IMG/VR virus record: IMGVR_UViG_3300042869_001157
Coordinates: 2,598 to 66,597 of that record
DNA length: 64,000 nucleotides
Reading direction: 5' to 3' (one strand)
From: a virus
A program made the position numbers and the translations under genes. Below are positions 1 to 64,000 of the stretch, one piece after another. Numbering within the stretch: position 1 is the stretch's first letter; each line of letters starts with the position of its first letter. The notes under the pieces were generated by a model. That model did no database searches. It had not been told where the DNA came from and saw only the letters and a list, made by a program, of their open reading frames with translations.

Positions 1-2423
1 AAATATGTGAATGCACTAACGGCGGAGTCAACTTGGTCGTCGTGGTTGCATGCTTCAGGGAATGAAGACATTTCATCAAGCCAGTCTGTAAGCCAAGGCC
101 CTCTGAGGCATCGAACGTTTCCGTTAGCGACAGCAGCAGCAAATGGTCTGGCTCGTGTTATTTTATCTCCAGTTGAACGTATGCCACCAAAATCAAATCC
201 GTGTAAAACATTTCTCGCATACTGATCAACTAGGGCTTTGCCGGATGAACCTGGTTCTTGCTCCATTCTGATGGCGACAGTGTGTCCGTCTTCGTATGCT
301 GTTTGAGCAATGAGTTGTTCTACTTTTTCGCCTTTGACTCTGGCTTTCTTTACGTCCAATACATATGCTACGCCACCATCGAAAAGCATCAACGTGCCTA
401 CGGTCCAGTCAGGGTCTGGGTTGGTATAACTTGGTTCTGTGGCTGCTAAGTCCCAAAATCTGACTGCTCTTGCAGATGTTGTGATTGAAGGAATATCAGA
501 GTGATCTACGATAACGACTGCTTCTCTGCTGAACATCGAACCAAGCGTTGTCGCCCACCAGTCACCTTCTTCTAGTCTGCGACGTTCAAGCGGGTCTAGA
601 GCCTGGAGTGCCTGACGATATGAGTCGGCATCAATTCCTGGGTTGTCGGAAAGTTTTGAAGGAACGAAAATTCTTCCTTCTGATATTCCTTCAACAATAA
701 ATCGTTGACGAACCCAGTTGGGTGCTGGGTTGCAAGCGGATCGCATTCTTAATGGGACTTGCGATAGGGGACCAGAACCAGGGCGACGTAGACGAGAGAA
801 CATGTATCGATAATCTGATTCACGGATTTCTGTAACTTCGTCCATCCCAATAAATTGGAATTCTGCACCCTTGTAGCGAAGGAAGTCCTGCGAGTTATTG
901 AGGTATCCGAATGAAATTCTTGCTCCTGAAGGGAATACGGCGGTGTAGTTGTTAGCGTTCCATCTGACGTCATCAATTGTTGACATCCAATGAATGAAAC
1001 GGTCCATGATGGCTCCAGGAAGAGCAAGGTCGGCATAAGTACGACGGAAAATAATTGCTGAATAACCTGGTACATCGATATATTGCATCGCCGCCATGAG
1101 GAGCGCCGACGAATTATGCGTAGGAATAAAATCCTCTGATACTAAATATAAACTATCTGGCGAAGAAACACGAATACACTTCATCGGCAGAGGACCAGTA
1201 CGTTCCGCAGAAACGATATAGCGGAAGTTTGTTACGCGTCGCTCTGTCCCCAATAACGGCTCAAGACGCTCGGCTTTCCTCGTCAGACGAAACACTTGAA
1301 TCTTGGCACGAAACTTTACTTTCCATGTTGGTCCATAGTCTTTGCCATTCAGTTTGGCACGACCTTCTCTAATCGTTACTTTGTGTCCAAGAGAGCGAGC
1401 AAGGTGGGCCACCCCTTCTGTCAGGCTCTGGTTTGTATTGAGAAACTCAACAGTTCCGTTCGTAAGACAATTACCGTCGGTGTCCATCAATCCTTGAAGA
1501 AGCGCCAAACGCTGTTCTTTTGAAGCCCAAAGATAATCGTGCGGAATATGCTTGTTCTTTAATAGGTTGAGTGAACGTAGTTCACCCATAAGACGACCAC
1601 CGAAGTAGAAACTAGAGGCCTTATTATCAATCTTGGTCTGCATGCTTGTAAGCGTGTACCCCGCCGTCTCTATTGTCTCGACAATCGAGTCATCCATAGA
1701 GGTGATAATTGGGTTGTTCTTACTTCCATCTCCTAGCCATACGCCTAGAATATACGGGTCTATCAACAGGTCTTTCTCTGGCAACTGGAGTGGCCCACAG
1801 ACAGGAATGGCATGGTTTGCCCGACCACCACGAACGGTGAGCGTAGCGACGATTTGGGCGGTGGTACGAACCGTTCCGGTTGGAGTATCCATGACCTCTG
1901 GAGGATTTAACTTGTTCCACTCCTTACGAGACTCCGATAGGAACTCTCGATGTCCGGTTGTGTGATCAGTTTTTACTCCACCCCCAACGAGCGAACGAGA
2001 TTCTCTTTTGTTTCTTCGCTTCTCACGGAATTCTGGTGTTCGCTTGGTTAGGGCCTCAAGTTCACGAGCATCATATGTGAGCCAAAGATGTTCATCGTGT
2101 GCGTCTACTGTTGAACCGTCATCAAAAGTTAATTTGTATCCATCCACAATTTCAACATCTGATTCAGCAAGAACAACATGCGGGTTTCCATCACGACCAA
2201 AAATAAAATCACCCGGTTTGATATCCCCCATTTTTACAAATCCATTAGGAGTAGGTAACACATTGTTAGTGTATATGAGTTTACCTCCGCCTGCTGCTCC
2301 GCCAAATAGGGCTTCCAATGAGTAGGTTCTTAGGAATACCTTTTGTGTCAGCGATGGTGTTTCTGGGCAAAACGGTGGCATTTTTGGTTCCAGATATTCA
2401 AGAACTTTATTCCAATCGGGCAT
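1..2423 (-). CDS. terL: Terminase large subunit, intein-containing; C-terminus runs off the window edge
   Basis: Absent from the ORF track, presumably because no stop falls inside the window. Manual translation from ATG at 2423 gives MPDWNKVLEYLEPK...EALFGGAAGGGK (Walker A), then the intein, then SSALLMAAMQYIDVPGYSAIIFRRTYADL. The same frame near base 1 reads WLDEMSSFPEACNHDDQVDS, the RNase H-like nuclease motif of TerL. Confidence 0.95.
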   Translation of the reverse strand, partial: MPDWNKVLEYLEPKMPPFCPETPSLTQKVFLRTYSLEALFGGAAGGGKLIYTNNVLPTPNGFVKMGDIKPGDFIFGRDGNPHVVLAESDVEIVDGYKLTFDDGSTVDAHDEHLWLTYDARELEALTKRTPEFREKRRNKRESRSLVGGGVKTDHTTGHREFLSESRKEWNKLNPPEVMDTPTGTVRTTAQIVATLTVRGGRANHAIPVCGPLQLPEKDLLIDPYILGVWLGDGSKNNPIITSMDDSIVETIETAGYTLTSMQTKIDNKASSFYFGGRLMGELRSLNLLKNKHIPHDYLWASKEQRLALLQGLMDTDGNCLTNGTVEFLNTNQSLTEGVAHLARSLGHKVTIREGRAKLNGKDYGPTWKVKFRAKIQVFRLTRKAERLEPLLGTERRVTNFRYIVSAERTGPLPMKCIRVSSPDSLYLVSEDFIPTHNSSALLMAAMQYIDVPGYSAIIFRRTYADLALPGAIMDRFIHWMSTIDDVRWNANNYTAVFPSGARISFGYLNNSQDFLRYKGAEFQFIGMDEVTEIRESDYRYMFSRLRRPGSGPLSQVPLRMRSACNPAPNWVRQRFIVEGISEGRIFVPSKLSDNPGIDADSYRQALQALDPLERRRLEEGDWWATTLGSMFSREAVVIVDHSDIPSITTSARAVRFWDLAATEPSYTNPDPDWTVGTLMLFDGGVAYVLDVKKARVKGEKVEQLIAQTAYEDGHTVAIRMEQEPGSSGKALVDQYARNVLHGFDFGGIRSTGDKITRARPFAAAVANGNVRCLRGPWLTDWLDEMSSFPEACNHDDQVDSAVSAFTY
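1113..2279 (-). mobile_element. Intein (about 389 aa) with LAGLIDADG homing endonuclease, inserted in the TerL Walker A motif; class 3-like
   Basis: Block A LIYTNNVLPTPNGFVKMGDIKPGDFIFGRDG and block B DAHDEHLW. Endonuclease motifs DPYILGVWLGDG and LLQGLMDTDG. Block F MKCIRV and block G IPTHN followed by Ser. Splicing restores GGAAGGGK-S. Confidence 0.92.
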
Positions 2424-2464
2424 TGTCCACTCCAGTCAGTGTTTTATGTATTAGATTGTTCTTT

Positions 2465-2698
2465 GTGAAAACTCGTAAAAAGCGAAACAAGACAGAACCT
2501 TCTCGTATCAAGATTACATTAACTCGTTTGAGATTGTTTTTATTGCGCATCAGAACACGTACAGTAGCAGCAAATATAATGATGGTATTATTCATACTGT
2601 TGACAAGTGTCGGTACGTTTATGTATTCTCCTGCCCTCGGGCTGGTAGTTGCTGGAGTGTGTTGTGGAATTTTTGGCATCCTGTTAGGGCTTGAGTAA
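2465..2698 (+). CDS. Small membrane protein upstream of the portal (start uncertain)
   Basis: Basic N-terminus and two hydrophobic helices. Stop lies 3 nt before the portal ATG. The longer ORF-track version overlaps terL. Confidence 0.6.
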   Translation: MKTRKKRNKTEPSRIKITLTRLRLFLLRIRTRTVAANIMMVLFILLTSVGTFMYSPALGLVVAGVCCGIFGILLGLE

Positions 2699-2701
2699 AA
2701 C

Positions 2702-4741
2702 ATGGCTTGGAATATTTCTAATAAATCATTAAATGGCCAGAGTGGGAAGTCACTCATTGGTCCTGGCGCTCCAGTTTCGGCAAACCCAAGTTTTGTTGGG
2801 CGTGCCTATCGTGACCCCTGGGATATTGAGCGTGCTTATCGCGAAGGAATGCAGAAAGTCACATGGGTGGCACGCTGTATCGACGCCATTGCGGGTAACC
2901 AGGCTCGCCTCCCTGTCATTCTTCGTAAAGAAAATTCTCCAATCGGTCGCATCGTTCGTGGAGAAACCGCTTCTAAATCATCATTATTGACAATTTTGAA
3001 CACAAAATCCAATATTGGTGAAAATGCGTATATTTTTAGGTATCGCCTTTCTTCTCAAATTCTTCTTGGAACTCGCGGCGCTTTTATTGAGAAAGTTCGT
3101 GGTCGTGATGGCTCAATTATTGGCCTGAACCTCCTCCCCCCTCAATCAACGGCACCTATCCCTGATCCGATTAAGTTTGTTTCTGGATATGAAGTCTTGA
3201 TGCCAACTGGGGATAAAATCATCATGAATCCTGATGATGTTATTTGGGTTCGTCGTCCTCACCCGCTAGACCCATATTTGTCATTGACACCTATGGAATC
3301 TGCTGGCATTGCCATCGAAATTGAAAACTTAGCCAAACTATATAACCGCAACTACCTCCTTAATGATGGTCGTCCAGGTGGTTTATTGGTTTTGCGTGGT
3401 GAAATTGATGACGATGATAAAGATGAGTTAAGGAACCGTTTTAGAGGAAACTTGGGTCGTGTTGGCTCAACTTCTGTTATTTCGGCTGATGATGGCGTTG
3501 ATTATGTTGATACTTCGTCAAATCCGCGTGATGCTGCCTATATTCAGATGCGTCAGATCACTAAAGAGGAAATTCTTGCTTCGTTTGGTGTTCCTGAGTC
3601 GGTTATTGGTAATGCGTCTGGTCGAACGTTTAGTAACGCTGCCGAGGAAGTGAGCGTTTTCTGGAATGAGACTATGTCTCCTCACTTGGAGATTTTGGCA
3701 CGAGCACTTGATGACCTTGATGCCGAACATTATGTTGACTTTGATACTTCTGACGTTCCGTACTTGATTATCACTAAGCAGGAGCGCGAAAGATACCTGT
3801 TAGATGAGCAGAGTCGCGGTCTTATTAGCGTCAACGAATATCGTGAAGGAACCGGTCGTAAGAAAGTTGAATCAGAGTTGGCGGACAGTCTTCTCATGAA
3901 CCCCAATTTGACTCCAATCGCAAATACAACGAAACCCACCCCTCCTCCTGGTCAGGGCGGCGTGCCTATGGGTGGCGGTGCTCCTGGCGTTCCTGGGATG
4001 CCCCCTGGAATGCCTCCTGGCGCCCCCGGAATGCCTCCTGGCGCTGATGGGGCTCCTGCTCCAGATACTATGGCCGGAGCACTTATGGCAGAACAGGGTG
4101 GAATCCCTGGTGCACCTGCTGGTTTTCCTGGAATGGGGATGCCTGGTGGTGGGGTCCCTGGAGGGCCTGAAGGTGCGATGGGTCAAATGTCAGACACTCA
4201 GCCGTTGGCTTATAAGGATGAGGGCACGGAGCGAGATACGGCGATTGTGCGCTGGGAAGAAATTTTGGATCGAAGCCTTGAGCGGGTGCTTGAACGTCAG
4301 CAGCGTGTTGTTTTGGAGAAGGTCGGTGGCAAGAAGGCTAGGGATTTCTTGAGTTCTGGTTCTTTGGACTCTGAAAGTATATTGAATAGCGATACTTGGA
4401 CTAAGCAGATGGATGAGGATATTCGTCCTGTGCTTTCGGCTATTTTGAAAGACTCAAAGTCTATTTATGCAGAAAAGTCAGCGGATTATTCTGGTCCTTC
4501 GGCGTCAGATGTTCATGCACATCTTGATGCTCAGATGACTAGAATTAAGTCCATTAACGATGATACTCGCTCTCTTTTGGATATGGCTATCTTTAATTCG
4601 TTTGGAATCAAGAACGAAGAAGAACGATTGAGTGCCCTCAAAACATCTATTGTCAGCATTTATACTGATTTGTTGGTGAAGGTTCGTCCAGAGATTGCTT
4701 CGTCGGAGGCTCGCCGTGCCTGGGACTACTGTAGGCCATAG
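2702..4741 (+). CDS. Phage portal protein (HK97 family) with a Pro/Gly/Met-rich insert and C-terminal extension
   Basis: Motifs WVARCIDAIA, GTRGAFIE, LSLTPMESA, NDGRPGGLL, EEILASFGVP, FSNA and GLISVNEYRE are typical of HK97-family portals. Position between terL and the protease fits. Confidence 0.93.
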   Translation: MAWNISNKSLNGQSGKSLIGPGAPVSANPSFVGRAYRDPWDIERAYREGMQKVTWVARCIDAIAGNQARLPVILRKENSPIGRIVRGETASKSSLLTILNTKSNIGENAYIFRYRLSSQILLGTRGAFIEKVRGRDGSIIGLNLLPPQSTAPIPDPIKFVSGYEVLMPTGDKIIMNPDDVIWVRRPHPLDPYLSLTPMESAGIAIEIENLAKLYNRNYLLNDGRPGGLLVLRGEIDDDDKDELRNRFRGNLGRVGSTSVISADDGVDYVDTSSNPRDAAYIQMRQITKEEILASFGVPESVIGNASGRTFSNAAEEVSVFWNETMSPHLEILARALDDLDAEHYVDFDTSDVPYLIITKQERERYLLDEQSRGLISVNEYREGTGRKKVESELADSLLMNPNLTPIANTTKPTPPPGQGGVPMGGGAPGVPGMPPGMPPGAPGMPPGADGAPAPDTMAGALMAEQGGIPGAPAGFPGMGMPGGGVPGGPEGAMGQMSDTQPLAYKDEGTERDTAIVRWEEILDRSLERVLERQQRVVLEKVGGKKARDFLSSGSLDSESILNSDTWTKQMDEDIRPVLSAILKDSKSIYAEKSADYSGPSASDVHAHLDAQMTRIKSINDDTRSLLDMAIFNSFGIKNEEERLSALKTSIVSIYTDLLVKVRPEIASSEARRAWDYCRP

Positions 4742-4774
4742 TTTCCGTAAACTAAAACACTTTCCGTAAACTAA
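4742..4774 (+). repeat. 14-bp direct repeat TTTCCGTAAACTAA x2 in the portal-protease intergenic region
   Basis: Copies at 4742-4755 and 4761-4774. Confidence 0.8.
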
Positions 4775-4860
4775 TTTATATTTGGCCGAAAAATACTTAA
4801 CAGTTGCATTAAACCATTAGCCACTTAACTATTATGGTACAAGATAGTTAAGGAGCCCTA

Positions 4861-7800
4861 ATGTCCAATTTCTCCACGTCAGACATACTTTTCAAAGCAC
4901 TCGATGGTCAAATCAATATTGACTCAGCGCAAGGAATTGTTGAATGTTTCGTAGCCGCCATCGGCAACAAGGACTCGGTAGGTGATGTCATCGTCAGCGG
5001 TGCGTTTACGGAAAGTCTCAAGCGTCGTAAGCCACGCGTAGTTTGGGGACACAACTGGAACGATCCCATCGGTAAGGTTCTAGAAATCTACGAAGTACCA
5101 GCGAACGACCCACGCATCCCCATGAAGATGAAGATGGCTGGCGTTGGTGGACTGTACTCTCGCGTTCAGTTCAACCTTGCAACCGAAAAGGGACGTGAAG
5201 CCTTCGCCAGTGTGGCGTTCTTTGGACAAGAACAAGAATGGTCAATTGGCTACAAGACACTCCAAGCAACATTTGACCCCACAATGCAAGCAAACGTTCT
5301 ACGTGAAGTTGAACTATATGAAGTCAGCCCTGTTCTTCACGGCGCAAACCAACTAACCGCAACACTTTCCGTCAAGAGCGATGATGGTGGAGAAAAGTGT
5401 GGACCTGAAGGAATGCACGGCGGGATGCACGGTGGAATGAACGCCAGCCGACCAGGATCAACCACTATCGATATCCCTCGCTTCAACCTTATTCCGGCAA
5501 AGCCACGATCATTCTCGACAGAGAACGAACGTACCGACATTTTTGCTCAAGGCGAATCTGGACAGTTGGGCGACGAGGCCCGCACAGCACTTGAAATGGA
5601 ATTATCATCACGTTCAGCAAGCCCACTCAGAGTAGTCAATGCAACCGAAAATAGTGTTGTATTTGATCGCACAATGCCAGATGGAACACGCATGACCTAT
5701 CGCATTGGGTACCATCGCGAGTCACAAAGCGGCAGATACATGTTCGGCAAGCCAGAGAAGATGGCTTCACAACAGATAGTTCCATCACAAATGCCTTCAA
5801 TGCCAATGTCGGTCAAGCCAGGATACGTAACTCGGTCCTACAGTGATGCGCAGCAGCCAATCGCAATGATGAAATCATTCGATGAGCAACTTGATCAGGC
5901 CGTTGAAATTCTCTCCAATGCCGGAGAAGATGAAACAATCAAAGAAAGCGAATTGCAAAAAATTCAAGACGCCATCGACTATCTACGCAATCTCGCCGAT
6001 GGACAGCAGAAAAAAACTGCTTTAGAATATTCGGTATGGTGTAAGCCACAATATGCATACAAAGTCAAGTCACTACTAGACCCCGTACTCAATTACCATC
6101 GCCTAGAAGCACACGTTGACGACTACGGTGTTCATGTAACTAGCGGGCTCAATGAAGATTCGCTACAGGCACTCAGATCAGCCCATAAAAATATTGCTTC
6201 CTACCTTGATGGTGGCGGTGGTTCAAAAAAAGGTGATGGGGCGCCTAACACCAAAGCCGCCCCCAAGACCAGAATAAAAGCCCTTAGTGGCAAAATTGGT
6301 CCTAAAATTGGTGGCGGTTTGCGTGCTGCTCCTGCAGGCATGGCATTCGTCGACATCACTGGCGTTACTGACGCCGACTCTGACGGCATTGTTTTTGAAG
6401 GTAAACCAGGCTTAGAACGACCAATTATTCCTCGCTTTATCGTACCTAAGAACCTTGCCAGAAAACTTTCAAGCATTGTCGAAGGCGATGCCGAATCAAT
6501 TGAGAAGCAGCGTCGTGCAGGTAATGGCAATGTTTCTTTTGATGAAAAGAAACTTCGCGGGATTATTGATGACATCGGTGGTGACCCCAATCTCTTGCAG
6601 AATATTTCTTCTGACGGCATGCGCTCGCGTGGCGAAATGCGACCCATTGGTTCTGACTTACCATTTGATCTACAAACTGGCAAACCACGCAAACGATTTG
6701 ATGAAACTGATGAGGAATTTGCAAAAAGAACTCGCCCACTTGCGTTTGATTTGAGGCAGACAAAACCTAGCAAGGCAAAGTATTCTATTACGAATTTCTC
6801 CAGTCGAAGCGGCATGCGCTCACGACGTGGTGAATCAAAAGAACGAAGAAAGGCTATTTCGGAAATCGATGACGCAATTTCATTTACCGAGTCATTGAAA
6901 CGTTCCGACGATGGTCCTGCTTTCTTTTTTTCTGATGGCATTGAGGCAGCAAGCGATTTTACCCGTGCTCTTGAATACAATAATCTGTTCAAGTATCTTG
7001 ATTATGAGTCAGATTCTGATTCCGATTCAGGATATCGCGTTAGTCTTGATTTGGAATCAATGGATGATTCTGAACTAAATGACCTTATTGATATTCTTAA
7101 TGATGGTCAAGAACCCGAAGACTATCTTGAAAAAATTCCAACTGATGATTCTCGTGGCATGCGTTCACGCTCGGGTGATCCGGAAATCGATTATCAACTT
7201 GACGAACAAGATGACCGTCAGTTCCGTGACAATCGTCTTGATGCACCGCGCAAGAAGCCCCAGAAGTCGATGCGAGAACTTCGTGAAGAGAATCGCCTGA
7301 AGCGTCAGCGTGAGGCAGAGAATGACCCCGAGTACATTCAGTATATGCTTGACGAGCAAGCAGACATGCAGCGCGATATGGAACGCGAAGAACGTGGCAT
7401 GCGTTCACGACGTGGTTCAACTTATAGAGAACGTGGTCCAAGTTATGAAGAGCAATTCGAGGACCTAGATCAAGATTCTGGTCATTTCAATAATTTACTT
7501 GAACGTACTGTCGAAACAATGATCGAAGATGACGAACTTGACCCGAAGGACGTTGATTGGTCAAACATTCTTGACAATGAAAAAGTAATGAGTCGTGCCG
7601 AAGAAATGTGGAATTCTGACGTTGAAGATCATTGGGCTGATGTTGGCGAACGACAGCGCGATGACCGTGGCATGCGTTCACGACGTGGCTATGTTGGTCC
7701 TCCTGATTCGTGGTATGAGCCAGATGACGATCCTTTGGAGCCACTAGAAGAACTAGTCGGTGAAGAGTGGAACAGGGGTGACTCGGATAGATATTACGAG

Positions 7801-10800
7801 ACTGCTCGCGATTGGACTAGAGAAAATGTAGACCAATACAAGGACATGACTGATGATGAATGGGATTCCCTTTTGGATGACGTCAATGCATCAGACGACC
7901 CTATTGCAGCAATGCATAAATTGTTTAAAGAATACGATAATTCCGACGCCTTCGATGATGATATTCGTCGTTTTGCCGAAAGTGATTTAAATAGTTTTGA
8001 TGAAGATTACGATGACCGTGGTTTCCGTTCACGTCTTGGCGACGCGGTACGTAAGCAAGGTCGCGAAATTGGCAAAGACCTCAAGAGAGAGGCTAAGAAA
8101 TTTGCTAGAGAAAAGGGTCGCGAACTCCTTGATGATGCTGTAGACAATATTTTTGATCGCAACAGAAGAGATCGCGGGATGCGTTCGCGTAGATTCAGGG
8201 AAGATAGCAAGCCAGACAAAAAATTAAAACCAGCGTACGGAAGAAGAGGGCCAGTTCAAGCACTTCAAAATATGAGTGACGAGGAACTTGTTAAACTTCT
8301 TCAATCGTATGGCGAAACGGCATGGCGTCCATGGGACAGGAATCCACAATCTTCTTCCCTCCTTTTGAGAGATCGCCCATCATTGAGTTCTTTGGTTCAA
8401 GAACTTGATTCACGTGGTTACGACGTATATCAAAGCGAGGGACGTGAGCCTGAATATTTCGGTGATTATTCCGCCGGAGATAAGAGCGTTTATGCACGCA
8501 AGCGCGGACAAGAGCCATCACCATTGGAAAGAATGCTCAATGGCGAAATGTCATGGGGAGTGGAGGAAGAAACAAAGCCGCAAGATGTCATTGACTCCCA
8601 ACTAGAAGATCGTCGTCGTAGCGAAAGCAAAACATGGAAAGCAACAGTCCCTGACGACTACAAGCCATCAGATGGTGCCCTAGAAACTCTGACACCTGCT
8701 GAAAGAAGACTTCTAGAGACTTTTAAGCCAAAATCTAAAGCACAACGCAAACAAGAAATGCTTGATTCTTTCCGCAATCAAGCAAAACGTGATGTCGACA
8801 GCAATAAACCTTACGATACTTGGGATTGGTACCCCACTTTCGAAGAGTGGGATCAGGAATACAAAAAGAAATTGCGCCAATACAGAAAAGCGCAAAGAAA
8901 AGCCTACGCCCACGATCTAGAAAAAGGCAATGTCAAGCCAGTAGAAGAGCGTGCTGTTCAGCAAACTGGCTGGTCAGTAGAAAATCTTGACTGGGATAAC
9001 TTTAAACCAAAGCCTCTTCGCTTTGGACCTTATGGCGGTCCTCGCGACGTACCGGAACTACTTCGTGGTTTCCGTTCAAAAATTACTGATGGTTTAAGAA
9101 ATGAACGCGATAACAGCGTTAAATCTACGACAACCATAGAACAACGAGCATTCGATATTCTTGCCCAAATGTCGCAGCGTAGCGGCCAGAAATTTGGTTT
9201 GAGCGATAAAGAACTGCAAGACATTTTTGATGGTGACCAAAAGATTAATCCCGAATTGATGAAAATTGTTCGTTCTGAACTAAAGCGTCAAGGGTTCACT
9301 AAAGATGATGTTGCAGATGTATTGAGTGGTCGCTATGCGGGGTATGCCCGAAATAAAATATCCGGAGCACCAGACGATGCTGATCGTGTATTTGAAGGAG
9401 AAATGGAATCTATTTCCAATCGTGCATTCCAGGAATCGATGGACATACTCAGCGATGGGTTGACCATTGAAGAATTCCAAGATTTTGTTTCTTCTGGCAG
9501 AATTCCTCAAGGCAAAGAAAGCATCTTGAGACGCGCCAATGAAGTGTATGACAACATTGTTCAAGATAGTGACAAGCAGCGCGCAATGGGCCTACGTTCT
9601 CGCACAGGACGCAATATTGATGCAGAAATCGACACCAATATCAAGAAGCAACGCGATCTTGAAAAAGAACTCGATGATGAAAAAATTGATTTAGCAGAAT
9701 TCCGTCGCCGTCAAGCACCATTACGCCAAGAGTTTTCTGACCTACGTAAAGAGCAAGGCGCTCAATCAGCAACTAGAAAAGCGCCAGAGTTAGATGCCAC
9801 TGGTCGTCCACGTCGTGAAATGATTGAACGTGACGAAAAAGGAAAAGTCAAATTTGATTCAGAAAAATTCTTAGCAGAACAGAATAGTAAGCGTCGTTCT
9901 ACGATGTCGGAACTTGGTTTCACTGAAGAAGAGATAAATGCTTTGATGGGTGCATCTTCTTCTGGCATGCGTTCACGAGGCAGATCGAACGAAAGTTTCA
10001 AGAATGCTCGCGCTCTGTACTCATCTAAAAACAAAGAAAAAATTGCCGACAGATTGACAGAACTTACGCAACGTCGAAATGAACTTAATGCCAAATCAAA
10101 AGAATTATTGGATCAATATTATGCCAATGGGCGAGATTTTAATGATGAAGAAAATGACATTTATGATGAAATTGAAAATGAATTAGACGACGTCAATGAC
10201 GAAATTAGAGGAATTTCTGATTGGGCAAAATATGCGACAAGTGAAGACACTCAAAGATGGGTTGGTCGAACTGGTATTAGAAAAACCCGTATGGCTTATA
10301 GAAAAATGCTTGACGACGGTGAAATTAGTCAAGGAAAATACGACAGACTCCTTGAGGACCTTATCGACCCTACATTTTTTGATGATGAACATTGGGACAG
10401 CGTAGGCGCCATCCCGTTCATATCATATCTTCGCGATGTTTTTGAAGATGATGATGACATCTTCGTAGATGTAGATAACCAATTATTGACATCTGAAAAA
10501 ATTGATGATTTGTCATCTGATTTTGCTGCAGAAAAAGTTGCAGAAGGCCTTGCTAACTTAAACAACAGAGGAATGCGTTCGCGTTCCGGAAAAAAGAATA
10601 ATTCCGAAAAACGCAAAATGGTCACGAAGTTGACTCCAGATCAAGTTCGTATTATGCAAGAACAAAAACTTCGTTCAAAGAAAATTCCTGGCAAGAAAAA
10701 AGATGGCCCGTCCAAGAATGAGTGGGGTTTCCGTTCACGCGAAGACTTTGGCAATTCTGCTGGCGCAGCAATCAACTATTTGAGCGAAATTTTCTCTAAA

Positions 10801-13800
10801 GACAACAATGATTTGTCTTCTAACGAAAAATATTTGCGTCGCCACCTCTTGGATAACGGAATCAAAATTGATTTCTATCGCGGAGGTCGCGAAGGCTCTA
10901 TCGGTTCAGATATCTCCTTGCGAGATAACGATAGAGCAGGCATGGACGACAAACTAGATGCTTTATTGAACACAATATCTAAAGATAAAAAAGCATCAGA
11001 TATCTTGTCTGATAACGGATTCTTAATGGATGATCGTATTTGGGAAACTATGCCCTCATACAAGAATCGCCCAAACCGAAAAGGACCCAAATTAGGTGAC
11101 AGAGAACGTGGTGTTCAGGCGCGAGCAAACATTACAGATTTAGCACCTGGTGATGTTCTCCCCGAAAATTGGGATGATGAAACTAGTGCTGTTGGTGGGC
11201 CAATGGTTCGTATTGCCGATATTCGTAGTGATGGTCAAGAAGATGGCTACGTCACGATGGTGTTAGAGAACATGTCTGATGGTACTACTGAAACACGCAC
11301 ATTTGGTACGAATGACACATTCCCGAACGTAAGCAGACCGTCTGGTTCTCGTGGTGGACGTCAGCAAGGAATGCGATCCAGAGGTGGCGGGCAATACTGG
11401 ACCGACGGCGCACACAGGATTTGGATTTCCGATGATGAAGAACAAAATAGTGACGTCGGAGTCGATGCCATGCGAGATGGTTTCCGACCAGAGGGTGGCT
11501 CGGGTAGCGGTAGAGACTACTACCCATCTCGTCGCCGAAGATACCCCACGAGTACCCCCAAGCAAACAGCACCAAAACCAGATGATGGAGATCAATTAAT
11601 AAGCGATGCTTCGTCTATTACTGGAAATGACCTTGCTGCGTCCATTGTTCAACAATATAAACAACGTGGCCGACTTACGGACAAACAATGGAATGCACTA
11701 CGTGGCATAGTTTCTAAAAACAAAAAACCATCAGCCGGTCCATCTGCAAAAGAAGGAGTAGATAAGGCTGAAGATATTGCGCCTTCACTTTCCAATGAAG
11801 ATAAGAAGGCAATCATTGAGGCTGCTCGTGGTTTAAGTGGTGATTTTGCGAAAAGTGTTGTTTCTCAATATAATTCTCGTGGCCGTTTAAGTGACAAGCA
11901 GTGGGCTGCACTAGATAAGGCTACCCGCAAAATACGTGGTACCTCTACTAGTGCTGGCATGCGTTCACGGGCAAATACTGGATCAATTAACTGGGATGAA
12001 CCCGACGAAAACTGGGGAGATGGTGCGGGCGGGGATGTAGAAACATGGACGTTGCCAGATGGTGGCTATTATCAAATCTCCCGTTGGGAAGGCGGCGGGA
12101 ATAACCCTGGCGGTTCAGTCGCTACAGTATATGACGCCAACAATAAACAAGTTGCACGAAGTGAAGAATTTGGTTGGTATTCAGACGACGCAAAGAAGTT
12201 CTTGCAGGATTATCACAAAGAAAATACACCTACAGAAGGTGGCATGCGTTCACGTCGTTCTTACGATGACGAAAGTGGTTCGCGTGGGGTCCGCGAAGGA
12301 GTCGCAGAATCTGAACATTTTGAAGGCTCCATGTGGATTGATCAACTCAAGGGCGACAATGTTGATGCCGATGTTATTCCATTAGCGGATATTTATGGTG
12401 ACGACAGGCCTGGATATGGCGTGGTCGGCGTTTATAGAACTGACGATGGATTCGGTGGGATTGAGTATTTCTATGGCGGAGACGATGAAGAGTTCGATTC
12501 TGTTGAAGACGCCATGGACTTCTTGCAAAATGTCGAAGACCAGGGTAATGAGGACATTCTGTATGGTGATCCGGAATTCCGTAGTCTTGACCGTGTTCGT
12601 GCTGCAGGAAAGCCTGGCAGACGTCCCCTAGAAGGATTGCGTTCACGTTCTGGTGGAACGTCAGCAAATGTAGAAGCAGACCGAAGAGATGCTGCCGACA
12701 ATTCCGTATCCAACCCAATATCGCCTAATCGCCTTAATGAACTTTCGGGTAGCGATGATGTTGAAACTAGAATAAATGTTGCAAACAATGATGGAGCATT
12801 CTTAGAAACAGTTAATAGATTGCTTGAAGATGACGATCTTGACGTTCGTAAGGCTGCAGATGAGAATATTCAACGACGCTTTGGCGCTATAGCAAACCAG
12901 CCTGGTTCGGATCGACGTAAGCCTGCCTCGCGTCAAAGACGAGAAGCCGCGAAAAACTATTTGGCTCAGCATGAAGAGCGAATGCAGAAAGCCGGCATGC
13001 GTTCCCGCACTATGCGCGAACAAGACCCAAGAGCATACGATGACGTTTATGAATTGATCGATCAAGGTTTGTCTGATCAGGAAATTTATGATTCGCTTGC
13101 TTCTTCGCGGATATCGGGCGCGCGAGAAATAACATTATCTAAAATTGGTCAAATCCGTTCTGGTGGCAGGGAATTAACTCAGGACTCAAATAAGCGCGGA
13201 TTTGTAAGAAAAAAGAATACGCGTAAAATCAATGACCGATTTGATGGACAGCAAGTGGCTCGTTTGAGTGCTTCGCGTGGTGGCCGTTACGGTGAGCGTG
13301 CGGATATCGAAGAAGGCCTCAGTGATGTGCAAGAAATTGCTGACGGCATGCGAAGCAAAGCCGGAACAGGGTTGGGCGAATCACGCGAAATCTATCCTTC
13401 ACGCAGAATGGCCGAAAGTAGTGCTGTTGACTTCGTTCGTTACGATGCCGCTAAAGAAGAGTTGGTCGTCCAATATAAGGGCGGCGGCGCTTACGTATTT
13501 GGTGGTATTTCTGCTGATGACGCAGACAGCATTGAAGAAGCAGAGAGTCTTGGTAAAGCACTCAATGATGTGAAGCGCAATGCGACATATTCCGTTAAGC
13601 CGAATGGTGATGTTAATGGTGTTGAGTCAACGACTGCTGATTTCTTGGAACGTGATTTGCGTCGTGTCCCACTAAGCGAAGACAACAGGTCCGTATACGG
13701 TAACGCTATTCGGTTACTTCGTGATGGGGTTGATGAAGATAGCGACTTTGCACAGGTTCAGTCTCAGGTTACAAACATAAGCAACCTTGCAAATGAGATG

Positions 13801-15837
13801 TGGGAAAATGATGAGTATGCCGCATCTAATTTCTTGTCAGATGCAGCAGAGAAAATCAATAAGAAACTTAATTCCGTTAGAGGTCAGGGCGGTTTCCGTT
13901 CACGCGCCGGAGCAAGACATCAACGCATGGAAGTCAATCTTTCCGTAGATGAAATTGGTTTAATTCGTGATGAAATTCGTGGGATTACCGCGAAGCATGG
14001 CGGAAATGGCCTAATTACTTACGGTATGAAGAAGTACGATAATCTTCTTGAAGAGTTACAGAATCAGAAAAAATCTAATCCTGGTCGTTCTTTGATAGTT
14101 CTTTCCTCGGAATACGACAACGTTATGACGGCGTACGATGAATTGGAGAAAGTTGATCCATCATGGATCAAGATGTTTGGTGCCGATCCACTAGAAATGG
14201 CCTCAGTCAGCAAAGAAGGAAAGTACATCAGCCCCAATGTTGATATGCCTGGCGAGGAATTCGATGGCAAGCGCATCAATAACGGTGCTCCAGCAGATAT
14301 CACTCCAAGAATGCAGGGTCAACTTGTTGACTGGGGTCGTCGTCAGCCTAACTTCCGCATAGTTAAGGGTCTCATTGAGGCTCATAAGAAGAATAACGGC
14401 ACCATGACGGCGCGTCAGTGGAGTACTTTGCGCAACATGTTTGACCGCTTCTCTGAAGAGAACCGTAGTGGTGGAGTTAGATCACGAGTTGGTTCTGGTA
14501 TGCGTTCAGAAACTGGCAGCGCCGTGTCTAGTTCTCGTACAGGAAAGGGCAAGGGTCCTCGCTCGGCTAAAGATGTTCTTCCTGAAAACTATGAAACTTT
14601 GTCATTGGATGAGAAGTTTGATGCATTAATTTCTGCAGGTAAATACGATGAGTCGACTAATCCTAACGGTATCCAGGTTGGTGAATATAACGCTGCGTTT
14701 AGACGTTTGCGTGATGCTGAAGATGAGCAGGACAGAATTACTGCTCGTCGTGAGGCCCTTGCTGAAAGAATGAAGCGTTCGGCGGAGGCCGGTCCGGTAA
14801 CGCGTCGTCCGGAAGTTATGGAGCAAGAGTCACCTCGTCGGGCGAATGATGTTGAGACGACTCCTGAGAAGCGGGCGGCATTGGCGAAGAGGACTCGCCA
14901 GAAGCAAATGTCGGCTATTGAAAAAGTCGTTGCTAAGGCGCAGGACAGTATTAGTGGTGCAATTATTGATGGTGATGCTGAAGATGAGCATGGCAACGTC
15001 TGGAATGAAGTGATGGATTTGGTTCAGGCTGAGGATGGCGGCGATGACGCTGACTTGACTCTTTCTAAATTGAGTTCGATCATTGAGGCACTTGATGATT
15101 ACACTATTGGTTTTGAGGGCGAGGAAATGAGCCCAGCGGAACGCAAGAGTGTCAATAACGCTACTAAACTCAAGAACACCCTTGAGGAATTGTATGACGA
15201 TATAGATTCTGATCCGTTCATCAAGCGTGGAAGCACTTCCCGTGAACAAACAGGGATAACTCTCGCTGGAGAGGAAGATGATTCAATTCCACGATTTATG
15301 ACTGGAGAAGGTTTACGTTCTCGTTCTAGCCTAGTCAATGGTTATATAGGTGCTCGTAAGAATGCCGAACGTCAACCCAGAGCGGGCATGCGTTCACGTT
15401 CTGGAACTGAACAAGATGGTCGCGCTGAAATTCGCTGGGAAGCAACTGAGTTCAATAAGGTAGAACAGTCGTTGAGTAGGGAAATTTCTGAAGCACAAAA
15501 GTCTGGAGATTCCAAGACTGCTAATGCACTCAGGAATTTGACGAAGATTATGGATAGGCAGAAGTCTGGCGATGTTGGTGGAAAGAGGACTAACGCTGGT
15601 GCTTTGTATCTTACTCAGAATGAACTTGATGATGTGATGGATGCTTTGATGCATGTTGTTGATCGTCAAACTCAAACGGATGGTTCCAGAACCAATATGT
15701 TCGCCCAAATGCTTGACAAACTGGCCGAAGCGGGCATGACAACATTTATCAGAAAAACAGCAAAACCGGTTAATTCTCGATTTGTAGAAAAAACAAACGA
15801 GTCCGGCAGAACTGTAAAGATTCCGCTCAATGAATAA
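4861..15837 (+). CDS. Giant fusion: HK97-family prohead protease, scaffold-like region and about 23 GMRSR-delimited cargo modules including a KTSC domain
   Basis: N-terminal GNKDSVGDVI, WGHNW (His), WSIGY (Ser) and LYEVSPV match the S78 prohead protease. RBS AGGAG precedes the start. A KTSC-like SSAVDFVRYDAAKEELVVQYKGGGAYVF lies at about 13414-13580. Confidence 0.88.
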   Translation: MSNFSTSDILFKALDGQINIDSAQGIVECFVAAIGNKDSVGDVIVSGAFTESLKRRKPRVVWGHNWNDPIGKVLEIYEVPANDPRIPMKMKMAGVGGLYSRVQFNLATEKGREAFASVAFFGQEQEWSIGYKTLQATFDPTMQANVLREVELYEVSPVLHGANQLTATLSVKSDDGGEKCGPEGMHGGMHGGMNASRPGSTTIDIPRFNLIPAKPRSFSTENERTDIFAQGESGQLGDEARTALEMELSSRSASPLRVVNATENSVVFDRTMPDGTRMTYRIGYHRESQSGRYMFGKPEKMASQQIVPSQMPSMPMSVKPGYVTRSYSDAQQPIAMMKSFDEQLDQAVEILSNAGEDETIKESELQKIQDAIDYLRNLADGQQKKTALEYSVWCKPQYAYKVKSLLDPVLNYHRLEAHVDDYGVHVTSGLNEDSLQALRSAHKNIASYLDGGGGSKKGDGAPNTKAAPKTRIKALSGKIGPKIGGGLRAAPAGMAFVDITGVTDADSDGIVFEGKPGLERPIIPRFIVPKNLARKLSSIVEGDAESIEKQRRAGNGNVSFDEKKLRGIIDDIGGDPNLLQNISSDGMRSRGEMRPIGSDLPFDLQTGKPRKRFDETDEEFAKRTRPLAFDLRQTKPSKAKYSITNFSSRSGMRSRRGESKERRKAISEIDDAISFTESLKRSDDGPAFFFSDGIEAASDFTRALEYNNLFKYLDYESDSDSDSGYRVSLDLESMDDSELNDLIDILNDGQEPEDYLEKIPTDDSRGMRSRSGDPEIDYQLDEQDDRQFRDNRLDAPRKKPQKSMRELREENRLKRQREAENDPEYIQYMLDEQADMQRDMEREERGMRSRRGSTYRERGPSYEEQFEDLDQDSGHFNNLLERTVETMIEDDELDPKDVDWSNILDNEKVMSRAEEMWNSDVEDHWADVGERQRDDRGMRSRRGYVGPPDSWYEPDDDPLEPLEELVGEEWNRGDSDRYYETARDWTRENVDQYKDMTDDEWDSLLDDVNASDDPIAAMHKLFKEYDNSDAFDDDIRRFAESDLNSFDEDYDDRGFRSRLGDAVRKQGREIGKDLKREAKKFAREKGRELLDDAVDNIFDRNRRDRGMRSRRFREDSKPDKKLKPAYGRRGPVQALQNMSDEELVKLLQSYGETAWRPWDRNPQSSSLLLRDRPSLSSLVQELDSRGYDVYQSEGREPEYFGDYSAGDKSVYARKRGQEPSPLERMLNGEMSWGVEEETKPQDVIDSQLEDRRRSESKTWKATVPDDYKPSDGALETLTPAERRLLETFKPKSKAQRKQEMLDSFRNQAKRDVDSNKPYDTWDWYPTFEEWDQEYKKKLRQYRKAQRKAYAHDLEKGNVKPVEERAVQQTGWSVENLDWDNFKPKPLRFGPYGGPRDVPELLRGFRSKITDGLRNERDNSVKSTTTIEQRAFDILAQMSQRSGQKFGLSDKELQDIFDGDQKINPELMKIVRSELKRQGFTKDDVADVLSGRYAGYARNKISGAPDDADRVFEGEMESISNRAFQESMDILSDGLTIEEFQDFVSSGRIPQGKESILRRANEVYDNIVQDSDKQRAMGLRSRTGRNIDAEIDTNIKKQRDLEKELDDEKIDLAEFRRRQAPLRQEFSDLRKEQGAQSATRKAPELDATGRPRREMIERDEKGKVKFDSEKFLAEQNSKRRSTMSELGFTEEEINALMGASSSGMRSRGRSNESFKNARALYSSKNKEKIADRLTELTQRRNELNAKSKELLDQYYANGRDFNDEENDIYDEIENELDDVNDEIRGISDWAKYATSEDTQRWVGRTGIRKTRMAYRKMLDDGEISQGKYDRLLEDLIDPTFFDDEHWDSVGAIPFISYLRDVFEDDDDIFVDVDNQLLTSEKIDDLSSDFAAEKVAEGLANLNNRGMRSRSGKKNNSEKRKMVTKLTPDQVRIMQEQKLRSKKIPGKKKDGPSKNEWGFRSREDFGNSAGAAINYLSEIFSKDNNDLSSNEKYLRRHLLDNGIKIDFYRGGREGSIGSDISLRDNDRAGMDDKLDALLNTISKDKKASDILSDNGFLMDDRIWETMPSYKNRPNRKGPKLGDRERGVQARANITDLAPGDVLPENWDDETSAVGGPMVRIADIRSDGQEDGYVTMVLENMSDGTTETRTFGTNDTFPNVSRPSGSRGGRQQGMRSRGGGQYWTDGAHRIWISDDEEQNSDVGVDAMRDGFRPEGGSGSGRDYYPSRRRRYPTSTPKQTAPKPDDGDQLISDASSITGNDLAASIVQQYKQRGRLTDKQWNALRGIVSKNKKPSAGPSAKEGVDKAEDIAPSLSNEDKKAIIEAARGLSGDFAKSVVSQYNSRGRLSDKQWAALDKATRKIRGTSTSAGMRSRANTGSINWDEPDENWGDGAGGDVETWTLPDGGYYQISRWEGGGNNPGGSVATVYDANNKQVARSEEFGWYSDDAKKFLQDYHKENTPTEGGMRSRRSYDDESGSRGVREGVAESEHFEGSMWIDQLKGDNVDADVIPLADIYGDDRPGYGVVGVYRTDDGFGGIEYFYGGDDEEFDSVEDAMDFLQNVEDQGNEDILYGDPEFRSLDRVRAAGKPGRRPLEGLRSRSGGTSANVEADRRDAADNSVSNPISPNRLNELSGSDDVETRINVANNDGAFLETVNRLLEDDDLDVRKAADENIQRRFGAIANQPGSDRRKPASRQRREAAKNYLAQHEERMQKAGMRSRTMREQDPRAYDDVYELIDQGLSDQEIYDSLASSRISGAREITLSKIGQIRSGGRELTQDSNKRGFVRKKNTRKINDRFDGQQVARLSASRGGRYGERADIEEGLSDVQEIADGMRSKAGTGLGESREIYPSRRMAESSAVDFVRYDAAKEELVVQYKGGGAYVFGGISADDADSIEEAESLGKALNDVKRNATYSVKPNGDVNGVESTTADFLERDLRRVPLSEDNRSVYGNAIRLLRDGVDEDSDFAQVQSQVTNISNLANEMWENDEYAASNFLSDAAEKINKKLNSVRGQGGFRSRAGARHQRMEVNLSVDEIGLIRDEIRGITAKHGGNGLITYGMKKYDNLLEELQNQKKSNPGRSLIVLSSEYDNVMTAYDELEKVDPSWIKMFGADPLEMASVSKEGKYISPNVDMPGEEFDGKRINNGAPADITPRMQGQLVDWGRRQPNFRIVKGLIEAHKKNNGTMTARQWSTLRNMFDRFSEENRSGGVRSRVGSGMRSETGSAVSSSRTGKGKGPRSAKDVLPENYETLSLDEKFDALISAGKYDESTNPNGIQVGEYNAAFRRLRDAEDEQDRITARREALAERMKRSAEAGPVTRRPEVMEQESPRRANDVETTPEKRAALAKRTRQKQMSAIEKVVAKAQDSISGAIIDGDAEDEHGNVWNEVMDLVQAEDGGDDADLTLSKLSSIIEALDDYTIGFEGEEMSPAERKSVNNATKLKNTLEELYDDIDSDPFIKRGSTSREQTGITLAGEEDDSIPRFMTGEGLRSRSSLVNGYIGARKNAERQPRAGMRSRSGTEQDGRAEIRWEATEFNKVEQSLSREISEAQKSGDSKTANALRNLTKIMDRQKSGDVGGKRTNAGALYLTQNELDDVMDALMHVVDRQTQTDGSRTNMFAQMLDKLAEAGMTTFIRKTAKPVNSRFVEKTNESGRTVKIPLNE

Positions 15838-15890
15838 CATTAATTTACATACACATATGCTACTTTGTTGTACACTTAAAATAGATTAAA

Positions 15891-17786
15891 ATGAAAAAAA
15901 TATCTAAATACTTCTGCACGGTAGACGGCCAACAGGCTAATATTCCTTGTAGTGGTTGCCCCAGCCATAACGGATGCCTCGATAAGAGCATCCACTATAA
16001 GGAGTCTCACACAATGGATTTAAACGAAAAATCAGTCGTCAAAATTGATGGCGACGGTACCGTAGTCAAATGTGCAAAATCCTTGCCCGGTTCAGAATGC
16101 GGATACGAAGCAGACAAAAAAGTCTGTGGAAAATGTGGCGCAATGGCTGTCGAAATCAAAATGGTTCCCGTCGACGAAGAAGACGAAGAAGAAACCACTG
16201 ATGAAGAAGATTTATTAGAAGAATCAGAAGAAGAAGCACCAATGGAGAATGGCAAGCCCATGCTCAAAACCAAGGGTGCTGGAATGTGGCAAACACCAAA
16301 AGCAACCCGTCGCGCCTACACCGCATCAATGCAAGATGGTCTCTACCGCCCAGTCAAGGGTGAAGAAATGATGCCCGAAGATGACGAGGACGAAGAAATG
16401 TATATGGACGACGAAGAGAACATGGGCATGGAAGACGAAGGCAAAGAGTTGGGACGAAGTCCCCGACCCCCGAGCCCGGGCTATTCAAGCAATCGCCGCA
16501 GTGAAGCAATGTGGGGTCCATGGGGACGAAGATCAAATGGTGGCAGTGGCGCACTCTTCACGGTAGGACGCAACGCAATCGGCATTTCTGATGCGATGCC
16601 CGGTAAGGCTTCTAACGAAGAAATGTACGACGAGGACGAAGAAATGTATATGGACGACGAAGGTAACGAGTACATGATGGACGAAGAAGGCAAAATGTAC
16701 GCAATGCCAGGGCGAAACGACGGTTATTTTCAACCACAACAAAAGCGTCGCAGCATGATGCGCCGCATGGCAGATGAAATGATGCCTGAAGATGAAGACA
16801 ACGAAGAAATGTATTTAGACGATGAAGAAGGAGAAGCCGACGATATGGACATGGCACCCGATCTAGAAGCAATGCGTATGGCACGCCTACGTAAACTTGG
16901 AACAAAGTCAGCAGATGTAGGCATGAATGGCTACATGTGTGCTATCGACCGCAAGGTATATCCAGGCGCAGCATCAGTATGTGACGACTGCCCAGGTGGA
17001 TGTATGGCAGAAAAAGGAATGCCAGGCCTCCTCCACGTCGAAGGACTCGTCGAAGTCATGTTCAAGGGCGATGTTATCGACTCTGGCTACTCACAAGATG
17101 CAGACATGTATGTTGTTGACGTAGAAACAAAGTCCGGAAGCATTAACGAAGTATTCGTTGATGGAACATCGGCAGAAGTTCTTGGCTTCCACCGTCTGGA
17201 CGATTCGGTTCTTTCACAGAAGTCAATCATGGATGACATCGAACTCATCGACTTCAACGAAGCAGCAGACATTGCTGTCAAATCGATCCCTGGCAGTGTT
17301 GTCGCCGTAGAACCAGCAGTGTTTGAAGGTTTCGACTCATACCAAGTTGAAATCGATGGCGTTGACGGCAAGTCATACGACGTTTTTGTTGCGCTTGATG
17401 GCGAAACACTCGGCTACGACTCATACAACTCTGACGAAACAGCAGAAATCGAAGCGGAAGCAGCAGAAATTGCCCTTAAGCGTGCATTCTCGGAAGATAA
17501 GCGCGAAGAAATGGCTAAAGAAGGCACCGCAATGTCTGATGGATCGTTCCCAATCGCAAGCGAGAACGATCTTCGCAACGCAATTATGGCTCATGGACGA
17601 GCAAAAGACATCGAAGCAGCAAAAGCACACATTAAGTCACGTGCCGCAGCCTTGGGTCTTGAAGCAATGCTTCCCGACAATTGGAAAGCAGCAGAAAAGT
17701 CCAGCCCAGCAGAAGAGTTCATTCAATCTCTCGTTGAGTTTGAGATGCTCACCGCTGAGGTAGAGAATCCTTCAACAACTAAGTAA
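15891..17786 (+). CDS. Acidic head-associated or scaffold-like protein with Cys clusters, EDEEMYMDDE repeats, PepSY-like domains and a conserved C-terminal phage domain
   Basis: IDFNEAADIAVKSIPGSVVAVE...YQVEI...YDVFVALDG resembles PepSY. C-terminal DGSFPIA..DLRNAI.AHGRA..IKSRAAALG..LPDNW is a motif I recall from phage head proteins (DUF6582-like). An alternative start at 16014 follows AGGAG. Confidence 0.65.
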   Translation: MKKISKYFCTVDGQQANIPCSGCPSHNGCLDKSIHYKESHTMDLNEKSVVKIDGDGTVVKCAKSLPGSECGYEADKKVCGKCGAMAVEIKMVPVDEEDEEETTDEEDLLEESEEEAPMENGKPMLKTKGAGMWQTPKATRRAYTASMQDGLYRPVKGEEMMPEDDEDEEMYMDDEENMGMEDEGKELGRSPRPPSPGYSSNRRSEAMWGPWGRRSNGGSGALFTVGRNAIGISDAMPGKASNEEMYDEDEEMYMDDEGNEYMMDEEGKMYAMPGRNDGYFQPQQKRRSMMRRMADEMMPEDEDNEEMYLDDEEGEADDMDMAPDLEAMRMARLRKLGTKSADVGMNGYMCAIDRKVYPGAASVCDDCPGGCMAEKGMPGLLHVEGLVEVMFKGDVIDSGYSQDADMYVVDVETKSGSINEVFVDGTSAEVLGFHRLDDSVLSQKSIMDDIELIDFNEAADIAVKSIPGSVVAVEPAVFEGFDSYQVEIDGVDGKSYDVFVALDGETLGYDSYNSDETAEIEAEAAEIALKRAFSEDKREEMAKEGTAMSDGSFPIASENDLRNAIMAHGRAKDIEAAKAHIKSRAAALGLEAMLPDNWKAAEKSSPAEEFIQSLVEFEMLTAEVENPSTTK

Positions 17787-17798
17787 CTACAACAGGGA

Positions 17799-20700
17799 TT
17801 GGAGCCCGGTATGACGGGTAGAGGTATCCCTCAACGGAATAAACTTTCGCCACGTTTGAACGTGCCTGTCCGCAATTATGACGGAAAGGCTATGTACTTC
17901 CGTGAACGACAGAAGTTCTCATTAACTCAACCATACTTGGATGCAGATATTGCGGTCAAAGTTTTGGCCGAGGGCATGGTTGCTACCGGTTCTGGTGGGG
18001 ACAGGGAGATGACTGGTGATGACGATCAGCCGGCTATGGCTGAGTTTCGTTTCGATCCCCTGGCTCGCCGTCAACCTGGGCAAGTACTAAAACTTCACAC
18101 TACCTATAAAGAAGCGACGACCCCTGGTGATGATCATAACTGGGGCTGGGTTGATCCTGAGCCCGAATTGTCTGATGAGGATCGTCTCCAGTTATCCGAG
18201 GAGGCTGCTGATTTTGTTAGTAAGCGTCCCCAGGTTATTGTTCGTCAATTTCTTGTTGATAAAGATGGGAACGAGACTGGTGAAACTAACGAAATTGCGG
18301 TAAAGCAGTTGGGTCCCACCATAAATGACATGATGCCTGGACAAGCAATCAAATTACGTAAGGCTATTGCTAAGGGTATTGTTATTGATGCCAACGGACA
18401 AATGCGTTGTCCTCCCGGCACTCCTAACGCCAACCAATTCACCGATGTCGATATGTCTAATTGTTTCAATATTGGTGTTGGTGCTGTTCAAAAAGAGATT
18501 CGTCGTATCCGTGGTTTTTGGAAAGAGTGGAACGAAGATGTAGCAGCGATTCGCTCTGCTCGGACTGCTAAAGAAAGACTTGGTAAGGCTAAAGAGAACT
18601 ATACGAGCCTTGAACAGAATGCTGAATGGCTTGCCCGTAATGAACAATCTATTCAGGATGCTTATGAGACTTTGGGGATTGATTTATCTCAGTTTACGCC
18701 AGAGCAGTTAAAAAACAATGTTCATCTCTTTACTGCCATGGATGAATTGTTCAAAAATCATGATGGTCCTGAGTTTAGAAGATTTTTGCATGATGCCATT
18801 GGTTTCAAATGGGATGACTCTAAGAGTGTTGATGAAAATATGAAAGATTACTGGGAGACATTACGTGAGACGGCTTACAAGTTGGTTCCAGAGGAAGTTA
18901 AAAAAGCGTTATTGATTGACCCGTCAACAAAGAAGCCCATTTATCCCGATCAGTACGATGAAGCGCAAAAAATCGTTGACATGATGATTGATCGATTTAG
19001 GGAAGTTCAAGAAGGCATCATCCATGGTGCTTTGGTGTCTTTTAATGATAATCCTCAAATGTTTCAAACTTTGCGCGAAATTGGTTTTGATGCTTGGAAT
19101 GGAAGAGTTGGCCTAAATGAATGGATGAGTTATGAGGGCATCACTAATCCTATTACTGATGAACTAAGCCCTGGTAGACTTGGCACTCAAATAAATTTCA
19201 ATACCTGGGCGCTTGCATTTAAGCCTTTGATTGATTTGAGAAAACTGGAAGGAGAAGGTAGGTTTGAAATTGATCTCAAGCCCGTGGATGCCCAAGGCAC
19301 ACCTTTGAGCGATATTGAAAAATTAAAACAAATACGCGACATTATCGCCCATTCTAATGAAGTTGATCATTTTATTCATGGTGTTGGTTATGCGAACGAA
19401 CAGTCATCTGCTCGTGCATCCGCAGTGGCTGGTATGTCTCCCGCAAAAGCCAAGGCAATGCACGTTATGTTTCATGAGTTTGGGCATGTTTTACAATATG
19501 CCGAAGCACAAAATGCGATTATCGATTATGTGAACAAGCATGGTCAACTTGTTGTTACTAATAACGGCGCACTCAATGTTCTTACTGGTGATTGGCGAAC
19601 ATGGTCCAATAATGATTGGTACGATGCATTGAATACTGTCATGAGAGGAACTTTTGAAGGGATGAATTATCCGCCAGTTACCGTTGACTGGTTAGAGGAT
19701 TCAATGCTTCACCTTCTTGCTGGACAGTATTATCAAGATGAATTAGGAAAATGGCAGCGAATGCACCTTAGTGGGGGTGAAGGCTCCCCGATGTTAAAAA
19801 ATGCCCAGGTTGGTTTGATGATTCAGGAGGCTCGCGCTGAGTTGTATGCGTTGAGGCAGATGGGCGTTATTTCTGGGCCAGATATCGACAAGGCTATTGG
19901 TGGTATGGATGAGGTGAGAAGGCCTCCCGGTATTGAATTGGCTTCGCGTCCTATTTATGATGCCCCTACGGAGAATATTTCTAGACTTGTTCCGAAAAGT
20001 ATTTTTTCAGATAAAAGAGATTTACGAAGAAAACCCGAATACCCCCCCGAAGTTACTAAACTTGTCAAGAAAATGAAAAAGGAAAATTATACTCCTGAAC
20101 AAATATTGAATGAGTTAAATGCTGGTGATCCTGAAAATCCTAAGTTTACTTTGGATGATGTTAATAACATGATCGGCGATACAGGGGCAGATGACGTTCC
20201 TTCGGATTGGAAGTCCCCCGAAAGAGAAAATGGTATTCCTAAATTTGATCCTGCAAATGGTATTTATGCTGACTGGTCACCCGATCCAAATGATGATGGG
20301 AAAACGCGTCAAGCAAAATTAAATCAAGCCATAGAAGATTATGCATATTCTGATGAATTTTTGCAAGATATGGAAGATGCTGGTTTTGATCAGACCGACG
20401 AAAATCATATGGGTGATTTTGTTGGAACAAAAAAATATAAAGAAGGTTTAAAAAAATATCAAGAAAAATATGGCAAACCTTCATCCGATAGCGGCAATAA
20501 AACAAACGAAGAAGGAACCTCCATTCCTGATGAGACACTTCCAGAACCTAAGAAAAAACGTGACATTCCGGCATGGGATGGACAAGTGGACCCGTTTGCA
20601 AACGATTATTCAGAAGTAAAGTTAACGGATGCTTTAATTGACGATTACACTAATACAGACTACACAATTGATGAACTCGCAGAACGCTATGACCGTACGC

Positions 20701-23700
20701 CGGAAGAAGTCAAAGCCAAAATTGATTTGGAACAAAAACTAAATGGTCCCATACGATCAGCCGACTACTATGCTGCTCTCAAGAGGGGCGAATGGGTTAA
20801 TTATAGAAATCCGAACGAAGACGACAAGTATTCAGATGACAGTAGGGGTTACAGAAAATACAAGGATGGAATATATCCAAGTGAACGGGAGTATGAGATA
20901 CGAAAGGAGGGTGGCAAGACTCAAGTTCGCCTAAGGCAAATTCCCTCTTCGGAAGACACTGCACCAGTTACTCCTGCTTCCAACCCTAAGGAGTGGGGAC
21001 GTCAGAGAAGACAAGAAATATTAAATACAACAGAACCAGAAACCGTTGCTTTATTAGATGGGTCTATTCCTCCCGATAAACGCACATCGACGTCATCTTT
21101 GTCGCCACGCAATATTGATACAACACTCAGAAACTCAATGAATGCTCGTAGTAAAGCAAAAGAAGAAGCAAATACCATTGCAGCGCCCACGCCAGACGCT
21201 GAGTCACCTTTGCTTGATGAGGAAATTAGAGATGCGGTAGCCCCAATGTTGTTCCACATTGACTCACATGAATTTGATGAAGATATGTCGGTATTGATGG
21301 TTATTGATTTGCCAGAAAATTATGAAATTGGCGGAGGAGATTTTGTTAATTTCGAAATGCCAATGCGTGGAGTTTTGCCAGGCCGTCTTCAGCCAAAGTC
21401 TTCGGGAAATAAGAGAGCGGTTCGCGTGATGTTTCCTGCCGGAAGTCGTGGAGTTATTGTTGGTAACTCTTACAATGGCGATAGCGATGGTGTACTCTTG
21501 CCTCCCGGCAGAGTTTCTTTAATTGATGTTGATGAGAACGGCGTTATTAATGCAATAATTGCTTCTCAGGAAAATCCATTAGAGACATTGAAACGTATGG
21601 ATGGAAACATTGATGATGTTTCTTCTGCTGAAGGTGCTGACGATTTTATTAGGGGCGAAGCATCGATTGTTAAAGCAGAAATTGGTAGACAGATTGATAA
21701 GTATGCGAATAGTGAGCGTGGTCGGGGTATGCGTTCACGTTCGCGTGGCAGCAGCAATGATGCTTTGACTCGAAGAGATCAAAAGCAACGAAATGATTCT
21801 ATTTCTAGCATTATGCGTAGGAAAAATAGTGCCCCATTTAATGTTGATAATAATTTTTCTGCTCGTCACAGAAACCCTGATGGGACGGCGTTGTCTACCC
21901 AGTGGGGCGACGTGGTCCCACGTGAAGTTCATGTAGATAGACGCAACAATCGTGTTACTGCCTCAATTGGGCGTATGAGAAATATTTTGAATGGTGATGT
22001 CGCTCCTTCTAGTGAGAGCGAATTCGATTTTATTAACAATATTGATCCTCGTGTCAAAAATTTGTTGAATAATCGATCTCCAGAAGAAATTCGTCAACTC
22101 ATTGATGATGCCTATGTGGATTTCCATAAGGGTTTTGATGATCGGGTACGCATTCCGATGAATGATAACACGTTGAATGGAATGATGTCTGAGGGCCGCC
22201 TGAAGGCGATTCAAGAAATTAAACCGAATAGTCCTATTTCTAAACTTAAATCAGACCATGAACTGTTTTTGGGTTACGATCCGGAAGTTTCTAATAACAT
22301 GCGATCAATTTCTGGATATATGGTTCATCGTAATGCTAAAAATGTTATTTCTGATCACCTTGATTCAATACCAAGCGACGGCATCAATAGAAACCCAGAT
22401 TTCTTTCATGAAAGTGGCGACATTCAACCGATGGGTGATGTACGCATTGGTGGAAATGACATTGATCTAGTGTTAAAACCAGAAGTTGCTTCTCGTTCAG
22501 CATATTCGCGTGGTGAAGCAATTCGTTCACACAACTACCCGACTCCAGTTTTGTTTGACAATCCCGGGGATGTCGGATCGGCTCACTTAAACGAGTCAAT
22601 CACTTCAGGTAATTCCGACGCTGACAGAATGCGCAATATTACTAATGCTCTACAAAATGTTATTGACAATAACTTCAGTGGTTCACTTTCTGATGACATT
22701 TCAGCAAGTAGATCAGAACGTGCACTCAGGCCAGGAAATAAATATGAAGCACTTGTTGCCGGTGGAGTGAGTTTGGATGACGTTGCTGAAATACGTTACC
22801 CAGTAAATAAACTTGACATAAATAATGAAAAGTTAGATATGAATTCCTCGATAGGCGACAGCGGGCGAGAACTATTGAAAGTTAATGGTTTTGGTGACGG
22901 GGAGATTGACGAATATTTACGTATGGTTGATGACGGCGAAGTCGAACTTCAATCTGCCCGCTGGCTAAAACAACATCGTGCCGCTAAGAAGTTTGAAACA
23001 GATTTTAGAAAGAAAAACAATTTTGATGGTCGTATTGTTTTTACTAACTCTGATGGTATAGACCTTTTGTCTCCTGAAACTTTTAGGGAACATCCAAATT
23101 CGCGTGGTCTTCAGACTGTTGAGCAAATGTTGTCGGCAAGAATGCTTGCCGATATGGCACCGAATATGAAGAAAACTTTGAAGGCTATTAAGAAGTCTCC
23201 TGATGCTCAGGCTCGTATTCGTTCTGCACAAATTGGTCAAAACAAAAAACCGAATGTTGATGTTCCGAATGCTGGTTCGCGTATAAATAGTATTGAAGAT
23301 AATGAAGTCGATGATATTTTTAATTCCTTAACTGATGATTTAAGAAACATTGCTCAGGGTGTCGATGTGGAGGATCGCGGAATGCGTTCACGTTCCGTCC
23401 CAGAAAATTTACCCCCTGAAACGTTCTCCTATGGAGACCCAGAGAACGCTGACGTTCCTGGCAAAAAAGCGTTCCGTGACAATTCAATTTATGTGACCAG
23501 AAATGATGACGGAACATTTAACGCTTACACGATTGAAAACTATCCTGGCACTGAACTTGGCTATTTGAGACAGGTCGGAAATAATAATCACGAGAGTCTT
23601 GCTGCAGCAAAAAATGCCGCTAACGGTCGAAGTAAACTTTCCTCAAGTGGTCGCGGGATGCGCTCCATTACTGGTAGTAACGATTCCAATGCTGCACGAG

Positions 23701-25970
23701 AGTCCAGAAGACTTACCGGCACAAATTTTGATGAAATGAGCGATGAGGAACTTGATAAAATTATCAATGAAGGAGATACATCTCAAATAGGTGGAAATCG
23801 TGACATTTATTTCTTTGGCGCAGTAGAAGAAAGAAATAGACGTAAGGGAATCAAGCCATTTAACTCAAATGATTTTGATTTTGATATTTCTCGTTTCTCA
23901 AATTCCTCAAGACCAACTTCACGAAGAAATAGTCGTCAATCACCTCCAGACAATCGCTTATTAGACAACGAATCAGGCACACGTTCACGTCCTGTCCCAA
24001 AAACATTCAATGACTATGTAGAAAACCCCCCACGTCAAGGGATGCGTTCACAATCTAGACCCAAACCTCCGCAATATCCTCGCAAGCCAACAATGGGTGC
24101 GTTCATCGGTTCTGCAGATTCAGAATTTGATGGAATAACAAATTGGGAAGATTTTAAACGCGTGCTTGCAGATAAAGAAATTGTTTTCATCGACTACGAA
24201 ACAACTGGTCTCAAATTCAATGAATTTAACGAATCAGCAGGAAATGGACTACCTACTCAAATAGGTGCCGTAAAAATGAAAAATGGCAAAGTCATTGACC
24301 GTTTCAACGTATTCGTCAACCCAGGAACACCAATGTCCCAATGGGAAAAATGGTCACAAGACAACCTGAAAGACGGCGACGGCAACCCAATAACTGACGC
24401 ATATCTTGCCGACAAACCCTCAATAGCAGAAGCCCATAAACAATTAGTTGAATTCATGGGCAATACAGAATTGATGGGTATGCAAAATGCCGTTTTCGAT
24501 AACGAAGTACTAGAAGACGCATTGAAAGATTCAGGAATTGATTGGCGACCCAAAGGCATTATCGATACTAAAGAAATTTCAGATATGGTTCTTCCAAAAT
24601 GGTCTGAAACAAATCAGAACGCCCCATTCAAGATCAACAAAGATGGAACAAAGTCACCATCAAACTCACTTGGAGATATAACAAAATATCTTGGTATCGA
24701 ACTTGGAGACAAACACCATAACGCAGACGCGGATGCCGAAGCAACAGCAAAAGTAATGCAAGGAATTATTGACGGTGCCATAGAAAACAACTGGCCCACG
24801 GACGTATTAGACAAGTCCAAACGACGATCCAAAGAGAACGAAACTAAAACTAAATTTGAAAAAGCAGTTGCGGCATTTGAAAGTGAAAAAGAAACTTTCC
24901 TAAATGACAGACCTTCTTCCAATGATGAAGGCGGCATGCGATCACGTACTGCAACAAAGCCGACTAAATCAACCACCAAGCGGACGCCTAAACCAAAAGC
25001 AGTTGAGCCACGCGAATATAGGAATTCAAATACCGAAAATCTTCCACAATCACGTGATTATTACAATGTTGAAGATATTGACAACGCAATGCGAGACATT
25101 ATCGATGATGTTTATTCTGGTGTCAGGGAACCACAAGACATTACGGACAGAGTTAATGCTTTACGTGATGAAATCAAAGAACTTGGATCATCGTCGGGCA
25201 TGCCTGATGACATGATTGAAGATTTGCTTGATGGTACCAAGACTGGGCCAATTGCATCCGAGGTCAATGATGTGGTAGGTGGATTTGAAAGATGGGGTGG
25301 ATTACGTTCCCGTTCCAATGTTGGATCAAATGCACGGTCCAAGGCCGGTGTTGCTGGAAGAATTATTTCATCTGAAAGATCACGTAAGGCATTAGAAAAA
25401 ATTGGTATTGATGAAGATAGAGCAGAGGCTGTTCAACTTCTTGGCGAAATGGCTGCAGCGTTCAGTATCAGTGGTCCTGCTGGCATGGGTACTGTTCTCG
25501 CTCGACGAGCAGGACGGGATGTTGCCGACTTTGGTTTAGCGGAAGCGGTAGAACGAGGCTGGATGAGTCAGGCGACAGCGGACAAGATTGCTAAGCGAAT
25601 GTTGGATCGTGTCGCCCCAGAAGGATTACCAGACGATATTAAAGATATTATTGAAAAAGGTAAGGATGCTGTCACTTCTGATGAAAGCAAGGCTAAGGCT
25701 GCTGAACTTTTAGACACCATTCGCGAAACTGTTCGCTCGGGTGGCATGCAACGTCTTGTGGATTCGGCGAAACAAAGAACCAGGGTCTTGACGGACATCG
25801 CTAAAGAACGTGGTAGAGAATTGGCGGCAGAAAAAATGCGTGAGGCTCGTGAAATAGCGAGGGATAAAGCATCGGAGTTGGCGGACGATGCAATGGACGC
25901 ACTGAAAGAGCGCGGCAAAGAAGCGGCAGGACGTCTAGTTGGTAGATTTGCAAGAAGAGGGGGCAGATAA
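17799..25970 (+). CDS. Giant multidomain protein (2723 aa): HExxH zincin, ART-like fold, DUF3626-like region, DEDDh 3'-5' exonuclease and GMRS linkers
   Basis: FHEFGH at about 19470 with a downstream EARAE. RVMFPAGSRG...VLLPPG at about 21420-21510. LVLKPEV...YEALVAGGVSLDDV at about 22470-22790. IVFIDYETTG...QIGAV...NAVFD...HHNADADA at about 24180-24740. About 6-7 GMRS-type linkers. Confidence 0.8.
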   Translation: MEPGMTGRGIPQRNKLSPRLNVPVRNYDGKAMYFRERQKFSLTQPYLDADIAVKVLAEGMVATGSGGDREMTGDDDQPAMAEFRFDPLARRQPGQVLKLHTTYKEATTPGDDHNWGWVDPEPELSDEDRLQLSEEAADFVSKRPQVIVRQFLVDKDGNETGETNEIAVKQLGPTINDMMPGQAIKLRKAIAKGIVIDANGQMRCPPGTPNANQFTDVDMSNCFNIGVGAVQKEIRRIRGFWKEWNEDVAAIRSARTAKERLGKAKENYTSLEQNAEWLARNEQSIQDAYETLGIDLSQFTPEQLKNNVHLFTAMDELFKNHDGPEFRRFLHDAIGFKWDDSKSVDENMKDYWETLRETAYKLVPEEVKKALLIDPSTKKPIYPDQYDEAQKIVDMMIDRFREVQEGIIHGALVSFNDNPQMFQTLREIGFDAWNGRVGLNEWMSYEGITNPITDELSPGRLGTQINFNTWALAFKPLIDLRKLEGEGRFEIDLKPVDAQGTPLSDIEKLKQIRDIIAHSNEVDHFIHGVGYANEQSSARASAVAGMSPAKAKAMHVMFHEFGHVLQYAEAQNAIIDYVNKHGQLVVTNNGALNVLTGDWRTWSNNDWYDALNTVMRGTFEGMNYPPVTVDWLEDSMLHLLAGQYYQDELGKWQRMHLSGGEGSPMLKNAQVGLMIQEARAELYALRQMGVISGPDIDKAIGGMDEVRRPPGIELASRPIYDAPTENISRLVPKSIFSDKRDLRRKPEYPPEVTKLVKKMKKENYTPEQILNELNAGDPENPKFTLDDVNNMIGDTGADDVPSDWKSPERENGIPKFDPANGIYADWSPDPNDDGKTRQAKLNQAIEDYAYSDEFLQDMEDAGFDQTDENHMGDFVGTKKYKEGLKKYQEKYGKPSSDSGNKTNEEGTSIPDETLPEPKKKRDIPAWDGQVDPFANDYSEVKLTDALIDDYTNTDYTIDELAERYDRTPEEVKAKIDLEQKLNGPIRSADYYAALKRGEWVNYRNPNEDDKYSDDSRGYRKYKDGIYPSEREYEIRKEGGKTQVRLRQIPSSEDTAPVTPASNPKEWGRQRRQEILNTTEPETVALLDGSIPPDKRTSTSSLSPRNIDTTLRNSMNARSKAKEEANTIAAPTPDAESPLLDEEIRDAVAPMLFHIDSHEFDEDMSVLMVIDLPENYEIGGGDFVNFEMPMRGVLPGRLQPKSSGNKRAVRVMFPAGSRGVIVGNSYNGDSDGVLLPPGRVSLIDVDENGVINAIIASQENPLETLKRMDGNIDDVSSAEGADDFIRGEASIVKAEIGRQIDKYANSERGRGMRSRSRGSSNDALTRRDQKQRNDSISSIMRRKNSAPFNVDNNFSARHRNPDGTALSTQWGDVVPREVHVDRRNNRVTASIGRMRNILNGDVAPSSESEFDFINNIDPRVKNLLNNRSPEEIRQLIDDAYVDFHKGFDDRVRIPMNDNTLNGMMSEGRLKAIQEIKPNSPISKLKSDHELFLGYDPEVSNNMRSISGYMVHRNAKNVISDHLDSIPSDGINRNPDFFHESGDIQPMGDVRIGGNDIDLVLKPEVASRSAYSRGEAIRSHNYPTPVLFDNPGDVGSAHLNESITSGNSDADRMRNITNALQNVIDNNFSGSLSDDISASRSERALRPGNKYEALVAGGVSLDDVAEIRYPVNKLDINNEKLDMNSSIGDSGRELLKVNGFGDGEIDEYLRMVDDGEVELQSARWLKQHRAAKKFETDFRKKNNFDGRIVFTNSDGIDLLSPETFREHPNSRGLQTVEQMLSARMLADMAPNMKKTLKAIKKSPDAQARIRSAQIGQNKKPNVDVPNAGSRINSIEDNEVDDIFNSLTDDLRNIAQGVDVEDRGMRSRSVPENLPPETFSYGDPENADVPGKKAFRDNSIYVTRNDDGTFNAYTIENYPGTELGYLRQVGNNNHESLAAAKNAANGRSKLSSSGRGMRSITGSNDSNAARESRRLTGTNFDEMSDEELDKIINEGDTSQIGGNRDIYFFGAVEERNRRKGIKPFNSNDFDFDISRFSNSSRPTSRRNSRQSPPDNRLLDNESGTRSRPVPKTFNDYVENPPRQGMRSQSRPKPPQYPRKPTMGAFIGSADSEFDGITNWEDFKRVLADKEIVFIDYETTGLKFNEFNESAGNGLPTQIGAVKMKNGKVIDRFNVFVNPGTPMSQWEKWSQDNLKDGDGNPITDAYLADKPSIAEAHKQLVEFMGNTELMGMQNAVFDNEVLEDALKDSGIDWRPKGIIDTKEISDMVLPKWSETNQNAPFKINKDGTKSPSNSLGDITKYLGIELGDKHHNADADAEATAKVMQGIIDGAIENNWPTDVLDKSKRRSKENETKTKFEKAVAAFESEKETFLNDRPSSNDEGGMRSRTATKPTKSTTKRTPKPKAVEPREYRNSNTENLPQSRDYYNVEDIDNAMRDIIDDVYSGVREPQDITDRVNALRDEIKELGSSSGMPDDMIEDLLDGTKTGPIASEVNDVVGGFERWGGLRSRSNVGSNARSKAGVAGRIISSERSRKALEKIGIDEDRAEAVQLLGEMAAAFSISGPAGMGTVLARRAGRDVADFGLAEAVERGWMSQATADKIAKRMLDRVAPEGLPDDIKDIIEKGKDAVTSDESKAKAAELLDTIRETVRSGGMQRLVDSAKQRTRVLTDIAKERGRELAAEKMREAREIARDKASELADDAMDALKERGKEAAGRLVGRFARRGGR

Positions 25971-28750
25971 TGCCTACGCGCCTTATTTTTGTTGGCAATA
26001 CAACTGAGGGAAAGTTGTTCTATAACGCTGACGCCAACCCTACTGAAAAGAACGCAATTTTTATTGATTCACAGGAAACTGAAACTCCAGTTGATTTAGT
26101 TTCTTTTATTAGTAGCAATCCTGATATGAACGAAATTAGATCAACACCGTTCCACCAGTTTTTATGGGATGGCGCTGAAGGACAGATGGCTGATCGCTGG
26201 AAGCGCGTTTTTATGAATCGCACACAGCCAGTCGATGAAAGCCTCATCAAAGATGTTGAAGTTAAGAAAAAACCCAAGAAACGCCTTGTTGCTCAGAGTA
26301 AGAACAATCAAATCATGGCATTTAAGTCATTGGTATTTTCTCAACAATTTGAAAAGATGCCGAATTCGGCGCTTGGTAATCGGAGATCGTCTAATCGCAC
26401 AATTATGGGGATGAATTCTAAAATTCTTGGTCCTGTTCGTGCTGGTTATGACGGTGACAATGATGGATTTATTGATGATGGCTTGCCTACGATGCGTCCA
26501 TTCATACCTGGTTTAGATGTAGCGAATATACGAATTCCAAAATCTGTTCGTGCTCAGGGGATGAGGGTGCGAACATCGTCTGCTCCTGTTGATAGGTTCG
26601 CAACGATTTCGGTTGATCAAATTCGTCAAACAGTGTTGAATCAAGATAAATTTCTTGAAGAAAGATTCAATGATGGGAAACCAATAACTTCCATTGGTGA
26701 TGTTAAAAGAATATTGATGGATGAGTTACCTAGTTTTGCTAATGGTGGATCAAATTTTGATTTCTTAGATGGTCCAGATGACCAACCGCTAGAACCCTAC
26801 GCATATGAGAATATGGTTGGTTTTTTACTCGTATTGCATGCTAACCCAAGTATGAAAAAGTTTTCTTATGACATGAAACCTTTTGGTATTGGTGACGAGC
26901 CGGGTGTTGGTGGAAAAACTCGCTATCAATCAGGAAATCAGTGGACTGTAGTCAATGGGGCATATGTTGCTACAAAAAATAGAACACCAAAAATCACTAT
27001 TACTTATCGTCACCCGATGGACCCAATGTACAAGATGGCGAGTCCATCCATCTTATTCAGTGAAGGTCGATTTGATGTAAGTTCAAATATTATTGGTTCT
27101 GCCATGATGAGCGGAATGGCGGAGAGTTTGGGCGGATCGTTGGATGACGAGGCCTTGATGTCTGTTTATGAATTTCTCAATTACAATAATATGAATAACT
27201 CTTTGGGCAATTTTATTGATTTAGTTACTCCCCAATTTGGTTCCAACCCAGACGCACGGCTTCCTGGTGTTGATCAAGCAACAATGGACACTATTAAGTA
27301 CTTAACTGATACTGGGGTTATCCCTGACGATATGTTTAATAATGGGGCAACGATTCGGCTTATTGAAAAAGTTCGTGACATAGCAAAGAATCAATCATCT
27401 GCCATATCTGACGGATTTACAGATCAGGCCAAGGGTGCTCTCAAATACCATGAAGAGATGTGGTCTGTTTTGGCCAGGTCTACGGCGATACACGAAGCCA
27501 CGCATGCCGCACACCTTGCGCAAATGCATGAAGATATGTTGGCCTATCTACTTCAACGCGGTGTTGACCCTTCTGTTGGTATCCCTGAGATCGCTTCAAT
27601 GATGACGAAATCTATGGATAAAAAACAATTGAAACAAATTTTGGATGATGCAACCGATATGAATGCGGTAGTTCTGAATAAGATATTTTCTGATGTATTT
27701 AAAAACCTTGCTTATAAGGCATCATCTACTGGCAATCAGAATGCGCAAAATACTTTAGAAGATTTTATGAATCAGCCTCTTTATAATAAAGATGGTTCGG
27801 TTATTAAAATAAATAAAGAAATTGCTGATCTTTTTAATCACCTTGAATCCATGAGTGGACAAAGTGTTTTTGGTGAAGGATATCCTTATAAAGAAGGAGA
27901 TAATTTCACTTTTGCACAAGCACACATGCTTGCAGACGGAAGAATTCTCAGCCTTCAGAGACAAGATGCTAGAAGGCAATTTGCGGGAATTAAATTGTAT
28001 TACGATAAAGACAAAACTGTTGCGAGCAATGCATTAACGTTGATTAGGCAAGAGGGATACCCGGCGCTCGTGATGCAGCGAGGGAAAACTCGCCCCTTAT
28101 CTAAGGAATCAGGAAAATTGATCGCTGATTCCGTCAATTCTGCAATGGGTATGGTCGGAAGAATTGTTCATTCTGGCGTTGATCTGAGAAGTGTTCGTGC
28201 TGTTGGGTCTTTTAGGCATACCCCGACTGATGTTGCTGGGCCGTTGTTGCATTCAACACAAGTGAATGCGCGGACAATTCAGGACATGGCAGCAATGGAT
28301 GATGTGGATGGGTTGAAAAATATTGCAGAAATGTCTATTATTAATTCTTTTGCTCCTCTTGCAAGAAATGCTGATCCTGCAACGCTTGGAACCATTATGG
28401 AAACTACTGGTATGGATTTTTGGCATTTTGATTCGCTGAAAGATGATGATGTGAAAAGTATTATTGATATGGCTAGACGGTCTGCTGAGCCGGGATACAG
28501 GAACTATATGTCAACGGCGCTCAATAGGAGAATCGTTAGTTTCCTTCAATCGAATCCTGATAGTTCGGAGTTGATGGCTGAGTTGGCAGTTTATGATGCT
28601 TTTGGTATACCTATTCAGGTTCATGAGGATGTTGTTGGTCGGTCAACTTCAAAACGCGCATTAACTTCTGATGAAATTAAATTGTTTGATAAGTTACTTA
28701 GTTGGCTTTTCCCAAAGGGTAAATTGAGTAACATTAATGAGGTCAAATAA
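25970..28750 (+). CDS. Large head-associated protein with a DGDNDG motif and an HExxH metallopeptidase-like motif
   Basis: YDGDNDGFIDDGLPTMRP at about 26447, a GMRVR linker variant, and IHEATHAAH at about 27488 with a distal ELMAE. Translationally coupled to its neighbours. Confidence 0.7.
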   Translation: MPTRLIFVGNTTEGKLFYNADANPTEKNAIFIDSQETETPVDLVSFISSNPDMNEIRSTPFHQFLWDGAEGQMADRWKRVFMNRTQPVDESLIKDVEVKKKPKKRLVAQSKNNQIMAFKSLVFSQQFEKMPNSALGNRRSSNRTIMGMNSKILGPVRAGYDGDNDGFIDDGLPTMRPFIPGLDVANIRIPKSVRAQGMRVRTSSAPVDRFATISVDQIRQTVLNQDKFLEERFNDGKPITSIGDVKRILMDELPSFANGGSNFDFLDGPDDQPLEPYAYENMVGFLLVLHANPSMKKFSYDMKPFGIGDEPGVGGKTRYQSGNQWTVVNGAYVATKNRTPKITITYRHPMDPMYKMASPSILFSEGRFDVSSNIIGSAMMSGMAESLGGSLDDEALMSVYEFLNYNNMNNSLGNFIDLVTPQFGSNPDARLPGVDQATMDTIKYLTDTGVIPDDMFNNGATIRLIEKVRDIAKNQSSAISDGFTDQAKGALKYHEEMWSVLARSTAIHEATHAAHLAQMHEDMLAYLLQRGVDPSVGIPEIASMMTKSMDKKQLKQILDDATDMNAVVLNKIFSDVFKNLAYKASSTGNQNAQNTLEDFMNQPLYNKDGSVIKINKEIADLFNHLESMSGQSVFGEGYPYKEGDNFTFAQAHMLADGRILSLQRQDARRQFAGIKLYYDKDKTVASNALTLIRQEGYPALVMQRGKTRPLSKESGKLIADSVNSAMGMVGRIVHSGVDLRSVRAVGSFRHTPTDVAGPLLHSTQVNARTIQDMAAMDDVDGLKNIAEMSIINSFAPLARNADPATLGTIMETTGMDFWHFDSLKDDDVKSIIDMARRSAEPGYRNYMSTALNRRIVSFLQSNPDSSELMAELAVYDAFGIPIQVHEDVVGRSTSKRALTSDEIKLFDKLLSWLFPKGKLSNINEVK

Positions 28751-29093
28751 TATGATTAGCCAAGAAGAGTGGAATCAAAAAATTAAACAACTCTGGGGGA
28801 CGACTTTAGTCTCAGTGAATAATTCAGATTTATCTATTGACGAACACATTAGTAGGGCTAGGAAACTCCAAACAGGAATCGACCCCCACGAAGCCAGACG
28901 CAAAAACAAAGCACAAGAAATCGCCGCAATCATGTCACTCCCAGGAAAAAAGAACTGGGTACGAGAAGACGATAAGCCATATTTTGAACTAATCACAAGC
29001 GGACTAATTAATTATCCTCCCGAAGATAGGCTAGACTTATTAGAGTTAACGAAATCTGATGATTTCCTCAAAAAATATATATCGGAGTTATGA
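28737..29093 (+). CDS. Hypothetical protein
   Basis: 118-aa ORF overlapping both neighbours in the operon. Confidence 0.65.
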   Translation: MRSNNMISQEEWNQKIKQLWGTTLVSVNNSDLSIDEHISRARKLQTGIDPHEARRKNKAQEIAAIMSLPGKKNWVREDDKPYFELITSGLINYPPEDRLDLLELTKSDDFLKKYISEL

Positions 29094-29734
29094 TGGAAAC
29101 TGGACGCTACTCTTACAAAGCAGCGATACCTGAGGTCGGTATCCCTCAAGAAAAATTCACTGGCGACGTACTAAAGGGGTACGGCCCACGAAGAGGGAAT
29201 CTTGAACGCCTCCTCCGCTACTGGCGTCCCATTATGCGCAAACCAGGCGGCTTCAGGCGATGCAAAGTCATCCTGGCAGACCATCCAGAACTGTATCCAT
29301 TAAATAATATTTGCGCATGGCTACACCATGAAACTACAGGCTTATGGCCCAATGAGGGGTGTCATCACCCTGGAATGAAGAATTGTCGCCGCAAACTTAA
29401 AAAAGGCAAAAATGGTTCATTGTGGTCTAATGAGCAATTCAATAACCGTCTATCCCGTATCCCCAAAGCGGGCGCAAAGTCACTTCAAAGCGATGTTTTC
29501 TTTGATGCTGACTGGTATACCAAGGGATTGGATGTGTATGCGGGTAACGAAAATTATGTTGTCACGCCAGATGATTTAACTCATGCATTTAAAGTGCTAT
29601 CGGATTTTTGTGAAATGGAATCAAAGTTTGCCGAATATTTGCGCAATAACGACAATTGGGAATTTGAAGGCGAAAATGAAGCCGGGTTCACCCTCAAGTC
29701 GCTTATGCCTGTAGAGGATTGTGGATGTGACTGA
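29090..29734 (+). CDS. Head-module hypothetical protein with a Cys/His motif
   Basis: GNLERLLRYW...PGGFRRC...CAWLHHETTGLWP is a motif I recall from actinophage head-region proteins. ATGA overlap with the upstream gene. Confidence 0.7.
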   Translation: MMETGRYSYKAAIPEVGIPQEKFTGDVLKGYGPRRGNLERLLRYWRPIMRKPGGFRRCKVILADHPELYPLNNICAWLHHETTGLWPNEGCHHPGMKNCRRKLKKGKNGSLWSNEQFNNRLSRIPKAGAKSLQSDVFFDADWYTKGLDVYAGNENYVVTPDDLTHAFKVLSDFCEMESKFAEYLRNNDNWEFEGENEAGFTLKSLMPVEDCGCD

Positions 29735-31758
29735 TGAACTCTTTTGAGATCATTAAACCAAGCAAATGCTGTCCTGATCAGCAGATTGTTGTTCAACGCC
29801 ATGTTCTGACAGCAAAAAATGTTGATGGCAATGCATTTGTTGGGTCTATTGCTTCAAAACAAGAAATAGTCAACTACAAAGCAATGGTGAAAATGCTTGG
29901 TCTTGGTGACAACTATCGAGTTAAACGTGTCGGCACCATCGGTTCATCTTCCACTATTGGACAAACGGCGCAGGCAGTCGGTTCATATTTCTTGCCTGGC
30001 GATACGTCAATCCTGAGAAGCCCTATTCGTTCAACCGGATTTTCTTTACTAACCCCAGGAACACCCAATATCCCCAGACTTCCTAGTATGCGCACTGGTC
30101 GCGACAAAGTCCATAGATGTCCTGAAGGATTTCAGTATGGCGGTCGTTTTACAGATAATCAGTTCACTACATGTGGAGCAAAATTGTTCGACATTCCAAG
30201 CCCTCTTGGATTAGCCATGTCTGCTTTGCGTGCGTTACGCAGGGGAACAACCCTGAAGCCCATTCCTGTAGAAGGAAGGGCATTGACCCCGGGAGAGTAC
30301 GGAGGATCAGTGATTGATTCTCGTGCACCACAAATCCCACGAGTTACAGATAGTGATGTCAAAAAACAACTTGAAAGTATTAGGCAAATTGTCAAAGACA
30401 TGAATCAACCGAACCTTGATGCCAAGAGAATGGTACGGCGTGACGGGTTCATTCTGGAACCAGTGGTATCTCCAAAAGTTTTGAGAACCATTCCCGATAA
30501 CCGTGACATGGAAGGGGCAGCATACATTTTAAATGCAAATAATGTTTCTACCCTCGGTGGCGAAGAACTTGGGTTGCTCTCAAATACTGGAGTAACCAAA
30601 CTTATGTACGTTTTACCTGGTGGATCAACACTTAGTTTAGAAAAAGTTAGACCATTAACCGTTGGTGAACGTCGCAAACTTGGTAGAACAGTCAATGCTG
30701 CCTCTCGTATTGATAATAGTCAGATCGCTGCGGCAAGACTGATGTCTGTTGCTGAAGAAACTGGTGACGGGATTCAATATTCTGAAAATTTTGTTGGTGT
30801 CAGCAACCCCCATAAGAGAATTGCTACAAGAAATGGCAAAATGGTTGAAAGTTGGGTTGGTCAAGTATTTGCCAACCGCAAAGGCAAGCCATTGCCCGAG
30901 ACGAGACAGACTTCTTCTGAGGCTGGCATTTCTGAAAAAATATCTTCACTTCAAGAAGCGATTGAGCATATTGCGGCGGGTGGAAGTCTTGCTTCTATTT
31001 CCCCCGATATTCTCCAACAGGCGCTTATTCAGGCTGGATTATTCAAAGCACGCAATATTGGCAATAATCAGAAAATTTTCGACGGACCCAATGGAAGATC
31101 GTATTTGTCTATTAGTCCTATTAATGATTTTGAACATTTGAACGCAACTCTCGTTTCTGATATTCAACAGCATTTTGGTATTGAATCTCCAGACGTTTAT
31201 CCATATGGCTCGGGTCCTCGTCGTTCATATTTGAAAGAAACTTCTGGGACTGTTTATCCAGGAAATGTGCCATCTACCAGCAAACTATTTAAAGATGGCG
31301 ACATTTCTCATGTGGCTGCGCTTTTAGTGTCCGACTTATTGATCGGTGATTCCAATAGGTCGCCCGCAAGCGTCGAAATTATAGAATTGTCAGACAAAAA
31401 TGCGGTTGTCCCGACCATCAACTTGCCCGATTTTACTGAGATTCAAAAGAAAATCAAGACCCCCGAAGAACTCATCAGACAAATGGCATCACTTGCTGAA
31501 AATGGCTCCTATCAGGAGTATTATAGAGAGTTGAAGAGTCAACAAAAAAGACAATTCCTTGCCATCATCAATAAGTTGCTAGCAAGAGCACGGGCTTTTA
31601 ATTTTGAAAAATATCAAGCCAGATTTGTTATTGATGGAAGATTGACCGAAGTAGAAAAAAGTCATTTACTAATAATGCAGAAGATAGTCAAGCAGAGAAT
31701 TGGCTCTCTGGAAAGAGCCGGAGATTTGATCCGGAATATACTTGGAGGATTTCAGTGA
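29734..31758 (+). CDS. Head-associated protein with an RCPxG motif and a degenerate HipA/PI3-4-kinase-like C-terminal domain
   Basis: RCPEGFQYGGRFTD at about 30115. C-terminal EHLNATLVSDIQQHFGIESP...DLLIGDSNRSPAS resembles the HipA-like D-x-LIGN-x-DRH motif. Confidence 0.65.
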   Translation: MNSFEIIKPSKCCPDQQIVVQRHVLTAKNVDGNAFVGSIASKQEIVNYKAMVKMLGLGDNYRVKRVGTIGSSSTIGQTAQAVGSYFLPGDTSILRSPIRSTGFSLLTPGTPNIPRLPSMRTGRDKVHRCPEGFQYGGRFTDNQFTTCGAKLFDIPSPLGLAMSALRALRRGTTLKPIPVEGRALTPGEYGGSVIDSRAPQIPRVTDSDVKKQLESIRQIVKDMNQPNLDAKRMVRRDGFILEPVVSPKVLRTIPDNRDMEGAAYILNANNVSTLGGEELGLLSNTGVTKLMYVLPGGSTLSLEKVRPLTVGERRKLGRTVNAASRIDNSQIAAARLMSVAEETGDGIQYSENFVGVSNPHKRIATRNGKMVESWVGQVFANRKGKPLPETRQTSSEAGISEKISSLQEAIEHIAAGGSLASISPDILQQALIQAGLFKARNIGNNQKIFDGPNGRSYLSISPINDFEHLNATLVSDIQQHFGIESPDVYPYGSGPRRSYLKETSGTVYPGNVPSTSKLFKDGDISHVAALLVSDLLIGDSNRSPASVEIIELSDKNAVVPTINLPDFTEIQKKIKTPEELIRQMASLAENGSYQEYYRELKSQQKRQFLAIINKLLARARAFNFEKYQARFVIDGRLTEVEKSHLLIMQKIVKQRIGSLERAGDLIRNILGGFQ

Positions 31759-34700
31759 ATCGTTACGCCCTATTAAAAGATTCTATTAATGACAGTATTT
31801 TTGGAGTAATCGTTGATAGTAACGGTCTCTCAAAATTCTATGGCGTAAGCGCCAAAGGGCTAGAATGGTCCAAGTGGGCCAACGGGATTAACGTTAAAAG
31901 CGAAAACAACGGTTTACCAATTGGCGTAGTGGTAGGCGGTTACTCGGCCCTTCGTAACACTAACCCCAACTATATTCAAGCACTCGTAGATACTGTATCT
32001 CTCCGCAATCCTTCAATCAATAAGAAACAAGGCATCTCTGATTCTTTGATCAAGAACTCTTCCTCGGTTGTCCCTGGTGTTCGTGACGCGGAATTGCGTG
32101 CATTTGACATCGACAAGCGTAATGAAGCCATTGCTTTCAAAGCGCGTGCATTCCGTACCGACTCCAAAGTTTCATCGTTGCTTACCCAGGTGCGTGCGGA
32201 GCGACTGGGATTTGTTTCAGCCGAAGGCGTATTCAGTTCACGTAACCCAATCCATACCCCTGAAGTGAAGCAAGCAGAAATTATTGATTCGTATGGTCGT
32301 TCTTTGCAGCGTGCTATTGGCTTGAGTCTTATTCGTAAGAAGTCAGCCAAGATGCTTGCTGTTGTCCGCAAGGATCAGGCGCTTGCTCAGTCTTTTGGTA
32401 TTGAATTCAAGGCGGCTGGCATTGGTCCGAAGATTGGCAGTCGTTTGGGTGGCGGTCTTCGTTCTGCTCCTGCTGGCATGTCTTTTGTTGACGTTACTGG
32501 TGTGACTGACGCTGATACTGACGGTATCGTTTTTGAAGGTAAGCCTGGTCTTGAGCGTCCGATTATTCCTCGTTTTATGGTTCCGAAGGACCTTGCTCGT
32601 AAGTTGTCTGGGATTGTTGATGGTGATGCTGAAGAGATTGAGAAGCAGCGTCGTGCCGGCAATACGAGTGTTCAGTTTGATGAAGGTAAGTTGCGTAATA
32701 TTGTTGCGAGTGTTGGTGGGGATGCGAGTCTTCTTCAGGCTGTAACTAATGATCGTGGTGTTCCTGCTACTACGACTTCTGGGCGTGAGCGTGTTTCTGC
32801 TGCTGCACGTAATGTTGCTGGCAATATTGCTTCTCGTCGTAGGGAGATTGCTTCGCGTCGTGGTATGCGTAGTGGTCAGCGTGCCGATCTTGGTGATGCG
32901 ACTCCGCTTTCTCCTGGTGAGTTGAATAAGTTGTCGGAGCAGGAGATCGTTGATCGTTTGATTGAGGATCGTTATGCTGGTTTGAATCTTGATGAGGCTG
33001 CGAAGAAGTATGGTTTGAAGGGTGGTCGTGTTGAGGCTCGTCGTCTTGAGGCTCGCGAAATGCAGCGCCGTAATAACCAAGGTATGCGCTCGCGGACAAC
33101 ACCTCCAGGAATAGTTCGCGAAGATTATTTCAACTTTGAAGAATATGATTTCAATGATCAGGTTGTTGACGCGATGGGGAACTGGATGGGTCGACCGGAT
33201 CAGCAAGAAATGCGCGAAAGAAGCGGTGGACTTGAGGCACTCTGGGAAGACTTCAAGAAGTCTGACGAATACCGCGACATGGAAGCCGACATGCTGGATG
33301 ACAACCTTAAGTTCAGTGGAGCAACTTCGGATAATCCGGTACTAGTCTCAACCGCAGGCAATGACCGTGGTCAGGCAGAAATCAAATATGACGGAGAAAT
33401 GTTCACTGTTGACGTAAGTTTATGGAATAACGAACAAGACGAACTTTTTGATACTCCAGAAGCCAAGAAAGAATTCGATAATCTGTCTGAAGCAGAAGAA
33501 TATGCATCGTCGCTATTTTCTGATGGCATGCGTTCACGTAACTTAAAAATGTCAGGTGCTCCAAAAGAAATTCAAGATTCTTACTCCGAAGATGACATTA
33601 AAAAAATTGAAAATTCATTACGTACTGGAGGTCGTCAGGAACTTCGCCTGTCGTGGGACTCAGAAAATAACGGTTGGATGCTTGATTCTTTTGATGCCGA
33701 CGGAGAAGTCTTTATTGAAGCAGACGCACCACTAGTTCGTTTAACTGATGCAATATCTGATGTTATTGCAGATCGATATGACTCAGAGGCATATGGTGGC
33801 GAACCGCCATACCTTAGCAATATGAATGAATTACTGCCCGATGAAGAAGATAGGGACGATAGTTGGATTAAAGAATATCCAGTTTCTGGTATGCGTTCAG
33901 TTACTGGTATTTCAGAAATGAACACTTCTGGCGCTCCAAAAGAATATGCAGATGCTCTAGAAAAATGGCGTGGCTATTTTGGCGAAACACCTACTCGTAG
34001 GAATAGAAGAACAGGAAAAGTAACTGAAAGTGAGCGGAATCACCCAGCACTACCTTCAGTCTATTGGAATAAAGAAAATGAATCGTGGGTGCTTTCGTTC
34101 GATGGCGAACCGACCGAATTAAGTATTTATTCTGACGATCCAAGAGAAGCAGCAAAGGCAGTTTCGGATATTCTTGAAACAACAGCAGATCGTTATCGTT
34201 GGGAAAATGAAGACAACTTTGGGGATATTAGCGATTTGGCAGATATCGGTGAGATGTACAGTGATGGCGACGGTAAAGATAGAACCGTAAAAATTACCGC
34301 TGGTATGCGTTCCAGTTCAGGAAACATTAATAGTTTTGACGACTATCTGAACCATCCCGCATTTGATAGAGATTTTGCTGAATGGCGCAAAGACAATCCA
34401 GGTAAAAATAAGAGAGATTTTATTGACGACCCAGACGGCGCAGAAGAATACTTCTCGCTTGGTATGGAAGAAGCAGGCGCATCCTTAAACCCAGAATCAT
34501 ATTTTGGCACTTCTGGCATGCGTTCACGTTCAGGTGGTATGCGTTCACGAGTTGGTGGTGGCAAATGGGATGGCAAGCGACCAGAACCACAAGACATTAA
34601 AGCAGGTGCAGACTTAAGCGGAGCGGACCTTAGTTATCAAATTTTGCGTCGTATTGACTTGAGTGATGCTAATCTAACTGGAGCAAATCTTGTTGGTACA

Positions 34701-37700
34701 AAAATTAATGGTGCTAATTTGAAAGGTGCAAATCTAACAGATGCCAACCTTAGTAGAACAGAATTGCAAGCCTCAAATCTTGTTGGCGCAAAACTTACTG
34801 GCACTGATTTCACTAGTGCAAACCTATCAAATGTCAACCTAACAAATGCCGACCTATCTTCCGCAAACCTGTATAGCACAATGCTTGATGGGGCAAATCT
34901 AACTAACGCAAACCTTCAGGGCGCAAACCTTCGCGGTGCAAAAATGCAAGCAACAAACTTGAACAATGCAAACTTAATTAAAGCAAACTTAACTGACGCA
35001 AATCTTACTGACGCAAAACTAATTGCCGCAGACTTAATTTACGCAGACCTACGAAAAGCAAAAATGATTCGTGCAGACTTGCGATTTGCGAACTTGGCAG
35101 GCGCAAACTTAACTAGAGCAAACCTTGGTACTGCAAACCTAAAAAAAGCAAATCTAGAAGAAGCAAACTTAACTGACGCAAACGTCACTGACGCAAATCT
35201 TACTGACGCAAAACTGGATAATGCAGTTTTAACGAACGTAAGAATGCCCAGAGACTGGATCATCAGCAATTTGGGCACTGCTGGTATGCGTTCACGTGGC
35301 TATCGTAATGACGATGATTCGGATTACGATAATGAGGATTACGGAGTTGACAGGGGAGACTGGGACGATGATCTAGACCCCGATGAGCGTCGACGCATCA
35401 TGGATGGTATGCGTCGACGTTCAGGTGGAATGCGTTCCAGGTACTCTGATGACAGTGCAGATGGCTACGCGGAAGCAGATGCGCCCGATCTTGATAGAGA
35501 AGATTACGAGAACTACATAGATACTCCTACGTTTGAAGAACATTTAGGTGAATGGCTCGTAGATAACCCGGGCAAGACTAGAGAAGATTTCATCAATGAC
35601 CCCGACGGTGCAGAACTCGCATGGGACAAATTTTTTGAAAACGATGATCCAAAAAAGTATTACGGCATTAGTGATGCTGAGTGGGCTGCCGCTTTCCGTT
35701 CACGTTCAGGGAACATAAATAGTTTTGACGACTATTTGAACCATCCCGCATTCGATAGAGATTTTGCTGAATGGCGCAAAGACAATCCAGGTAAAAATAA
35801 GAGAGATTTTATTGACGACCCAGACGGCGCAGAAGAATACTTCTCGCTTGGTATGGAAGAAGCAGGCGCATCCTTAAACCCAGAATCATATTTTGGCACT
35901 TCTGGCATGCGTTCACGTTCAGGTGGTATGCGTTCCAGTACAAAACCATTAGTGGAAGCAGAACTCCTAACTGGCGATGATCTCACGCGAGAACAAGAAG
36001 AAATGCTATTTGAAATAGTTTTCAATAATGGAGGTATAAGTGATGCCAGGCTAAACGATGGTGATTACGAAACTGGCGATTTGATGGAAGCAGCAGGTAT
36101 CAATTTATACAATATTCAGGTTAATGACGAACTTGCACAACGTATTGAAGACGCCATAGTTGAGCGCGATAAAAATTATAACCGTTACATGGGTAAAAGT
36201 TACAATAGAGATTATGCTAGGACAATTATTGAACGTTGGCAAGATTCTGTAAATGACGACCCAGATGAAATGTTTGACGCACTTTCTTTATATGAAGGCG
36301 ATTTAGTTGCCGCAATGGAAAACCACTACGATGAATATGTGTATAGCCAATTAGATACTTTTGAAAATAGCCGTGATGGCGGCATGCGTTCACGTTCAGG
36401 TGGTATGCGTTCCAGTACGCAACTACGTGGCAGGGACTTCAAGCGTGATGCCAATATCAGAGCCAATCACCTTGGCAAAGATGCTGAAACATGGCCAAGA
36501 ACAGCAAGATTGCAAGACGTAATCTATCCCGAGAGACCTTATTATGGTGCTCAAGACGTGAGTCGGTCAGATAAAATTATTCTGAGTGCTCCAAGTGAAA
36601 ATGGTGGCCCTGAAGGAAAAGTATATATCGCAGAGTTTGACGACGAAACTGGAACACTCACAGTCAGTTGGGGCAGGGCAGACAGTAGAAATCTTCAGAC
36701 AAAAGTTTATTCAGGTAAAACTGAAGAAGATTTTCACAAGTTATTACGAGACAAAGAAAAGCGTGGATATCGACTAGAAGGTGGTCATATTCCTGCCAAA
36801 TCTTCATCATATGACAAAGATGTTGATTGGAAGGCAGATCATGAAAAACAAGCCAAGATGGGTATGCGTTCCAGTACAGGGACAGAACAGCGCCCCTATA
36901 CGAATGTCCCAGTAACAGGTTCATCAGCATTGCGACAAGCAAGTTATAACGCAGAAAAACAAGAACTAGTTGTAACTTACGCGAATGGAAAAACATACAC
37001 ATACAAAAACTTTTCAAATGATGACTTAGATAATTCTCTATCTGGGCCCGACTATGTCCTGACGGGCACTGCAGTAAATCAGATAAAGAAAAATCACGAT
37101 TTCCGCGAAGGTGGAACACACACATTTGATCCTCAATATCAAGATGTTCAAGGTCCAGGTGGAGAATTCAGTGTAGAAAAACTTTCCCGCCTTGGACGTG
37201 GAGAAAAAACTCAAATTCCAGTAAGCGGTTCTTCAGCAATCGAAGCACTCACATGGGACGATGAAAACGAAGACCTTATCGTAACCTACGCAGGTGGACG
37301 CACATACACATACAAAGATGTTGACTCTTACTGGATCGAAGATTTAGAAAGAGAAACTGGCACTGGCCGAATTATCAACAACATCAAAAAAGAAGGTTAT
37401 CGCGTAGTCGATGGCGGTGAACATGGTGATATGCCAAGTGAAGGCCTAACGGCAGAACGCGCAGAATTCGGTATGCGTTCACGCATGGCTCCCTCGTCAG
37501 GCCGTATCCGTGCAGCAGAAATGGAAATCTCCGCTCGCCCACAAGGAATGGCATCACGTCGCTCCGAAGGCCTCAAAGACCCACGTTTCGCCGTACCAGG
37601 ACGCGACCGCGTTGACCCATCAGATGGACAACTATGGAACCGCCTATCAGACGAAGAAAAAACAACCGTTGCAAACCGTGCCGTTAATCGCGAAAGAATG

Positions 37701-39308
37701 CTTCTCAACGAGTTCAAGCAACGATTCCCAAGATGGTGGGATAGAGCAAGTAAGGAAGCAGACAAAAAAGGTTGGGACAAAGATTTGATGAAGGGAGGCA
37801 ACGCTGGATGGCTTGACGAATTGCACAGATTCGTTACTAATCTTGCTGATGATCCGAACTATCCAGAGAAGAGTAGAGCCGACGCGGAGAAGCAGTTCAA
37901 TGACCTGCAGGCCCTTTATAACATGAGAATCAACCGAGGCTCACATGACCTTCTAGAACACTTGAATCCTACTTCGCGACGCTACCTATTTGACGATGCT
38001 CGACGCGATGACAGTAAGAAAACTGGGATTTCTGCTAGCAGTAAAGAAATGAAAACACCTTCTACTGCACCACGCCCATTCGGTGATCCGATTGATGTCG
38101 GAACACCAATTCGTGAACAGGTTGGACAGAATCAAAAGAAGCCAATGAAAGAACGTCTAGACGCATACTACAAGAGAATGTCAGACAAGATTCTTTATTC
38201 TGATCCCGCACGTCAGGCTCGCCGCGAAATGCGTAAAGCACGACGTCAAGGCATTAACGCTGGAGGATTCACCGAAAGAGAAGCCAACCCAGTAGATGAC
38301 GCAAAACGTAAGATTCGTCGCCGCAAGCGCCTCAAGCAAATGCGCAAAAATCGCACACGCGACGTCAGCACCATCTCTGACTCATCAACAAGTAACCGTA
38401 TAGATGGACGCCTTGCTCACACCGATGGCCAAGGTTCATTAGTATTCGGAGATAAGTTGGCTTCAACTCTTTCAACGATGATGCAAAATTATCGTACAGA
38501 AGCAAAACTGAAGCAGACCAAGGGCGGCGTTAATAAGAATAGAGCCCTTGCTGTTCTTTGGGATGGTGCCGGATATAACGGCACACCAAACATTGTTACA
38601 CCCGATGAATTCAAAGCACTTCATGCAGCCGGCTGGGTCCCTGTAGTAAGAGGACATGGCAACGGTTCAAATGGAGTTCGTTATGCGAACGACTGGATTG
38701 ACGATCCCGTACGTTTCATCACAGGACAAGGCGGAGAAGCGCAAGGCGAAGGTGAATACTGGGCAAGGGCTACGCAAGGCGGTGGTGGCTGGTTCAGTTG
38801 GATGGATGGTTCATTGCCTGCAGGCACTGTAGGTCTCCTCCCTCCATCAACACGTCGTGTTAATAAGGCAGAGTTGCGTAAAATTCAAGCAGAGCATGCT
38901 CCTTTGGCGAAAGCAATTAAGGCTTTTGACGCAGGACTGCCGACTGGAGAACGCGAAAAAATGAATGCTGAAGAGTATGTGGATCAATTGCGTGATCATT
39001 TACGTGGCTCGCTTGGACCAATTTATGAATCAACAATGTCCACCAAGATGGGTCAGATGACATCAAAGATTTTGGAATCACTAAGTGGTTCTTCGGATTC
39101 CAAGAAACAAGAACTTCTTGATTCTTTAGAATTCCTTGAACTTATTAGTAAGAAGAGAACTTCTAACTCATATGCTCCGCTATTAGGCTACGATACAATT
39201 ATGGCTGATAGCGGCGTAGAATTGATTCATAACCGCACGGCAATCACTATCGTTGGTGATACATTCAAGAGAGATGACGCAGTCAATTTGGCTAAGTCGA
39301 AAGCATAA
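31755..39308 (+). CDS. Giant multidomain protein (2517 aa): pentapeptide repeats, WGR domain, two KTSC domains, a duplicated module, a C-terminal ART-like domain and about 16-18 GMRS linkers
   Basis: A(D/N)LxxA repeats at about 34590-35240. KVYIAEF..TVSWGRAD..KEKRGY at about 36615-36775. SSALRQASYNAEKQELVVTY and SSAIEALTWDDENEDLIVTY at about 36920 and 37230. Confidence 0.82.
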   Translation: MNRYALLKDSINDSIFGVIVDSNGLSKFYGVSAKGLEWSKWANGINVKSENNGLPIGVVVGGYSALRNTNPNYIQALVDTVSLRNPSINKKQGISDSLIKNSSSVVPGVRDAELRAFDIDKRNEAIAFKARAFRTDSKVSSLLTQVRAERLGFVSAEGVFSSRNPIHTPEVKQAEIIDSYGRSLQRAIGLSLIRKKSAKMLAVVRKDQALAQSFGIEFKAAGIGPKIGSRLGGGLRSAPAGMSFVDVTGVTDADTDGIVFEGKPGLERPIIPRFMVPKDLARKLSGIVDGDAEEIEKQRRAGNTSVQFDEGKLRNIVASVGGDASLLQAVTNDRGVPATTTSGRERVSAAARNVAGNIASRRREIASRRGMRSGQRADLGDATPLSPGELNKLSEQEIVDRLIEDRYAGLNLDEAAKKYGLKGGRVEARRLEAREMQRRNNQGMRSRTTPPGIVREDYFNFEEYDFNDQVVDAMGNWMGRPDQQEMRERSGGLEALWEDFKKSDEYRDMEADMLDDNLKFSGATSDNPVLVSTAGNDRGQAEIKYDGEMFTVDVSLWNNEQDELFDTPEAKKEFDNLSEAEEYASSLFSDGMRSRNLKMSGAPKEIQDSYSEDDIKKIENSLRTGGRQELRLSWDSENNGWMLDSFDADGEVFIEADAPLVRLTDAISDVIADRYDSEAYGGEPPYLSNMNELLPDEEDRDDSWIKEYPVSGMRSVTGISEMNTSGAPKEYADALEKWRGYFGETPTRRNRRTGKVTESERNHPALPSVYWNKENESWVLSFDGEPTELSIYSDDPREAAKAVSDILETTADRYRWENEDNFGDISDLADIGEMYSDGDGKDRTVKITAGMRSSSGNINSFDDYLNHPAFDRDFAEWRKDNPGKNKRDFIDDPDGAEEYFSLGMEEAGASLNPESYFGTSGMRSRSGGMRSRVGGGKWDGKRPEPQDIKAGADLSGADLSYQILRRIDLSDANLTGANLVGTKINGANLKGANLTDANLSRTELQASNLVGAKLTGTDFTSANLSNVNLTNADLSSANLYSTMLDGANLTNANLQGANLRGAKMQATNLNNANLIKANLTDANLTDAKLIAADLIYADLRKAKMIRADLRFANLAGANLTRANLGTANLKKANLEEANLTDANVTDANLTDAKLDNAVLTNVRMPRDWIISNLGTAGMRSRGYRNDDDSDYDNEDYGVDRGDWDDDLDPDERRRIMDGMRRRSGGMRSRYSDDSADGYAEADAPDLDREDYENYIDTPTFEEHLGEWLVDNPGKTREDFINDPDGAELAWDKFFENDDPKKYYGISDAEWAAAFRSRSGNINSFDDYLNHPAFDRDFAEWRKDNPGKNKRDFIDDPDGAEEYFSLGMEEAGASLNPESYFGTSGMRSRSGGMRSSTKPLVEAELLTGDDLTREQEEMLFEIVFNNGGISDARLNDGDYETGDLMEAAGINLYNIQVNDELAQRIEDAIVERDKNYNRYMGKSYNRDYARTIIERWQDSVNDDPDEMFDALSLYEGDLVAAMENHYDEYVYSQLDTFENSRDGGMRSRSGGMRSSTQLRGRDFKRDANIRANHLGKDAETWPRTARLQDVIYPERPYYGAQDVSRSDKIILSAPSENGGPEGKVYIAEFDDETGTLTVSWGRADSRNLQTKVYSGKTEEDFHKLLRDKEKRGYRLEGGHIPAKSSSYDKDVDWKADHEKQAKMGMRSSTGTEQRPYTNVPVTGSSALRQASYNAEKQELVVTYANGKTYTYKNFSNDDLDNSLSGPDYVLTGTAVNQIKKNHDFREGGTHTFDPQYQDVQGPGGEFSVEKLSRLGRGEKTQIPVSGSSAIEALTWDDENEDLIVTYAGGRTYTYKDVDSYWIEDLERETGTGRIINNIKKEGYRVVDGGEHGDMPSEGLTAERAEFGMRSRMAPSSGRIRAAEMEISARPQGMASRRSEGLKDPRFAVPGRDRVDPSDGQLWNRLSDEEKTTVANRAVNRERMLLNEFKQRFPRWWDRASKEADKKGWDKDLMKGGNAGWLDELHRFVTNLADDPNYPEKSRADAEKQFNDLQALYNMRINRGSHDLLEHLNPTSRRYLFDDARRDDSKKTGISASSKEMKTPSTAPRPFGDPIDVGTPIREQVGQNQKKPMKERLDAYYKRMSDKILYSDPARQARREMRKARRQGINAGGFTEREANPVDDAKRKIRRRKRLKQMRKNRTRDVSTISDSSTSNRIDGRLAHTDGQGSLVFGDKLASTLSTMMQNYRTEAKLKQTKGGVNKNRALAVLWDGAGYNGTPNIVTPDEFKALHAAGWVPVVRGHGNGSNGVRYANDWIDDPVRFITGQGGEAQGEGEYWARATQGGGGWFSWMDGSLPAGTVGLLPPSTRRVNKAELRKIQAEHAPLAKAIKAFDAGLPTGEREKMNAEEYVDQLRDHLRGSLGPIYESTMSTKMGQMTSKILESLSGSSDSKKQELLDSLEFLELISKKRTSNSYAPLLGYDTIMADSGVELIHNRTAITIVGDTFKRDDAVNLAKSKA
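34316..35935 (+). repeat. Near-identical 231-bp direct duplication (34316-34546 and 35705-35935) of one linker-bounded module
   Basis: Both copies encode SGNINSFDDYLNHPAFDRDFAEWRKDNPGKNKRDFIDDPDGAEEYFSLGMEEAGASLNPESYFGTSGMRSRSGGMRS with only a few synonymous differences. Confidence 0.92.
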
Positions 39309-39321
39309 GGTGAAGGGCATC

Positions 39322-39678
39322 ATGGAAACTGGAACAAATGAACGCATGTTCATGCAGCAACACTCTCATTTATCGGAATTGATGGATTATCCGCCATTTA
39401 CGACAAGTATTGAAAAATCTCAAGCATTTGAAGATGCATTGTCCGCAGCATATGACGTTATCTCTAAAAAACTTAACAAATTAGATGACGATATGGGAAT
39501 TGGTCGTGATGAAACTTTCAAGGACTCATATAAGGCTGTTGTTTCTAAATATATCGATGATATTGAAGAAGCAGAATTGTATCGTGTTCGCTATGGTGAG
39601 GACATTGAAGCAGCGCAAGCAGCAGCACTTGAGGCTGAAGGCAAGACAATAGACGATGATGGGGTACCATATCTCTAA
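39322..39678 (+). CDS. Small acidic hypothetical protein
   Basis: ORF directly downstream of the giant gene. ATG at 39322 avoids the overlap of the longer ORF-track version. Confidence 0.65.
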   Translation: METGTNERMFMQQHSHLSELMDYPPFTTSIEKSQAFEDALSAAYDVISKKLNKLDDDMGIGRDETFKDSYKAVVSKYIDDIEEAELYRVRYGEDIEAAQAAALEAEGKTIDDDGVPYL

Positions 39679-39709
39679 TAGTTAATTAGAATGTGAAGGA
39701 TTACTCTAC

Positions 39710-42700
39710 ATGAAATCTACATCGTCCAGCACATATAAGAAGATGCGGGCGTTGCGGGAAGCCCAAAAATTAGGTTGTTCTGGCGCTCATCAAAATAGCG
39801 ATGGCCGCTGGATGCCTTGTTCTTCGCATGACAAATTAACTCAAGTCGCCCCAGTGATTGCTTCTGCCAGTAGGGATGCCATATCTCAAAATCGTGGAAA
39901 AAGAACCCTAAAGGGCTCTAACAAGATTAAGAAACAATGGGAGAACCTCGGTCAAAGTGGCATCCTCAATTTAGGCAACGTCGCTGGCGGCGGGTTAGTG
40001 GCTGGTAGTCCTACAGGGAATTTTGGTGGAGATGCTGCTGGCATGAGCGCCAAAGCATTACCCAATATTTTTGGTCCACGCGATCAAGACGTTGATGTTT
40101 TCACTGACATTGAATCTGCCAGACAGCGTTCGCGTCAATTAGGTTGCGTTGGTGTTAGTCGACGCATCTCCAAAACTGGAGCGACAGTCTGGATGCCCTG
40201 CACAAACATGTCTGATTATTCGTCGCTTGCTGGAACAACCAGCCTGGGCAGACGTCATCAAAAAGAACGTTTAGAGCGAGTCATTAATGCCGCCATTGAA
40301 AAGAAACTAAAAAAGAACAATAAACGTAATAAGAAATCTCTTGCTGGTGATATCAATTTCAAAGCACTTGGCGGTGGCTTGGGTGGAAACCTGAACCGTC
40401 CTGCATTCTTTGATCCCAACGCATGGGACGGAGACAACGACGGTCGCGTACAAGACAACACGCCATTTGAACGCCCATCCATTCCTGGAGTCAACGGACT
40501 GCCCGTGAGTGGGATGAGAAGTGTCAGTAAACCGAGACTGAACATAGATGAAGCGCAACGGGAAAGCATAGAAAGCGGCGACACCGCATTTGATGAACTG
40601 GTACTTTCTAAAAAAGCAAAAAAGTATGCCCGAAAATATTTGAAATTATTTGAATCAACTTTTGAACCAATTGATGAAAAATATCGCTATATGGACGATG
40701 ACGAAATTATCGATCTAATCAGAAGTAGCATGCCCGCATCTGCCGAAGAACTAAAACAATTAGTCCGCACAAATCCATTCACAAAAAACAAAGCAAGAAC
40801 TGCATGGAGCCGACTCATGCAGGCAAATCCAGACTTTGAAGCAACAGCCAAAATGCGTGATGCTTTCATTAAGCAAATCAAAGATAACCCTGGTGTTTTG
40901 GAAATGGTTCGTCGTTATGGCGTTCCACCAATTGTGGCCACAGAGTATGTTCCAGCATTGGCCTGGTATGGCAATAACACTGAAGGGTGGGGTGAAAGCG
41001 GTGGCGGCTGGGCCCATCTTGGTGTCATAGCAATGAACTATACGTGGGTTGAATTCGATCACGGGATGTCAATCGAAGATGCTGTACGCCACGAAATGGG
41101 TCACGCGTGGGAAGCAATGGCTGCAGTTCAAAATGATAAAGCAAGAGCACATTACGCTTTACAATTTTCTGAACTTTATGAAGGACTTATTCAAATGTCC
41201 AGGAATAAGGAAAAAGCATCCTCCTATCACGACGCCAAATGGGGTAATGAATCAGAGCATGCCTCAGCAGCAAAAATATCTGAGTATGCAACGACAGCAA
41301 GAATTGAATGGTTAGCAGAAACAATTGCTGCCCTAACTAGTTCCGACCCAAGTAAAAGAGCAAAAGTTGATGCTACTGCTAAAGAGAATATTAGCGAATC
41401 ATTCGGCATTGCACCTTGGGAAGTTGAACAAATATTCACTCCCATAGATGGTTCTGGAGGTTTTGCTAGCAGAATTTCTTCTTTGCCAAACAAACGTGAT
41501 TTAGATAACCCAAGTTTGAGTGATTTTCTTAAAAAAAGATATGAAATAGATGAAGATTCATTATCAGAATCTATGAAATGGGTTGAAAAAAATCCTGAGT
41601 ATTTATCGGATATGTCGCTATCCGTCCAGTTATCTTCCTCCCCAGGGGTTCAGAGTCAATACAGGCGATCAGTCGTTGAAGGATTCAGGTCATATAACTC
41701 ACAGGGACGCCAAGGTTCTGGTGGTAGAGAAATGGGCCAAAAAATACTCGGGCGTGTCAACCCAGAAGAATCCAATCAAGACGAACCAACATTATATTTC
41801 GTTGGTGGCACTACCGGTTCCGGAAAATCGACATTAGTAGCCAGAGGGGTAATGGACGGTGTGCCAAATCAAAGTTCTGCCGCGCATATTGATCCCGACG
41901 AAATAAAAACAGGGTTAGTTGGCTGGAATGGCGGGCAGGGGGCCAGTGCAGTGCATCAAGCCTCACGGGTTGCCACCGACAAAATCATGGATGATGCCGC
42001 ATTACAGCGAATGCATATGGTTGTCCAGGGTACGGGCAAGCGTCGCGAACATCTAACCAATATGCGCAGACGAGGATATAAGACTTCAGGTCATTTTGTG
42101 TGGATTCCTGATGATCTCGCAGATCAAAGAGTTGCGGAAAGGAAACGTAACGGCGGAGCGAATATACCGACATATTTTGGTTCGCAAATTGCGAGAGAAC
42201 TTAGAAGTGGGCCTGATTCTGTTTCTCGTCAGATAACTGACGGTCTTTATGATGAATTTTTTCTTTACGATAACAGTGGAGATGTCCCAAAACTTGTAGC
42301 CAAACGTTTAACGGATGGTTCGTTTGAAATATTGAATAATCAGGTGTTTAATTCTTTCTTTAGTCCAACTGGGGCAAAGTTTGTTCGTGATTATTGGGAG
42401 AGTAACTCTCCATCAAATAAAAAGAATTTAACCCGTACCGGAATGTCTAGCAGAAGAGGTCTTTCTTCGATGGGTGACAAAGTTGGGATGCGATCACGTC
42501 GTCTCGGCGAATGGGAAGATGTAACTGATTACGACAAATTTGGTGAATCAAGTATCGCTTTAAAAAATACTTATGGTGAAGATAGTCTGCGTGATCTCTC
42601 AGAAATTTTGGAAAGCGAACAATCATCTATTAAGAAAGCAATTGCGCATTGGGAAAAAACTGGTGAATGGCTTGGTGAAGATTTCAATGTTTCTATGCCA

Positions 42701-45700
42701 AGAACACCAAATGCGAAATCTGGAATAACAAAAAATCATACTGCCGAAAGTCTGTTAAAAAATCAGACAAAAGAACAAATGAAAAATAACTTTGATTTGT
42801 ATTTAAATAACATTGATGCTCAACTAAAGCATGTTCGTGGGCGACTAAAGAATATTGAAGAAATAAATAATGGCGCTGAACCATTGCACATCAATTTTGC
42901 TACTTTGCGTGACATGCCGGATTTTGATGCTTTAGTAAAACGTGGGAAAGAAATTAATAACTTGAGATATGGAGACGAAAATCCACTTATTTCAGATGAT
43001 TATATTTATTTAACACATACTGGTCATCCAGAACTTGAAAATGGCATTCTTGACCCCAACTTTAGCCTTGACGCTGGTGGTGGAGGCATCCCTGGTCGTG
43101 GATCAATGGATACAAAACGTTTAAATAAAGTCGGCAGGGACATGATTGTCCGAAAGTACGAAACGGCAGAGAAAGACCTGACCGCATGGCAGGAAGTTGT
43201 TGATCATTTTAGTAAAACTGGTGAATGGCGTGGAGCAAAATTGGCTAAATCACTTCAATTGGGAGCACAAAAACCCACTGGAAGAATTTTTAATGACTAC
43301 AGTGCCGATGATTTAGACAATAAAATTTCTTCAGAGTACCTTCTTGATCAAGCATCCAACAGTATTGACTTCAACAAAGAAGTTCTTCAAAGATTAAGCA
43401 AGCAGTACGGTCCTGCTAAACGTAATGAAGAACATTTAAGTTACGAATTTGCTGGCAGTGGACCAAATTTTGGTTATAGCCGACGAGACACCCCCAGCAG
43501 TAAGACTTATCTTGTAAGAGTTCCTCGCGATGAGGCAACTACAGAGGCTGGACCGTCCACAATGGGGGAATTCCAAGTTTTCGGTCAACTCAAACCTGTT
43601 GCTTCATTTGAATTCCCAAGCAATATCAATGATTGGGACACCAACGCTGCCGCTACTGCTTATTTTGAAAAAATAGCGTTAAAAAATGAAGGAATTGCCA
43701 CTTCTGGTATGCGTTCACGAAATCAACTTGGACAATCTATAGAAAAAGATGAGATTTTCGGAGGTTCAGTATTCTCTGGATTCACTCCACGAAATCCGCT
43801 TACAACAAGGGACCTAAACAACAATAATTTGCGTATGGCAGAAATGATTTCGATACATGTCGACCCTCGTATTGATTTCAAAAACAGAAACATGGATTAT
43901 GCAAACCTTACAAGAGCACATTTGGGTGGAATTGACTTAACAGAGTCATCGTTGTTTAGTTCCAACTTAAGTAATCTCAATGGTTCTGGAGTCATATTTG
44001 GCAAAACAAATTCCAAACCTGCTGATTTACGTTACTCAATATTGAGTGCAGCACAAATGCCAAATTCCCAATTTGAGGGAGTTGATTTATCTGGCGCACT
44101 AATGATTTCAACAAATTTCAACAAAGCGAATTTAAAAAATACCAATTTTGAAAATGCCGTCTTATGGAATTCAGATTTTCGTGGTGCGGATTTGCGTGGA
44201 TCGAATATTACCGTAGAGCAGTTAATGAATTCAAAATTTGATTCAACAACCAAATTGCCTGAAGGTATGTCGTTGCCAATTGCGGAGAATAATGGGACCA
44301 ATACGCAAAAACCATCAACTCACAAGATTCCTCTTGGTGTTATTGGCAACGATGATGCCGATTTGCTTCGTAAAAATCTTGTTGATGGTGTTTTGAAAAT
44401 TGATGGGCCGCTAGATGCCAAGAAACTTGAATTATTACGTAGAAATTTGAGTAAATCAGAAATTTCCAATACTGATTTACGACGATCAACCTTTAATGAA
44501 AGCACTTTTTTTAATTCAACAATGGCAAATGTGGATTTAACTGGAAGTTCTTTGTTTAAATCAAACTTCAATAAGAGTACATTGAACAATATAAAATTTA
44601 ATCATGCAAATTTGGTTGGTGCTAATTTTAGAAATGCAATAATTGGTCGAAATGTCTCATTCAAGGGCGCAAATCTTACTGACGCAAATTTTGCTGATGC
44701 TAAAATACAAGGCAAGATAGACTTGTCTGGTGCCGATCTTACCGGAGCGATATTAGATGGTGTGGATTTGCGTGATGCCATAGTTGATAGTCAGACAAAA
44801 CTTGATGGCGCTATTGGTCTTGACAGGAATAAAACACCTAAAATGGTTGTCCGTGGTTTGAGATCACGTAATTATTCTGATATGTCGACAGAAGATTTAA
44901 TAAATACTCCAGGCAATGTTCTTTTGTCTGATGCCAATGATGCATTGCTAGAAATTGGCAAGATGAGTAATGCCAAGCGTCCAGATGCAAACATTGATCC
45001 CCTAGTATCTAAAATACAAATTATTTATGGACATCTTAATGATGTTCCTGGAATCAATGAAGATTTCTCTATCAAGAATTCTGAGTTAGATAATCAAATA
45101 TCTGCAGTAAATAACATTATTGATCAGTTTGGAACATTCAAATTCGGTGATGGACAACCCATAGATGTTAGAAAATTCATTGAAAATAAAGATAAATCAG
45201 GATATGTCAAGGCAATTAAGTCTTCTGGACAAAATGTTCCACTCAGTATTCCAATTAATGAGTGGAATAAAATAAATTCTCAATTAATTGCACGCGATAT
45301 GTTGAATGATCGCAAAGAATTGTTATCTCCAACAACAAAGATAGTTAAAAGTAAACTGAATAGTTCTGTTGCTACAGAAGCGATGCTTTCTGACTATGGA
45401 ATTATGAGCAATATTAATAATCTTCCAGATTTTTCAATCGCTGAACCGATTCGTAAGAAGCGACCAACGCCTTCAATAGCCAGTGGTGAACTTGGGCCAA
45501 ATGAAATGTTGATTTATAACTCCAATAACCGTCCAACAATTTCCAAAATACCTAAATCACAAAGAATTGAACAATCGATCAATCGTGTAAACGGTATGGC
45601 GAGCAGATCGAAGCCAACTTCTGAAACAGGGAGAGCAAATAGGTCAGAAGAAATCTATAAAACTGTTTCTGATGCACTCATTGCAGCCCTAGAGGAATCT

Positions 45701-46555
45701 GTTGATGGGAATTGGGAACGTCCTTGGAATTTGGGGACGACAATTCCAAGAAACGCTTCCACTGGCAGACAATATGGCGGGTTTAATGTCATCCTTTTTT
45801 CTCTTGTCCAACAGAATCGTAAATACGAGTATCCTGTATGGGCCACATACAAGCAATGGGAAGCACTTGGCGCCCAAGTTCAAAGAGGCGAAAGGGGTTT
45901 GACCGGAATTAAGTGGGTTTCTCGCGAACGCGACGTCAAACTCCCAGATGGCACCCCGACCAAGGATACGTTCTTGACCCCTAGTGCCTTCACGGTTTTT
46001 AATATTGCCCAAGTTACTGGGGCGAATCCAGATGATTTCCTCCCTCCAAGGCTTTCTCCAGAAGAAAGAATTCCTGCTCTAGAAGAAATCTTTGGACAAA
46101 TTCTTCCCAATATTAAAACAATCAATGGAGATTCTGCATACTATAGTCCGGCTAGTGACTACATCAATATGCCCCCGTTCTCAGCCTTTAATGACCCAAG
46201 CGCATACTATGCAACACTTTCTCACGAATTGATTCACTGGACAGGAAATAAAAAAAGAGCCGACCGCCCAAATATGAACCGATTTGGGACACCAGAATAT
46301 GCTTTTGAAGAATTAGTAGCAGAAATAGGTTCTGCTTATCTAATGGCACTCCTTGGGATGGAAGCAACACCTCAAAAACAACACGCCCAATATTTGAAAT
46401 CATGGATCGAAATATTAAAAGATGACCCTACCGCAATTCAACGTGCCGCAAGCCAAGCACAAAAAGCAGTAGATTATCTTATTGCTCAATCACCAAAACT
46501 ACAAGAATTATCGACGCCTATTAACATTTCACAAAATTTAGTGGAAGAAGCCTGA
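39710..46555 (+). CDS. Giant multidomain protein (2281 aa): two GCxG...WMPC motifs, zincin, zeta-toxin-like P-loop kinase, pentapeptide repeats and a C-terminal ArdC-like antirestriction domain
   Basis: RHEMGH...SEYA...EWLAE at about 41087-41320. LYFVGGTTGSGKST...IDPDEIK at about 41790. Pentapeptide repeats at about 43890-44810. WERPW...PRNASTGRQYGGFN...WATYKQW...AYYSP..DYINMP...HELIHWTG...YAFEELVAEIGSA at about 45710-46340 is the classic ArdC pattern. Confidence 0.85.
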   Translation: MKSTSSSTYKKMRALREAQKLGCSGAHQNSDGRWMPCSSHDKLTQVAPVIASASRDAISQNRGKRTLKGSNKIKKQWENLGQSGILNLGNVAGGGLVAGSPTGNFGGDAAGMSAKALPNIFGPRDQDVDVFTDIESARQRSRQLGCVGVSRRISKTGATVWMPCTNMSDYSSLAGTTSLGRRHQKERLERVINAAIEKKLKKNNKRNKKSLAGDINFKALGGGLGGNLNRPAFFDPNAWDGDNDGRVQDNTPFERPSIPGVNGLPVSGMRSVSKPRLNIDEAQRESIESGDTAFDELVLSKKAKKYARKYLKLFESTFEPIDEKYRYMDDDEIIDLIRSSMPASAEELKQLVRTNPFTKNKARTAWSRLMQANPDFEATAKMRDAFIKQIKDNPGVLEMVRRYGVPPIVATEYVPALAWYGNNTEGWGESGGGWAHLGVIAMNYTWVEFDHGMSIEDAVRHEMGHAWEAMAAVQNDKARAHYALQFSELYEGLIQMSRNKEKASSYHDAKWGNESEHASAAKISEYATTARIEWLAETIAALTSSDPSKRAKVDATAKENISESFGIAPWEVEQIFTPIDGSGGFASRISSLPNKRDLDNPSLSDFLKKRYEIDEDSLSESMKWVEKNPEYLSDMSLSVQLSSSPGVQSQYRRSVVEGFRSYNSQGRQGSGGREMGQKILGRVNPEESNQDEPTLYFVGGTTGSGKSTLVARGVMDGVPNQSSAAHIDPDEIKTGLVGWNGGQGASAVHQASRVATDKIMDDAALQRMHMVVQGTGKRREHLTNMRRRGYKTSGHFVWIPDDLADQRVAERKRNGGANIPTYFGSQIARELRSGPDSVSRQITDGLYDEFFLYDNSGDVPKLVAKRLTDGSFEILNNQVFNSFFSPTGAKFVRDYWESNSPSNKKNLTRTGMSSRRGLSSMGDKVGMRSRRLGEWEDVTDYDKFGESSIALKNTYGEDSLRDLSEILESEQSSIKKAIAHWEKTGEWLGEDFNVSMPRTPNAKSGITKNHTAESLLKNQTKEQMKNNFDLYLNNIDAQLKHVRGRLKNIEEINNGAEPLHINFATLRDMPDFDALVKRGKEINNLRYGDENPLISDDYIYLTHTGHPELENGILDPNFSLDAGGGGIPGRGSMDTKRLNKVGRDMIVRKYETAEKDLTAWQEVVDHFSKTGEWRGAKLAKSLQLGAQKPTGRIFNDYSADDLDNKISSEYLLDQASNSIDFNKEVLQRLSKQYGPAKRNEEHLSYEFAGSGPNFGYSRRDTPSSKTYLVRVPRDEATTEAGPSTMGEFQVFGQLKPVASFEFPSNINDWDTNAAATAYFEKIALKNEGIATSGMRSRNQLGQSIEKDEIFGGSVFSGFTPRNPLTTRDLNNNNLRMAEMISIHVDPRIDFKNRNMDYANLTRAHLGGIDLTESSLFSSNLSNLNGSGVIFGKTNSKPADLRYSILSAAQMPNSQFEGVDLSGALMISTNFNKANLKNTNFENAVLWNSDFRGADLRGSNITVEQLMNSKFDSTTKLPEGMSLPIAENNGTNTQKPSTHKIPLGVIGNDDADLLRKNLVDGVLKIDGPLDAKKLELLRRNLSKSEISNTDLRRSTFNESTFFNSTMANVDLTGSSLFKSNFNKSTLNNIKFNHANLVGANFRNAIIGRNVSFKGANLTDANFADAKIQGKIDLSGADLTGAILDGVDLRDAIVDSQTKLDGAIGLDRNKTPKMVVRGLRSRNYSDMSTEDLINTPGNVLLSDANDALLEIGKMSNAKRPDANIDPLVSKIQIIYGHLNDVPGINEDFSIKNSELDNQISAVNNIIDQFGTFKFGDGQPIDVRKFIENKDKSGYVKAIKSSGQNVPLSIPINEWNKINSQLIARDMLNDRKELLSPTTKIVKSKLNSSVATEAMLSDYGIMSNINNLPDFSIAEPIRKKRPTPSIASGELGPNEMLIYNSNNRPTISKIPKSQRIEQSINRVNGMASRSKPTSETGRANRSEEIYKTVSDALIAALEESVDGNWERPWNLGTTIPRNASTGRQYGGFNVILFSLVQQNRKYEYPVWATYKQWEALGAQVQRGERGLTGIKWVSRERDVKLPDGTPTKDTFLTPSAFTVFNIAQVTGANPDDFLPPRLSPEERIPALEEIFGQILPNIKTINGDSAYYSPASDYINMPPFSAFNDPSAYYATLSHELIHWTGNKKRADRPNMNRFGTPEYAFEELVAEIGSAYLMALLGMEATPQKQHAQYLKSWIEILKDDPTAIQRAASQAQKAVDYLIAQSPKLQELSTPINISQNLVEEA

Positions 46556-46556
46556 C

Positions 46557-46760
46557 ATGCTGCAACGACCAAAAGGACCAAACGGTTCATTTACGGATGA
46601 TCAAATTAGAAAAGCAAAAGCGTACGCCTTAGAAGTAAACGCCGCCGCATTTAACATGCCAGAAAAAAGCCAAACACTGTTAGAAAAGATCAAAAAAACG
46701 TTCCGACGCAACATTGTTAAACGCACGGAATCAGTAGAACCAGAAAATAGTCGTCATTAA
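46557..46760 (+). CDS. Small hypothetical protein
   Basis: 67-aa ORF starting 1 nt after the upstream stop. Confidence 0.5.
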   Translation: MLQRPKGPNGSFTDDQIRKAKAYALEVNAAAFNMPEKSQTLLEKIKKTFRRNIVKRTESVEPENSRH

Positions 46761-46892
46761 ATAAAATACTGATAAAATTTGCTATTGTTGCACTAAAGTA
46801 GCAGCATAATAATGTAGTTTAGTAAGACAGGGCTGGGTGCTTACCTAAGCCAAGCAAACAACAACCCAACAACCCTCAACTAGGAGTAAAAA

Positions 46893-48200
46893 ATGTCACA
46901 AGACACCGCTCGCCTGAACGAATTGCAGACCGCACTTCGTCAGAAGATGACCGACAATAAGGCCATCGCAGATTCATTCAAAATTGAAAACGGCACCGTC
47001 GTAGTTTCAGCCGCTCAAAAGTCAGCATTCGACGTCAACATGAAGGACATCAAGGAAATTAAAAGCCTTATCGATGGCCTTCAGGGTATGAGTGCTGCTG
47101 AAGAGTGGAACCGCTCGGGATACTCTTCCGTCGGTGGCTCGGCTGCTGCAGGTGCATCGTACAACGGTCGCACCTCATTCAAGTCAATCGGTGATGAGTT
47201 CATCCAGTCCGCAGAATTCAAGTCACTCAACGGTGGCCGCAATGGCGCGAACATGACCTCACCATTCACAACCAATGCAGTTCTCACCGGTTCATACAAC
47301 CAGAAGGACATGTACTCGGCCCTCCCGACCGGAACCCCCGGAACGTTTGGCGCTGTTCAGCGTGACCCTATCGTTGTTCCTCCGATGCGCACCAAGCGTG
47401 TTCGTGACTTGTTCCCGGTTCGTACCACAACCGCACAAGTTATTGAATACTTCCGTATGACTGGTTTCGCCAATAACGCTGCTGCAGTTGCACAGCGCAA
47501 CAACGACAACACCAACTTCGGTGTCAAGCCGCAGTCGTCATTCACCTTCGTAGGCGAGCAGGCTCCGGTCCGCACCATCGCTCACTGGGAAGCCGCACAC
47601 CGCAACGTTCTTGCTGACGAACCGCAATTGCGTTCGATCATCGACAACGAATTGATGTACGGTCTTCGTTTGCAGGAAGATGCACAGATTCTTGCTGGTG
47701 ACGGTACTGGTGAAAACCTTCAGGGTGTTTTGACTACTACCGGCATTCAGGAATACGACTGGTCATCAGGTGCCACCCTCCCCGTAGTCGACACCAAGGC
47801 TGACGCGATTCGTCGTGCCGCAACCTTGTCGTTCCTCGCCTACTACGAGCCAACCGGCATCGTTATGCACCCGAACGACTGGGAAGACATCGAATTGACC
47901 AAGGATTCACAAGGTCAGTACCTCGTAGCGGTTTCGGTCGCTATGGGTGGCGAGCCCAAGTTGTGGCGTATCCCGATTGTCGAAACTCCAGCCATCGCCG
48001 AAGGTACCGCACTTGTCGGTGCATTCGGTACCGGCGCACAGTTGTACGACCGTGAGCAGGCCAGTATCCGTATCAGCGAACAGCACAGCGACTTCTTCGT
48101 CCGTAACGCCATTGTGGTGTTGGCCGAACAGCGTTTGGCTCTTGCTGTTAAGCGTCCGGAAGCATTCGTCAAGGTTAACTTCGACGCCAAGCCTGCCTGA
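46893..48200 (+). CDS. Major capsid protein, HK97 fold
   Basis: N-terminal coiled-coil delta-like region. Motifs VRDLFP, VRTIAHW, LRSIIDNELMYGL..QEDAQILAGDG, VMHPNDW, LWRIPIV and FVRNAIVVLAEQRLALAVKRPEAF. RBS AGGAG and strongly biased codons. Confidence 0.96.
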   Translation: MSQDTARLNELQTALRQKMTDNKAIADSFKIENGTVVVSAAQKSAFDVNMKDIKEIKSLIDGLQGMSAAEEWNRSGYSSVGGSAAAGASYNGRTSFKSIGDEFIQSAEFKSLNGGRNGANMTSPFTTNAVLTGSYNQKDMYSALPTGTPGTFGAVQRDPIVVPPMRTKRVRDLFPVRTTTAQVIEYFRMTGFANNAAAVAQRNNDNTNFGVKPQSSFTFVGEQAPVRTIAHWEAAHRNVLADEPQLRSIIDNELMYGLRLQEDAQILAGDGTGENLQGVLTTTGIQEYDWSSGATLPVVDTKADAIRRAATLSFLAYYEPTGIVMHPNDWEDIELTKDSQGQYLVAVSVAMGGEPKLWRIPIVETPAIAEGTALVGAFGTGAQLYDREQASIRISEQHSDFFVRNAIVVLAEQRLALAVKRPEAFVKVNFDAKPA

Positions 48201-48223
48201 TAAGCAAACAAAATAATTAGTGT

Positions 48224-48268
48224 GAAACCCCCCGGTTGGATGCGAATCCTCTGGGGGGTTTCTCATTT
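48224..48268 (+). terminator. Hairpin after the major capsid gene, probable intrinsic terminator
   Basis: GAAACCCCCC...GGGGGGTTTC inverted repeat at 48224-48262, followed by TCATTT. Confidence 0.7.
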
Positions 48269-48303
48269 ATAACTACAAAACTTGTGAGATAATAAGAAGT
48301 GTT

Positions 48304-48480
48304 ATGGGAAAGCAAAATCATTTTGATGATGAAGATGACTTCAATTGGGAAGACATTGAACGCATCACTAAAAATTTTAAAGGTTCTGCAGATGACATTG
48401 AAGACATCATTTTCAATGAAGCACAACCGAAGAAAAAGAAAAAACAACAAATTTTTAAAACTAGATTTGATCAGGATTAA
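48304..48480 (+). CDS. Small charged hypothetical protein (58 aa, not in the ORF track)
   Basis: Manual translation MGKQNHFDDEDDFNWEDIERITKNFKG...KTRFDQD* fills the gap before 48489. Confidence 0.55.
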   Translation: MGKQNHFDDEDDFNWEDIERITKNFKGSADDIEDIIFNEAQPKKKKKQQIFKTRFDQD

Positions 48481-48488
48481 GGTGCTTC

Positions 48489-51197
48489 ATGAGCAATTTT
48501 CATTGGGATGATATCAACGTTAAGGTTGATGATTCTTGTCCTATTGCTACTAGCGATATTTCTGTCAATCTAAAGAACCGTCAGAAGGCAATTGATACTG
48601 CTGGTTATGGTCCGCTTAATCCAACGAAACCAAATAACGAATTTTGGGATGCTAAGGCAGAGCGTTGGAATGTTACTGCTGATGATGCACGTGATCAAAA
48701 GTGCGGTAACTGTGCTGCTTTTATTCAAACAAAGAGAATGCTTGATTGTATTGATAAAGGTTTAGGCAACGAGTCAGGCAATTCTGCTTGGGATGTTATT
48801 AATGCTGGTGATCTTGGTTATTGTGAGGCTTTCGATTTTAAGTGTGCCTCATCTCGTACTTGTGATACTTGGATCGTTGGTGGTCCTATTACTGAAGAGA
48901 AGGAAAATAATATGGAAGAGAAATCTCTTGAAGATATGTATTCGGAACTCTTGGCTATTGAAGAGAAGTCTTTAGAGGATACTTATTTGGAACTTTTGGC
49001 TATTGAAGAAAAGGCGGGCTTGATGGTTCCAGTTCGCCCTGACATTGAGGGCCTTAGACTTAGAAAACCCAAGTTTGAAAAAAGGCTTCGCCCCCGACCG
49101 CCACTACCTGGGCCTGGTCCTGGTGGCATGGGTAGGGGTAGATATAAGGCTGAGGAAGAAGATGAGCCTGAAGAGGACATGCTTTATGATGAAGAGTATG
49201 TAGGCGACGATGAAGATGATAAAGCAATGATGAGGCCTATGGGTGGCGGTGGTGGTGCTGCTAATAATCCTGGTAGTCCTCGTGCTGCTGACGAACGTCA
49301 ACGAGGTCGTCAGTTTATGAATTGGGCTAGTGGTCAATCGCCAAGTGGCAATAATGTTCATCCGACCTCTGTTGGCAATATGGATATCGGTGATTCTGGA
49401 CGAAGAAACGTTGCTAATAGCAGAATGACTGATCTTATGAGAAATAGGTCTTGGACGAACCCAAGTCCGCGCCCTCGTGTTCGTCCTGAACGTGGTCCTG
49501 GAAATCCCGGACCGGCGAAAAAACCGAATATTCAACCGGCCCCACTACCCTCACAAAACTACAAACCTAAAGATAAACCGAAGGATTGGGGTAGCGATAA
49601 TAACGCTCAACTAATTTCTGGTGGTATTCCACAGAAGTCGGCGTGGGATGAAGAAGCATATTATGAGTACGATTACGACTTCGATATGAAGAAGTTGCCG
49701 ATTCAAGGTTCTTCACCTAAGCCATACAAGGCTTCTGGGCCTTCTGCTGATGCTCGTGCTGGTGCTTCTGTTGCTAAAGATCGTGCAGGTCTTGCTGCTG
49801 CGGGAAGATATTTTGGCGACCCGCAGAAAGGTAAAGAAAGAATAAGAAGTTTTGGCAATACCGCTATTGGGGCGGCTGGTTCAGCATCGGGTGCCCCTAT
49901 GGGTGATAATAGGAATGGCACAATTCGTCCGAATCGCGGAGCAGGCAATCCTGGCAGACCCGCACCGCGACCTGTTCGTGGACCAGGGAAGGCCGCACCT
50001 ACTTCTTTTGGTGATTACTTGCGTGGCAATGACCTTGGTCAGTCTAAGGGTCGTAGTGCTGCTGTGGGTCGTCGTGGTGCTAGTATTCGTCAGGCGGCAT
50101 ATGATATTGCTGGTAGCGAAGGACCTAAGCGTGGGCCGTCTTCTGTTGATCGCCCTCAGCAACAAAAGCCAATGGCATTCAATCAGGCTGTCCCTCGTCA
50201 AGATAAGCCCTCACAAGGTTCACTGGGTAAGTTTGGTAAGCCGAAGACGTGGAGTGGTTCGCCTGGTGCTGGCGGCCCTCGCCAAAGTGTTAATCCTAAT
50301 ATTCGATCATTCGCAGGCAAGTCGTATGATGAAGGCTACGAGTATGATGAGTACGACGAGTACTTGTACCAGAAGTCTTACGATCAAGGCTATGACGAGT
50401 ACGACGAGTACGACGAGTACATTGATTTCAAGGGCATGACTGATGAGCAGGCTGCTGGTTTGCGTGCAGCAGGCAACTACTTCAGTGGCCGCAATGTCGG
50501 CGGTAGTTCATTTGGCTCCGCTGATACTATGGCATCACGTGGAGCAGTGCGTCGATCAGCAGCACTTCAAAATTTTGGTAGCGAAGGACCGAAGCGTGGT
50601 GCACCATCCAAGCCTAGACCCGCTATGAGGAATACCCCGAATAGAACGCGCCCGGGGAATGTTTCGCCTGGTGCTGGTGGTCCTCGCGGTCCTCGACCTG
50701 GTGCAAAACCAGCATCATCTGGCGGTGGCGGCGGCGGCTTCTATGGTGAAAGTCTTAGTTCTAGATGGGACAGATGGACCGGCAAGGGTTCTGATGAAGA
50801 AATGTATTGGGATGACGAAGATGAGATGGCGATTCCTCCAGACACCGATGATAAGGCAGCAAATCCTGGAAGTTACGAACAAGCAGCAGGACGTGAAAGA
50901 TTCCGACAGTTTGGTGATCACCTTAATGCTACGGATGTCGCTAAGGGCCCCCAGCGTGATGCAGAATCTGCAAAACGCAAAGCAGGTCTGAGTAAATACG
51001 TTGCAGGTTATAGTTCCGCAATGGGGACGGCTCAGACTTATGGTGGTAATAGAAGCGCCAGTAAACCACGGCCAATTCGTGGTCCAGGGAACACAGGGGC
51101 ACCAAAACCACCAAGACCAATTCGTGGACCTGGTAATCCTGGACGTACGACCAACGCTCCCCGTCCTGGAACACCTAATCCTAGACGATATGTCTGA
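48489..51197 (+). CDS. Cys-rich N-terminal domain followed by alternating acidic and Arg/Pro/Gly-rich low-complexity blocks
   Basis: CPIAT...KCGNCAAF...GYCEAFDFKCASSRTCDTW; RGPGNPG repeats; EEKSLED tandem repeat; YDEYDEY tracts. Confidence 0.75.
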   Translation: MSNFHWDDINVKVDDSCPIATSDISVNLKNRQKAIDTAGYGPLNPTKPNNEFWDAKAERWNVTADDARDQKCGNCAAFIQTKRMLDCIDKGLGNESGNSAWDVINAGDLGYCEAFDFKCASSRTCDTWIVGGPITEEKENNMEEKSLEDMYSELLAIEEKSLEDTYLELLAIEEKAGLMVPVRPDIEGLRLRKPKFEKRLRPRPPLPGPGPGGMGRGRYKAEEEDEPEEDMLYDEEYVGDDEDDKAMMRPMGGGGGAANNPGSPRAADERQRGRQFMNWASGQSPSGNNVHPTSVGNMDIGDSGRRNVANSRMTDLMRNRSWTNPSPRPRVRPERGPGNPGPAKKPNIQPAPLPSQNYKPKDKPKDWGSDNNAQLISGGIPQKSAWDEEAYYEYDYDFDMKKLPIQGSSPKPYKASGPSADARAGASVAKDRAGLAAAGRYFGDPQKGKERIRSFGNTAIGAAGSASGAPMGDNRNGTIRPNRGAGNPGRPAPRPVRGPGKAAPTSFGDYLRGNDLGQSKGRSAAVGRRGASIRQAAYDIAGSEGPKRGPSSVDRPQQQKPMAFNQAVPRQDKPSQGSLGKFGKPKTWSGSPGAGGPRQSVNPNIRSFAGKSYDEGYEYDEYDEYLYQKSYDQGYDEYDEYDEYIDFKGMTDEQAAGLRAAGNYFSGRNVGGSSFGSADTMASRGAVRRSAALQNFGSEGPKRGAPSKPRPAMRNTPNRTRPGNVSPGAGGPRGPRPGAKPASSGGGGGGFYGESLSSRWDRWTGKGSDEEMYWDDEDEMAIPPDTDDKAANPGSYEQAAGRERFRQFGDHLNATDVAKGPQRDAESAKRKAGLSKYVAGYSSAMGTAQTYGGNRSASKPRPIRGPGNTGAPKPPRPIRGPGNPGRTTNAPRPGTPNPRRYV

Positions 51198-52590
51198 TAA
51201 CTATCTTCATAATTGGGAAGTAAAAAAACTTCGTATCGCAGAATACGACGATCTTCCTGACGATTACATCATCGACGAAGATGGGAAAATGGTTGTTATG
51301 CCAACTGAAGAGTTGTATGACGACGGGTCTGAAGACGATGAAGAAGATTCTTCTGATGAAGAGGAGAAGGCTGCTTTTTCTGGTTCGGCAGATACTCGTG
51401 AACGTAGAGCAGTTTCTGATGAGTTTCGTCGTACCGGTAAGGGTCAGGGATACGACAAACTAACTACACCTAGCCAGGTTGCTGCTTATCGTTCGTCGTA
51501 TGGTTTGGGTCCAGCGAAGCCGGGTAGTGGTTCAAATCCACCTCCTGGACCTGCGCCGATGCCGAATCAAACACTGCCAATCAATCCAAGACGCAGACCA
51601 GCCCCCATGCCAGTAAACCGAGGCAGACAAACAAACGATCCAGGATTCAGAAGGCCCGCGCCCAATCAAAATCGTAGACCTGCACCCATGCCGACATACC
51701 GAGCAAACGAAACAAACGATCAAGGATTCATGAAATCCGCACAACAACCATTACGTGACCCCGACGGCGGGTTAACCGCTGCTGGTCGTAAACATTTCAA
51801 GGAGACAGAAGGTGCGAATCTTAAACCCGGTGTTAAAGGTGCGGCAGATACGCCAACCAAAATGCGTCGCAAAGGTTCTTTCTTGGTTAGGTTCTTTACG
51901 AATCCGCGTGGACCAATGGTTGATCCGAAAGGAAGACCGACTCGTCTCGCGTTATCAGCGCGAGCGTGGGGCGAACCCGTACCACGAAACTTGGAAGACG
52001 CAGCAAAACTTGCAGCAAAAGGACGTCGACTCCTAGATCGATATAGAAACAGCAAAGAAGAATCCAAAGGTCAGAAATCTTTTGAACAATTTGAATTATC
52101 TATGAAGCAGTTAAAGAGACCTCGCAATTCTAATGATGGAATGATCGAACCTGGCAACATCGATGTATCAAAGCGCCGTGCCGTAAAACTCCCAGGTGGA
52201 GATTATGGCACTGTTCGAAGCATGGGAATTACTGACAACGGAAAAGAAGTCCTCATTCCAACAATTGGTCCTCGTGGAGAAAATTGGAGCGGCCCCAAGG
52301 GTGAACAAAGTGCTCGGGATCACTATAAAAGAACTGGACAACATCTAGGTAAGTTCAATTCAATATCAGCGTCAAATGCGGCTGGGAAAAGACTTTCTAA
52401 CAATGAAGCAAACCGCATCAATAAACCGCGTAAGGCATACAACACAACCAGTGGAACAATGGATAGTCGTGAGCGAGCGAGTGCTGCAGAAGGACGAGAC
52501 ATAAATAGTAATCTTACCCGCCCTATTCGTGGTCCAGGGAACCCAGGAAGACCAAAAGCACCATCCATACGACCAAAGCCTAATAGATAA
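51190..52590 (+). CDS. Basic low-complexity protein with conserved small phage domains
   Basis: The likely start MSDNY at 51190 overlaps the upstream stop. DPDGGLTAAGRKHF...RKGSFLVRF...PTRLALSARAWG is DUF6321-like. Also GNIDV...GTVRSMGI..GKEVLIPTI...YKRTGQHLGKF. Confidence 0.7.
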   Translation: MSDNYLHNWEVKKLRIAEYDDLPDDYIIDEDGKMVVMPTEELYDDGSEDDEEDSSDEEEKAAFSGSADTRERRAVSDEFRRTGKGQGYDKLTTPSQVAAYRSSYGLGPAKPGSGSNPPPGPAPMPNQTLPINPRRRPAPMPVNRGRQTNDPGFRRPAPNQNRRPAPMPTYRANETNDQGFMKSAQQPLRDPDGGLTAAGRKHFKETEGANLKPGVKGAADTPTKMRRKGSFLVRFFTNPRGPMVDPKGRPTRLALSARAWGEPVPRNLEDAAKLAAKGRRLLDRYRNSKEESKGQKSFEQFELSMKQLKRPRNSNDGMIEPGNIDVSKRRAVKLPGGDYGTVRSMGITDNGKEVLIPTIGPRGENWSGPKGEQSARDHYKRTGQHLGKFNSISASNAAGKRLSNNEANRINKPRKAYNTTSGTMDSRERASAAEGRDINSNLTRPIRGPGNPGRPKAPSIRPKPNR

Positions 52591-52591
52591 C

Positions 52592-52996
52592 ATGATCAAT
52601 CCATACTGGTACACAGGAAAAGTTCTAGGAGTCGTAGATGGTGACACCGTTGACCTAATGGTCGACCTTGGTTTTAGTGTTCATCATAAGATTCGTGTTC
52701 GTCTCTATGGAATCAACACACCCGAATCACGCACTAAGGACGCAGCCGAAAAACAAATGGGTCTCAAAGCCAAAGAATTCACAAAAGATTGGCTACACAA
52801 CCACGAGACGGTTTTCATCAAAACCATCGTTGATAAGAACGAAAAGTACGGTCGTGTACTTGCCGAACTCTACTCATCGGGCGACATCGAATCACCAACA
52901 ACCGCATGCCTCAACAAAGACATCGTTGGCGCAGGATATGCACGCGAATACTTCGGTGTTGGCGACAAGACATGGACTGAATTCAAAACCAAATAA
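52592..52996 (+). CDS. Thermonuclease (SNase-like) family nuclease
   Basis: VVDGDTVD, RVRLYGINTPE and KYGRVLA are the SNase catalytic motifs. Confidence 0.9.
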   Translation: MINPYWYTGKVLGVVDGDTVDLMVDLGFSVHHKIRVRLYGINTPESRTKDAAEKQMGLKAKEFTKDWLHNHETVFIKTIVDKNEKYGRVLAELYSSGDIESPTTACLNKDIVGAGYAREYFGVGDKTWTEFKTK

Positions 52997-53038
52997 AAGT
53001 TTGAGTTAAACAAAACTTACTTACTGAAGGAAAATAAA

Positions 53039-53746
53039 ATGGCAGCACAAAAAGGTATTGGAGTTGTTTTTCATTGCTCAGACTGTGACCCCTATGAAGT
53101 GAGGTCTTACGGTTGGGGTGGTGAATGGCCAGGTTCGGACTGCGGTTATCACGCACTTACCGAAAACGCCAGAAAGTACATCCACGCTCATCCTGAAGAG
53201 AACCACACGTTTGAAGACATGATTGCCATGGAGGTGGGAGACGAAGTACTACCAGTACTCATTGATTTAGGAAATAAAATAGAATCAGGCTATGAAATAG
53301 TAAAAGATGGCGTAATCGATGCCTACCATTGGGTGGATGAAAACGGTTGCAACATAGCAGTGACTGCAGCAATCTCGGCTGGGGTTATTGCCTATTTTAC
53401 GCCAGCACAACCCGCAGGTGCAGCAACATCAACCACTCTATCAATTATGGCACAGCCGCTTCTTTATGTTGCAGATATGGCAACCAAGGCAGTGGCAGTA
53501 GCGGCAATGAGCGAAATCATAACGGAAGGATTTTTACTAATACCATTCGTTAGTGAGAGTATTGACCACACGCTATTAAAAAACATAATCTCAAACTGTT
53601 TAGCCAAAAGTTTAGATTCAGCAGCATTATGGGCAACGCCAGCGGGTGTTGGTATTGCAATCGGAGCAGCAGTTGCACCTGTTATCGCAGATTTGATATG
53701 CAAAAAAACTTGTCCTGAAGGATTTACTAAAGCGTTTAATGCGTAA
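53039..53746 (+). CDS. Hypothetical protein with a hydrophobic C-terminal half
   Basis: 235-aa ORF with RBS AAGGA and several Ala/Ile-rich helices. Confidence 0.7.
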   Translation: MAAQKGIGVVFHCSDCDPYEVRSYGWGGEWPGSDCGYHALTENARKYIHAHPEENHTFEDMIAMEVGDEVLPVLIDLGNKIESGYEIVKDGVIDAYHWVDENGCNIAVTAAISAGVIAYFTPAQPAGAATSTTLSIMAQPLLYVADMATKAVAVAAMSEIITEGFLLIPFVSESIDHTLLKNIISNCLAKSLDSAALWATPAGVGIAIGAAVAPVIADLICKKTCPEGFTKAFNA

Positions 53747-53767
53747 TGCAGAATACGGAGCCTGTAA

Positions 53768-54013
53768 ATGAAAGTTTGGATTGACCAAGATTTATGTACC
53801 GGGGACGGTTTATGCGCGGAGATAGCCCCAGATGTATTCGTAATGATGTCGGATGGTCTTGCCTATGTGCAAGAGAGCGGAAAGATTTATGCGGCAGCAG
53901 CGGGCAATTTAGAGGGTTCCGCTGGCCTGGCTTCTTTCTCAGACGACAGAATAGATGATGTTGTTGAGGCTGCCGAGGATTGTCCTGGGGAATGCATTTT
54001 TATAGAACCCTAA
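53768..54013 (+). CDS. Ferredoxin, single-cluster actinobacterial type
   Basis: MKVWIDQDLCTGDGLCAEIAPDVF...AAEDCPGECI gives CxxDxxC...CP ligation. Confidence 0.92.
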   Translation: MKVWIDQDLCTGDGLCAEIAPDVFVMMSDGLAYVQESGKIYAAAAGNLEGSAGLASFSDDRIDDVVEAAEDCPGECIFIEP

Positions 54014-54040
54014 GTTTCGGTTGAATTATCTTTTAATAGG

Positions 54041-54069
54041 TTGACAACTGGGCAATCAGCGGGTAGGTT
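54041..54069 (+). promoter_or_regulatory. Sigma70-type promoter, probably driving a leaderless transcript
   Basis: TTGACA at 54041-54046, a 17-nt spacer, TAGGTT at 54064-54069, and ATG at 54077 with no Shine-Dalgarno sequence. Confidence 0.65.
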
Positions 54070-54076
54070 AATCACC

Positions 54077-54460
54077 ATGACCGACACCACAGTAAGCAAA
54101 TCAAAAAAGAAGTACCCCACGCTTTGCGTTCGTATTAATACTACATTACGCTCCCACCTCGACAATGCGGCATTGGTGCATGACATCACAAGAGGTGAGG
54201 TTGTCCGTCGGATACTTTCCGAACACTTTAGTAATCCAACATTCGTGACCCGTGATCGCGACTCGCGCGGGTCACGTATTCCAGCAGGCTATCCAAACGC
54301 AGGACAATTTACAGAAACGCCCGACACTAAGCAAGGTCCTTCAGGTCCCTTTACGGACTTGTCCCTATTTGCAAAGGGCGCCAACGGACCAGCAGGTCCC
54401 TTTACAGATTTGTTCTCAACTGAGAAAGGCTTTACTCAACAAGGAACAACGGGTCCATGA
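54077..54460 (+). CDS. Ribbon-helix-helix-like DNA-binding protein with short C-terminal GPFTDL repeats
   Basis: TLCVRINTTLRSHLDNAA..HDITRGEVVRRIL resembles RHH. GPSGPFTDL and GPAGPFTDL repeats follow. Confidence 0.6.
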   Translation: MTDTTVSKSKKKYPTLCVRINTTLRSHLDNAALVHDITRGEVVRRILSEHFSNPTFVTRDRDSRGSRIPAGYPNAGQFTETPDTKQGPSGPFTDLSLFAKGANGPAGPFTDLFSTEKGFTQQGTTGP

Positions 54461-54771
54461 AACGCCTCATATGCCAATCAAAAAGAAAAGACGGGAACCA
54501 ATGCAAAGGAAATGCAATGGGAGCCACTTACTTCTGCTACGTGCATCAAGACTCCAGAGACCCAATAACGTACAGAGACCCAATGATAGAAGCATTTCGC
54601 GAAATGAATAACTCAATAACATCCCTTATTGACTGGCACTACCGCACAGGCGGAGACATCTCTAGATATTTCGGAAACTACACCCCACCCCCAGGGAAAA
54701 ACCCCTACCGCAAACGACCAAATTCAAACAAACGCTACACACCCCCAATGAGAAAGAAATATCATGACTAA
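54457..54771 (+). CDS. Hypothetical protein with an N-terminal C-C-C-H zinc-finger-like motif
   Basis: CQSKRKDGNQCKGNA....FCYVH; ATGA overlap with the upstream gene. Confidence 0.6.
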   Translation: MKRLICQSKRKDGNQCKGNAMGATYFCYVHQDSRDPITYRDPMIEAFREMNNSITSLIDWHYRTGGDISRYFGNYTPPPGKNPYRKRPNSNKRYTPPMRKKYHD

Positions 54772-54985
54772 CAGAGACACCCACGACATCCTTGCTTACG
54801 AACAAGAACAACAAAATAGCGGAATCAACATTCAAATCAACACTCTAATTGATGCAATGATTGATGCAGAGAAATGTTTGTTTCATAATAGTGACGCAAA
54901 CCTCATGACGAACTCACTTGAAAATTCTGAAATCATAATCAAAGACCCATTCATCTGGCGTGGATGCCACCCCATTACGTCATAA
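54764..54985 (+). CDS. Hypothetical protein
   Basis: 73-aa ORF coupled to the upstream gene. Confidence 0.5.
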   Translation: MTNRDTHDILAYEQEQQNSGINIQINTLIDAMIDAEKCLFHNSDANLMTNSLENSEIIIKDPFIWRGCHPITS

Positions 54986-55017
54986 AATATTGGTTAATAA
55001 AATTTTTCTATAGAGCA

Positions 55018-55500
55018 TTAGTCATTGGTCGTTTTATATTTATTTCTTCTGCGTATATTAATTTTATTTCTATTGTTTTTATGATACTCATTGCTTGCTT
55101 TATTAGAACAATATTTGCACACCCTATGTCCACTGCTCCTATGATAAGTATTTTCAATGGAGTATTCGCGTGAACATGTTCCACAATGTGTTTTTACTTG
55201 ATTTCGATGTCTTTTTTTCCCAATCATGTCATCGACATTTCCTTGATTATCAGAAACAAATAAATGACTTGGATTTACACATGATGGATTATCGCATGAA
55301 TGGCAAACAAAAATATCACTGAATATTTCCCCATTAAGTAATGACCATGAGATACGAGATGCCGTGACTGTCTTCCCATTTAATTTAAAATTACCGTATC
55401 CACGAGAATTTTTTCCAGCAATCCATTCCCAGCATTCACTTTCTGTTTTTTTATCTACTTTTGCCCAAAATCTTTTTAGTTGTTCATCTGTAAGTTTCAT
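55018..55500 (-). CDS. HNH homing endonuclease
   Basis: RFWAKVDK..ECWEW...GYGNF...ASRISW...VCHSCDNPSCVNPSHL...N, plus a C-terminal Cys finger. Confidence 0.9.
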   Translation of the reverse strand: MKLTDEQLKRFWAKVDKKTESECWEWIAGKNSRGYGNFKLNGKTVTASRISWSLLNGEIFSDIFVCHSCDNPSCVNPSHLFVSDNQGNVDDMIGKKRHRNQVKTHCGTCSREYSIENTYHRSSGHRVCKYCSNKASNEYHKNNRNKINIRRRNKYKTTND

Positions 55501-55991
55501 TTGATTTCTTTAGTGTCCGTGTGGAAACTTTCTGTTGTGTGAATTTTAATTTTTGTAAAAATTCTACGTTTTCTTTCAGCATCACGTTTGCAAGACCTAC
55601 AAACACGAGTAATCCCGCGGCCTTTTCGATCCCGAAGAAATGTATTTTCTTGATTAAACTCATGCCCATTTTTACAATGTGTTTTTGACTGTTCAAAATG
55701 ACGCATTTCACGAACGGATTGCTTCATATTGTCACTGCTTGTTCCGGCGTAAAGGTGATTTGGGTTTATACAGGGAGGGTTGTTGCATGTGTGACAAATC
55801 ATAAGTCCGTCTGGTATTTCACCCTTGTGGATTATGTAACTAATTCGGTGCGTTGATTTGGCAATTTTATTTAGAGCAAACTGCCCATATCCCTTACTGC
55901 TTGTTGCCGCCGTCCATTCCCAGCATCCGTTATCCGCTTCTTTATTTACTTTTGCCCAAAACTTTTTTGATTGTTCTTCTGTAAGTTCCAT
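55497..55991 (-). CDS. HNH homing endonuclease, paralog of the adjacent gene
   Basis: FWAKVNK...CWEW...GYGQF...HRISY...ICHTCNNPPCINPNHL...KTHCKNGHEF...CRSC. Confidence 0.9.
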   Translation of the reverse strand: MELTEEQSKKFWAKVNKEADNGCWEWTAATSSKGYGQFALNKIAKSTHRISYIIHKGEIPDGLMICHTCNNPPCINPNHLYAGTSSDNMKQSVREMRHFEQSKTHCKNGHEFNQENTFLRDRKGRGITRVCRSCKRDAERKRRIFTKIKIHTTESFHTDTKEIK

Positions 55992-56024
55992 GTTTCCCTC
56001 TATGGTGTTTTGAGTTACTTCAAC

Positions 56025-56666
56025 TTATTCCGTATCAATTATGTCAATACCATACTCATACCTATCATCGTCTGAGGTGCGCCATTTATCAGCGTCCTCC
56101 ACATCCCACAGGCGAGTGTTAATGAGTCTTTCGATGAGTGTTCCGTCTTTGGTGGTGAACGACGGGTCAAACAGTCTTACCCTGTTGTTGGGTTGGATAG
56201 CGAAGTTGCCGTCGTTCCTGAGGATTACATGGCCGCATTTGTGTTGACCGGGGTTTTCGCTGAAACCTGCGTTGATTTGGTTGGCATCAGGGGAGTGCCA
56301 GTCAAGAGTGAATAGGTATTTGCCGTTAACAAATTCGCCTGACCGAGCAACATAGGTCATTCGCATATGGCGCATTGCTTCAAACTCTGTAACAGAGATT
56401 TGTGAACTAAAAGAGTTCCACAGAACTAAATCATGAATATCTACTTCGGGTACACCTGGTTCGGCACAAAACGCTGAAATGGGCATTCTCCACCAAACAG
56501 CACCATCTTCCATCAAGAAATGAAATAACGGTGACCGACCCTGCATTGAGGCCACGCCAAAAATCATGCAAGGAAAATATTGGTCGTGTGAGTCAACCTG
56601 GTTACGAAGATAGTTACCTCGTACATAACATTCGATTGCAGGTATGTTTGCGTTTAGTTCGGGCAT
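56025..56666 (-). CDS. Conserved phage hypothetical protein
   Basis: MPELNANIPAIECYVR...GAVWWRMPISAF...HKCGHV...GNFAIQPNNR resembles a family I recall from large aquatic phages. RBS AGGAG precedes the ATG at 56666. Confidence 0.7.
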   Translation of the reverse strand: MPELNANIPAIECYVRGNYLRNQVDSHDQYFPCMIFGVASMQGRSPLFHFLMEDGAVWWRMPISAFCAEPGVPEVDIHDLVLWNSFSSQISVTEFEAMRHMRMTYVARSGEFVNGKYLFTLDWHSPDANQINAGFSENPGQHKCGHVILRNDGNFAIQPNNRVRLFDPSFTTKDGTLIERLINTRLWDVEDADKWRTSDDDRYEYGIDIIDTE

Positions 56667-56709
56667 TTTTATTACTCCTTTATTGACATTGCTATATCTT
56701 TTGAAATAA

Positions 56710-57216
56710 CTATTTGTGTGCACTCCAACGAACATCATTATTGACTGTATTCACTAGCACATTTTTGAAATTGTTGCGCTCTAAGGTCCATCGCATATCG
56801 CGAGCACCAATATTTGCATAGTATTCCCAATCACGAATTGGGTTTTCATCAATTGCGGAATGAGGGAATCTGCCTTCACCGGCAGCAGTGCCAATGAAGA
56901 TTCCGCCTGGTTTCAAGTTTTTGTAAGTCATTTCTACGATTCTTCGCCACTCTTGAGCATGTTCGAAAACTTCGCAGCAAACAATTATGTCTACTGGTTC
57001 TGGGGCTAGCCAATATGCGGAATCCGCTATTAGGTCAACGCCAGGGCCTGTTTGTATATCAACGCCACAGTAGTTTTCGGCATCATTGAAAATTGTTCTA
57101 ATAGTGCCGTTAATGTTTAGGCTACCAATTTCAATAACTCTATAGTTATCGTTCGGGTGAACTTCTTTCCATTTTTTGAATGAACTTTCTACCCAGTCAA
57201 ATACTTCAGCGTGCAT
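56710..57216 (-). CDS. Class I SAM-dependent methyltransferase
   Basis: VIEIGS..ING, GVDIQTGPGVD, DIIVCCEVFEH and LKPGG. Confidence 0.85.
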   Translation of the reverse strand: MHAEVFDWVESSFKKWKEVHPNDNYRVIEIGSLNINGTIRTIFNDAENYCGVDIQTGPGVDLIADSAYWLAPEPVDIIVCCEVFEHAQEWRRIVEMTYKNLKPGGIFIGTAAGEGRFPHSAIDENPIRDWEYYANIGARDMRWTLERNNFKNVLVNTVNNDVRWSAHK

Positions 57217-58972
57217 TGTTCTCTCCCCATTTCATAATGAAACGTTTTTTGTCTTCTTCAACAATATTTTCAAAGTCTTCTGGTGGATTTGTCTTTATGG
57301 TCATGCTATCTGCATGGACGCAGTGTGTTTTGTGTGAAATAACAGTTTTGTATGGCGTATTATGATTTACCCAATTAACTAAATCGTCGTCGCCGTACCA
57401 CCACTTGTACCCTTCATCGAACGACCATGCTTTGACGAGTTCTGAACGTAGAACCATAGCGAAACCAGCCATGCCACCAGTGCCGTCATATCGTGAACGA
57501 CAAGTATCAAAAACTTGCTTATCTTCAGTCATTTCAATTTCTGTATAGTTGGGGCAAACTAGACCAATGTTTTTGTTTCTGTCTAAGGTTTCACAAAGTG
57601 AACTAATACATGAGACATCTAGCCGCACATCGTCGTTCAAGAATGCTATATGGTTTTTTCTACCAACAGTATTCATACCTAAATTCCATAAATACTGGAT
57701 TCCTTTGCCTTCTTCGGCAGTAAAAAATTGAATAGATTCATTGATTTCTAAGTCGTATGGCAATTCTAGAAGATTGTCAAATACGTGAGGTCCATCGGCA
57801 ACTACGCATATTTTGCCAACTTTTTTATCGATGCATAAATCTTGCAATAAAGCAATAAGTCCTTCAAAATTACTTTTTGTTGGTATAACAACATTGACGC
57901 AAGTTTTTGCGCTCTCATACCAGTATTGATTATCTAGAAGACGTTCATCTTCGGGATGAAAACTCAGCGCTTCTAAACCATGCTTGATTGCTTCATCGTA
58001 TAGGCCTAGACGATAAGCGCTGATCGCTGCAAGGTCATGCGGCAAATATCCCCATGATTTTGCTTCATTAAGATATAACGACCCTCGTTCAGTAATCGCT
58101 AGGGTACGTTTGGCGGCCCAGTAACATCCTTCCCATTTGGAAGTATCAAAACAATGTTGTGCTAGGTCAAGCCATGGTTCCCGACCTTCTGGATATTCGG
58201 CACATGCTCGCAGAAGCCAAAATTCTGCTTTATGTGGATGCATTATTGCGAGGAATCGCATTGAATAAGCACGTTCTGCATTCCAGTTGGAATCCTTCAT
58301 TACTAGATGGCGTTCAAATAGTTTTGTTGCTTCTTCGTATCTGTTGTTAAAAAACAGTTCTCGTGCTGTGTAGTAGGTTTGCCGACCATTTTCTGGATCG
58401 TCTTCTATGTCTTGCAGTAATAGGGGGAGGTAGGAACTTCGTGATTTAGTTTGGTCTGGGAAATGATGTATTTGAAATTCGTTAGTGAAGTGGTGGCGTT
58501 CTTCCCCACTTGTTTGTACGTTGACTTCGTGACATGCGCCTTTCCATCTGAACATTTGGCGTCTAACTATTTTGTCTCCATGATAAACCAGGCCCGGGCT
58601 TCCGTCTTCTAGCCAATTCCAGGTATATGAGTAACGTACTCGTGTTGCCCAATCTGGTGCATTTTTTAATGCGGTAGTCCAGTCACCTAGTAATTGTTCA
58701 TCTAAATCTAGGTTGATTATCCATGCATCAACATCTGGTAGTAAATCAAGTAAATGATTTCGTGCGTTAGCAAAATGCCATGGATTGAACGTTTGTTCAA
58801 ATACGCTAATGCCACATTCTTTGGCTATTGAAACAGTGTTATCCGTTGAGCCAGTATCGAGAAGGAATATGCCATCTGCACCCTTGGCACTTTCTACCCA
58901 AGTTTTAACATACTTTTCTTCATTCTTGGCAATAGATGCAACAAAAATTGGTTTACTCATATCGCTCATCAT
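57206..58972 (-). CDS. Glycosyltransferase family 2, TPR region and second GT2 domain
   Basis: IAKNEE...LDTGSTD...FANARN...LDLDE...HE; TPR-like helices; second domain VVIPT...WNLG...FLNDD...WYGDDD. Confidence 0.88.
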   Translation of the reverse strand: MMSDMSKPIFVASIAKNEEKYVKTWVESAKGADGIFLLDTGSTDNTVSIAKECGISVFEQTFNPWHFANARNHLLDLLPDVDAWIINLDLDEQLLGDWTTALKNAPDWATRVRYSYTWNWLEDGSPGLVYHGDKIVRRQMFRWKGACHEVNVQTSGEERHHFTNEFQIHHFPDQTKSRSSYLPLLLQDIEDDPENGRQTYYTARELFFNNRYEEATKLFERHLVMKDSNWNAERAYSMRFLAIMHPHKAEFWLLRACAEYPEGREPWLDLAQHCFDTSKWEGCYWAAKRTLAITERGSLYLNEAKSWGYLPHDLAAISAYRLGLYDEAIKHGLEALSFHPEDERLLDNQYWYESAKTCVNVVIPTKSNFEGLIALLQDLCIDKKVGKICVVADGPHVFDNLLELPYDLEINESIQFFTAEEGKGIQYLWNLGMNTVGRKNHIAFLNDDVRLDVSCISSLCETLDRNKNIGLVCPNYTEIEMTEDKQVFDTCRSRYDGTGGMAGFAMVLRSELVKAWSFDEGYKWWYGDDDLVNWVNHNTPYKTVISHKTHCVHADSMTIKTNPPEDFENIVEEDKKRFIMKWGENNAR

Positions 58973-58999
58973 AATATAAATATCTAAACAATTTTTCTT

Positions 59000-59488
59000 T
59001 TATGGCAAATCTATTTTTAAATGTTCTTTATTGAGTAGGCGAGTTGTTTCTGGAGCATAATGTGCTGGTTCTGCCAATTCCCATGCTTTGTCGTAATCTA
59101 ACCATCCCCAGATATCAACATTAATAAATTCTGGTACTTCGGGTTGGGCAGCAAAAAGAACTAAACCTTTTCCTAATTGATGTTTCCGCACTGCGACAGT
59201 GTTTCCTTTGCGTACACGTCGTACTTCAATGTTTCTGCCGACATCGGGAACATTTCGATATTTATTATGTTCTTCTTTTGACCATACATGCCCACTCCAA
59301 AAACGATTAGTTGCTTTGGCTACGGCGAGTTCACAAATAGCAGATGCGACTGTTGCCGTTCTATCGTCTTCCATTAATTCTTTTTTATAATGTGGAGCAT
59401 CTTGTTTTCCCCAATTTGCAGCAAACCTTGCTATGCCAACATTGCACGCATGCACGTATTCCCAGGGTTCAAGAGTGATAATGGTCAT
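59000..59488 (-). CDS. Hypothetical protein, possibly PD-(D/E)xK-like
   Basis: The probable start MTIITLE at 59488 avoids overlap with the divergent gene. Contains ELAVAK...PDVG.NIEVR. Confidence 0.6.
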   Translation of the reverse strand: MTIITLEPWEYVHACNVGIARFAANWGKQDAPHYKKELMEDDRTATVASAICELAVAKATNRFWSGHVWSKEEHNKYRNVPDVGRNIEVRRVRKGNTVAVRKHQLGKGLVLFAAQPEVPEFINVDIWGWLDYDKAWELAEPAHYAPETTRLLNKEHLKIDLP

Positions 59489-59543
59489 ATATAAATTCCG
59501 TTTCGTAACGTGATGGCAATATGAGTTCAAGTATAATTGAAAG

Positions 59544-60182
59544 ATGTTAGAAAAGCACCTAAAATCATCTAGTGAACGCAAGTTTTCTGGCGTTTACACA
59601 GATTCTGATATTGCGGTGTTAATGAACTATGGGCGCGTAAGTAGTAACAGATATAAAAATAGACAAATAATGCATGACCCAATGTTTTTGAATGCAATGC
59701 GCATGCTCATTGACCACGAACGGCCTTCATATGTAATGGAATTCGGTACTTTTGATGGTGGCCTATCTGAGTACATGAGCGATACTGCTAAAAATATTAA
59801 TCATGACATGAAGATCATTTCGTACGACATCGATTTTTTGAGAAATGTTATTCAGGAACCAATTAGTGATGTTGAGTTAGTTCAACTTGATATTTTTGAC
59901 ATCAAAAATTATTTAACAGTTAATCACGAAATGATCGCAAATCTTGATGGACCAAAATTTGTTATTGACGATGTTGGAATTAACACAATTGAGTTATTGG
60001 AAGCGATTGACCCATATTTAAAAAAGGGAGATCATTTCATCTGTTGTCATACTTTGAATAAAGATACACATGACGGAATTTTAAACCACATAGGTGATAG
60101 TTATTCTATAAATACCTATGCTTGCGATATGTTTGGTGAGAACTTCATAGAAAATCCAAACGGATTTCTAGTAAAAAACTAA
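59544..60182 (+). CDS. CmcI/cephalosporin-hydroxylase-like SAM-dependent methyltransferase
   Basis: RPSYVMEFGTFDGG, IISYDID, VIDD, LKKGDHFI and CDMFGEN...NPNGFL. Confidence 0.72.
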   Translation: MLEKHLKSSSERKFSGVYTDSDIAVLMNYGRVSSNRYKNRQIMHDPMFLNAMRMLIDHERPSYVMEFGTFDGGLSEYMSDTAKNINHDMKIISYDIDFLRNVIQEPISDVELVQLDIFDIKNYLTVNHEMIANLDGPKFVIDDVGINTIELLEAIDPYLKKGDHFICCHTLNKDTHDGILNHIGDSYSINTYACDMFGENFIENPNGFLVKN

Positions 60183-61003
60183 AAAGTTGTCTTAACAATA
60201 TAATGTTCTTTGTCGGCAATCTTATAAATATCGTGCTGATGAGGCATGGAACGTCTAACCATCACTCTTTTCAACCATCTATCATTGCCATCATAATTAG
60301 GAACGAATGGTGTTCTCCCGTGAACAACTTTCCAATTTTCAATAATGGCAATATTACCAGTAGATAATACAAAAGCCTGCTTGCAACTTTCTATGGCAGA
60401 AGAAAGAACTTCCAAAGCGTGATTCGCGTCCTTGTTGAGTCCATTCATCAAAACGCGATCATAAGCCATCGACGTGCCATTATTAAAAAATACTGCAGTT
60501 TTAATTAAAGAGTCTTTCTGATTCGAATTTTGAAAACTCTTATCTAATGTTGTTGTAAACATCGGTTGATGCAAAATATCAATAGTTTCTTGATCCATGC
60601 CATATAAAATATCATCAAGAATTGCATAAGTTGTTTCAGCACGCTCATCTCCACGAACACAAAGAAGAATTACATACTGTGGACGCCAAGGATGAAAAGC
60701 AGTCTCAGTATGCATCTCCAAAGTAGCCAAAGATGAAGAAGAAATTTGTTCACTTTCATTTTTCTTTATTGGAAAAAGATTCTGAACAATAGCGCCATCC
60801 TGTTCCTGAATAAAACCATAAGGTTTACCCCATGCCTCGCAAAATCTAATTAACGAAGAATCAATTAGACGAAGATTATCTGAATCCCAAAACTTCGTAC
60901 CGTACTCAAGCAACGTCGGCGTTTTAATATCATGCATTAACTCCGCAACAGAAGGAGAGTCCTTGTGGCATTTAAAGTCAATGATCTGTAAGCCTGCACC
61001 CAC
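60179..61003 (-). CDS. Clavaminate-synthase/TauD-like Fe(II)/2-oxoglutarate dioxygenase
   Basis: EQDGAIVQN..P, QISSSS...LEMHTETAFHP (HxE), LLCVR, VVHGRTPF and DRWLKR. Confidence 0.88.
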   Translation of the reverse strand: MGAGLQIIDFKCHKDSPSVAELMHDIKTPTLLEYGTKFWDSDNLRLIDSSLIRFCEAWGKPYGFIQEQDGAIVQNLFPIKKNESEQISSSSLATLEMHTETAFHPWRPQYVILLCVRGDERAETTYAILDDILYGMDQETIDILHQPMFTTTLDKSFQNSNQKDSLIKTAVFFNNGTSMAYDRVLMNGLNKDANHALEVLSSAIESCKQAFVLSTGNIAIIENWKVVHGRTPFVPNYDGNDRWLKRVMVRRSMPHQHDIYKIADKEHYIVKTTF

Positions 61004-61004
61004 T

Positions 61005-61175
61005 TCATTTTCCTACGTCTCTCAACACCAACAACTCCACATACTCCCTAATACTCAACCCATACCCCTCAGCCTGCGCCAACACCAACCTCTTAAAATC
61101 AGCAGACACCTTCAACGACAAAGACGCACGATCCCCAACCGGAACAACCGGAGGCCTACCCGTCAACCGCTTCAT
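61005..61175 (-). CDS. Small ribbon-helix-helix-like protein (56 aa, not in the ORF track)
   Basis: Manual translation MKRLTGRPPVVPVGDRASLSLKVSADFKRLVLAQAEGYGLSIREYVELLVLRDVGK*. ATGA overlap with the upstream gene. Confidence 0.65.
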   Translation of the reverse strand: MKRLTGRPPVVPVGDRASLSLKVSADFKRLVLAQAEGYGLSIREYVELLVLRDVGK

Positions 61176-61639
61176 ACACCCACCCTCAACAACTCAACCA
61201 ATCGCGCCTCACAAACATCACGATACACCTCCAAAAAATACTCCCGATCACCATTAGTCGTCAAACCAAACACAACATCTCCCAACTTCTGAATCGTTTC
61301 CACCACCGTCACAGCAAGCACCGGACGCTCCACACCAGAATTCAAAGCAACCCGCAACCCCTGCAACTGACCCCACGCAACAGCAGGAGAAACAACATCA
61401 CTAATACGATCAGCAAACACATGCCTACGCAACAACCCAGGAGTCGGCATCACCTTAGACACCGTCGCCAACTCAACAAACTTCACACGCAACAACTCAA
61501 CATCCACATCCCCCAACACATCAAACCAAGCACGAACAACATTACGCCGATCACCCTCAAACAACTCACGATTAAACATCGCAAAACAAACCGACACAAA
61601 CTGCTCAAACTCCTTCGACACATCACGAACCCTCACCAC
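61172..61639 (-). CDS. Putative replicative helicase loader/inhibitor-like protein
   Basis: AWFDVLGDVD...MPTPGLLR...AWG...FLEVY pattern; lies downstream of a replication-initiator-like gene. Confidence 0.55.
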   Translation of the reverse strand: MVRVRDVSKEFEQFVSVCFAMFNRELFEGDRRNVVRAWFDVLGDVDVELLRVKFVELATVSKVMPTPGLLRRHVFADRISDVVSPAVAWGQLQGLRVALNSGVERPVLAVTVVETIQKLGDVVFGLTTNGDREYFLEVYRDVCEARLVELLRVGV

Positions 61640-62028
61640 GGCTCATCACCATCCACCAAATACCCCAAAAACCGCTCAACATTATCATGCGAACGAAAAA
61701 TCAAATCCAAACTGTCATACCGACGCCCACGCTTATTCCGCCCCATATGAAAATCCGACTTCGAACAACCATCAATCGCACGCCGGCACACCTCCATACC
61801 AAAATCACTAATCGCAGCCGCAACACGATCACGACCCTTAACATCCAGACGCGCAGGGTTCTTCCGATTCGGTCGCATCACATGACACCAGTAGTCGTAG
61901 ATTTCTTGAATGGCGCTTTCCGCCACCGTAGAACCTTTGACTGTCTGTTCTACCGTTGCTTTTGAAGGTCCGCGAACTTTCTTCTTCTTCTTCTCTGGTT
62001 TTTGAAATTCAAAAAATTCGTTTTCCAT
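61633..62028 (-). CDS. Phage replication-protein C-terminal-like domain protein
   Basis: IYDYW...AIDGCSKSDFHMGRN...YDSLDLIFR...VERF resembles the C-termini of phage replisome organizers. Confidence 0.55.
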   Translation of the reverse strand: MENEFFEFQKPEKKKKKVRGPSKATVEQTVKGSTVAESAIQEIYDYWCHVMRPNRKNPARLDVKGRDRVAAAISDFGMEVCRRAIDGCSKSDFHMGRNKRGRRYDSLDLIFRSHDNVERFLGYLVDGDEPW

Positions 62029-62485
62029 AGTATTTAATATATTAACGTTCAAAGTGTCTTCCTTTCTTTACTTTGCTTGACCGATCGGTACGCGTATAGA
62101 TTCTTCTCTCAAAAGGTGTTTTATTTGTGAGTTAATAAAGAATCATTACAAGCAATGACTTTAGTTTCTCAATAGTTGAAAACTAGTAAGAGAAGAAAAC
62201 CCCTTTGGAGGGGGTCCGGGGGAACCTTTAGAAAAGGTCTCTCCGTCTCAAGTGCACCACTAATAGCACTTTGCGCAGGTGACGCAAGTGTTATCACAGT
62301 TCCGACCGGTCGACCGTAGTTGTTGTCGGGCAACGTATCACGCGTTGTGGCGCGCGTGCAAGCACCGATGGGATATTTCTTTAAATATTTGAAAGATTTG
62401 TTTACATGCACGTGTTTTGTGGTTGTGCTAGGTTGATTTTTAGCCGGAGAAGTTCCCCTTTCCTTCGATGGCCACTAGGGTTGAT

Positions 62486-62522
62486 GCCTCAGGGGGTGGA
62501 TGCAGGTGATGCCTCCTGAGGC
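62486..62522. other. GC-rich hairpin in a long non-coding region
   Basis: GCCTCAGGGGG pairs with CCTCCTGAGGC. Confidence 0.6.
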
Positions 62523-62685
62523 TCCCCACCCGGGCGGGGGTTTTCCGAAAAGTAGTTTCTTTTACCAGGTGTGCTGGACGGCTAAAAAAGCAATTTTTTT
62601 TTTGGGGGTGGTGTGCTCCCCTTACATATTGGATAGATTTATCTAAACAGAGGAACGTGTTTATATATTTTTGACCCCTAGTGGA

Positions 62686-63216
62686 TCAGAACACCCATTC
62701 CTTTTCGTGGTGAGGGCCGCTTTCCACCACCGTCACTTGTAGCGCGTGTAAGGGCACAACATCAAACAAAAAAGAACCCTCTTCCCACATCGCACCAACA
62801 ATTGAATACCCAACAACGTCTAGGATATTGTCCTCGATTGATTCATGATTGGGGGTCCGGCCCGAAGACATCAAGTTTTCGAGACGTGCAATCTTGTCAT
62901 GCATACGCACCAGGAGACCCAAACGACCGAATCGAGCAATATTGTGATGCCCGTAGTCGCACTGTTTGCGGATCACCGTGTCTAAAACGTGCTGGGCAGC
63001 ACTCGGACCTTCGAAATAGCCGTGGCGCCGGCCTAACTGCAACGCAATCTTCCCTAAAGCAACGAATTCTTCGCTCTGGCAGCCTTCTAAACGTTCTGAG
63101 GTGTTCGAGTCGACAAAGTGATCCAGAAGGAACCTGAGGCCTTCCAGGGTGCCGGATGGTTGATCACCGTTAAAGATTCTTTCGGTGACTTCGGCTGCGG
63201 CAGTGTTCCAGTTCAT
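62686..63216 (-). CDS. Nucleotide-modification-associated (DUF1599/Nmad1-like, MazG-fold) protein
   Basis: RKQCDYG..NI..FG..GLLVRMHDKIARLENL...ESIEDNILDVVGY. The probable start MNWN at 63216 overlaps the upstream stop. Confidence 0.75.
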   Translation of the reverse strand: MNWNTAAAEVTERIFNGDQPSGTLEGLRFLLDHFVDSNTSERLEGCQSEEFVALGKIALQLGRRHGYFEGPSAAQHVLDTVIRKQCDYGHHNIARFGRLGLLVRMHDKIARLENLMSSGRTPNHESIEDNILDVVGYSIVGAMWEEGSFLFDVVPLHALQVTVVESGPHHEKEWVF

Positions 63217-63635
63217 AAATCTCCGAGTTGGTCGACCAGGTTCTCTGGCGGGTTCTGATCGTAAATGTACGCGATATCTTTCGCCAGTGTCGACATGAAC
63301 TTTTCCCATTCCTCTTCGCGTTCCTCTTCGGAGTCGAACTCTTCGATCAATTCCTGAACCCGATCCTGGATAAATTCATCCGAATAGGCGGCTACGATAA
63401 TAAAATTCGACACCCCCGGAAACAAAACCGGCCCATCACCACCCAAACCAGACCGAGGAACATGCAAACACTTCACCAAACGCCGACCATCCGAACCCAA
63501 AAACAAAACATCCGACTCACCCCGGGACTCCCCTAACTCAAAAGACACATCATTCACACACTCAAACAACGCCCCAGGCAAAAAACCATCCAAACCACCC
63601 AAAAAATCAAACAAATCCCCAAAATCCTCACCCAT
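63213..63635 (-). CDS. Acidic hypothetical protein
   Basis: ORF coupled by an ATGA overlap to the DUF1599-like gene; probable start MGEDFG. Confidence 0.6.
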   Translation of the reverse strand: MGEDFGDLFDFLGGLDGFLPGALFECVNDVSFELGESRGESDVLFLGSDGRRLVKCLHVPRSGLGGDGPVLFPGVSNFIIVAAYSDEFIQDRVQELIEEFDSEEEREEEWEKFMSTLAKDIAYIYDQNPPENLVDQLGDL

Positions 63636-63750
63636 AACAACCCTTTCCACCACCGTCAAACAAAGCACAAACACAAAAAAACATTAAAACCACAAAAAAA
63701 CTTTACAACACACCCCACACCAACCAAAAACGTCAACTAACATACTAAAC

Positions 63751-64000
63751 ATGGACAACAACACCAGATTCAACCAATACCACCAAGCACTACAACAATA
63801 CATCCAACGCGAAGGCAACGCACTCGTCCCCGCAACCCACACCGAAAAACTCGACGGCCAACAAATCACACTCGGGGCTTGGGTCGGCTACATGCGCCAA
63901 CGCAACAAAAACGGCAAACTCCCCCAAAACCGTCAACAAACCCTCAACAACACACAAGGCTGGACCTGGGGACCACTCAAACCAGGCCCCACCACCAAAA
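63751..64000 (+). CDS. Helicase-associated (HA) domain protein; runs off the window edge
   Basis: Manual translation MDNNTRFNQYHQALQQYIQREGNALVPATHTE...LGAWVGYMRQRNKNGKLPQNRQQTLNNTQGWTWGP matches the HA repeat pattern. Confidence 0.78.
   Translation, partial: MDNNTRFNQYHQALQQYIQREGNALVPATHTEKLDGQQITLGAWVGYMRQRNKNGKLPQNRQQTLNNTQGWTWGPLKPGPTTK

Follow-up and report, generated by a model that had tools for sequence, protein, structure and literature searches.

Organization of the head operon

The window, that is, the whole stretch of 64,000 nucleotides analysed here, comes from an uncultured phage, IMG/VR virus record IMGVR_UViG_3300042869_001157 (positions 2,598 to 66,597). Four giant open reading frames (ORFs) lie between the portal and the capsid genes, interspersed with four smaller ORFs, and the head operon with the four giants spans ~42 kb. 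This placement, already claimed in an earlier sequence-only reading, agrees with the ORF coordinates and with the Pfam families of the portal (PF04860) and capsid (PF05065) proteins. The following features can be differentiated:

3..2423, minus strand: large terminase subunit (phrog_979, E 1.4e-99), oriented away from the head operon and incomplete at its 3' end, where it reaches the window edge
2702..4741, plus strand: portal protein, 679 aa (PF04860, E 4.7e-45); Pro/Gly/Met-rich stretch in the C-terminal half; 0 motifs
4861..15837, plus strand: giant 1, 3658 aa; the protease comes first, followed by two small domains, the shared tag-like module and ~22 further modules; 23 G[MFLVI]RS sites
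4930..5364, plus strand: HK97-type prohead serine protease domain, giant 1 aa 24-168 (PF04586, 43 bits versus a cut-off of 21)
6225..6231, plus strand: slippery heptamer A_AAA_AAA over codons S455-K456-K457; reading continues into the cargo in the zero frame and ends after 3 codons in the -1 frame
6280..6630, plus strand: shared module of giant 1, ~100 aa (GGGLRAAP..F-V-D-I-T-G..DxDxDG-IVFEG..ERPIIPRF), lying between G-L-R-A and the first GMRSR
15891..17786, plus strand: 631-aa protein (p631); syntenic in relatives, without family match or motif
17799..25970, plus strand: giant 2, 2723 aa; DEDD exonuclease (aa 2129-2319) and, near aa 559, a conserved HExxH; 6 G[MFLVI]RS sites, confined to the C-terminal half
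25970..28750, plus strand: 926-aa protein (p926); degenerate DxDxDG module ~aa 150-195, then GMRVR at aa 197 and a conserved HExxH at aa 508
29090..31758, plus strand: two ORFs of 214 and 674 aa; syntenic, without informative match or motif
31755..39308, plus strand: giant 3, 2517 aa; shared module aa 222-338, KTSC aa 1826-1873, sub-threshold WGR; 16 G[MFLVI]RS sites
32418..32768, plus strand: second copy of the DxDxDG/ERPIIPRF module, in giant 3
39710..46555, plus strand: giant 4, 2281 aa; DUF3721, degenerate shared module ~aa 235-270 followed by GMRSV, HExxH at aa 461; zeta-toxin-like kinase aa 688-840, pentapeptide repeats aa 1468-1664, ArdC-N aa 1981-2097, MPTase-PolyVal aa 2124-2249; 5 G[MFLVI]RS sites
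46893..48200, plus strand: major capsid protein of the HK97 fold family, 435 aa (PF05065, E 4.3e-47); N-terminal extension of ~100 aa; no G-[MFLVI]-R-S

A short peptide recurring in the giants

The giants carry many copies of a short peptide, with the consensus x-G-M-R-S-R-[SRT]-G in the window lineage and three double sites (GMRSRSGGMRS) in giant 3. Three patterns were counted: (i) the strict form G[MFLV]RS[RKS], with 42 copies (22/4/13/3 across giants 1-4) versus a mean of 0.22 and a maximum of 3 in 2000 composition shuffles of the giants; (ii) G[MFLVI]RS, which leaves the fifth residue open, with 50 copies (23/6/16/5); and (iii) the loose form G[MFLVIY][RSAK]S, with 55 copies (23/6/17/9) versus a shuffled mean of 1.3 and a maximum of 7. 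The strict form is absent from all 21 non-giant ORFs tested (25 ORFs in total), and a pattern search did not find G-phi-R-S in the capsid, portal or other head ORFs. The loose form occurs once each in p631, the capsid protein and p902, and three times in the six-frame ORFs of the complete 66.6-kb contig once the giants are excluded (35,520 aa). The recurrence of the motif in the giants and its absence from portal, capsid and right-hand genes hold as first described, as does the GMRVR variant in p926; the ~55 copies attributed to G-[MFLV]-R-S-[RKS] were an overcount, that figure being reached solely with the loose form.

At the nucleotide level, the codons of the window-clade motif are skewed (CGT at 38 and TCA at 31 of the 50 sites), and the 11-mer ATGCGTTCACG is found 17 times on the plus strand and never on the minus strand, all copies being within the giants and in one reading frame. 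Codon skew and recurring 11-mer would also fit a recent recombinational spread and not selection alone.

As for its position, none of the 50 motifs falls within a Pfam domain interval (10 best-stretch intervals covering 1,263 of 11,179 aa), where ~5.6 would be expected. The seven motifs covered by two AlphaFold models all sit in low-confidence linkers: six of six in segments of pLDDT <50 (243 of 944 residues) in the model of giant 1 aa 2715-3658, and the motif at aa 586 in a second, weaker model. Order-promoting residues make up 0.18 of the motif flanks versus 0.27 of the background. These in silico results support the view that G-phi-R-S marks inter-domain linkers. Among the domains that the linkers had been said to flank, KTSC, DEDD, zeta, pentapeptide and ArdC are real, but the WGR domain of giant 3 stays below threshold (E 0.005, 17.3 bits versus a cut-off of 22).

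Variation among relatives

Three relatives (G001, G002 and G003) were compared with the window, and clades with differing motifs keep the same gene order. Identity to the close relative G001 is 77% overall, 86% at motif residues and 66% in their flanks (±12). G002 has 35 copies of STRS over all four giants (shuffle mean 0.4) and two of G-phi-R-S, versus none and 50, respectively, in the window; other clades have G-F-[SA]-S or K-L-S-S-G, with six copies of K[LF]SSG in G003 (shuffle mean 0.02). In an alignment of 18 sequences (A1), the site ~12 aa before the conserved C-terminal module reads GMRSR, STRST, GFSSS, GLRSS, GFAST, GLAST or SFAST. Similarly, GMRS and GLRS stand on either side of the giant 4 pentapeptide module in the window, where G002 has STRS and GTRS. 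At the 35 sites of the STRS clade, serine is encoded by TCN as well as AGY codons, and arginine by six different ones.

All three insertions or deletions of at least 100 aa relative to G001 (117, 182 and 230 aa) are joined within the motif (GM|RSR), two of them at both ends. Moreover, 31 of 155 clusters of BLAST HSP ends lie at most 10 aa from a motif, versus a random mean of 13.9 (maximum of 24 in 1000). The motif is, therefore, supported in silico as a junction for the gain and loss of modules. Among distinct relatives' giants of at least 1500 aa, 35 of 65 have at least four copies of one motif class versus 6 of 1300 shuffled giants; the remaining 30, including 3215-aa giants adjoining the capsid gene, have none of five motif classes at that number. 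Linker position, conservation above the flanks, clade-wide replacement and module junctions constitute the pattern expected if a single trans-acting factor, in the simplest case a protease, recognised the site.

Modules of the giants

Pfam supports KTSC (aa 2852-2907 in giant 1), RNase_T (DEDD), zeta, pentapeptide and ArdC-N/MPTase modules, the MPTase-PolyVal of giant 4 with an E of 7.9e-43. The C-terminal module of giant 1 (~aa 3512-3658) is conserved across clades, and a pentapeptide-repeat module of giant 3 is exactly bracketed by the sites at aa 928 and 1177. Giant 2, p926 and giant 4 contain HExxH modules whose presence and syntenic position are conserved between the window, G001 and G002, and G003 has one in its second giant; MPTase-PolyVal aside, none of these modules hits a Pfam family of peptidases at E <= 0.01. 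The four G002 giants show no Pfam MPTase match despite their 35 STRS sites.

The DxDxDG/ERPIIPRF module is located towards the N-terminus in giants 1, 3 and 4 and in p926, being degenerate in the last two. The copy of giant 1 is 76% identical to giant 3 aa 235-333, and the 22 distinct copies of relatives give an alignment (A4) with 29 invariant columns. This module is a candidate head-targeting or loading tag, and may act as such.

Most modules have no family match even at E <= 1 and, in consequence, the label of "effector" is unproven for them. In giant 1, the acidic array at aa 589-1108 consists of six consecutive pieces of 52-117 aa, with net charges of -25 to +6 and 20-27% hydrophobic residues, and it is variable even among 77%-identical relatives. 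Many of the dozens of small effectors proposed at the outset are strongly acidic pieces of 50-120 aa without family match, which may be filler or scaffold, not effectors.

The prohead protease and a slippery site

The largest array is indeed fused to a prohead protease. TIGR01543 also matches this domain (E 8.4e-14), but at 51.9 bits, below its cut-off of 59. Residues H64 and S128 hardly vary among 31 distinct relatives and are invariant in an alignment (A2). Its placement between portal and capsid, its PF04586 match and these conserved residues support the giant 1 protease as the probable cutter. The first 200 aa are 77-80% identical across clades with GMRS, STRS and GFSS motifs, so that tight co-evolution of enzyme and site is not evident. 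The likely capsid maturation junction, placed by alignment at ...SFK|SIGDEF, does not match the motif and, with capsid and portal also devoid of it, no known head-protease substrate has the site in common.

Judging from the reading frames, a -1 slip at A_AAA_AAA probably also yields a short protease of ~459 aa. The heptamer is kept in the window and three close relatives, where the zero frame gives the protease-cargo fusion, and at the same place in five STRS-clade relatives, where it is the -1 frame that does so. No RNA structure stands out downstream of it (z of -0.96 and 0.01).

Comparison with known systems

HK97 gp4 is a small free protein, and the gp5 capsid protein of that phage is cut at K|S. 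The window protease resembles gp4 in its family (PF04586/TIGR01543), in its location between portal and capsid and in the accompanying delta-like N-terminal extension of the capsid protein, but it heads a 3658-aa chain. The likely capsid junction of the window is a basic residue followed by Ser, as in HK97, but without a G-phi-x-S context.

Fusions dosed by frameshifting include retroviral Gag/Gag-Pol, dnaX tau/gamma and the phage tail chaperones G/GT. As in these, an X_XXY_YYZ heptamer is found at the joint between short product and fusion, and lineages differ in which product needs the slip; here, however, no stimulatory structure was found downstream of the predicted slip, and the partners are a capsid protease and cargo.

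The proteases of T4 and phiKZ are T4-type (S77) and cut after L/I-x-E or S/A/G-x-E, the substrates of T4 gp21 being IPI-III, Alt and gp22. Such substrates are separate proteins with one or few sites, whereas the window has chains with up to 23; besides, the T4 capsid protein has the protease site in common with internal substrates, and the window capsid does not. Head proteases process internal head or ejection proteins in T4 (gp21), phiKZ (gp175) and SPN3US (gp245) (PMC10052503, PMC7411985). In these systems, one head protease acts inside the procapsid on many head-internal substrates with a short consensus site, the likeness proposed here; some products are injected and others discarded, and an N-terminal targeting segment is removed.

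Among cultured actinophages with giant ORFs in the head module, Streptomyces phage Gilgamesh has a similar 4624-aa ORF (gp48) between portal-MuF and capsid, its capsid protein being 34% identical to that of the window. Nevertheless, gp48 has two G-phi-R-S in 4624 aa, no 4-mer in more than five copies and no protease fusion.

The architecture had been thought undescribed, which is too strong. The sections on polyvalent proteins in Iyer et al. (2017; PMC5512222) describe giant multidomain proteins of phages and conjugative elements, located among the structural genes in portal-terminase phages, with ArdC-N, MPTase, zeta-like kinase, helicase and NUDIX modules and, rarely, fusions to assemblin-like head peptidases. 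They predict packaging and release of domains by embedded peptidases, with an explicit analogy to viral polyproteins, so that polyprotein-like processing is already proposed. Section 8 and related passages of that article name no linker motif. Compared with the proteins described there, in the window (i) ~50 inter-module joints have one short motif, clade-specific yet at aligned places; and (ii) four giants share one ~42-kb head operon, in which a predicted slippery site doses the fusion.

Interpretation and alternatives

The Gly-Met-Arg-Ser linker is most likely a cutting signal, and we hold it slightly more probable than the contrary that the giants are "polyvalent proteins" packaged in the head as polyproteins whose linkers are cut, likeliest by the HK97-type protease of giant 1. 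The identification of the linker as a protease site, made at the outset, gains from its position, conservation, concerted replacement and coincidence with module junctions; against it stand the motif-free capsid and portal, and the HExxH modules as rival cutters. We infer cleavage, the identity of the protease, packaging, ejection or injection, and the role of the tag.

Giant 1, or at least its acidic array and like stretches, could instead be a sacrificial core or scaffold, cut to peptides that leave or pad the head, as happens to gp22, gp67 and gp68 in the T4 core. This overlaps with the preferred explanation and is a tentative possibility: the charge, low hydrophobicity, lack of family matches and variability of the array agree with it, but giants 2-4 contain recognisable enzymes and the capsid protein has its own N-terminal extension, which acts as scaffold in HK97-type phages. 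It is rather unlikely that the cutters are zincin-like metallopeptidases of the cargo (MPTase-PolyVal and the HExxH modules of giant 2, p926 and giant 4), working in the head or after injection. The strong MPTase match, the synteny of the HExxH modules and the MPTase autoproteolysis proposed in section 8 of Iyer et al. (2017; PMC5512222) speak for them; however, the G002 giants combine 35 sites with no Pfam MPTase match, the remaining HExxH modules fit no Pfam peptidase family, MPTase-bearing N4 virion RNA polymerase and ArdC/TraC1 travel uncut according to the same sections, and it is more economical to assign the cutting to the head protease that is joined to the largest array.

Somewhat less credible still is an uncut linker, serving as conserved flexible joint and recombination junction in giants that work whole, packaged or not. 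Module indels joined exactly within the motif, the 11-nt core at 17 window-clade sites (a micro-homology for recombination), the 30 giants without recurrent motif and the unprocessed packaging of N4 virion RNA polymerase (Iyer et al., 2017; PMC5512222) are all in line with it. But a joint needs neither four specific residues kept while flanks diverge nor a concerted change at 35-50 sites over four genes between clades, and the diverse codons of the STRS clade offer no DNA-level homology for recombination. Finally, the strand bias of ATGCGTTCACG and the over-used CGT and TCA might reflect a DNA or mRNA signal, with the peptide as mere by-product; this is very improbable, given that all copies keep a single reading frame inside the giants, that CGT and TCA are preferred too in the capsid gene (67% and 45%) and in other Arg-Ser dipeptides, and that the STRS clade retains the peptide with mixed codons.

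Under the preferred reading of head-packaged polyproteins, each giant would be a chain of independently folding or disordered modules on floppy linkers with a short recognition peptide. The cutter would be the serine protease at the N-terminus of giant 1, made fused to cargo and, through the -1 slip, also in its short form. Once in the procapsid, possibly with the DxDxDG/ERPIIPRF module as loading tag for the chains, it would cut the linkers and release ~50 pieces. Many of these would be short, highly charged peptides, possibly internal filler or scaffold. Some would be recognisable anti-defence or takeover enzymes exiting with the DNA, namely the ArdC-N/zincin module, the zeta-like kinase, the DEDD exonuclease, the KTSC domains and two pentapeptide-repeat modules, the last being possible DNA mimics.

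Genome and Gene Neighborhood

The virus contig is 66.6 kb long and lacks a terminal repeat; the 64-kb window corresponds to nearly all of it. The region of interest is framed as follows:

3-2423, minus strand: large terminase (PHROG match)
2702-4741, plus strand: portal (PF04860)
About 42 kb between portal and capsid, plus strand: head block of eight ORFs (ORF calling)
46893-48200, plus strand: HK97-fold capsid (PF05065)

Giant 1 (4861-15837, 3658 aa), giant 2 (17799-25970, 2723 aa), giant 3 (31755-39308, 2517 aa) and giant 4 (39710-46555, 2281 aa) are real ORFs, kept long and in the same order in independent contigs. Surrounded by terminase, portal and capsid genes, they stand among the virion genes of a portal-terminase phage. 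Regarding the smaller ORFs of the head operon, named by their length in residues, searches of PHROGs and NCBIfam gave no match for p631 (15891-17786), p926 (25970-28750) and p674, and a weak match to phrog_6439, of unknown function, for p214 (E 0.0007).

Relatives of the capsid protein number 389 in IMG/VR, on contigs as long as ~160 kb, and the front of giant 1 has 62 relatives in IMG/VR. No cultured member of the phage family was found; the best cultured capsid matches (45-49% identity) are Brevibacterium and Gordonia myophages, which have extra genes between portal and protease, without giants. Nor do MAG labels point to a consistent host, as the five labeled contigs correspond to Bacteroidia, Phycisphaerae, Gammaproteobacteria (two) and Nitriliruptoraceae. 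An RNA ligase lies between portal and head protease in Gordonia phage ScarletRaider (L001, 4897-6989) and Brevibacterium phage Cantare (L156, 6701-7405), and in the same interval ScarletRaider has an additional gene annotated as a VIP2-like ADP-ribosyltransferase; these genes of the nearest cultured relatives may be single-gene counterparts of head cargo. Streptomyces phage Gilgamesh, cultured and with a related capsid, encodes in its interval from portal-MuF to capsid a 4624-aa hypothetical protein (gp48; L157, 2660-16534), in which no recurrent joint motif was found.

Some other features were observed along the contig: (i) a long Pro/Gly/Met-rich low-complexity stretch with PGMPPG repeats at portal aa ~405-500 (window ~3900-4200), with GAPP/PPGA repeats at the same end of the portals of L158 and L159; (ii) a weak match of aa 40-119 of the 807-aa terminase ORF (3-2423, minus), before the terminase ATPase, to a DnaC-like helicase-loader PHROG (E 3.4e-11); (iii) a 588-aa protein (57206-58972, minus) matching a beta-1,4-glycosyltransferase PHROG (E 2e-96) and encoded within the leftward gene block that follows the head operon; and (iv) an overlap of ~197 nt, in different frames, between two plus-strand ORFs that follow the capsid gene (48489-51197 and 51001-52590), whose counterparts in the relative G001 (1004 and 505 aa) do not overlap.

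The Joint Motif and Its Place in the Giants

A short consensus, the linker peptide G-[MFLVI]-R-S (G-phi-R-S), is common to several head-module proteins, with 50 sites in the four giants (23/6/16/5) and a variant in p926. Methionine occupies position 2 in 38 of them and arginine follows at position 5 in 36. The sequence-only reading had put the strict form, G[MFLV]RS[RKS], at about 55 copies; the count comes to 42 (22/4/13/3 in giants 1-4), and only the loose form, G[MFLVIY][RSAK]S, reaches 55, occurring also once each in three non-giant ORFs. Apart from the lower counts, what had been observed is confirmed: the strict form is absent from the 21 other ORFs tested, and the GMRVR variant in 25970-28750 is present. 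By comparison, 2000 shuffles of the giants yield a mean of 0.22 strict copies (maximum 3) and 1.3 loose copies (maximum 7), and the remainder of the contig, in six frames, contains 3 loose matches in 35,520 aa.

The linkers had been said to fall at domain boundaries, and none of the 50 motifs lies within the 10 Pfam best-stretch intervals. By chance ~5.6 would be expected there, because these intervals span 1,263 of 11,179 aa. Recognizable domains are each found alone in one inter-motif piece:

Giant 3 aa 931-1179: pentapeptide module, exactly between sites 928 and 1177
Inter-motif piece aa 2084-2381: DEDD exonuclease
Inter-motif piece aa 661-928: zeta-like kinase
Inter-motif piece aa 2832-3013: KTSC
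Beyond the last site of giant 4: ArdC-N with MPTase

Structure prediction, which covered 7 of the 50 sites, agrees with this placement. In the AlphaFold model of giant 1 aa 2715-3658 (18-row alignment; mean pLDDT 64), all six motifs are at pLDDT <50, a range that includes 243 of the 944 residues, and so is the aa 586 site in a weaker, low-confidence model of giant 1 aa 1-600 (mean pLDDT 50; protease domain 50-69). Motif flanks are low in order-promoting residues (0.18 vs 0.27).

Module Content

Giant 4 contains DUF3721, zeta, pentapeptide, ArdC-N and MPTase domains, giant 3 pentapeptide and KTSC, giant 2 RNase_T, and giant 1 S78 and KTSC. Several unrelated effector or nucleic-acid-binding domains are thus combined per polypeptide, as in polyvalent proteins. 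The hub domains MPTase (PF18818, E 7.9e-43) and ArdC-N (PF08401, E 6.4e-25) occur in giant 4 only, with no match in giants 1-3. Most modules have no family assigned. A Pfam scan of ten single inter-motif pieces at E <= 1 returned sub-threshold noise and WGR at 17.3 bits only. A Foldseek search of PDB with the giant 1 aa 2715-3658 model recovered KTSC structures only (7x8c and 4rgi; E 0.07-0.18, TMt 0.70-0.77), and nothing for the other modules or for the conserved C-terminal module of that stretch.

Three HExxH motifs stand outside Pfam matches, at giant 2 aa 559 (~19470), p926 aa 508 (~27490) and giant 4 aa 461 (~41090); the modules that carry them may be unrecognized zincin-like peptidases. 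In the alignment that includes the C-terminal part of giant 1 (A1), 12 of the 18 relatives (L099, L100, L103, L105, L106, L109, L110, L115, L122, L128, L129 and L130) have an extra ~270-aa module with the signature ANAWLANWD ... GG..LFRA (columns ~810-1080). Joint motifs stand on both sides of it, at a place occupied in the window by a double motif alone, and it could be kinase-like.

Concerted Change of the Motif Across Relatives

The relatives are the strongest part of the evidence. Synteny of the head operon extends to G001 (capsid 93% identical), to G002 (85%) and to the complete 158.7-kb G003 (76%). The peptide itself differs by lineage: (i) G001 has 51 G-phi-R-S sites; (ii) G002 has 35 S-T-R-S over its four giants (12/5/9/9; shuffle mean 0.4) and only 2 G-phi-R-S; (iii) G003 has 6 K-[LF]-S-S-G (shuffle mean 0.02); (iv) in a further clade the form is G-[FLM]-[SA]-S-[SR]-T, which L100 carries at 8 sites; and (v) another has S-I-S-G-R-M-S. 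Neither the STRS nor the KLSSG form occurs in the window.

The places correspond. In A1, the site lying ~12 residues ahead of giant 1's conserved C-terminal module reads GMRSR, STRST, GFSSS, GLRSS, GFAST, GLAST or SFAST depending on the clade. In giant 4, the sites on either side of the orthologous pentapeptide module are GMRS...GLRS in the window vs STRS...GTRS in G002. The joint peptide is thus positionally homologous, yet altered in concert within a lineage, as expected for sites read by one shared factor. Moreover, serine is encoded from both of its codon families and arginine by six codons at the 35 sites of the STRS clade, which indicates that selection acts on the peptide. At least four copies of one motif class are found in 35 of 65 distinct relatives' giants (at least 1500 aa) and not in the other 30, against 6 of 1300 shuffled controls; hence, the feature is widespread, not universal.

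Module Turnover at the Joints

Compared with G001, the giants are 77% identical overall, 86% at the four motif residues and 66% in the flanks of 12 residues on either side. All three indels of at least 100 aa have a junction within the motif: blocks of 117 and 230 aa are cut out from ...G-M/R-S-R to ...G-[FM]/R-S-R (the slash marks the junction), with one intact motif remaining, and a 182-aa block is inserted directly after G-M-R-S. One double site is followed by unrelated modules in the two phages. Among more distant relatives, 31 of 155 clusters of BLAST match ends lie at most 10 aa from a motif (random mean 13.9, maximum 24 in 1000). Module content differs among clades: G002 has a NUDIX in giant 1 and lacks RNase_T in giant 2 and ArdC/MPTase in giant 4, and the first giant of G003 joins protease, ArdC-N, MPTase and two UvrD-like helicases in one chain.

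The window clade keeps the motif at the DNA level, too: the 11-mer ATGCGTTCACG occurs in 17 copies in the window, all on the plus strand and in frame. In the window clade CGT and TCA are over-used as motif codons, both being also the preferred codons of the capsid gene. We attribute the excess that remains to recent spread and to recombination at the joints rather than to a nucleic-acid signal.

The Protease and a Probable Frameshift Site

The protease is indeed fused to the largest array: PF04586 matches giant 1 aa 24-168 at 43 bits (cut-off 21). The stricter NCBIfam equivalog TIGR01543 gives E 8.4e-14, but its 51.9 bits remain below the cut-off of 59, and a PDB sequence search with aa 1-585 yielded 0 matches at E <= 1. 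H64 and S128, which we take to be the catalytic pair by analogy with HK97 gp4, are near-invariant in 31 distinct relatives and invariant in the 32-row protease alignment. The joint between protease and cargo carries one further element:

6225-6231, plus strand: slippery heptamer A_AAA_AAA (X_XXY_YYZ form), in phase, at the protease-cargo joint

In the window and three close relatives, the zero frame stays open for >3200 codons wherever the contig extends that far, and the -1 frame meets a stop after 3 codons. Here the zero frame encodes the fusion, and slipping into -1 would yield a short protease of ~459 aa. In five STRS-clade relatives with the same heptamer, the zero frame stops and the fusion is read in the -1 frame, which continues for up to 3326 codons. 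An A10 run replaces the heptamer in the G003 clade; in L153, A_AAA_AAA lies at ~10056-10062 (minus strand). No stimulatory structure stands out in the 80 nt 3' of the heptamer (z -0.96 in the window, 0.01 in L153).

A Shared Module

Just after the heptamer begins a ~100-aa module with the consensus GGGLR[AS]AP..F[VI]D[IV]TG..DxDxDG-IVFEG..ERPIIPRF, whose signature combines DxDxDG (calcium-loop-like) and ERPIIPRF. It follows the protease part of giant 1 and recurs near the front of giant 3 (76% identical), with degenerate versions in giant 4 and p926; a motif follows it in each:

6280-6630: giant 1
32418-32768: giant 3
~40410-40520: giant 4
~26420-26560: p926

The module is also present in G001, G002 and G003, far better conserved across clades than its surroundings. 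It is proposed as a putative loading (capsid-targeting) tag. An ESM Atlas search with the module returned unrelated families (best scores <=0.87), and a complex prediction with the capsid (alignments A3 and A4) gave no answer (score 0.00), which speaks neither way.

Proposed Mechanism and Alternatives

The most likely course of events is that the giants would be loaded into the procapsid; that the linkers would be cut there by the HK97-type protease heading giant 1; and that cutting would free enzymes for delivery with the DNA, together with many short charged peptides. From cleavage onward, these are steps that we infer. The claim that the linker is a protease site is supported in part: linker position, concerted replacement and module swapping at the motif speak for it, while the part naming this protease is weakened by the capsid and portal, which lack G-phi-R-S, and by the HExxH modules as rival cutters. 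The capsid has only a loose GYSS at aa 76, and among 60 distinct relatives no convincing clade motif was found at the capsid maturation junction, a region that varies, with the exception of a possible L-S-S in the K-L-S-S-G clade.

The protease domain is 77-80% identical among clades despite their differing motifs, a point against the HK97-type enzyme as the reader of the joint; the conserved HExxH modules could cut instead, their motifs recurring at syntenic positions of G001 and of G002, and one of them in G003. Against the proposed course of events stand also the nearly half of relatives' giants without a recurrent motif of the classes tested, and the lack of a family for most modules. Two other roles of the motif were rejected: internal translation starts at its ATG, because 12 of the 50 sites have F, L or V for M and the motifs of other clades have no Met; and a charge-only DNA-binding role of an Arg-rich linker, because Arg is missing from GFSSS, GFAST and KLSSG.

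Beyond the loading, cutting and delivery of the giants, a wider reading is entertained tentatively, as a possibility more doubtful than not when taken as a whole. The phage family would run a general, evolvable cargo-loading system in which any address-tagged, code-flanked module is carried into the procapsid by the capsid protease, freed and injected. In this system, (i) DxDxDG/ERPIIPRF would be the address tag, standing ahead of the module; (ii) a 4-5-residue "cleavage code" of the lineage's own would flank the modules; (iii) dozens of sites would share the drift of the code (GMRS, STRS, GF[SA]S, KLSSG); and (iv) the frameshift toggle would set the ratio of free protease to protease-cargo.

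Relation to Known Systems

By domain make-up and genomic setting, the giants belong to the polyvalent proteins described by Iyer et al. (2017; PMC5512222). In the portions of that paper considered here, packaging and processing by embedded peptidases were already predicted and the polyprotein analogy was drawn, so the earlier impression that this architecture had not been described goes too far. In the same portions, assemblin-like fusions are described as rare and "always at the C termini", whereas the S78 fusion of giant 1 is N-terminal. Relative to them, the following is new: (i) a defined joint motif at ~50 sites; (ii) its lineage-wise replacement; (iii) module swapping at the motif; (iv) the fusion of S78 at the N terminus, combined with a frameshift toggle; and (v) the four-gene operon. 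Searches in the main texts of open-access papers and preprints turned up no account of the linker motif or of S78 heading a cargo chain, nor any closer system.

In function, the proposed scheme resembles the processing of internal head proteins by T4 gp21 or phiKZ gp175. However, in the T4/phiKZ/SPN3US type the site is shared with the capsid maturation cut and the window capsid does not share it; without the motif in the capsid protein, the giants fail one feature of the T4/phiKZ scheme. The cargo-loading reading, if true, would be a bacteriophage counterpart of the retroviral Gag/Gag-Pol polyprotein logic.

Implications

Even if uncut, the motif would remain a striking sign of shuffled modules in the giant genes of phages. 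If it is a true cleavage code, it would provide a sequence-readable rule for dividing phage "dark matter", thousands of residues in all, into individual candidate injected proteins that mostly fall outside known families. It would also open to direct test the 2017 prediction, so far unproven, that polyvalent proteins are processed in the manner of viral polyproteins. Further, it would be a natural case of one recognition peptide shifting in concert at 35-50 sites, which bears on protease-site co-evolution. The module-plus-linker design, perhaps with the address tag, could show how to load phage capsids with foreign proteins. Finally, if the cargo-loading reading is true, this phage would spend about a quarter of its genome on deliverable proteins.

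Follow-up and report, generated by a model that had tools for sequence, protein, structure and literature searches.

The genome of an uncultured lake-water phage, analyzed here over a window of 64,000 nucleotides, contains an open reading frame (ORF) of 3658 amino acids (aa; 412 kDa) that joins a prohead protease to a giant acidic polyprotein. This arrangement raises the question of whether every ribosome that enters the gene makes the fusion, or whether some of them release the protease part on its own. An earlier note on this DNA had favored the second possibility, proposing a -1 programmed frameshift at the junction between the protease and the downstream “cargo”. The elements on which the proposal was built were all recovered (Table 1): the 3658-aa fusion ORF, the in-frame A AAA AAA heptamer (to the base), the 6-nt spacer, the GGGGCG/CGCCCC stem, a Shine-Dalgarno (SD)-like sequence just upstream, the AGG TGA that stops the -1 frame at once, and the first GMRSR motif of the cargo, at residue 586.

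Table 1. Features of the protease/cargo gene, numbered from the first letter of the window.
Feature	Position	Strand	Basis
Prohead protease, conserved part of ~290 aa and 3201-aa acidic “cargo” polyprotein	4861..15837	+	ORF translation
HK97-family (S78) prohead serine protease domain, residues 23-168	4927..5364	+	profile matches
Conserved non-protease part of the short product	5365..6224	+	alignment, AF2 model
SD-like GGTGGCGGTGG, also coding Gly-Gly-Gly-Gly	6211..6221	+	sequence
Slippery heptamer A_AAA_AAA, read TC_A AAA AAA GGT in the zero frame	6225..6231	+	sequence, relatives
-1 frame codons AGG (6231-6233) and TGA (6234-6236)	6231..6236	+	sequence
6-nt spacer GGTGAT	6232..6237	+	sequence
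Hairpin GGGGCG 6238-6243 / CGCCCC 6258-6263, 8-nt loop	6238..6263	+	fold
First conserved module of the downstream part, KALSGKIGPKIGGGLRAAPAGMAFVDITGVTDADSDGIVFEGKPGLERPIIP...	6277..6546	+	second copy in 2517-aa ORF at 32448-32684
First of 23 G[MLFV]RS[RKE] motifs in the cargo	6616..6630	+	motif count

The N-terminal domain belongs to the S78 family, since its profile scores exceed the curated thresholds, clearly for PF04586 (50.4 bits; Pfam cut-off, 21) and barely for TIGR01543 (59.2 bits; cut-off, 59); it also matched phrog_80 with an E value of 1e-28. An AF2 model of the short product had a mean pLDDT of only 56.5, with blocks at 76-85. It predicted folded segments around residues 238-300 and 390-449 and a disordered, Gly-rich end at residues 452-457, so that the slip site would sit in this tail, directly past the last helix (residues 432-449). 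A Foldseek search of the model against the PDB found nothing at E ≤ 0.001, and the T4 gp21 protease ranked 15th with an E value of 0.38. The G[MLFV]RS[RKE] motifs are confined to the cargo, none occurring upstream of residue 586. The gene lies between the portal gene and a 631-aa ORF that occupies the capsid-gene position and has no family match. “Cargo” is used here as a label for the downstream 3201 aa, because a giant scaffold or core polyprotein would be just as compatible with the gene order. A second slip site ahead of the duplicated module in the 2517-aa ORF was looked for, and none was found.

In the window, the A-run fits the X_XXY_YYZ register of the ORF. A -1 slip on it would add a single Arg before termination, giving a product of 458 aa (50.5 kDa) with the C-terminus ...GGGGSKKR, as the earlier note had estimated. 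The hairpin downstream is somewhat longer than proposed: two inner CU/AG pairs (6245-6246 with 6255-6256) extend it to 6+2 bp, with a minimum free energy (MFE) of -17.1 kcal/mol. Upstream, GGNGG was observed 0-9 nt 5′ of the heptamer in 21 of 22 lineage representatives, with variable third codon bases and imperfect anti-SD pairing; because the motif codes for Gly-Gly, a stimulatory role of the SD-like GGTGG is inseparable from coding. Rfam includes a dnaX model. Scanning positions 6100-6400 with cmscan against all 4227 families, with E values up to 10, gave two chance matches (E 6.3 and 6.5), both to unrelated lncRNA models, and no match to the curated dnaX element.

How much of this could arise by chance was assessed within the window. 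Six in-register slippery heptamers occur across the 3658 codons, and the 64 kb contain 20 A/T runs of at least 7. The closeness of the -1 stop was discarded as evidence, being uninformative: such a stop follows within one codon at 22% of ORF positions and within 12 codons at 78%. The hairpin fold had a z of -1.5 against dinucleotide shuffles, 15 of 200 of which folded equally well. Equally good folds were found in 0.8% of 365 50-nt windows across the ORF, and 7 of 1000 synonymous recodings were as stable. GC content is 0.60 near the hairpin versus 0.46 in the whole window, and the in-frame relatives that have a hairpin are similar (0.58-0.67 versus 0.41-0.51). Taken alone, the window makes only a moderate case for a programmed frameshift; the decisive excess over chance comes from its relatives.

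An in-register slippery heptamer, either A_AAA_AAA or G_GGA_AAA, occupies the junction in all 74 IMG/VR viral contigs that show homology across it, at codon 425-507 of the protease ORF. The 74 contigs represent 38 distinct 82-nt junction sequences, and G_GGA_AAA is the commoner type (49 contigs, against 25 with A_AAA_AAA). The cargo continues in frame in 60 of them, the topology of the window, and lies in the -1 frame in the other 14. Conservation of the site exceeds what the protein needs. Among the 16 sequences of the G_GGA_AAA set, 164 alignment columns have an invariant amino acid, and the codon is invariant in just 8 of these, including none of the 20 Gly and none of the 13 Lys columns; the GGA and AAA of the heptamer are nevertheless unchanged in all 15 sequences that align at this point. 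The sixteenth, L008, was misplaced by MAFFT at the junction and reads CTG GGA AAA directly. The preceding codon varies among CTG, CCG, TCG, TTG, GGG and TGG (Leu, Pro, Ser, Gly or Trp), and its last base is always G; ahead of A_AAA_AAA it is TCA, CTA, CAA or GGA, with the last base always A. In E. coli, shifting is much rarer on A_AAA_AAA than on A_AAA_AAG, and G_GGA_AAG is listed as highly shift-prone (PMC5009743, in part). Clade groups differ in the register of the slip site relative to the KAL..GGGL motif, which makes position-for-position homology of all the sites uncertain.

Scanning viral contigs for exact matches to the pattern of the L009-type junction returned 19 matches and no new members: 8 were known contigs, 7 belonged to an unrelated phage group in which a gene ends in GGGSKK-stop, and 4 were chance matches. 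In a tblastn search of 50,697 GenBank phage records, the protease domain alone was matched, at ≤ 42% identity over 26-30% of the query, and no cultured relative with this junction was present among these records. In a distant clade (L052 and L054), the protease and a scaffold-like gene are separate, the latter having a normal SD and an ATG.

The hairpin was conserved in position rather than in sequence. In 17 of 18 in-frame lineage representatives it begins 4-8 nt 3′ of the heptamer, and the arm sequences are unrelated between clades. When the 45-nt windows of the same locus are ranked by stability, it falls within the top 0-2.8% (15 in-frame representatives having a hairpin). For 16 of the 18 representatives it beats 96.1-99.8% of 1000 synonymous recodings, the other values being 90.6% for L034 and 87.9% for L055. 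In L055-57, the run extends to A10 and no hairpin stands out. Within clades, an inner pair of the L006 hairpin is preserved by a U-A to C-G change. Two clades show one compensatory pair each and a third shows one-sided changes only, a covariation that is not significant alone, as the observed value was reached in 80 of 500 and 122 of 500 shuffles. The earlier note had regarded disruption of the A-run and stem by synonymous changes in close relatives as evidence against its proposal; the opposite was found, with a heptamer in every contig and the hairpin either kept or swapped for another at the same spacing.

The 14 contigs with the cargo in the -1 frame (L009-16, L083-87 and L088) bear most directly on the question. 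Their zero frame ends 0-4 codons past the heptamer, and the cargo homologue runs on in the -1 frame for >560 to >1121 codons. They form one clade (99/99 support), sister to that of the window. In L083-87, the -1 frame contains no ATG, GTG or TTG before codon +36, which is a Met inside the conserved PPGMSFVDITG module; L009-16 and L088 have a GTG or TTG 2 codons past the slip codon. The clade would thus reach its cargo solely through a -1 shift at the heptamer, a conclusion for which start-codon evidence covers 5 of the 14 contigs (L083-87). Among the matches listed from a collection of 5.8 billion proteins, at least 26 clusters of 456-486 aa end in ...[S/L/Q/P]KK or in SKK plus 1-4 residues. 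Structure downstream of the heptamer is weak or absent in this clade, as 536 of 1000 recodings were equally stable for L083 and 261 of 1000 for L009. Hairpin strength accordingly differed between in-frame (n = 18) and -1-cargo (n = 4) lineages (Mann-Whitney p = 0.001), a contrast that amounts to one evolutionary event and not four, because the -1-cargo lineages form one clade; the tie between hairpin strength and topology is only a lead. Comparison of these sequences demonstrates the anatomy of the site, its conservation at the nucleotide level, selection for RNA structure and a clade for which the shift appears obligatory.

As a whole, the conserved heptamers, the hairpins and the -1-cargo clade support the earlier proposal, and the gene very probably uses programmed -1 ribosomal frameshifting of the dnaX kind where its prohead-protease part ends, yielding a 458-aa form in addition to the 412-kDa fusion. 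Two Lys-tRNAs would occupy AAA AAA (6226-6231) while the hairpin, whose base lies 6 nt downstream, withstands unwinding where the mRNA enters the ribosome. Some ribosomes would then move back by one base, pair with A_AAA_AA, and terminate at UGA after reading AGG, releasing the S78 protease together with the conserved part of about 290 aa; ribosomes that do not slip would melt the hairpin and complete the 3658-aa protein. The phage family would accordingly contain two topologies. In most lineages the long form would be the zero-frame product and the slip would give the short form; in one clade this would be reversed, a zero-frame stop lying just past the heptamer and the slip giving the long form.

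The same heptamers might instead be sites of transcriptional slippage, in which RNA polymerase would add an A within A7 and the edited mRNA would encode the short form in the window and the fusion in the -1-cargo clade. Runs of A7 or A8 are indeed present in the window's clade and in the whole -1-cargo clade, and A10 in L055-57, and the lack of any advantage of the L083 downstream structure over recoded controls is what would be expected without ribosomal stimulation. However, the 49 contigs with G_GGA_AAA have the site in the same place, with a hairpin, and its mere four A's cannot support polymerase slippage. The runs cited for bacteria are of 9 A or T (PMC5009743, in part), longer than the A7 of the window. 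Moreover, the rarity of equally stable recodings indicates that the window hairpin is under selection, although slippage by the polymerase has no need of it. The stretch is present in lake-water metagenomes. Logan contigs of the RNA-type libraries X22 (RNA being a guess) and X24 cross 6225-6231 at 90-95% likeness with no listed indel; because contigs lose minority forms, they neither support nor exclude slippage during transcription. We infer that the ribosome is the slipping agent, and consider polymerase slippage very unlikely.

A reading without any recoding is unlikely as well. It would have the Gly-rich GG(S/L)KK or GGxGK and the hairpin kept for a linker and for mRNA pausing or folding, the 3658-aa protein as the sole product in the window, and the -1 cargo as a separate gene starting at GTG or TTG. 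The hairpin arms code for Ala/Gly/Arg-rich peptides prone to pairing, the SD-like motif consists of plain Gly-Gly codons, the distant L052 and L054 do have separate genes, and the GTG/TTG of L009-16 and L088 would permit separate initiation. Yet this codon has no SD closer than 15 nt and forms part of the 5′ arm of a hairpin, and L083-87 offer no start codon ahead of the conserved cargo. Nor does a peptide requirement explain why the preceding codon changes its amino acid but never its last base, or why GGA and AAA are fixed amid saturated synonymous sites; between clades the peptide changes (S-K-K versus G-K) and slipperiness stays. It is extremely unlikely that the contigs with differing frames reflect a recent pseudogene or errors of sequencing or assembly, and that the heptamer of the window is there by chance. 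Homopolymers are error-prone, and the window has the 20 A/T runs noted above. However, the frame relation is the same throughout 14 separate IMG/VR records with at least 6 different junction sequences, the -1-cargo clade has diversified (inner branches of 0.14-0.22 substitutions per site), and the independent protein clusters described above share this end point. A miscount of A's does not account for the frame difference, because the A-run is 7 in both topologies.

The likely purpose of the ribosomal frameshift would be to fix the molar ratio of the free protease form to the protease-cargo fusion in head assembly. If so, it would set the level of a 412-kDa polyprotein against that of its presumed processing enzyme. 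Going further, and more tentatively, giant protease-processed polyproteins may be loaded into the heads of an uncultured freshwater phage family in amounts metered by a Gag-Pol-like or dnaX-like -1 frameshift, the two topologies being tuned oppositely: a truncating slip would go with a strong hairpin, a fusing slip with a weak one or none. The free 50-kDa form might then be the major product in both, and the fusion of 0.13-0.4 MDa a minor one that brings the cargo in by its protease/targeting part; we regard this extended scheme as possible, though somewhat less than an even bet. Both topologies within one family would provide a natural experiment on the co-evolution of signal strength and gene layout, which to our knowledge has so far been illustrated mainly by dnaX. 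There are also consequences for annotation. Gene callers treat the junction inconsistently, splitting or fusing the genes, and proteins of 456-486 aa ending in ...SKK adjoin unannotated giant ORFs; the head proteomes of an abundant lake-phage group would be uninterpretable without the recoding event.

Programmed frameshifting in tailed phages is textbook knowledge for tail chaperones and capsid decoration, and we know of no textbook account of it for a prohead protease. In the portions of text covered by a full-text literature search, no report of a frameshift at a prohead-protease junction was found, the related literature being concerned with tail chaperones, capsid Ig domains or internal starts. 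In 300,000 of the 449,034 characters of the review PMC5009743, the words “prohead” and “scaffold” do not occur.

The closest parallel is E. coli dnaX, where 50% of ribosomes shift and stop one codon later, and whose topology is reversed in a few bacteria (PMC5009743, in part). As with its tau and gamma products, the long product of the window is in frame, the heptamer is A-rich, a hairpin lies about 6 nt downstream and the stop comes one codon after the shift. Further, the shorter protein shares the N-terminus, and some lineages have a zero-frame stop directly past the site (PMC5009743, in part). In contrast to the clamp-loader subunit dnaX and its A_AAA_AAG, the present gene encodes a phage head protease, uses A_AAA_AAA or G_GGA_AAA and matches no Rfam family. 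The shell-assembly protein CsoS2 is made in a full-length form, CsoS2B, and a form truncated by -1 frameshifting, CsoS2A. The carboxysome cso2 signal has a 3′ stem-loop and no clear 5′ SD (PMC5009743, in part). The pair of full-length and truncated forms resembles that proposed here, but CsoS2 belongs to a bacterial microcompartment, lacks a protease domain and is unrelated in sequence.

Among phage genes, lambda G/GT slips on G_GGA_AAG. Through this slip, a short morphogenesis protein and its C-terminally extended version are made in a fixed molar ratio (PMC5009743, in part). The -1-cargo clade has exactly the topology of this tail assembly chaperone and its counterparts in tailed phages, although here a head gene is involved, the extension is 730 to 3200 aa versus about 140 in lambda, and in the window the topology is inverted, the slip truncating the product. 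Capsid-protein -1 frameshifts are known from phage A2 and T7 gene 10. In MSTV1-like viruses, such a frameshift adds a C-terminal domain to the capsid protein, and some relatives encode the extension in frame (PMC11375127, in part). These cases likewise involve a -1 slip in a head gene, but they add a small decoration domain to the major capsid protein, whereas the site described here lies at a protease-to-polyprotein junction. Nested protease/scaffold pairs in a set ratio are encoded by lambda C/Nu3 and herpesvirus UL26/UL26.5. Mu-like phages similarly obtain a protease-bearing form and a second form from one head gene, I/Z (PMC4378225, in part). All of these pairs use an internal in-frame start and have a common C-terminus, unlike the common N-terminus that frameshifting would produce here. 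In the Gag/Gag-Pol systems of retroviruses and totiviruses, the ORF of an assembly protein ends in a -1 slip that fuses its product to a large downstream polyprotein, the minority fusion is co-assembled into the shell, and the viral protease cuts it later. The -1-cargo clade would follow the same logic in a phage, in contrast to these RNA and retroviruses of eukaryotes, with the protease as the upstream part and, in the window, the fusion as the zero-frame product.

The source record of the window is an IMG/VR virus of 66.6 kb with an estimated completeness of 44%, and lake-water metagenomes contain DNA near-identical to the window. The portal gene is followed on the + strand by the giant open reading frame (ORF) and then by a 631-aa ORF. 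Residues 1–170 of the giant ORF correspond to an HK97-family S78 prohead protease (PF04586, 50.4 bits; phrog_80; TIGR01543, 59.2 bits versus a cut-off of 59), and residues 170–457 are conserved among relatives without bearing a name. An AF2 model of the short product (input, 27 sequences; mean pLDDT, 56.5) contained small confident folds at ~238–300 and 390–449, and a disordered tail at residues 452–457 that coincides with the slip site; a PDB search using this model gave nothing useful. The 3201 residues downstream of the slip site, labeled “cargo” for convenience, are acidic (pI 5.0), rich in D, R, E and S, and contain G[MLFV]RS[RKE] motifs, mostly GMRSR, from residue 586 on. This motif, which is absent from the portal and from the 631-, 926- and 902-aa ORFs, looks like a common site of processing, which might be cut by the prohead protease. 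The homing-endonuclease region within the terminase looks like an intein or an inserted endonuclease.

Features of the window around the giant ORF and in other giant ORFs
Feature	Position	Strand	Remarks
Terminase large subunit	3–2423	−	Terminase_6N/6C with LAGLIDADG/Hom_end homing-endonuclease region, residues ~300–361
Portal gene	2702–4741	+	PF04860
Giant ORF	4861–15837	+	3658 aa, 412 kDa
Upstream A7 run	6010–6016		215 nt upstream of slip site, same ORF
Slippery heptamer	6225–6231		A_AAA_AAA
First post-slip module	6310–6546		..GGGLR.AP.GM.FVD.TGVTDAD.DGIVFEGKPGLERPIIPRF..
G[MLFV]RS[RKE] motifs of cargo	6616–15400		23 copies
C-terminal motif	15700–15834		A[AG]M[ST]TF[IV][DR]K[TS].KP
631-aa ORF		+	After giant ORF, usual capsid-gene position; no family match
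2723-aa ORF	17799–25970		4 G[MLFV]RS[RKE]; residues 2125–2371 match phrog_192 (annotated DNA polymerase exonuclease subunit), E 4.5e-24
2517-aa ORF	31755–39308		9 G[MLFV]RS[RKE]
Module copy	32448–32684		77% nucleotide identity to first post-slip module; ~230 residues into 2517-aa ORF
Giant ORF	39710–46555		3 G[MLFV]RS[RKE]

The earlier note had proposed a programmed −1 frameshift at the end of the protease part. Re-reading of the sequence bore out the in-register TC_A AAA AAA, the −1 codons AGG TGA, the spacer GGTGAT with the stem GGGGCG/CGCCCC (with two extra pairs inside the stem) and GGTGGCGGTGG upstream of the heptamer, and every coordinate was correct. The short product was confirmed as 458 aa, or 50.5 kDa compared with the 412 kDa of the full ORF. 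The window sequence by itself does not make a compelling case, because the giant ORF contains six in-register slippery heptamers and has a −1 stop no more than one codon away at 22% of positions, the window contains 20 A/T runs of at least 7 nt, and the fold at the slip site has a z of −1.5 relative to dinucleotide shuffles. The fold was already unusual when compared with 365 windows of the giant ORF (as good in only 0.8%) and with synonymous recodings of the same 15 codons (7 of 1000). The upstream A7 run reads AAA AAA A, is not in the X_XXY_YYZ register and is absent from the list of in-register heptamers.

Two protein-guided scans of viral contigs yielded 106 distinct contigs, seven of which were found by both. 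The junction was out of reach in 10, and relatedness was limited to the protease domain, in a different architecture, in 22; L052 and L054, for instance, have a separate acidic scaffold-like gene with its own SD and ATG. All 74 contigs with homology spanning the pre-site region carry an in-register slippery heptamer (G_GGA_AAA in 49, A_AAA_AAA in 25) at codon 425–507 of the protease ORF; their 82-nt junctions comprise 38 distinct sequences. No comparable heptamer was present in 21 of the 22 contigs related by the protease domain only, and the A_AAA_AAG in the other, L130, was taken as chance. For the 27 sequences aligned, those of the window and of 26 loci, the predicted short product measures 430–482 aa, except in L055, where it is 526 aa. 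At L109:3772–3781, G_GGA_AAA_AAA comprises overlapping G_GGA_AAA and A_AAA_AAA heptamers. An unrelated group (L064, L066, L070, L073–L075 and L080) ends a gene with ...FGGGSKK-stop on the same 18 nucleotides; this was taken as a coincidence, because a T-run and an intergenic region follow the stop and no −1 frame is open beyond it.

Among 18 representatives of lineages with the cargo in frame, as in the window, 17 have a hairpin starting 4–8 nt past the heptamer. Its arms differ by clade (for example, GGGGCG/CGCCCC, CCGCGCC/GGCGCGG, GCAGCC/GGCUGC, GGUGGC/GCCACC, GGCCCU/GGGCCG and GCGCGGC/GCCGCGC), and L008 has a 13-bp stem. Tests in 15 in-frame representatives that have it placed the hairpin within the most stable 0–2.8% of windows of the same locus. 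It was more stable than 96.1–99.8% of synonymous recodings in 16 of the 18 (90.6% in L034, 87.9% in L055), which meets the objection of a GC-rich region that encodes Ala, Gly and Arg. Within clades, little covariation is seen, and by itself it is not significant: L006, of the window's clade, has a single U-A to C-G change, L037 a single A-U to G-C change, and the L009 clade two G-U/A-U changes. The SD-like GGNGG is almost always there, and is made up of Gly-Gly codons whose third base varies.

Synonymous sites among 16 G_GGA_AAA sequences are saturated, since only 8 of 164 invariant-residue columns have an invariant codon (0 of 20 Gly columns and 0 of 13 Lys columns). The heptamer GGA and AAA codons are kept in 15 of the 15 sequences aligned there, and L008, misaligned at the junction, reads CTG GGA AAA directly; elsewhere, one Gly column (GGA) and one Lys column (AAA) are near-invariant, each at 15 of 16. 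The codon preceding G_GGA_AAA varies among Leu, Pro, Ser, Gly and Trp with its last base fixed as G; the one preceding A_AAA_AAA varies among Ser, Leu, Gln and Gly with its last base fixed as A. The slip-site peptide differs by clade (S-K-K versus G-K), and slipperiness is kept.

The 74 contigs have two layouts. In 60, as in the window, the zero frame stays open over hundreds to thousands of codons, and in the −1 frame a stop is reached within 1–12 codons. The other 14 (L009–16, L083–87 and L088) have a zero-frame stop 0 or 4 codons past A_AAA_AAA, and the module that lies downstream in frame in the window (...KALGGK.G.RIGGGLRAAPPGMSFVD.TG...) has its homologue here in the −1 frame, which is open to the locus end (>560 to >1121 codons). 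Structure is weaker in this clade, at −7.5 to −11.8 kcal/mol, and that of L083 does not surpass its recoded controls. A 5.8-billion-protein collection was searched with the window's short form, and the matches listed included 26 clusters of 456–486 aa with 54–59% identity over 98–100%; these end in ...GGSKK, GGLKK, GGQKK, NYPKK or FSSKK, or a few residues beyond, indicating that the zero-frame-stop layout is widespread. Maximum-likelihood phylogeny of the short product placed the 14 contigs in a single clade (support 99/99), sister to the window's clade (86/83), so that one topology switch followed by long retention would suffice.

The most economical reading of these sequences is a dnaX-like one, in which the two tRNAs on the heptamer would slip −1 in tandem and the hairpin would stimulate the slip. 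Slippage during transcription could add to this where there are runs of A7, A8 or A10, but it explains neither the selected hairpin nor the 49 contigs whose site has just four A's. The layouts as an artefact are excluded: the A-run has seven A's in either layout, so the frame difference is not a homopolymer miscount, the 14 contigs are 14 different records and the 26 protein clusters are independent. L009–16 and L088 have a GTG or TTG two codons past the slip codon, and a separate start of the cargo there is possible but unsupported, because the codon is part of a hairpin arm and no SD is found within 15 nt. The −1 frame of L083–87 has no ATG, GTG or TTG before a Met inside the conserved downstream module, and the conserved residues upstream of this Met are therefore reachable only by ribosomes from the protease frame. 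An explanation purely at the protein level fails, as it is contradicted both by L083–87 and by the third-base pattern before the heptamer.

The sites may not all be homologous position-for-position, given their differing register relative to the KAL..GGGL module. In the window's clade, L008, L089 and the clade with the cargo in the −1 frame, a 13–16-residue linker separates the slip site from this module, whereas the heptamer of L018-like and L102-like clades lies at GGG.GK of apparently the same motif. Separate origin of some sites would be a point for selection, not against it. The first post-slip module holds a DxDxDG loop resembling those of calcium-binding sites. No slippery heptamer was found ahead of the module copy in the 2517-aa ORF.

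The protease and the conserved 290-aa part would be common to the two predicted forms, and the polyprotein would be confined to the long one. The long part ranges from ~730 to 3200 aa depending on the clade, with the first module and the last ~20 residues kept (...AEAGMTTFIRKTAKPV in the window, ...SAAMSTFIDKT.KP in L102–112), and the middle therefore appears expandable. The C-terminal motif of the window is common to L102, L108, L109 and L111, whose whole ORF is only 1159–1257 codons compared with the 3658-aa protein of the window. Other giant ORFs in the window also contain the first module and G-M-R-S-R, which points to a group of polyproteins that reside inside the head and are cleaved by the prohead protease. 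We infer that the frameshift would set the numbers of free protease and of protease tethered to a 362-kDa load, which might be scaffold, core or ejected cargo.

Full-text literature searches on recoding at the protease yielded no printed description of a frameshift at the prohead-protease junction. According to the review PMC5009743, dnaX shifts at 50% with a stop one codon later, the topology is reversed in a few bacteria, and near 50% efficiency one change can swap which product requires the shift. The phage site matches dnaX in the stop one codon after the shift and in the reversed topology of some lineages (PMC5009743). The proposed mechanism is of a known kind; what appears new is its gene context, together with the occurrence of two topologies in a phage head gene.

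Follow-up and report, generated by a model that had tools for sequence, protein, structure and literature searches.

Whole modules are gained, lost and reordered at a repeated in-frame linker in giant head-region proteins of an uncultured lake phage and its relatives

The locus studied here raises the question of whether a short peptide linker that recurs throughout giant phage proteins also serves, through its DNA, as a junction at which the modules between linkers are gained, lost and reordered. It lies in a window (the whole stretch of DNA analysed, 64,000 nucleotides) from an uncultured lake-water phage, and 24 lake-water runs contain this stretch. Four giant ORFs, 11,179 aa in total, lie between the portal gene (2702..4741; PF04860, E = 4.7e-45), which gives the context of a head-assembly module, and the gene for a major capsid protein of the HK97 fold family (46893..48200; PF05065, E = 4.3e-47), the gene order being terminase, portal, S78 protease fusion and capsid gene; these and all features below are on the + strand. 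Genes for a Rad52-type annealing protein (G000:C1:1452-1859) and for a PD-(D/E)XK exonuclease lie next to the terminase gene, and the relative G004 encodes Rad52, a PD-(D/E)XK nuclease and RuvC. The family is abundant in lake metagenomes, with 514 IMG/VR relatives for the protease and 389 for the capsid protein.

Each giant protein appears to be built as an anchor or leader part followed by small modules, most of them unrelated to one another, with linkers between them. Polyprotein 1 (3658 aa; 4861..15837) carries an N-terminal Peptidase_S78 prohead serine protease domain (4861..5400), which is the candidate for cutting the linkers and is fused to 23 modules set apart by linkers; polyprotein 2 (2723 aa; 17799..25970) has 6 linkers and an RNase T-type exonuclease module; polyprotein 3 (2517 aa; 31755..39308), which holds duplicated cassettes, is conserved in its head (N-terminal anchor and leader domain) and in its tail (a 153-aa module, a KTSC module and a 612-aa module) and shuffled in between; and polyprotein 4 (2281 aa; 39710..46555) has 5 linkers with heterogeneous codons and is collinear in relatives. 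The Pfam search found S78 and KTSC in polyprotein 1, RNase_T in polyprotein 2, pentapeptide repeats and KTSC in polyprotein 3, and DUF3721, a Zeta-toxin-like NTPase (Zeta_toxin), pentapeptide repeats, ArdC-N (PF08401, E = 6.4e-25) and MPTase-PolyVal (PF18818, E = 7.9e-43) in polyprotein 4; it found no MPTase or ArdC-N signature domain in polyproteins 1 to 3. Several of these modules look like anti-defence factors, namely ArdC-N with its metallopeptidase, the pentapeptide DNA mimics, the Zeta-like NTPase and the exonuclease. A leader domain of ∼100 aa precedes the first linker of polyprotein 1 (6253..6615) and of polyprotein 3 (32400..32780, 76% identical to the first copy) and is N-terminal in the polyproteins of relatives, and none was found in polyproteins 2 and 4; its invariant residues in a 22-sequence alignment are GGGLR[AS]A...VD.TG..D.D.DG.VFE..P..RPIIPR, and its AF2 model has a pLDDT of 59.

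Within the window G[MLFV]RS linkers occur 50 times, 38 of them as GMRS, and are confined to the four giant ORFs, with the extended consensus x-G-M-R-S-R-[S/T]-G. The synonymous variants that had been reported are real: GGGATGAGAAGT (40511) and GGCATGCGAAGC (13345) both still encode GMRS. Because relatives carry other motifs at orthologous positions (STRS, GMSS, GFSS), and because these motifs are clade-specific on the protease tree, the peptide appears to be under selection, although relatedness alone could produce the clade pattern. The property conserved is not charge, since relatives also use non-basic versions at the same positions (G-M-S-S, G-F-S-S-S, G-F-A-S), but rather Ser at position 4. 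The linker dialects seen include GMRS, STRS, GMSS, SSRS, GFSS, GFAS and GSKSTT, among others.

The clearest local trace of module copying is in polyprotein 3, where an earlier note on this DNA, made from the sequence alone, had described a 231-bp duplication. The two copies (34316-34546 and 35705-35935) do match at 227 of 231 positions, and the repeat extends to 248 nt (34299-34546 and 35688-35935, 96%). All four differences (34322, 34328, 34347 and 34364) are synonymous, as the two copies encode one and the same peptide from SGNINS... to ...GGMRS. The first cassette (34302..34546) comprises a linker, a 70-aa module and a tandem linker, and in the second (35691..35935) that module stands between an AFRSRSG linker and a tandem linker. 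The diverged third copy that had been proposed corresponds to an 88-aa module (35427..35690), which over 60 aa shares 40% identity with each of the copies, and the 88-aa and 71-aa modules are adjacent also in alleles P0017 and P0019. Tandem linkers (GMRSRSGGMRS) are present, as described, at 34515..34555 (repeat family D6), 35904..35944 and 36381..36421, the latter two being the left and right repeats of a 477-bp indel, and a fourth, diverged one lies at 35406 (GMRRRSGGMRSR). The possibility that the duplication is an assembly artefact was checked: both copies are present in an independent, 99%-identical IMG/VR contig (G001). In Logan contigs, from lake-water runs not flagged as source, the SNP-bearing left end of each copy is joined to its own upstream context, and a shared 180-nt piece has a depth of 15.3 as compared to ∼9 in its flanks, about twofold; no contig or long read spans both copies. 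At two sites, one of them within the linker, the two copies both read C/T in the window and both read A/A in G001, and strain-specific variants are likewise shared by the paralogous copies and the tandem linkers, which we regard, from the pattern of variants, as a sign of gene conversion or concerted evolution.

Comparison with relatives shows where the modules part. When 23 merged indel and rearrangement breakpoints between the window and four related contigs were placed against the linkers, 20 fell within 25 bp of one (9.2% expected; p = 3e-18), while those at 20753 and 20970 were far from any. Four junctions were examined, of which two are clean, one inside the 41-nt tandem linker (against G001) and one inside a 14-mer of linker DNA (against L102), and two lie 20–35 nt off the linker. 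Module X (152 aa; 35945..36380; cluster H) is present in the window, missing from the 99%-identical contig G001, and occupies other positions in other alleles; a 249-aa pentapeptide-repeat module (34551..35282; Pfam E = 3.7e-52; cluster F) is a mobile cassette, placed differently in other alleles; and a 95-aa module (11956..12240), set between two exact copies of the 14-mer, is absent from L102. A 196-aa module of polyprotein 1 (11368..11955) is 74% identical to a module in polyprotein 2 of the relative G003, and so has moved between the giant genes (ORF1/ORF2). Nine public alleles of polyprotein 3 show nine module orders, made from shared cassettes of constant length, and nine alleles of polyprotein 1 show 8–9 architectures, again with cassette length constant across contexts; some architectures recur (that of G003 is that of G004 here), and the clusters contain 2–9 contigs. 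Similarity blocks often end at or near linkers also in relatives of the STRS group, whose linker codons are heterogeneous. Related phages have thus gained, lost and reordered whole modules at the linker. This part of the earlier note's proposal, that cargo modules are gained, lost and reordered at linkers, is borne out, and the three checks that the note had suggested, on codon choice, breakpoints and the duplication, all gave results in its favor; the part that gives linker DNA, as in-frame microhomology, a causal role is one we put only conditionally.

The DNA of the linkers is more uniform than their peptide requires. The 14-mer had been said to recur exactly despite codon degeneracy, and it does so at 11 sites, all on the + strand (7156, 7396, 7669, 9964, 11956, 12241, 15385, 33525, 34515, 35904 and 36381), as compared to none in 100 shuffles; given codon usage, the 27 GMRSR peptides should yield 0.49 copies (binomial p = 6e-13). 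The nearly uniform linker sequence in this lineage is ATGCGTTCACG, in addition to the 41-nt tandem form. Background codon usage, against which the linkers were tested, does not explain this: Arg is CGT in 38 of 50 linkers (38% in the background), Ser is TCA in 31 of 50 (24%), the Arg-Ser dipeptide is encoded by CGT-TCA in 31 of 66 cases in linkers and in 11 of 88 elsewhere (p = 3e-6), and pairwise linker-DNA identity is high against a codon-usage simulation (z = 8.5). The cassettes found only in G003 are flanked by the same linker DNA, with CGT in 10 of 10. As the modules flanking uniform linkers are unrelated, co-duplication cannot explain the identity. Between orthologous linkers of the window and G003, however, four-fold sites differ as often (26/104) as in the flanks (116/480), from which it appears that nothing holds linker DNA constant site by site and that orthologous linkers drift at the neutral rate. 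In other lineages 12 of 17 tests showed no uniformity of linker DNA. Uniformity was only weakly and not significantly higher in linkers of the variable zone than in those of the stable zone (16/25 vs 9/24; p = 0.09).

We consider it probable, with some reserve, that these genes encode cargo polyproteins in which the linker is both a predicted S78 cut site and an in-frame recombination point, its DNA serving as short homology. The polyproteins would be loaded into the prohead, cut at the linkers by the phage's own S78 protease and delivered together with the DNA. Since one in-frame linker brackets every module, any pair of linkers can recombine into a product that stays in frame and gains, loses, duplicates or moves whole modules; the alleles described above show that such exchange has been repeated among close relatives, within as well as between giant genes. 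The near-uniform linker DNA would act as the short homology and would be kept uniform by that same copying, and the 231-bp duplication may be a by-product of exchange between two architectures that share the cassette.

The strongest alternative, which we think somewhat unlikely, is that selection is the only filter: recombination would be illegitimate or within modules, whole-module products would survive, and linker identity would be a passive residue of recent shared ancestry. The block ends near linkers in the heterogeneous-codon STRS group, the neutral drift of orthologous linkers, the two of four junctions that lie 20–35 nt off and the non-significant contrast between zones all favor it, whereas the two junctions placed precisely inside the 14 or 41 shared nt, the same linker DNA on unrelated cassettes of different genomes, the strain-specific variants common to paralogous copies and tandem linkers, and the unrelated flanking modules, which rule out co-duplication as the source of identity, oppose it. 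Because block boundaries fall near linkers in the heterogeneous-codon relatives, selection for whole modules does contribute, and DNA identity probably helps but is not required.

That the prohead protease cleaves at the linker is probable. The S78 domain is above threshold (PF04586, E = 6.8e-11; 43 bits vs a cut-off of 21), the protease falls in PHROG 3244, head maturation protease (E = 1.3e-13), and a sequence search found no relative of the domain with a solved structure. The protease is a separate ORF in relatives L111, L116 and L133, and across the family its gene is either fused to the first polyprotein or directly upstream of it. The major capsid protein, including its N-terminal region, has no G[MLFV]RS, and across 6 lineages its candidate maturation region (NGRT-SFKS) showed no co-variation with the linker motif; the missing capsid match weakens, but does not exclude, S78 cleavage of the linkers. 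As the protease is 84–86% identical between lineages with different linker motifs, a change in its specificity is not evident. Delivery of the cargo into the host with the DNA is a prediction from the position of the genes in the head module.

We hold it unlikely that the linkers are left uncut, such that the giant proteins would remain intact, with the motif acting as a flexible hinge or as an Arg-Ser-rich docking or nucleic-acid-binding element. Such a role would agree with the capsid protein that has no motif and with the full-length transfer that the available text of one paper describes for some plasmid polyvalent proteins (PMC5512222). The conserved feature is Ser at position 4 rather than charge, however, the motif is strictly confined to head-module genes, one of which is fused to the protease, and a hinge role hardly accounts for tandem linkers that enclose no module. 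More doubtful still is cleavage not by S78 but by a host protease or by the zincin-like MPTase with which polyprotein 4 ends; Iyer et al. propose, in the text available, that MPTase processes polyvalent proteins (PMC5512222), and no co-variation between the linker and the capsid maturation site was found. The family-wide position of the S78 gene, fused to or directly before the first polyprotein, speaks against these enzymes, as do the clade-specific linker motifs on the protease tree, though kinship alone could give the latter. Finally, that the uniform DNA reflects codon, translation or codon-pair selection, and the duplication or variants assembly artefacts, is very improbable and already largely refuted, for although CGT and TCA are the commonest or near-commonest Arg and Ser codons anyway and short-read assemblers can mis-join at repeats, Arg-Ser outside linkers rarely uses CGT-TCA, the linker Gly codon follows background usage, most tests in other lineages lack the uniformity, assembler k-mers are longer than a 14-nt repeat, the same architectures are seen on several contigs, and the two duplication copies have copy-specific SNPs.

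A bolder form of the cut-site and recombination-point reading, which we offer tentatively as a possibility, is that the linker is a dual code, a protein cut site and an att-like junction at once, so that the array would be a self-shuffling, integron-like set of injected effectors whose ∼50 sites evolve in concert with the protease and give clade-specific dialects. If true, one joint between all modules would allow a large, rapidly re-sorted set of small effectors to be packed in the capsid, many anti-defence proteins to be carried without extra regulatory signals, and the repertoire to diversify quickly between near-identical strains (18 alleles with 17–18 architectures), and it would suggest a route by which a protease could change in step with ∼50 of its sites. 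The linker would also provide a natural rule for dividing unknown giant phage ORFs into functional units and a principle by which capsids could be loaded with engineered cargo.

Prohead proteases of the T4, phiKZ and SPN3US kind cut at A-X-E or L/I-X-E, and HK97 gp5 is cut between Lys103 and Ser104. The polyproteins resemble T4 IPI-III and Alt (gp21) and the phiKZ and SPN3US cases (gp175, gp245) in being head-module proteins with a short motif, here a predicted one, for the phage's own maturation protease, and resemble ejection proteins processed by prohead proteases, in which several motifs are possible per substrate and whose cargo is ejected into the host; in SPN3US, Ser is preferred at P1′ (PMC10052503). 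In the cases covered by the available text of that source, N-terminal propeptides are removed from single proteins, rather than many cargo modules being set apart, and the proteases cut after Glu (A-X-E), whereas here an S78 HK97-type enzyme accompanies a G-M-R-S motif (PMC10052503).

In its DNA, the array recalls PeSL shuffling in T4-type phages, where, according to the available text, short repeats bracket non-essential units and, by recombining, account for the insertions, deletions and replacements that set close relatives apart (Arbiol et al. 2010, PMC2839356). Here, too, short DNA repeats bracket variable units, and indels between close relatives end inside them. PeSLs, however, are described there as intergenic promoter-terminator cassettes (PMC2839356), while the present repeat is in frame, encodes G-M-R-S-R and keeps the frame, so that protein modules rather than genes are shuffled; linker shuffling is thus similar in action to PeSL shuffling but falls outside that class, its repeats lying in frame within ORFs. 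In the Logan contigs no joints of excised mini-circles were reported.

At the protein level, we class the array as a phage variant of the polyvalent proteins (Iyer et al. 2017), since in a phage context it has, by Pfam, unrelated domains of different activity in one polypeptide. As in the account available in that paper, these are giant multi-domain phage proteins with conflict-type domains (ArdC-N, MPTase, Zeta-like NTPase), a late or virion gene context and a predicted release into units by an embedded peptidase, and mosaicism was noted there for a Helicobacter prophage polyvalent protein (PMC5512222). The available text describes no conserved inter-domain linker, the word "linker" occurring 0 times, and places the assemblin-like peptidase always at the C-terminus (PMC5512222), whereas the protease here is N-terminal or in a separate upstream gene. 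Beyond the polyvalent proteins described in that text (PMC5512222), the present system has ∼50 repeated sites in four genes encoding 11,179 aa, and direct population evidence of cassette exchange at the linker sites.

The window covers 64 kb of the 66.6 kb in an IMG/VR virus record whose CheckV completeness is 44%, and 24 lake-water metagenome runs contain its stretch. According to Pfam and PHROG matches, a large terminase on the minus strand (3–2423, 807 aa, with a LAGLIDADG intein) and a portal gene (2702–4741) are followed by four giant ORFs with a summed length of 11,179 aa. Polyprotein 1 (4861–15837, 3658 aa), whose residues 1–175 are a Peptidase_S78 prohead protease, is separated by a 631-aa ORF from polyprotein 2 (17799–25970, 2723 aa), and three ORFs without a family match lie between the latter and polyprotein 3 (31755–39308, 2517 aa), the gene of principal interest here; polyprotein 4 (39710–46555, 2281 aa) and an HK97-type major capsid protein (46893–48200) complete the series. 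The Pfam domains identified in the giant ORFs (ArdC-N, MPTase-PolyVal, Zeta-toxin-like NTPase, pentapeptide repeats, RNase T exonuclease, and KTSC) are a set typical of polyvalent proteins. When single modules of polyprotein 3 were searched against Pfam, only KTSC was significant, with Sigma70_r4, DUF6434, WGR, and other matches falling under the cut-off. The phage GenBank collection held no close relative of this phage and no nucleotide match to the polyprotein 3 gene; the best cultured capsid relatives are those of actinophages (Brevibacterium phage Cantare and Gordonia phages), at only 45–49% identity. Relatives in IMG/VR number 389 by capsid and 514 by protease.

Several other features of these genomes were observed. 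The terminase carries an insert of ∼390 aa (∼1110–2279) with LAGLIDADG and Hom_end matches, i.e., an intein or homing endonuclease, which is missing from the related contigs and loci G003, L102, and L104; the terminase of another related contig, G004, is 434 aa long. Five ORFs with neither a Pfam or PHROG match nor the linker motif are interleaved with the polyproteins (15891–17786, 25970–28750, 29090–29734, 29734–31758, and 48489–51197), and all five are kept in G003 and G004. The 125-kb G004 (locus L189) also encodes a 2210-aa collagen-repeat protein (100626–107258), nine consecutive 2OG-Fe(II) oxygenase paralogues (108786–118847), glycosyltransferases, and a glutathione peroxidase; at E ≤ 10−4, none of its ORFs of 100 aa or more matched a DNA polymerase.

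The short linker peptide that separates modules, G[MLFV]RS, occurs 50 times in the window (38 times as GMRS), always within the four giant ORFs, and has the wider consensus [R/G/S]-G-M-R-S-R-[S/T]-G. Its DNA is more uniform than its peptide demands. A 14-mer of linker DNA noticed earlier was indeed present at 7156, 7396, 7669, 9964, 11956, 12241, 15385, 33525, 34515, 35904, and 36381, and never in 100 shuffles; these 11 exact copies compare with 0.49 expected from the 27 GMRSR peptides (p = 6×10−13). Background codon usage does not allow for this, as linker Arg is encoded by CGT in 38 of 50 cases (background, 38%) and linker Ser by TCA in 31 of 50 (background, 24%), with Gly codons following background usage. 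Nor does codon-pair context explain the bias, since CGT-TCA seldom encodes Arg-Ser outside linkers (11/88) as compared to inside them (31/66; odds ratio 6.2, p = 3×10−6). Mean pairwise identity among the 38 GMRS 12-mers was 0.831 versus 0.724 in simulation (z = 8.5), a value reached by none of 1000 simulations.

The duplication within polyprotein 3 that had been reported as a 231-bp module (34316–34546 and 35705–35935) was confirmed. Its copies agree at 227 of 231 positions, the four differences being all synonymous because the encoded peptide is identical, and the full repeat, which contains the 41-nt tandem linker (GMRSRSG-GMRS), measures 248 nt. A diverged third member lies at 35427–35690 (40% identity over 60 aa), and the tandem linkers at 34515, 35904, and 36381 are joined by an additional diverged one at 35406. 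An assembly artefact is contradicted by three observations: both copies are present in G001, a related contig that is 99% identical to the window; in Logan contigs from runs not flagged as the source, the SNP-bearing left end of each copy is contiguous with the upstream sequence that belongs to that copy; and a 180-nt piece common to both copies has a depth ∼2 times that of its flanks. No read or contig covers both copies at once; the Logan contigs end at repeats, none spans the full stretch, and they yielded no joints. Coverage in two lake-water runs falls to zero, at 35940–36367 in X18 (flanks at a depth of 35–42) and at ∼35512–35939 in X14, but uncovered sequence is no evidence of absence; matches of ∼20–30 nt underlie the loose contig ends at 35276, 35903, and 36397, which may derive from other linkers.

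Comparison with related contigs placed the points of rearrangement at the linkers, as the earlier note had anticipated. All HSP ends within the giant ORFs were merged to 23 breakpoints, after leaving out those that coincide with the end of a contig or locus, cross-hits between paralogous copies of the leader domain (6311–6546 and 32448–32684), of the duplicated cassette, and of pentapeptide repeats, and ends outside the giant ORFs (terminase intein, 1109/2280; 16358–16711; beyond 47000). Eleven breakpoints fell inside a linker, and the number rose to 16 at a distance of up to 10 bp and to 20 at up to 25 bp, against null expectations of 2.3%, 5.1%, and 9.2%, respectively (p = 3×10−18 at 25 bp); those at 20753 and 20970, in a collinear divergent patch, are far from every linker. 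G001 is collinear with the window save for one in-frame 477-bp gap that removes a 152-aa module (35945–36380), and the gap junction lies inside the tandem linker present on both sides of that module. Contig L102 (92–98% identical) is without a 95-aa module (11956–12240), with its junction inside the 14-mer, and both L102 and L103 are without the modules at 6616–7155, with junctions 20–35 nt off the linker. G003 and G004 (86–93% identical) differ from the window through reordering, duplication, and replacement of modules: the units at 7396 and 7669 are in changed order, G003 has two copies of the module at 7156, polyprotein 2 of G003 contains the 196-aa module found at 11368 in the window and does so in place of two window modules, and window 33074–35282 is exchanged for ten different modules. 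G003 also has a 53%-identical version of the 152-aa module upstream. The module at 9964–10569 is 71% identical to its G003 counterpart as compared to 96% for the neighbours on both sides, which probably reflects an allele swap delimited by the two linkers. In the lineage with S-T-R-S linkers, similarity blocks often end at or near linkers, which is suggestive but imprecise at 70–86% identity, and its breakpoints were kept out of the statistics.

A search with the leader domain retrieved 32 public giant proteins, none with a name beyond “hypothetical” or “YjbI pentapeptide”, which were split at linkers and their modules clustered. Nine alleles of polyprotein 3 exhibited nine different module orders. 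Their head and tail (153-aa, KTSC, and 612-aa modules) are conserved, and their middle is a permutation of common cassettes whose lengths are constant across contexts (71–88, 121–138, 134, 152–154, 180, and 264–266 aa). Polyprotein 1, also with nine alleles, has eight or nine orders built on a stable backbone with two hot zones. One public allele of polyprotein 3, P0017, has an 88-aa module followed by a 71-aa module as well as the 71-aa module followed by a tandem linker and pentapeptide, and the window keeps both adjacencies; the window duplication thus looks like the exchange product of two architectures with a common 71-aa cassette. Cassettes in these polyproteins are shuffled at the linker.

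The duplicated copies also carry signs of concerted evolution. Their four differences are confined to the first 49 nt, and the last 182 nt, with the tandem linker, are identical. At sites 34478 and 34538 and the paralogous positions, the two copies in the window show C and T, where the two in G001 show A and A. One of the sites falls in the Gly codon of the second linker, written GGT in each of the three tandems of the window and GGA in each of the two in G001. Such agreement between paralogues of one genome, with orthologues differing from genome to genome, is the mark of gene conversion or of repeated exchange. A Rad52/Rad22-family annealing protein (G000:C1:1452–1859, minus strand, 60.6 bits) adjoins the terminase just beyond the window in its own record, and G004 encodes Rad52 followed by a PD-(D/E)XK (Cas4-like) nuclease at 56944–58547, with a RuvC-like resolvase further on. 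Judged from sequence, these genes make up a putative phage recombination module, and Rad52-type and associated enzymes might act on the linkers.

The linker DNA was further proposed to act as the in-frame microhomology through which modules are gained, lost, and reordered. The shuffling itself stands; a causal role for DNA identity is about as likely as not. Between the window and G003, orthologous linkers carry differences at 26 of 104 four-fold sites, versus 116 of 480 in flanking codons (p = 0.9), and linkers beside variable modules showed only a weak trend towards greater uniformity than those beside stable ones (16/25 versus 9/24, p = 0.09). Of 17 tests in relatives with other linker peptides, 12 found no uniformity of linker DNA beyond that expected from codon usage; the distant relatives L141, L133, and L147 gave z values of 2.3–3.2. 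Blocks of similarity in these lineages nevertheless frequently stop at linkers or close by. We conclude that, in the family as a whole, selection acts on the linker peptide and that module-level mosaicism has no need of identical DNA. Uniform linker DNA, a feature of the window's clade, is most simply regarded as having both arisen from and promoted frequent recent copying between linkers.

Distant relatives (protease 76–86% identical) carry, at orthologous positions, the dialects G-M-S-S, S-T-R-S, S-S-R-S, G-S-K-S-T-T, G-F-S-S-S, G-F-A-S, S-L-R-S-S-G, G-L-S-S-G, and [FL]SSGR; these occur in the polyprotein ORFs that follow the protease in L111, L116, L128, L133, L141, L147, L150, L154, and L166. 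The fourth linker residue is Ser in every dialect. In the protease tree, STRS, GFSS, GFAS, and GMSS each form a single clade with 100% support, and relatedness alone can produce such clade-specific motifs.

It is somewhat probable that the linker is where the S78 prohead protease cuts. Only head-module genes contain the motif, and the protease forms part of the first polyprotein or, in L111, L116, and L133, is encoded by a separate gene directly upstream. The invariant Ser is consistent with a preference for Ser at P1′ such as has been reported for another prohead protease (PMC10052503, in the text available). Ahead of their first linker, polyproteins 1 and 3 each have a conserved ∼100-aa leader domain (6253–6615 and 32400–32780); it belongs to no Pfam family and has invariant GGGLR[AS]A, VD.TG, DG.VFE, and RPIIPR motifs (alignment A2). 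Its start, G-L-R-[A/S], is linker-like and conserved in all dialects. The protease domain had no sequence match in solved structures. Counting against cleavage by S78 are the capsid N-terminal region, which neither carries the linker motif nor tracks it across lineages (the co-variation test failed), the poor AF2 model of the leader (pLDDT 59 on 22 sequences), and the existence of an alternative enzyme, the zincin-like MPTase of polyprotein 4, a domain proposed to process polyvalent proteins in general (PMC5512222, in the text available). Capsid residues 62–67 (within 46893–47200) read G-L-Q-G-M-S in the window, and relatives have G-M-R-D, G-L-R-E, or S-F-R-E there. This string, which resembles a linker and lies in the presumed delta domain, does not follow the lineage's own dialect.

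A literature search, mostly at the level of records, yielded no account of phage polyproteins that recombine at repeated linkers of a cleavage type. By their predicted products, the giant genes fall under the definition of polyvalent proteins, for which the available text of PMC5512222 describes assemblin-like peptidases at the C-terminus but no conserved linkers. Known prohead-protease substrates, as covered in the available text of PMC10052503, have propeptides removed rather than many cargo units cut apart. At the DNA level, the closest analogue is the shuffling at intergenic PeSL repeats in T4-type phages (from the available text of PMC2839356), from which the window differs in that its repeat is in frame and coding.
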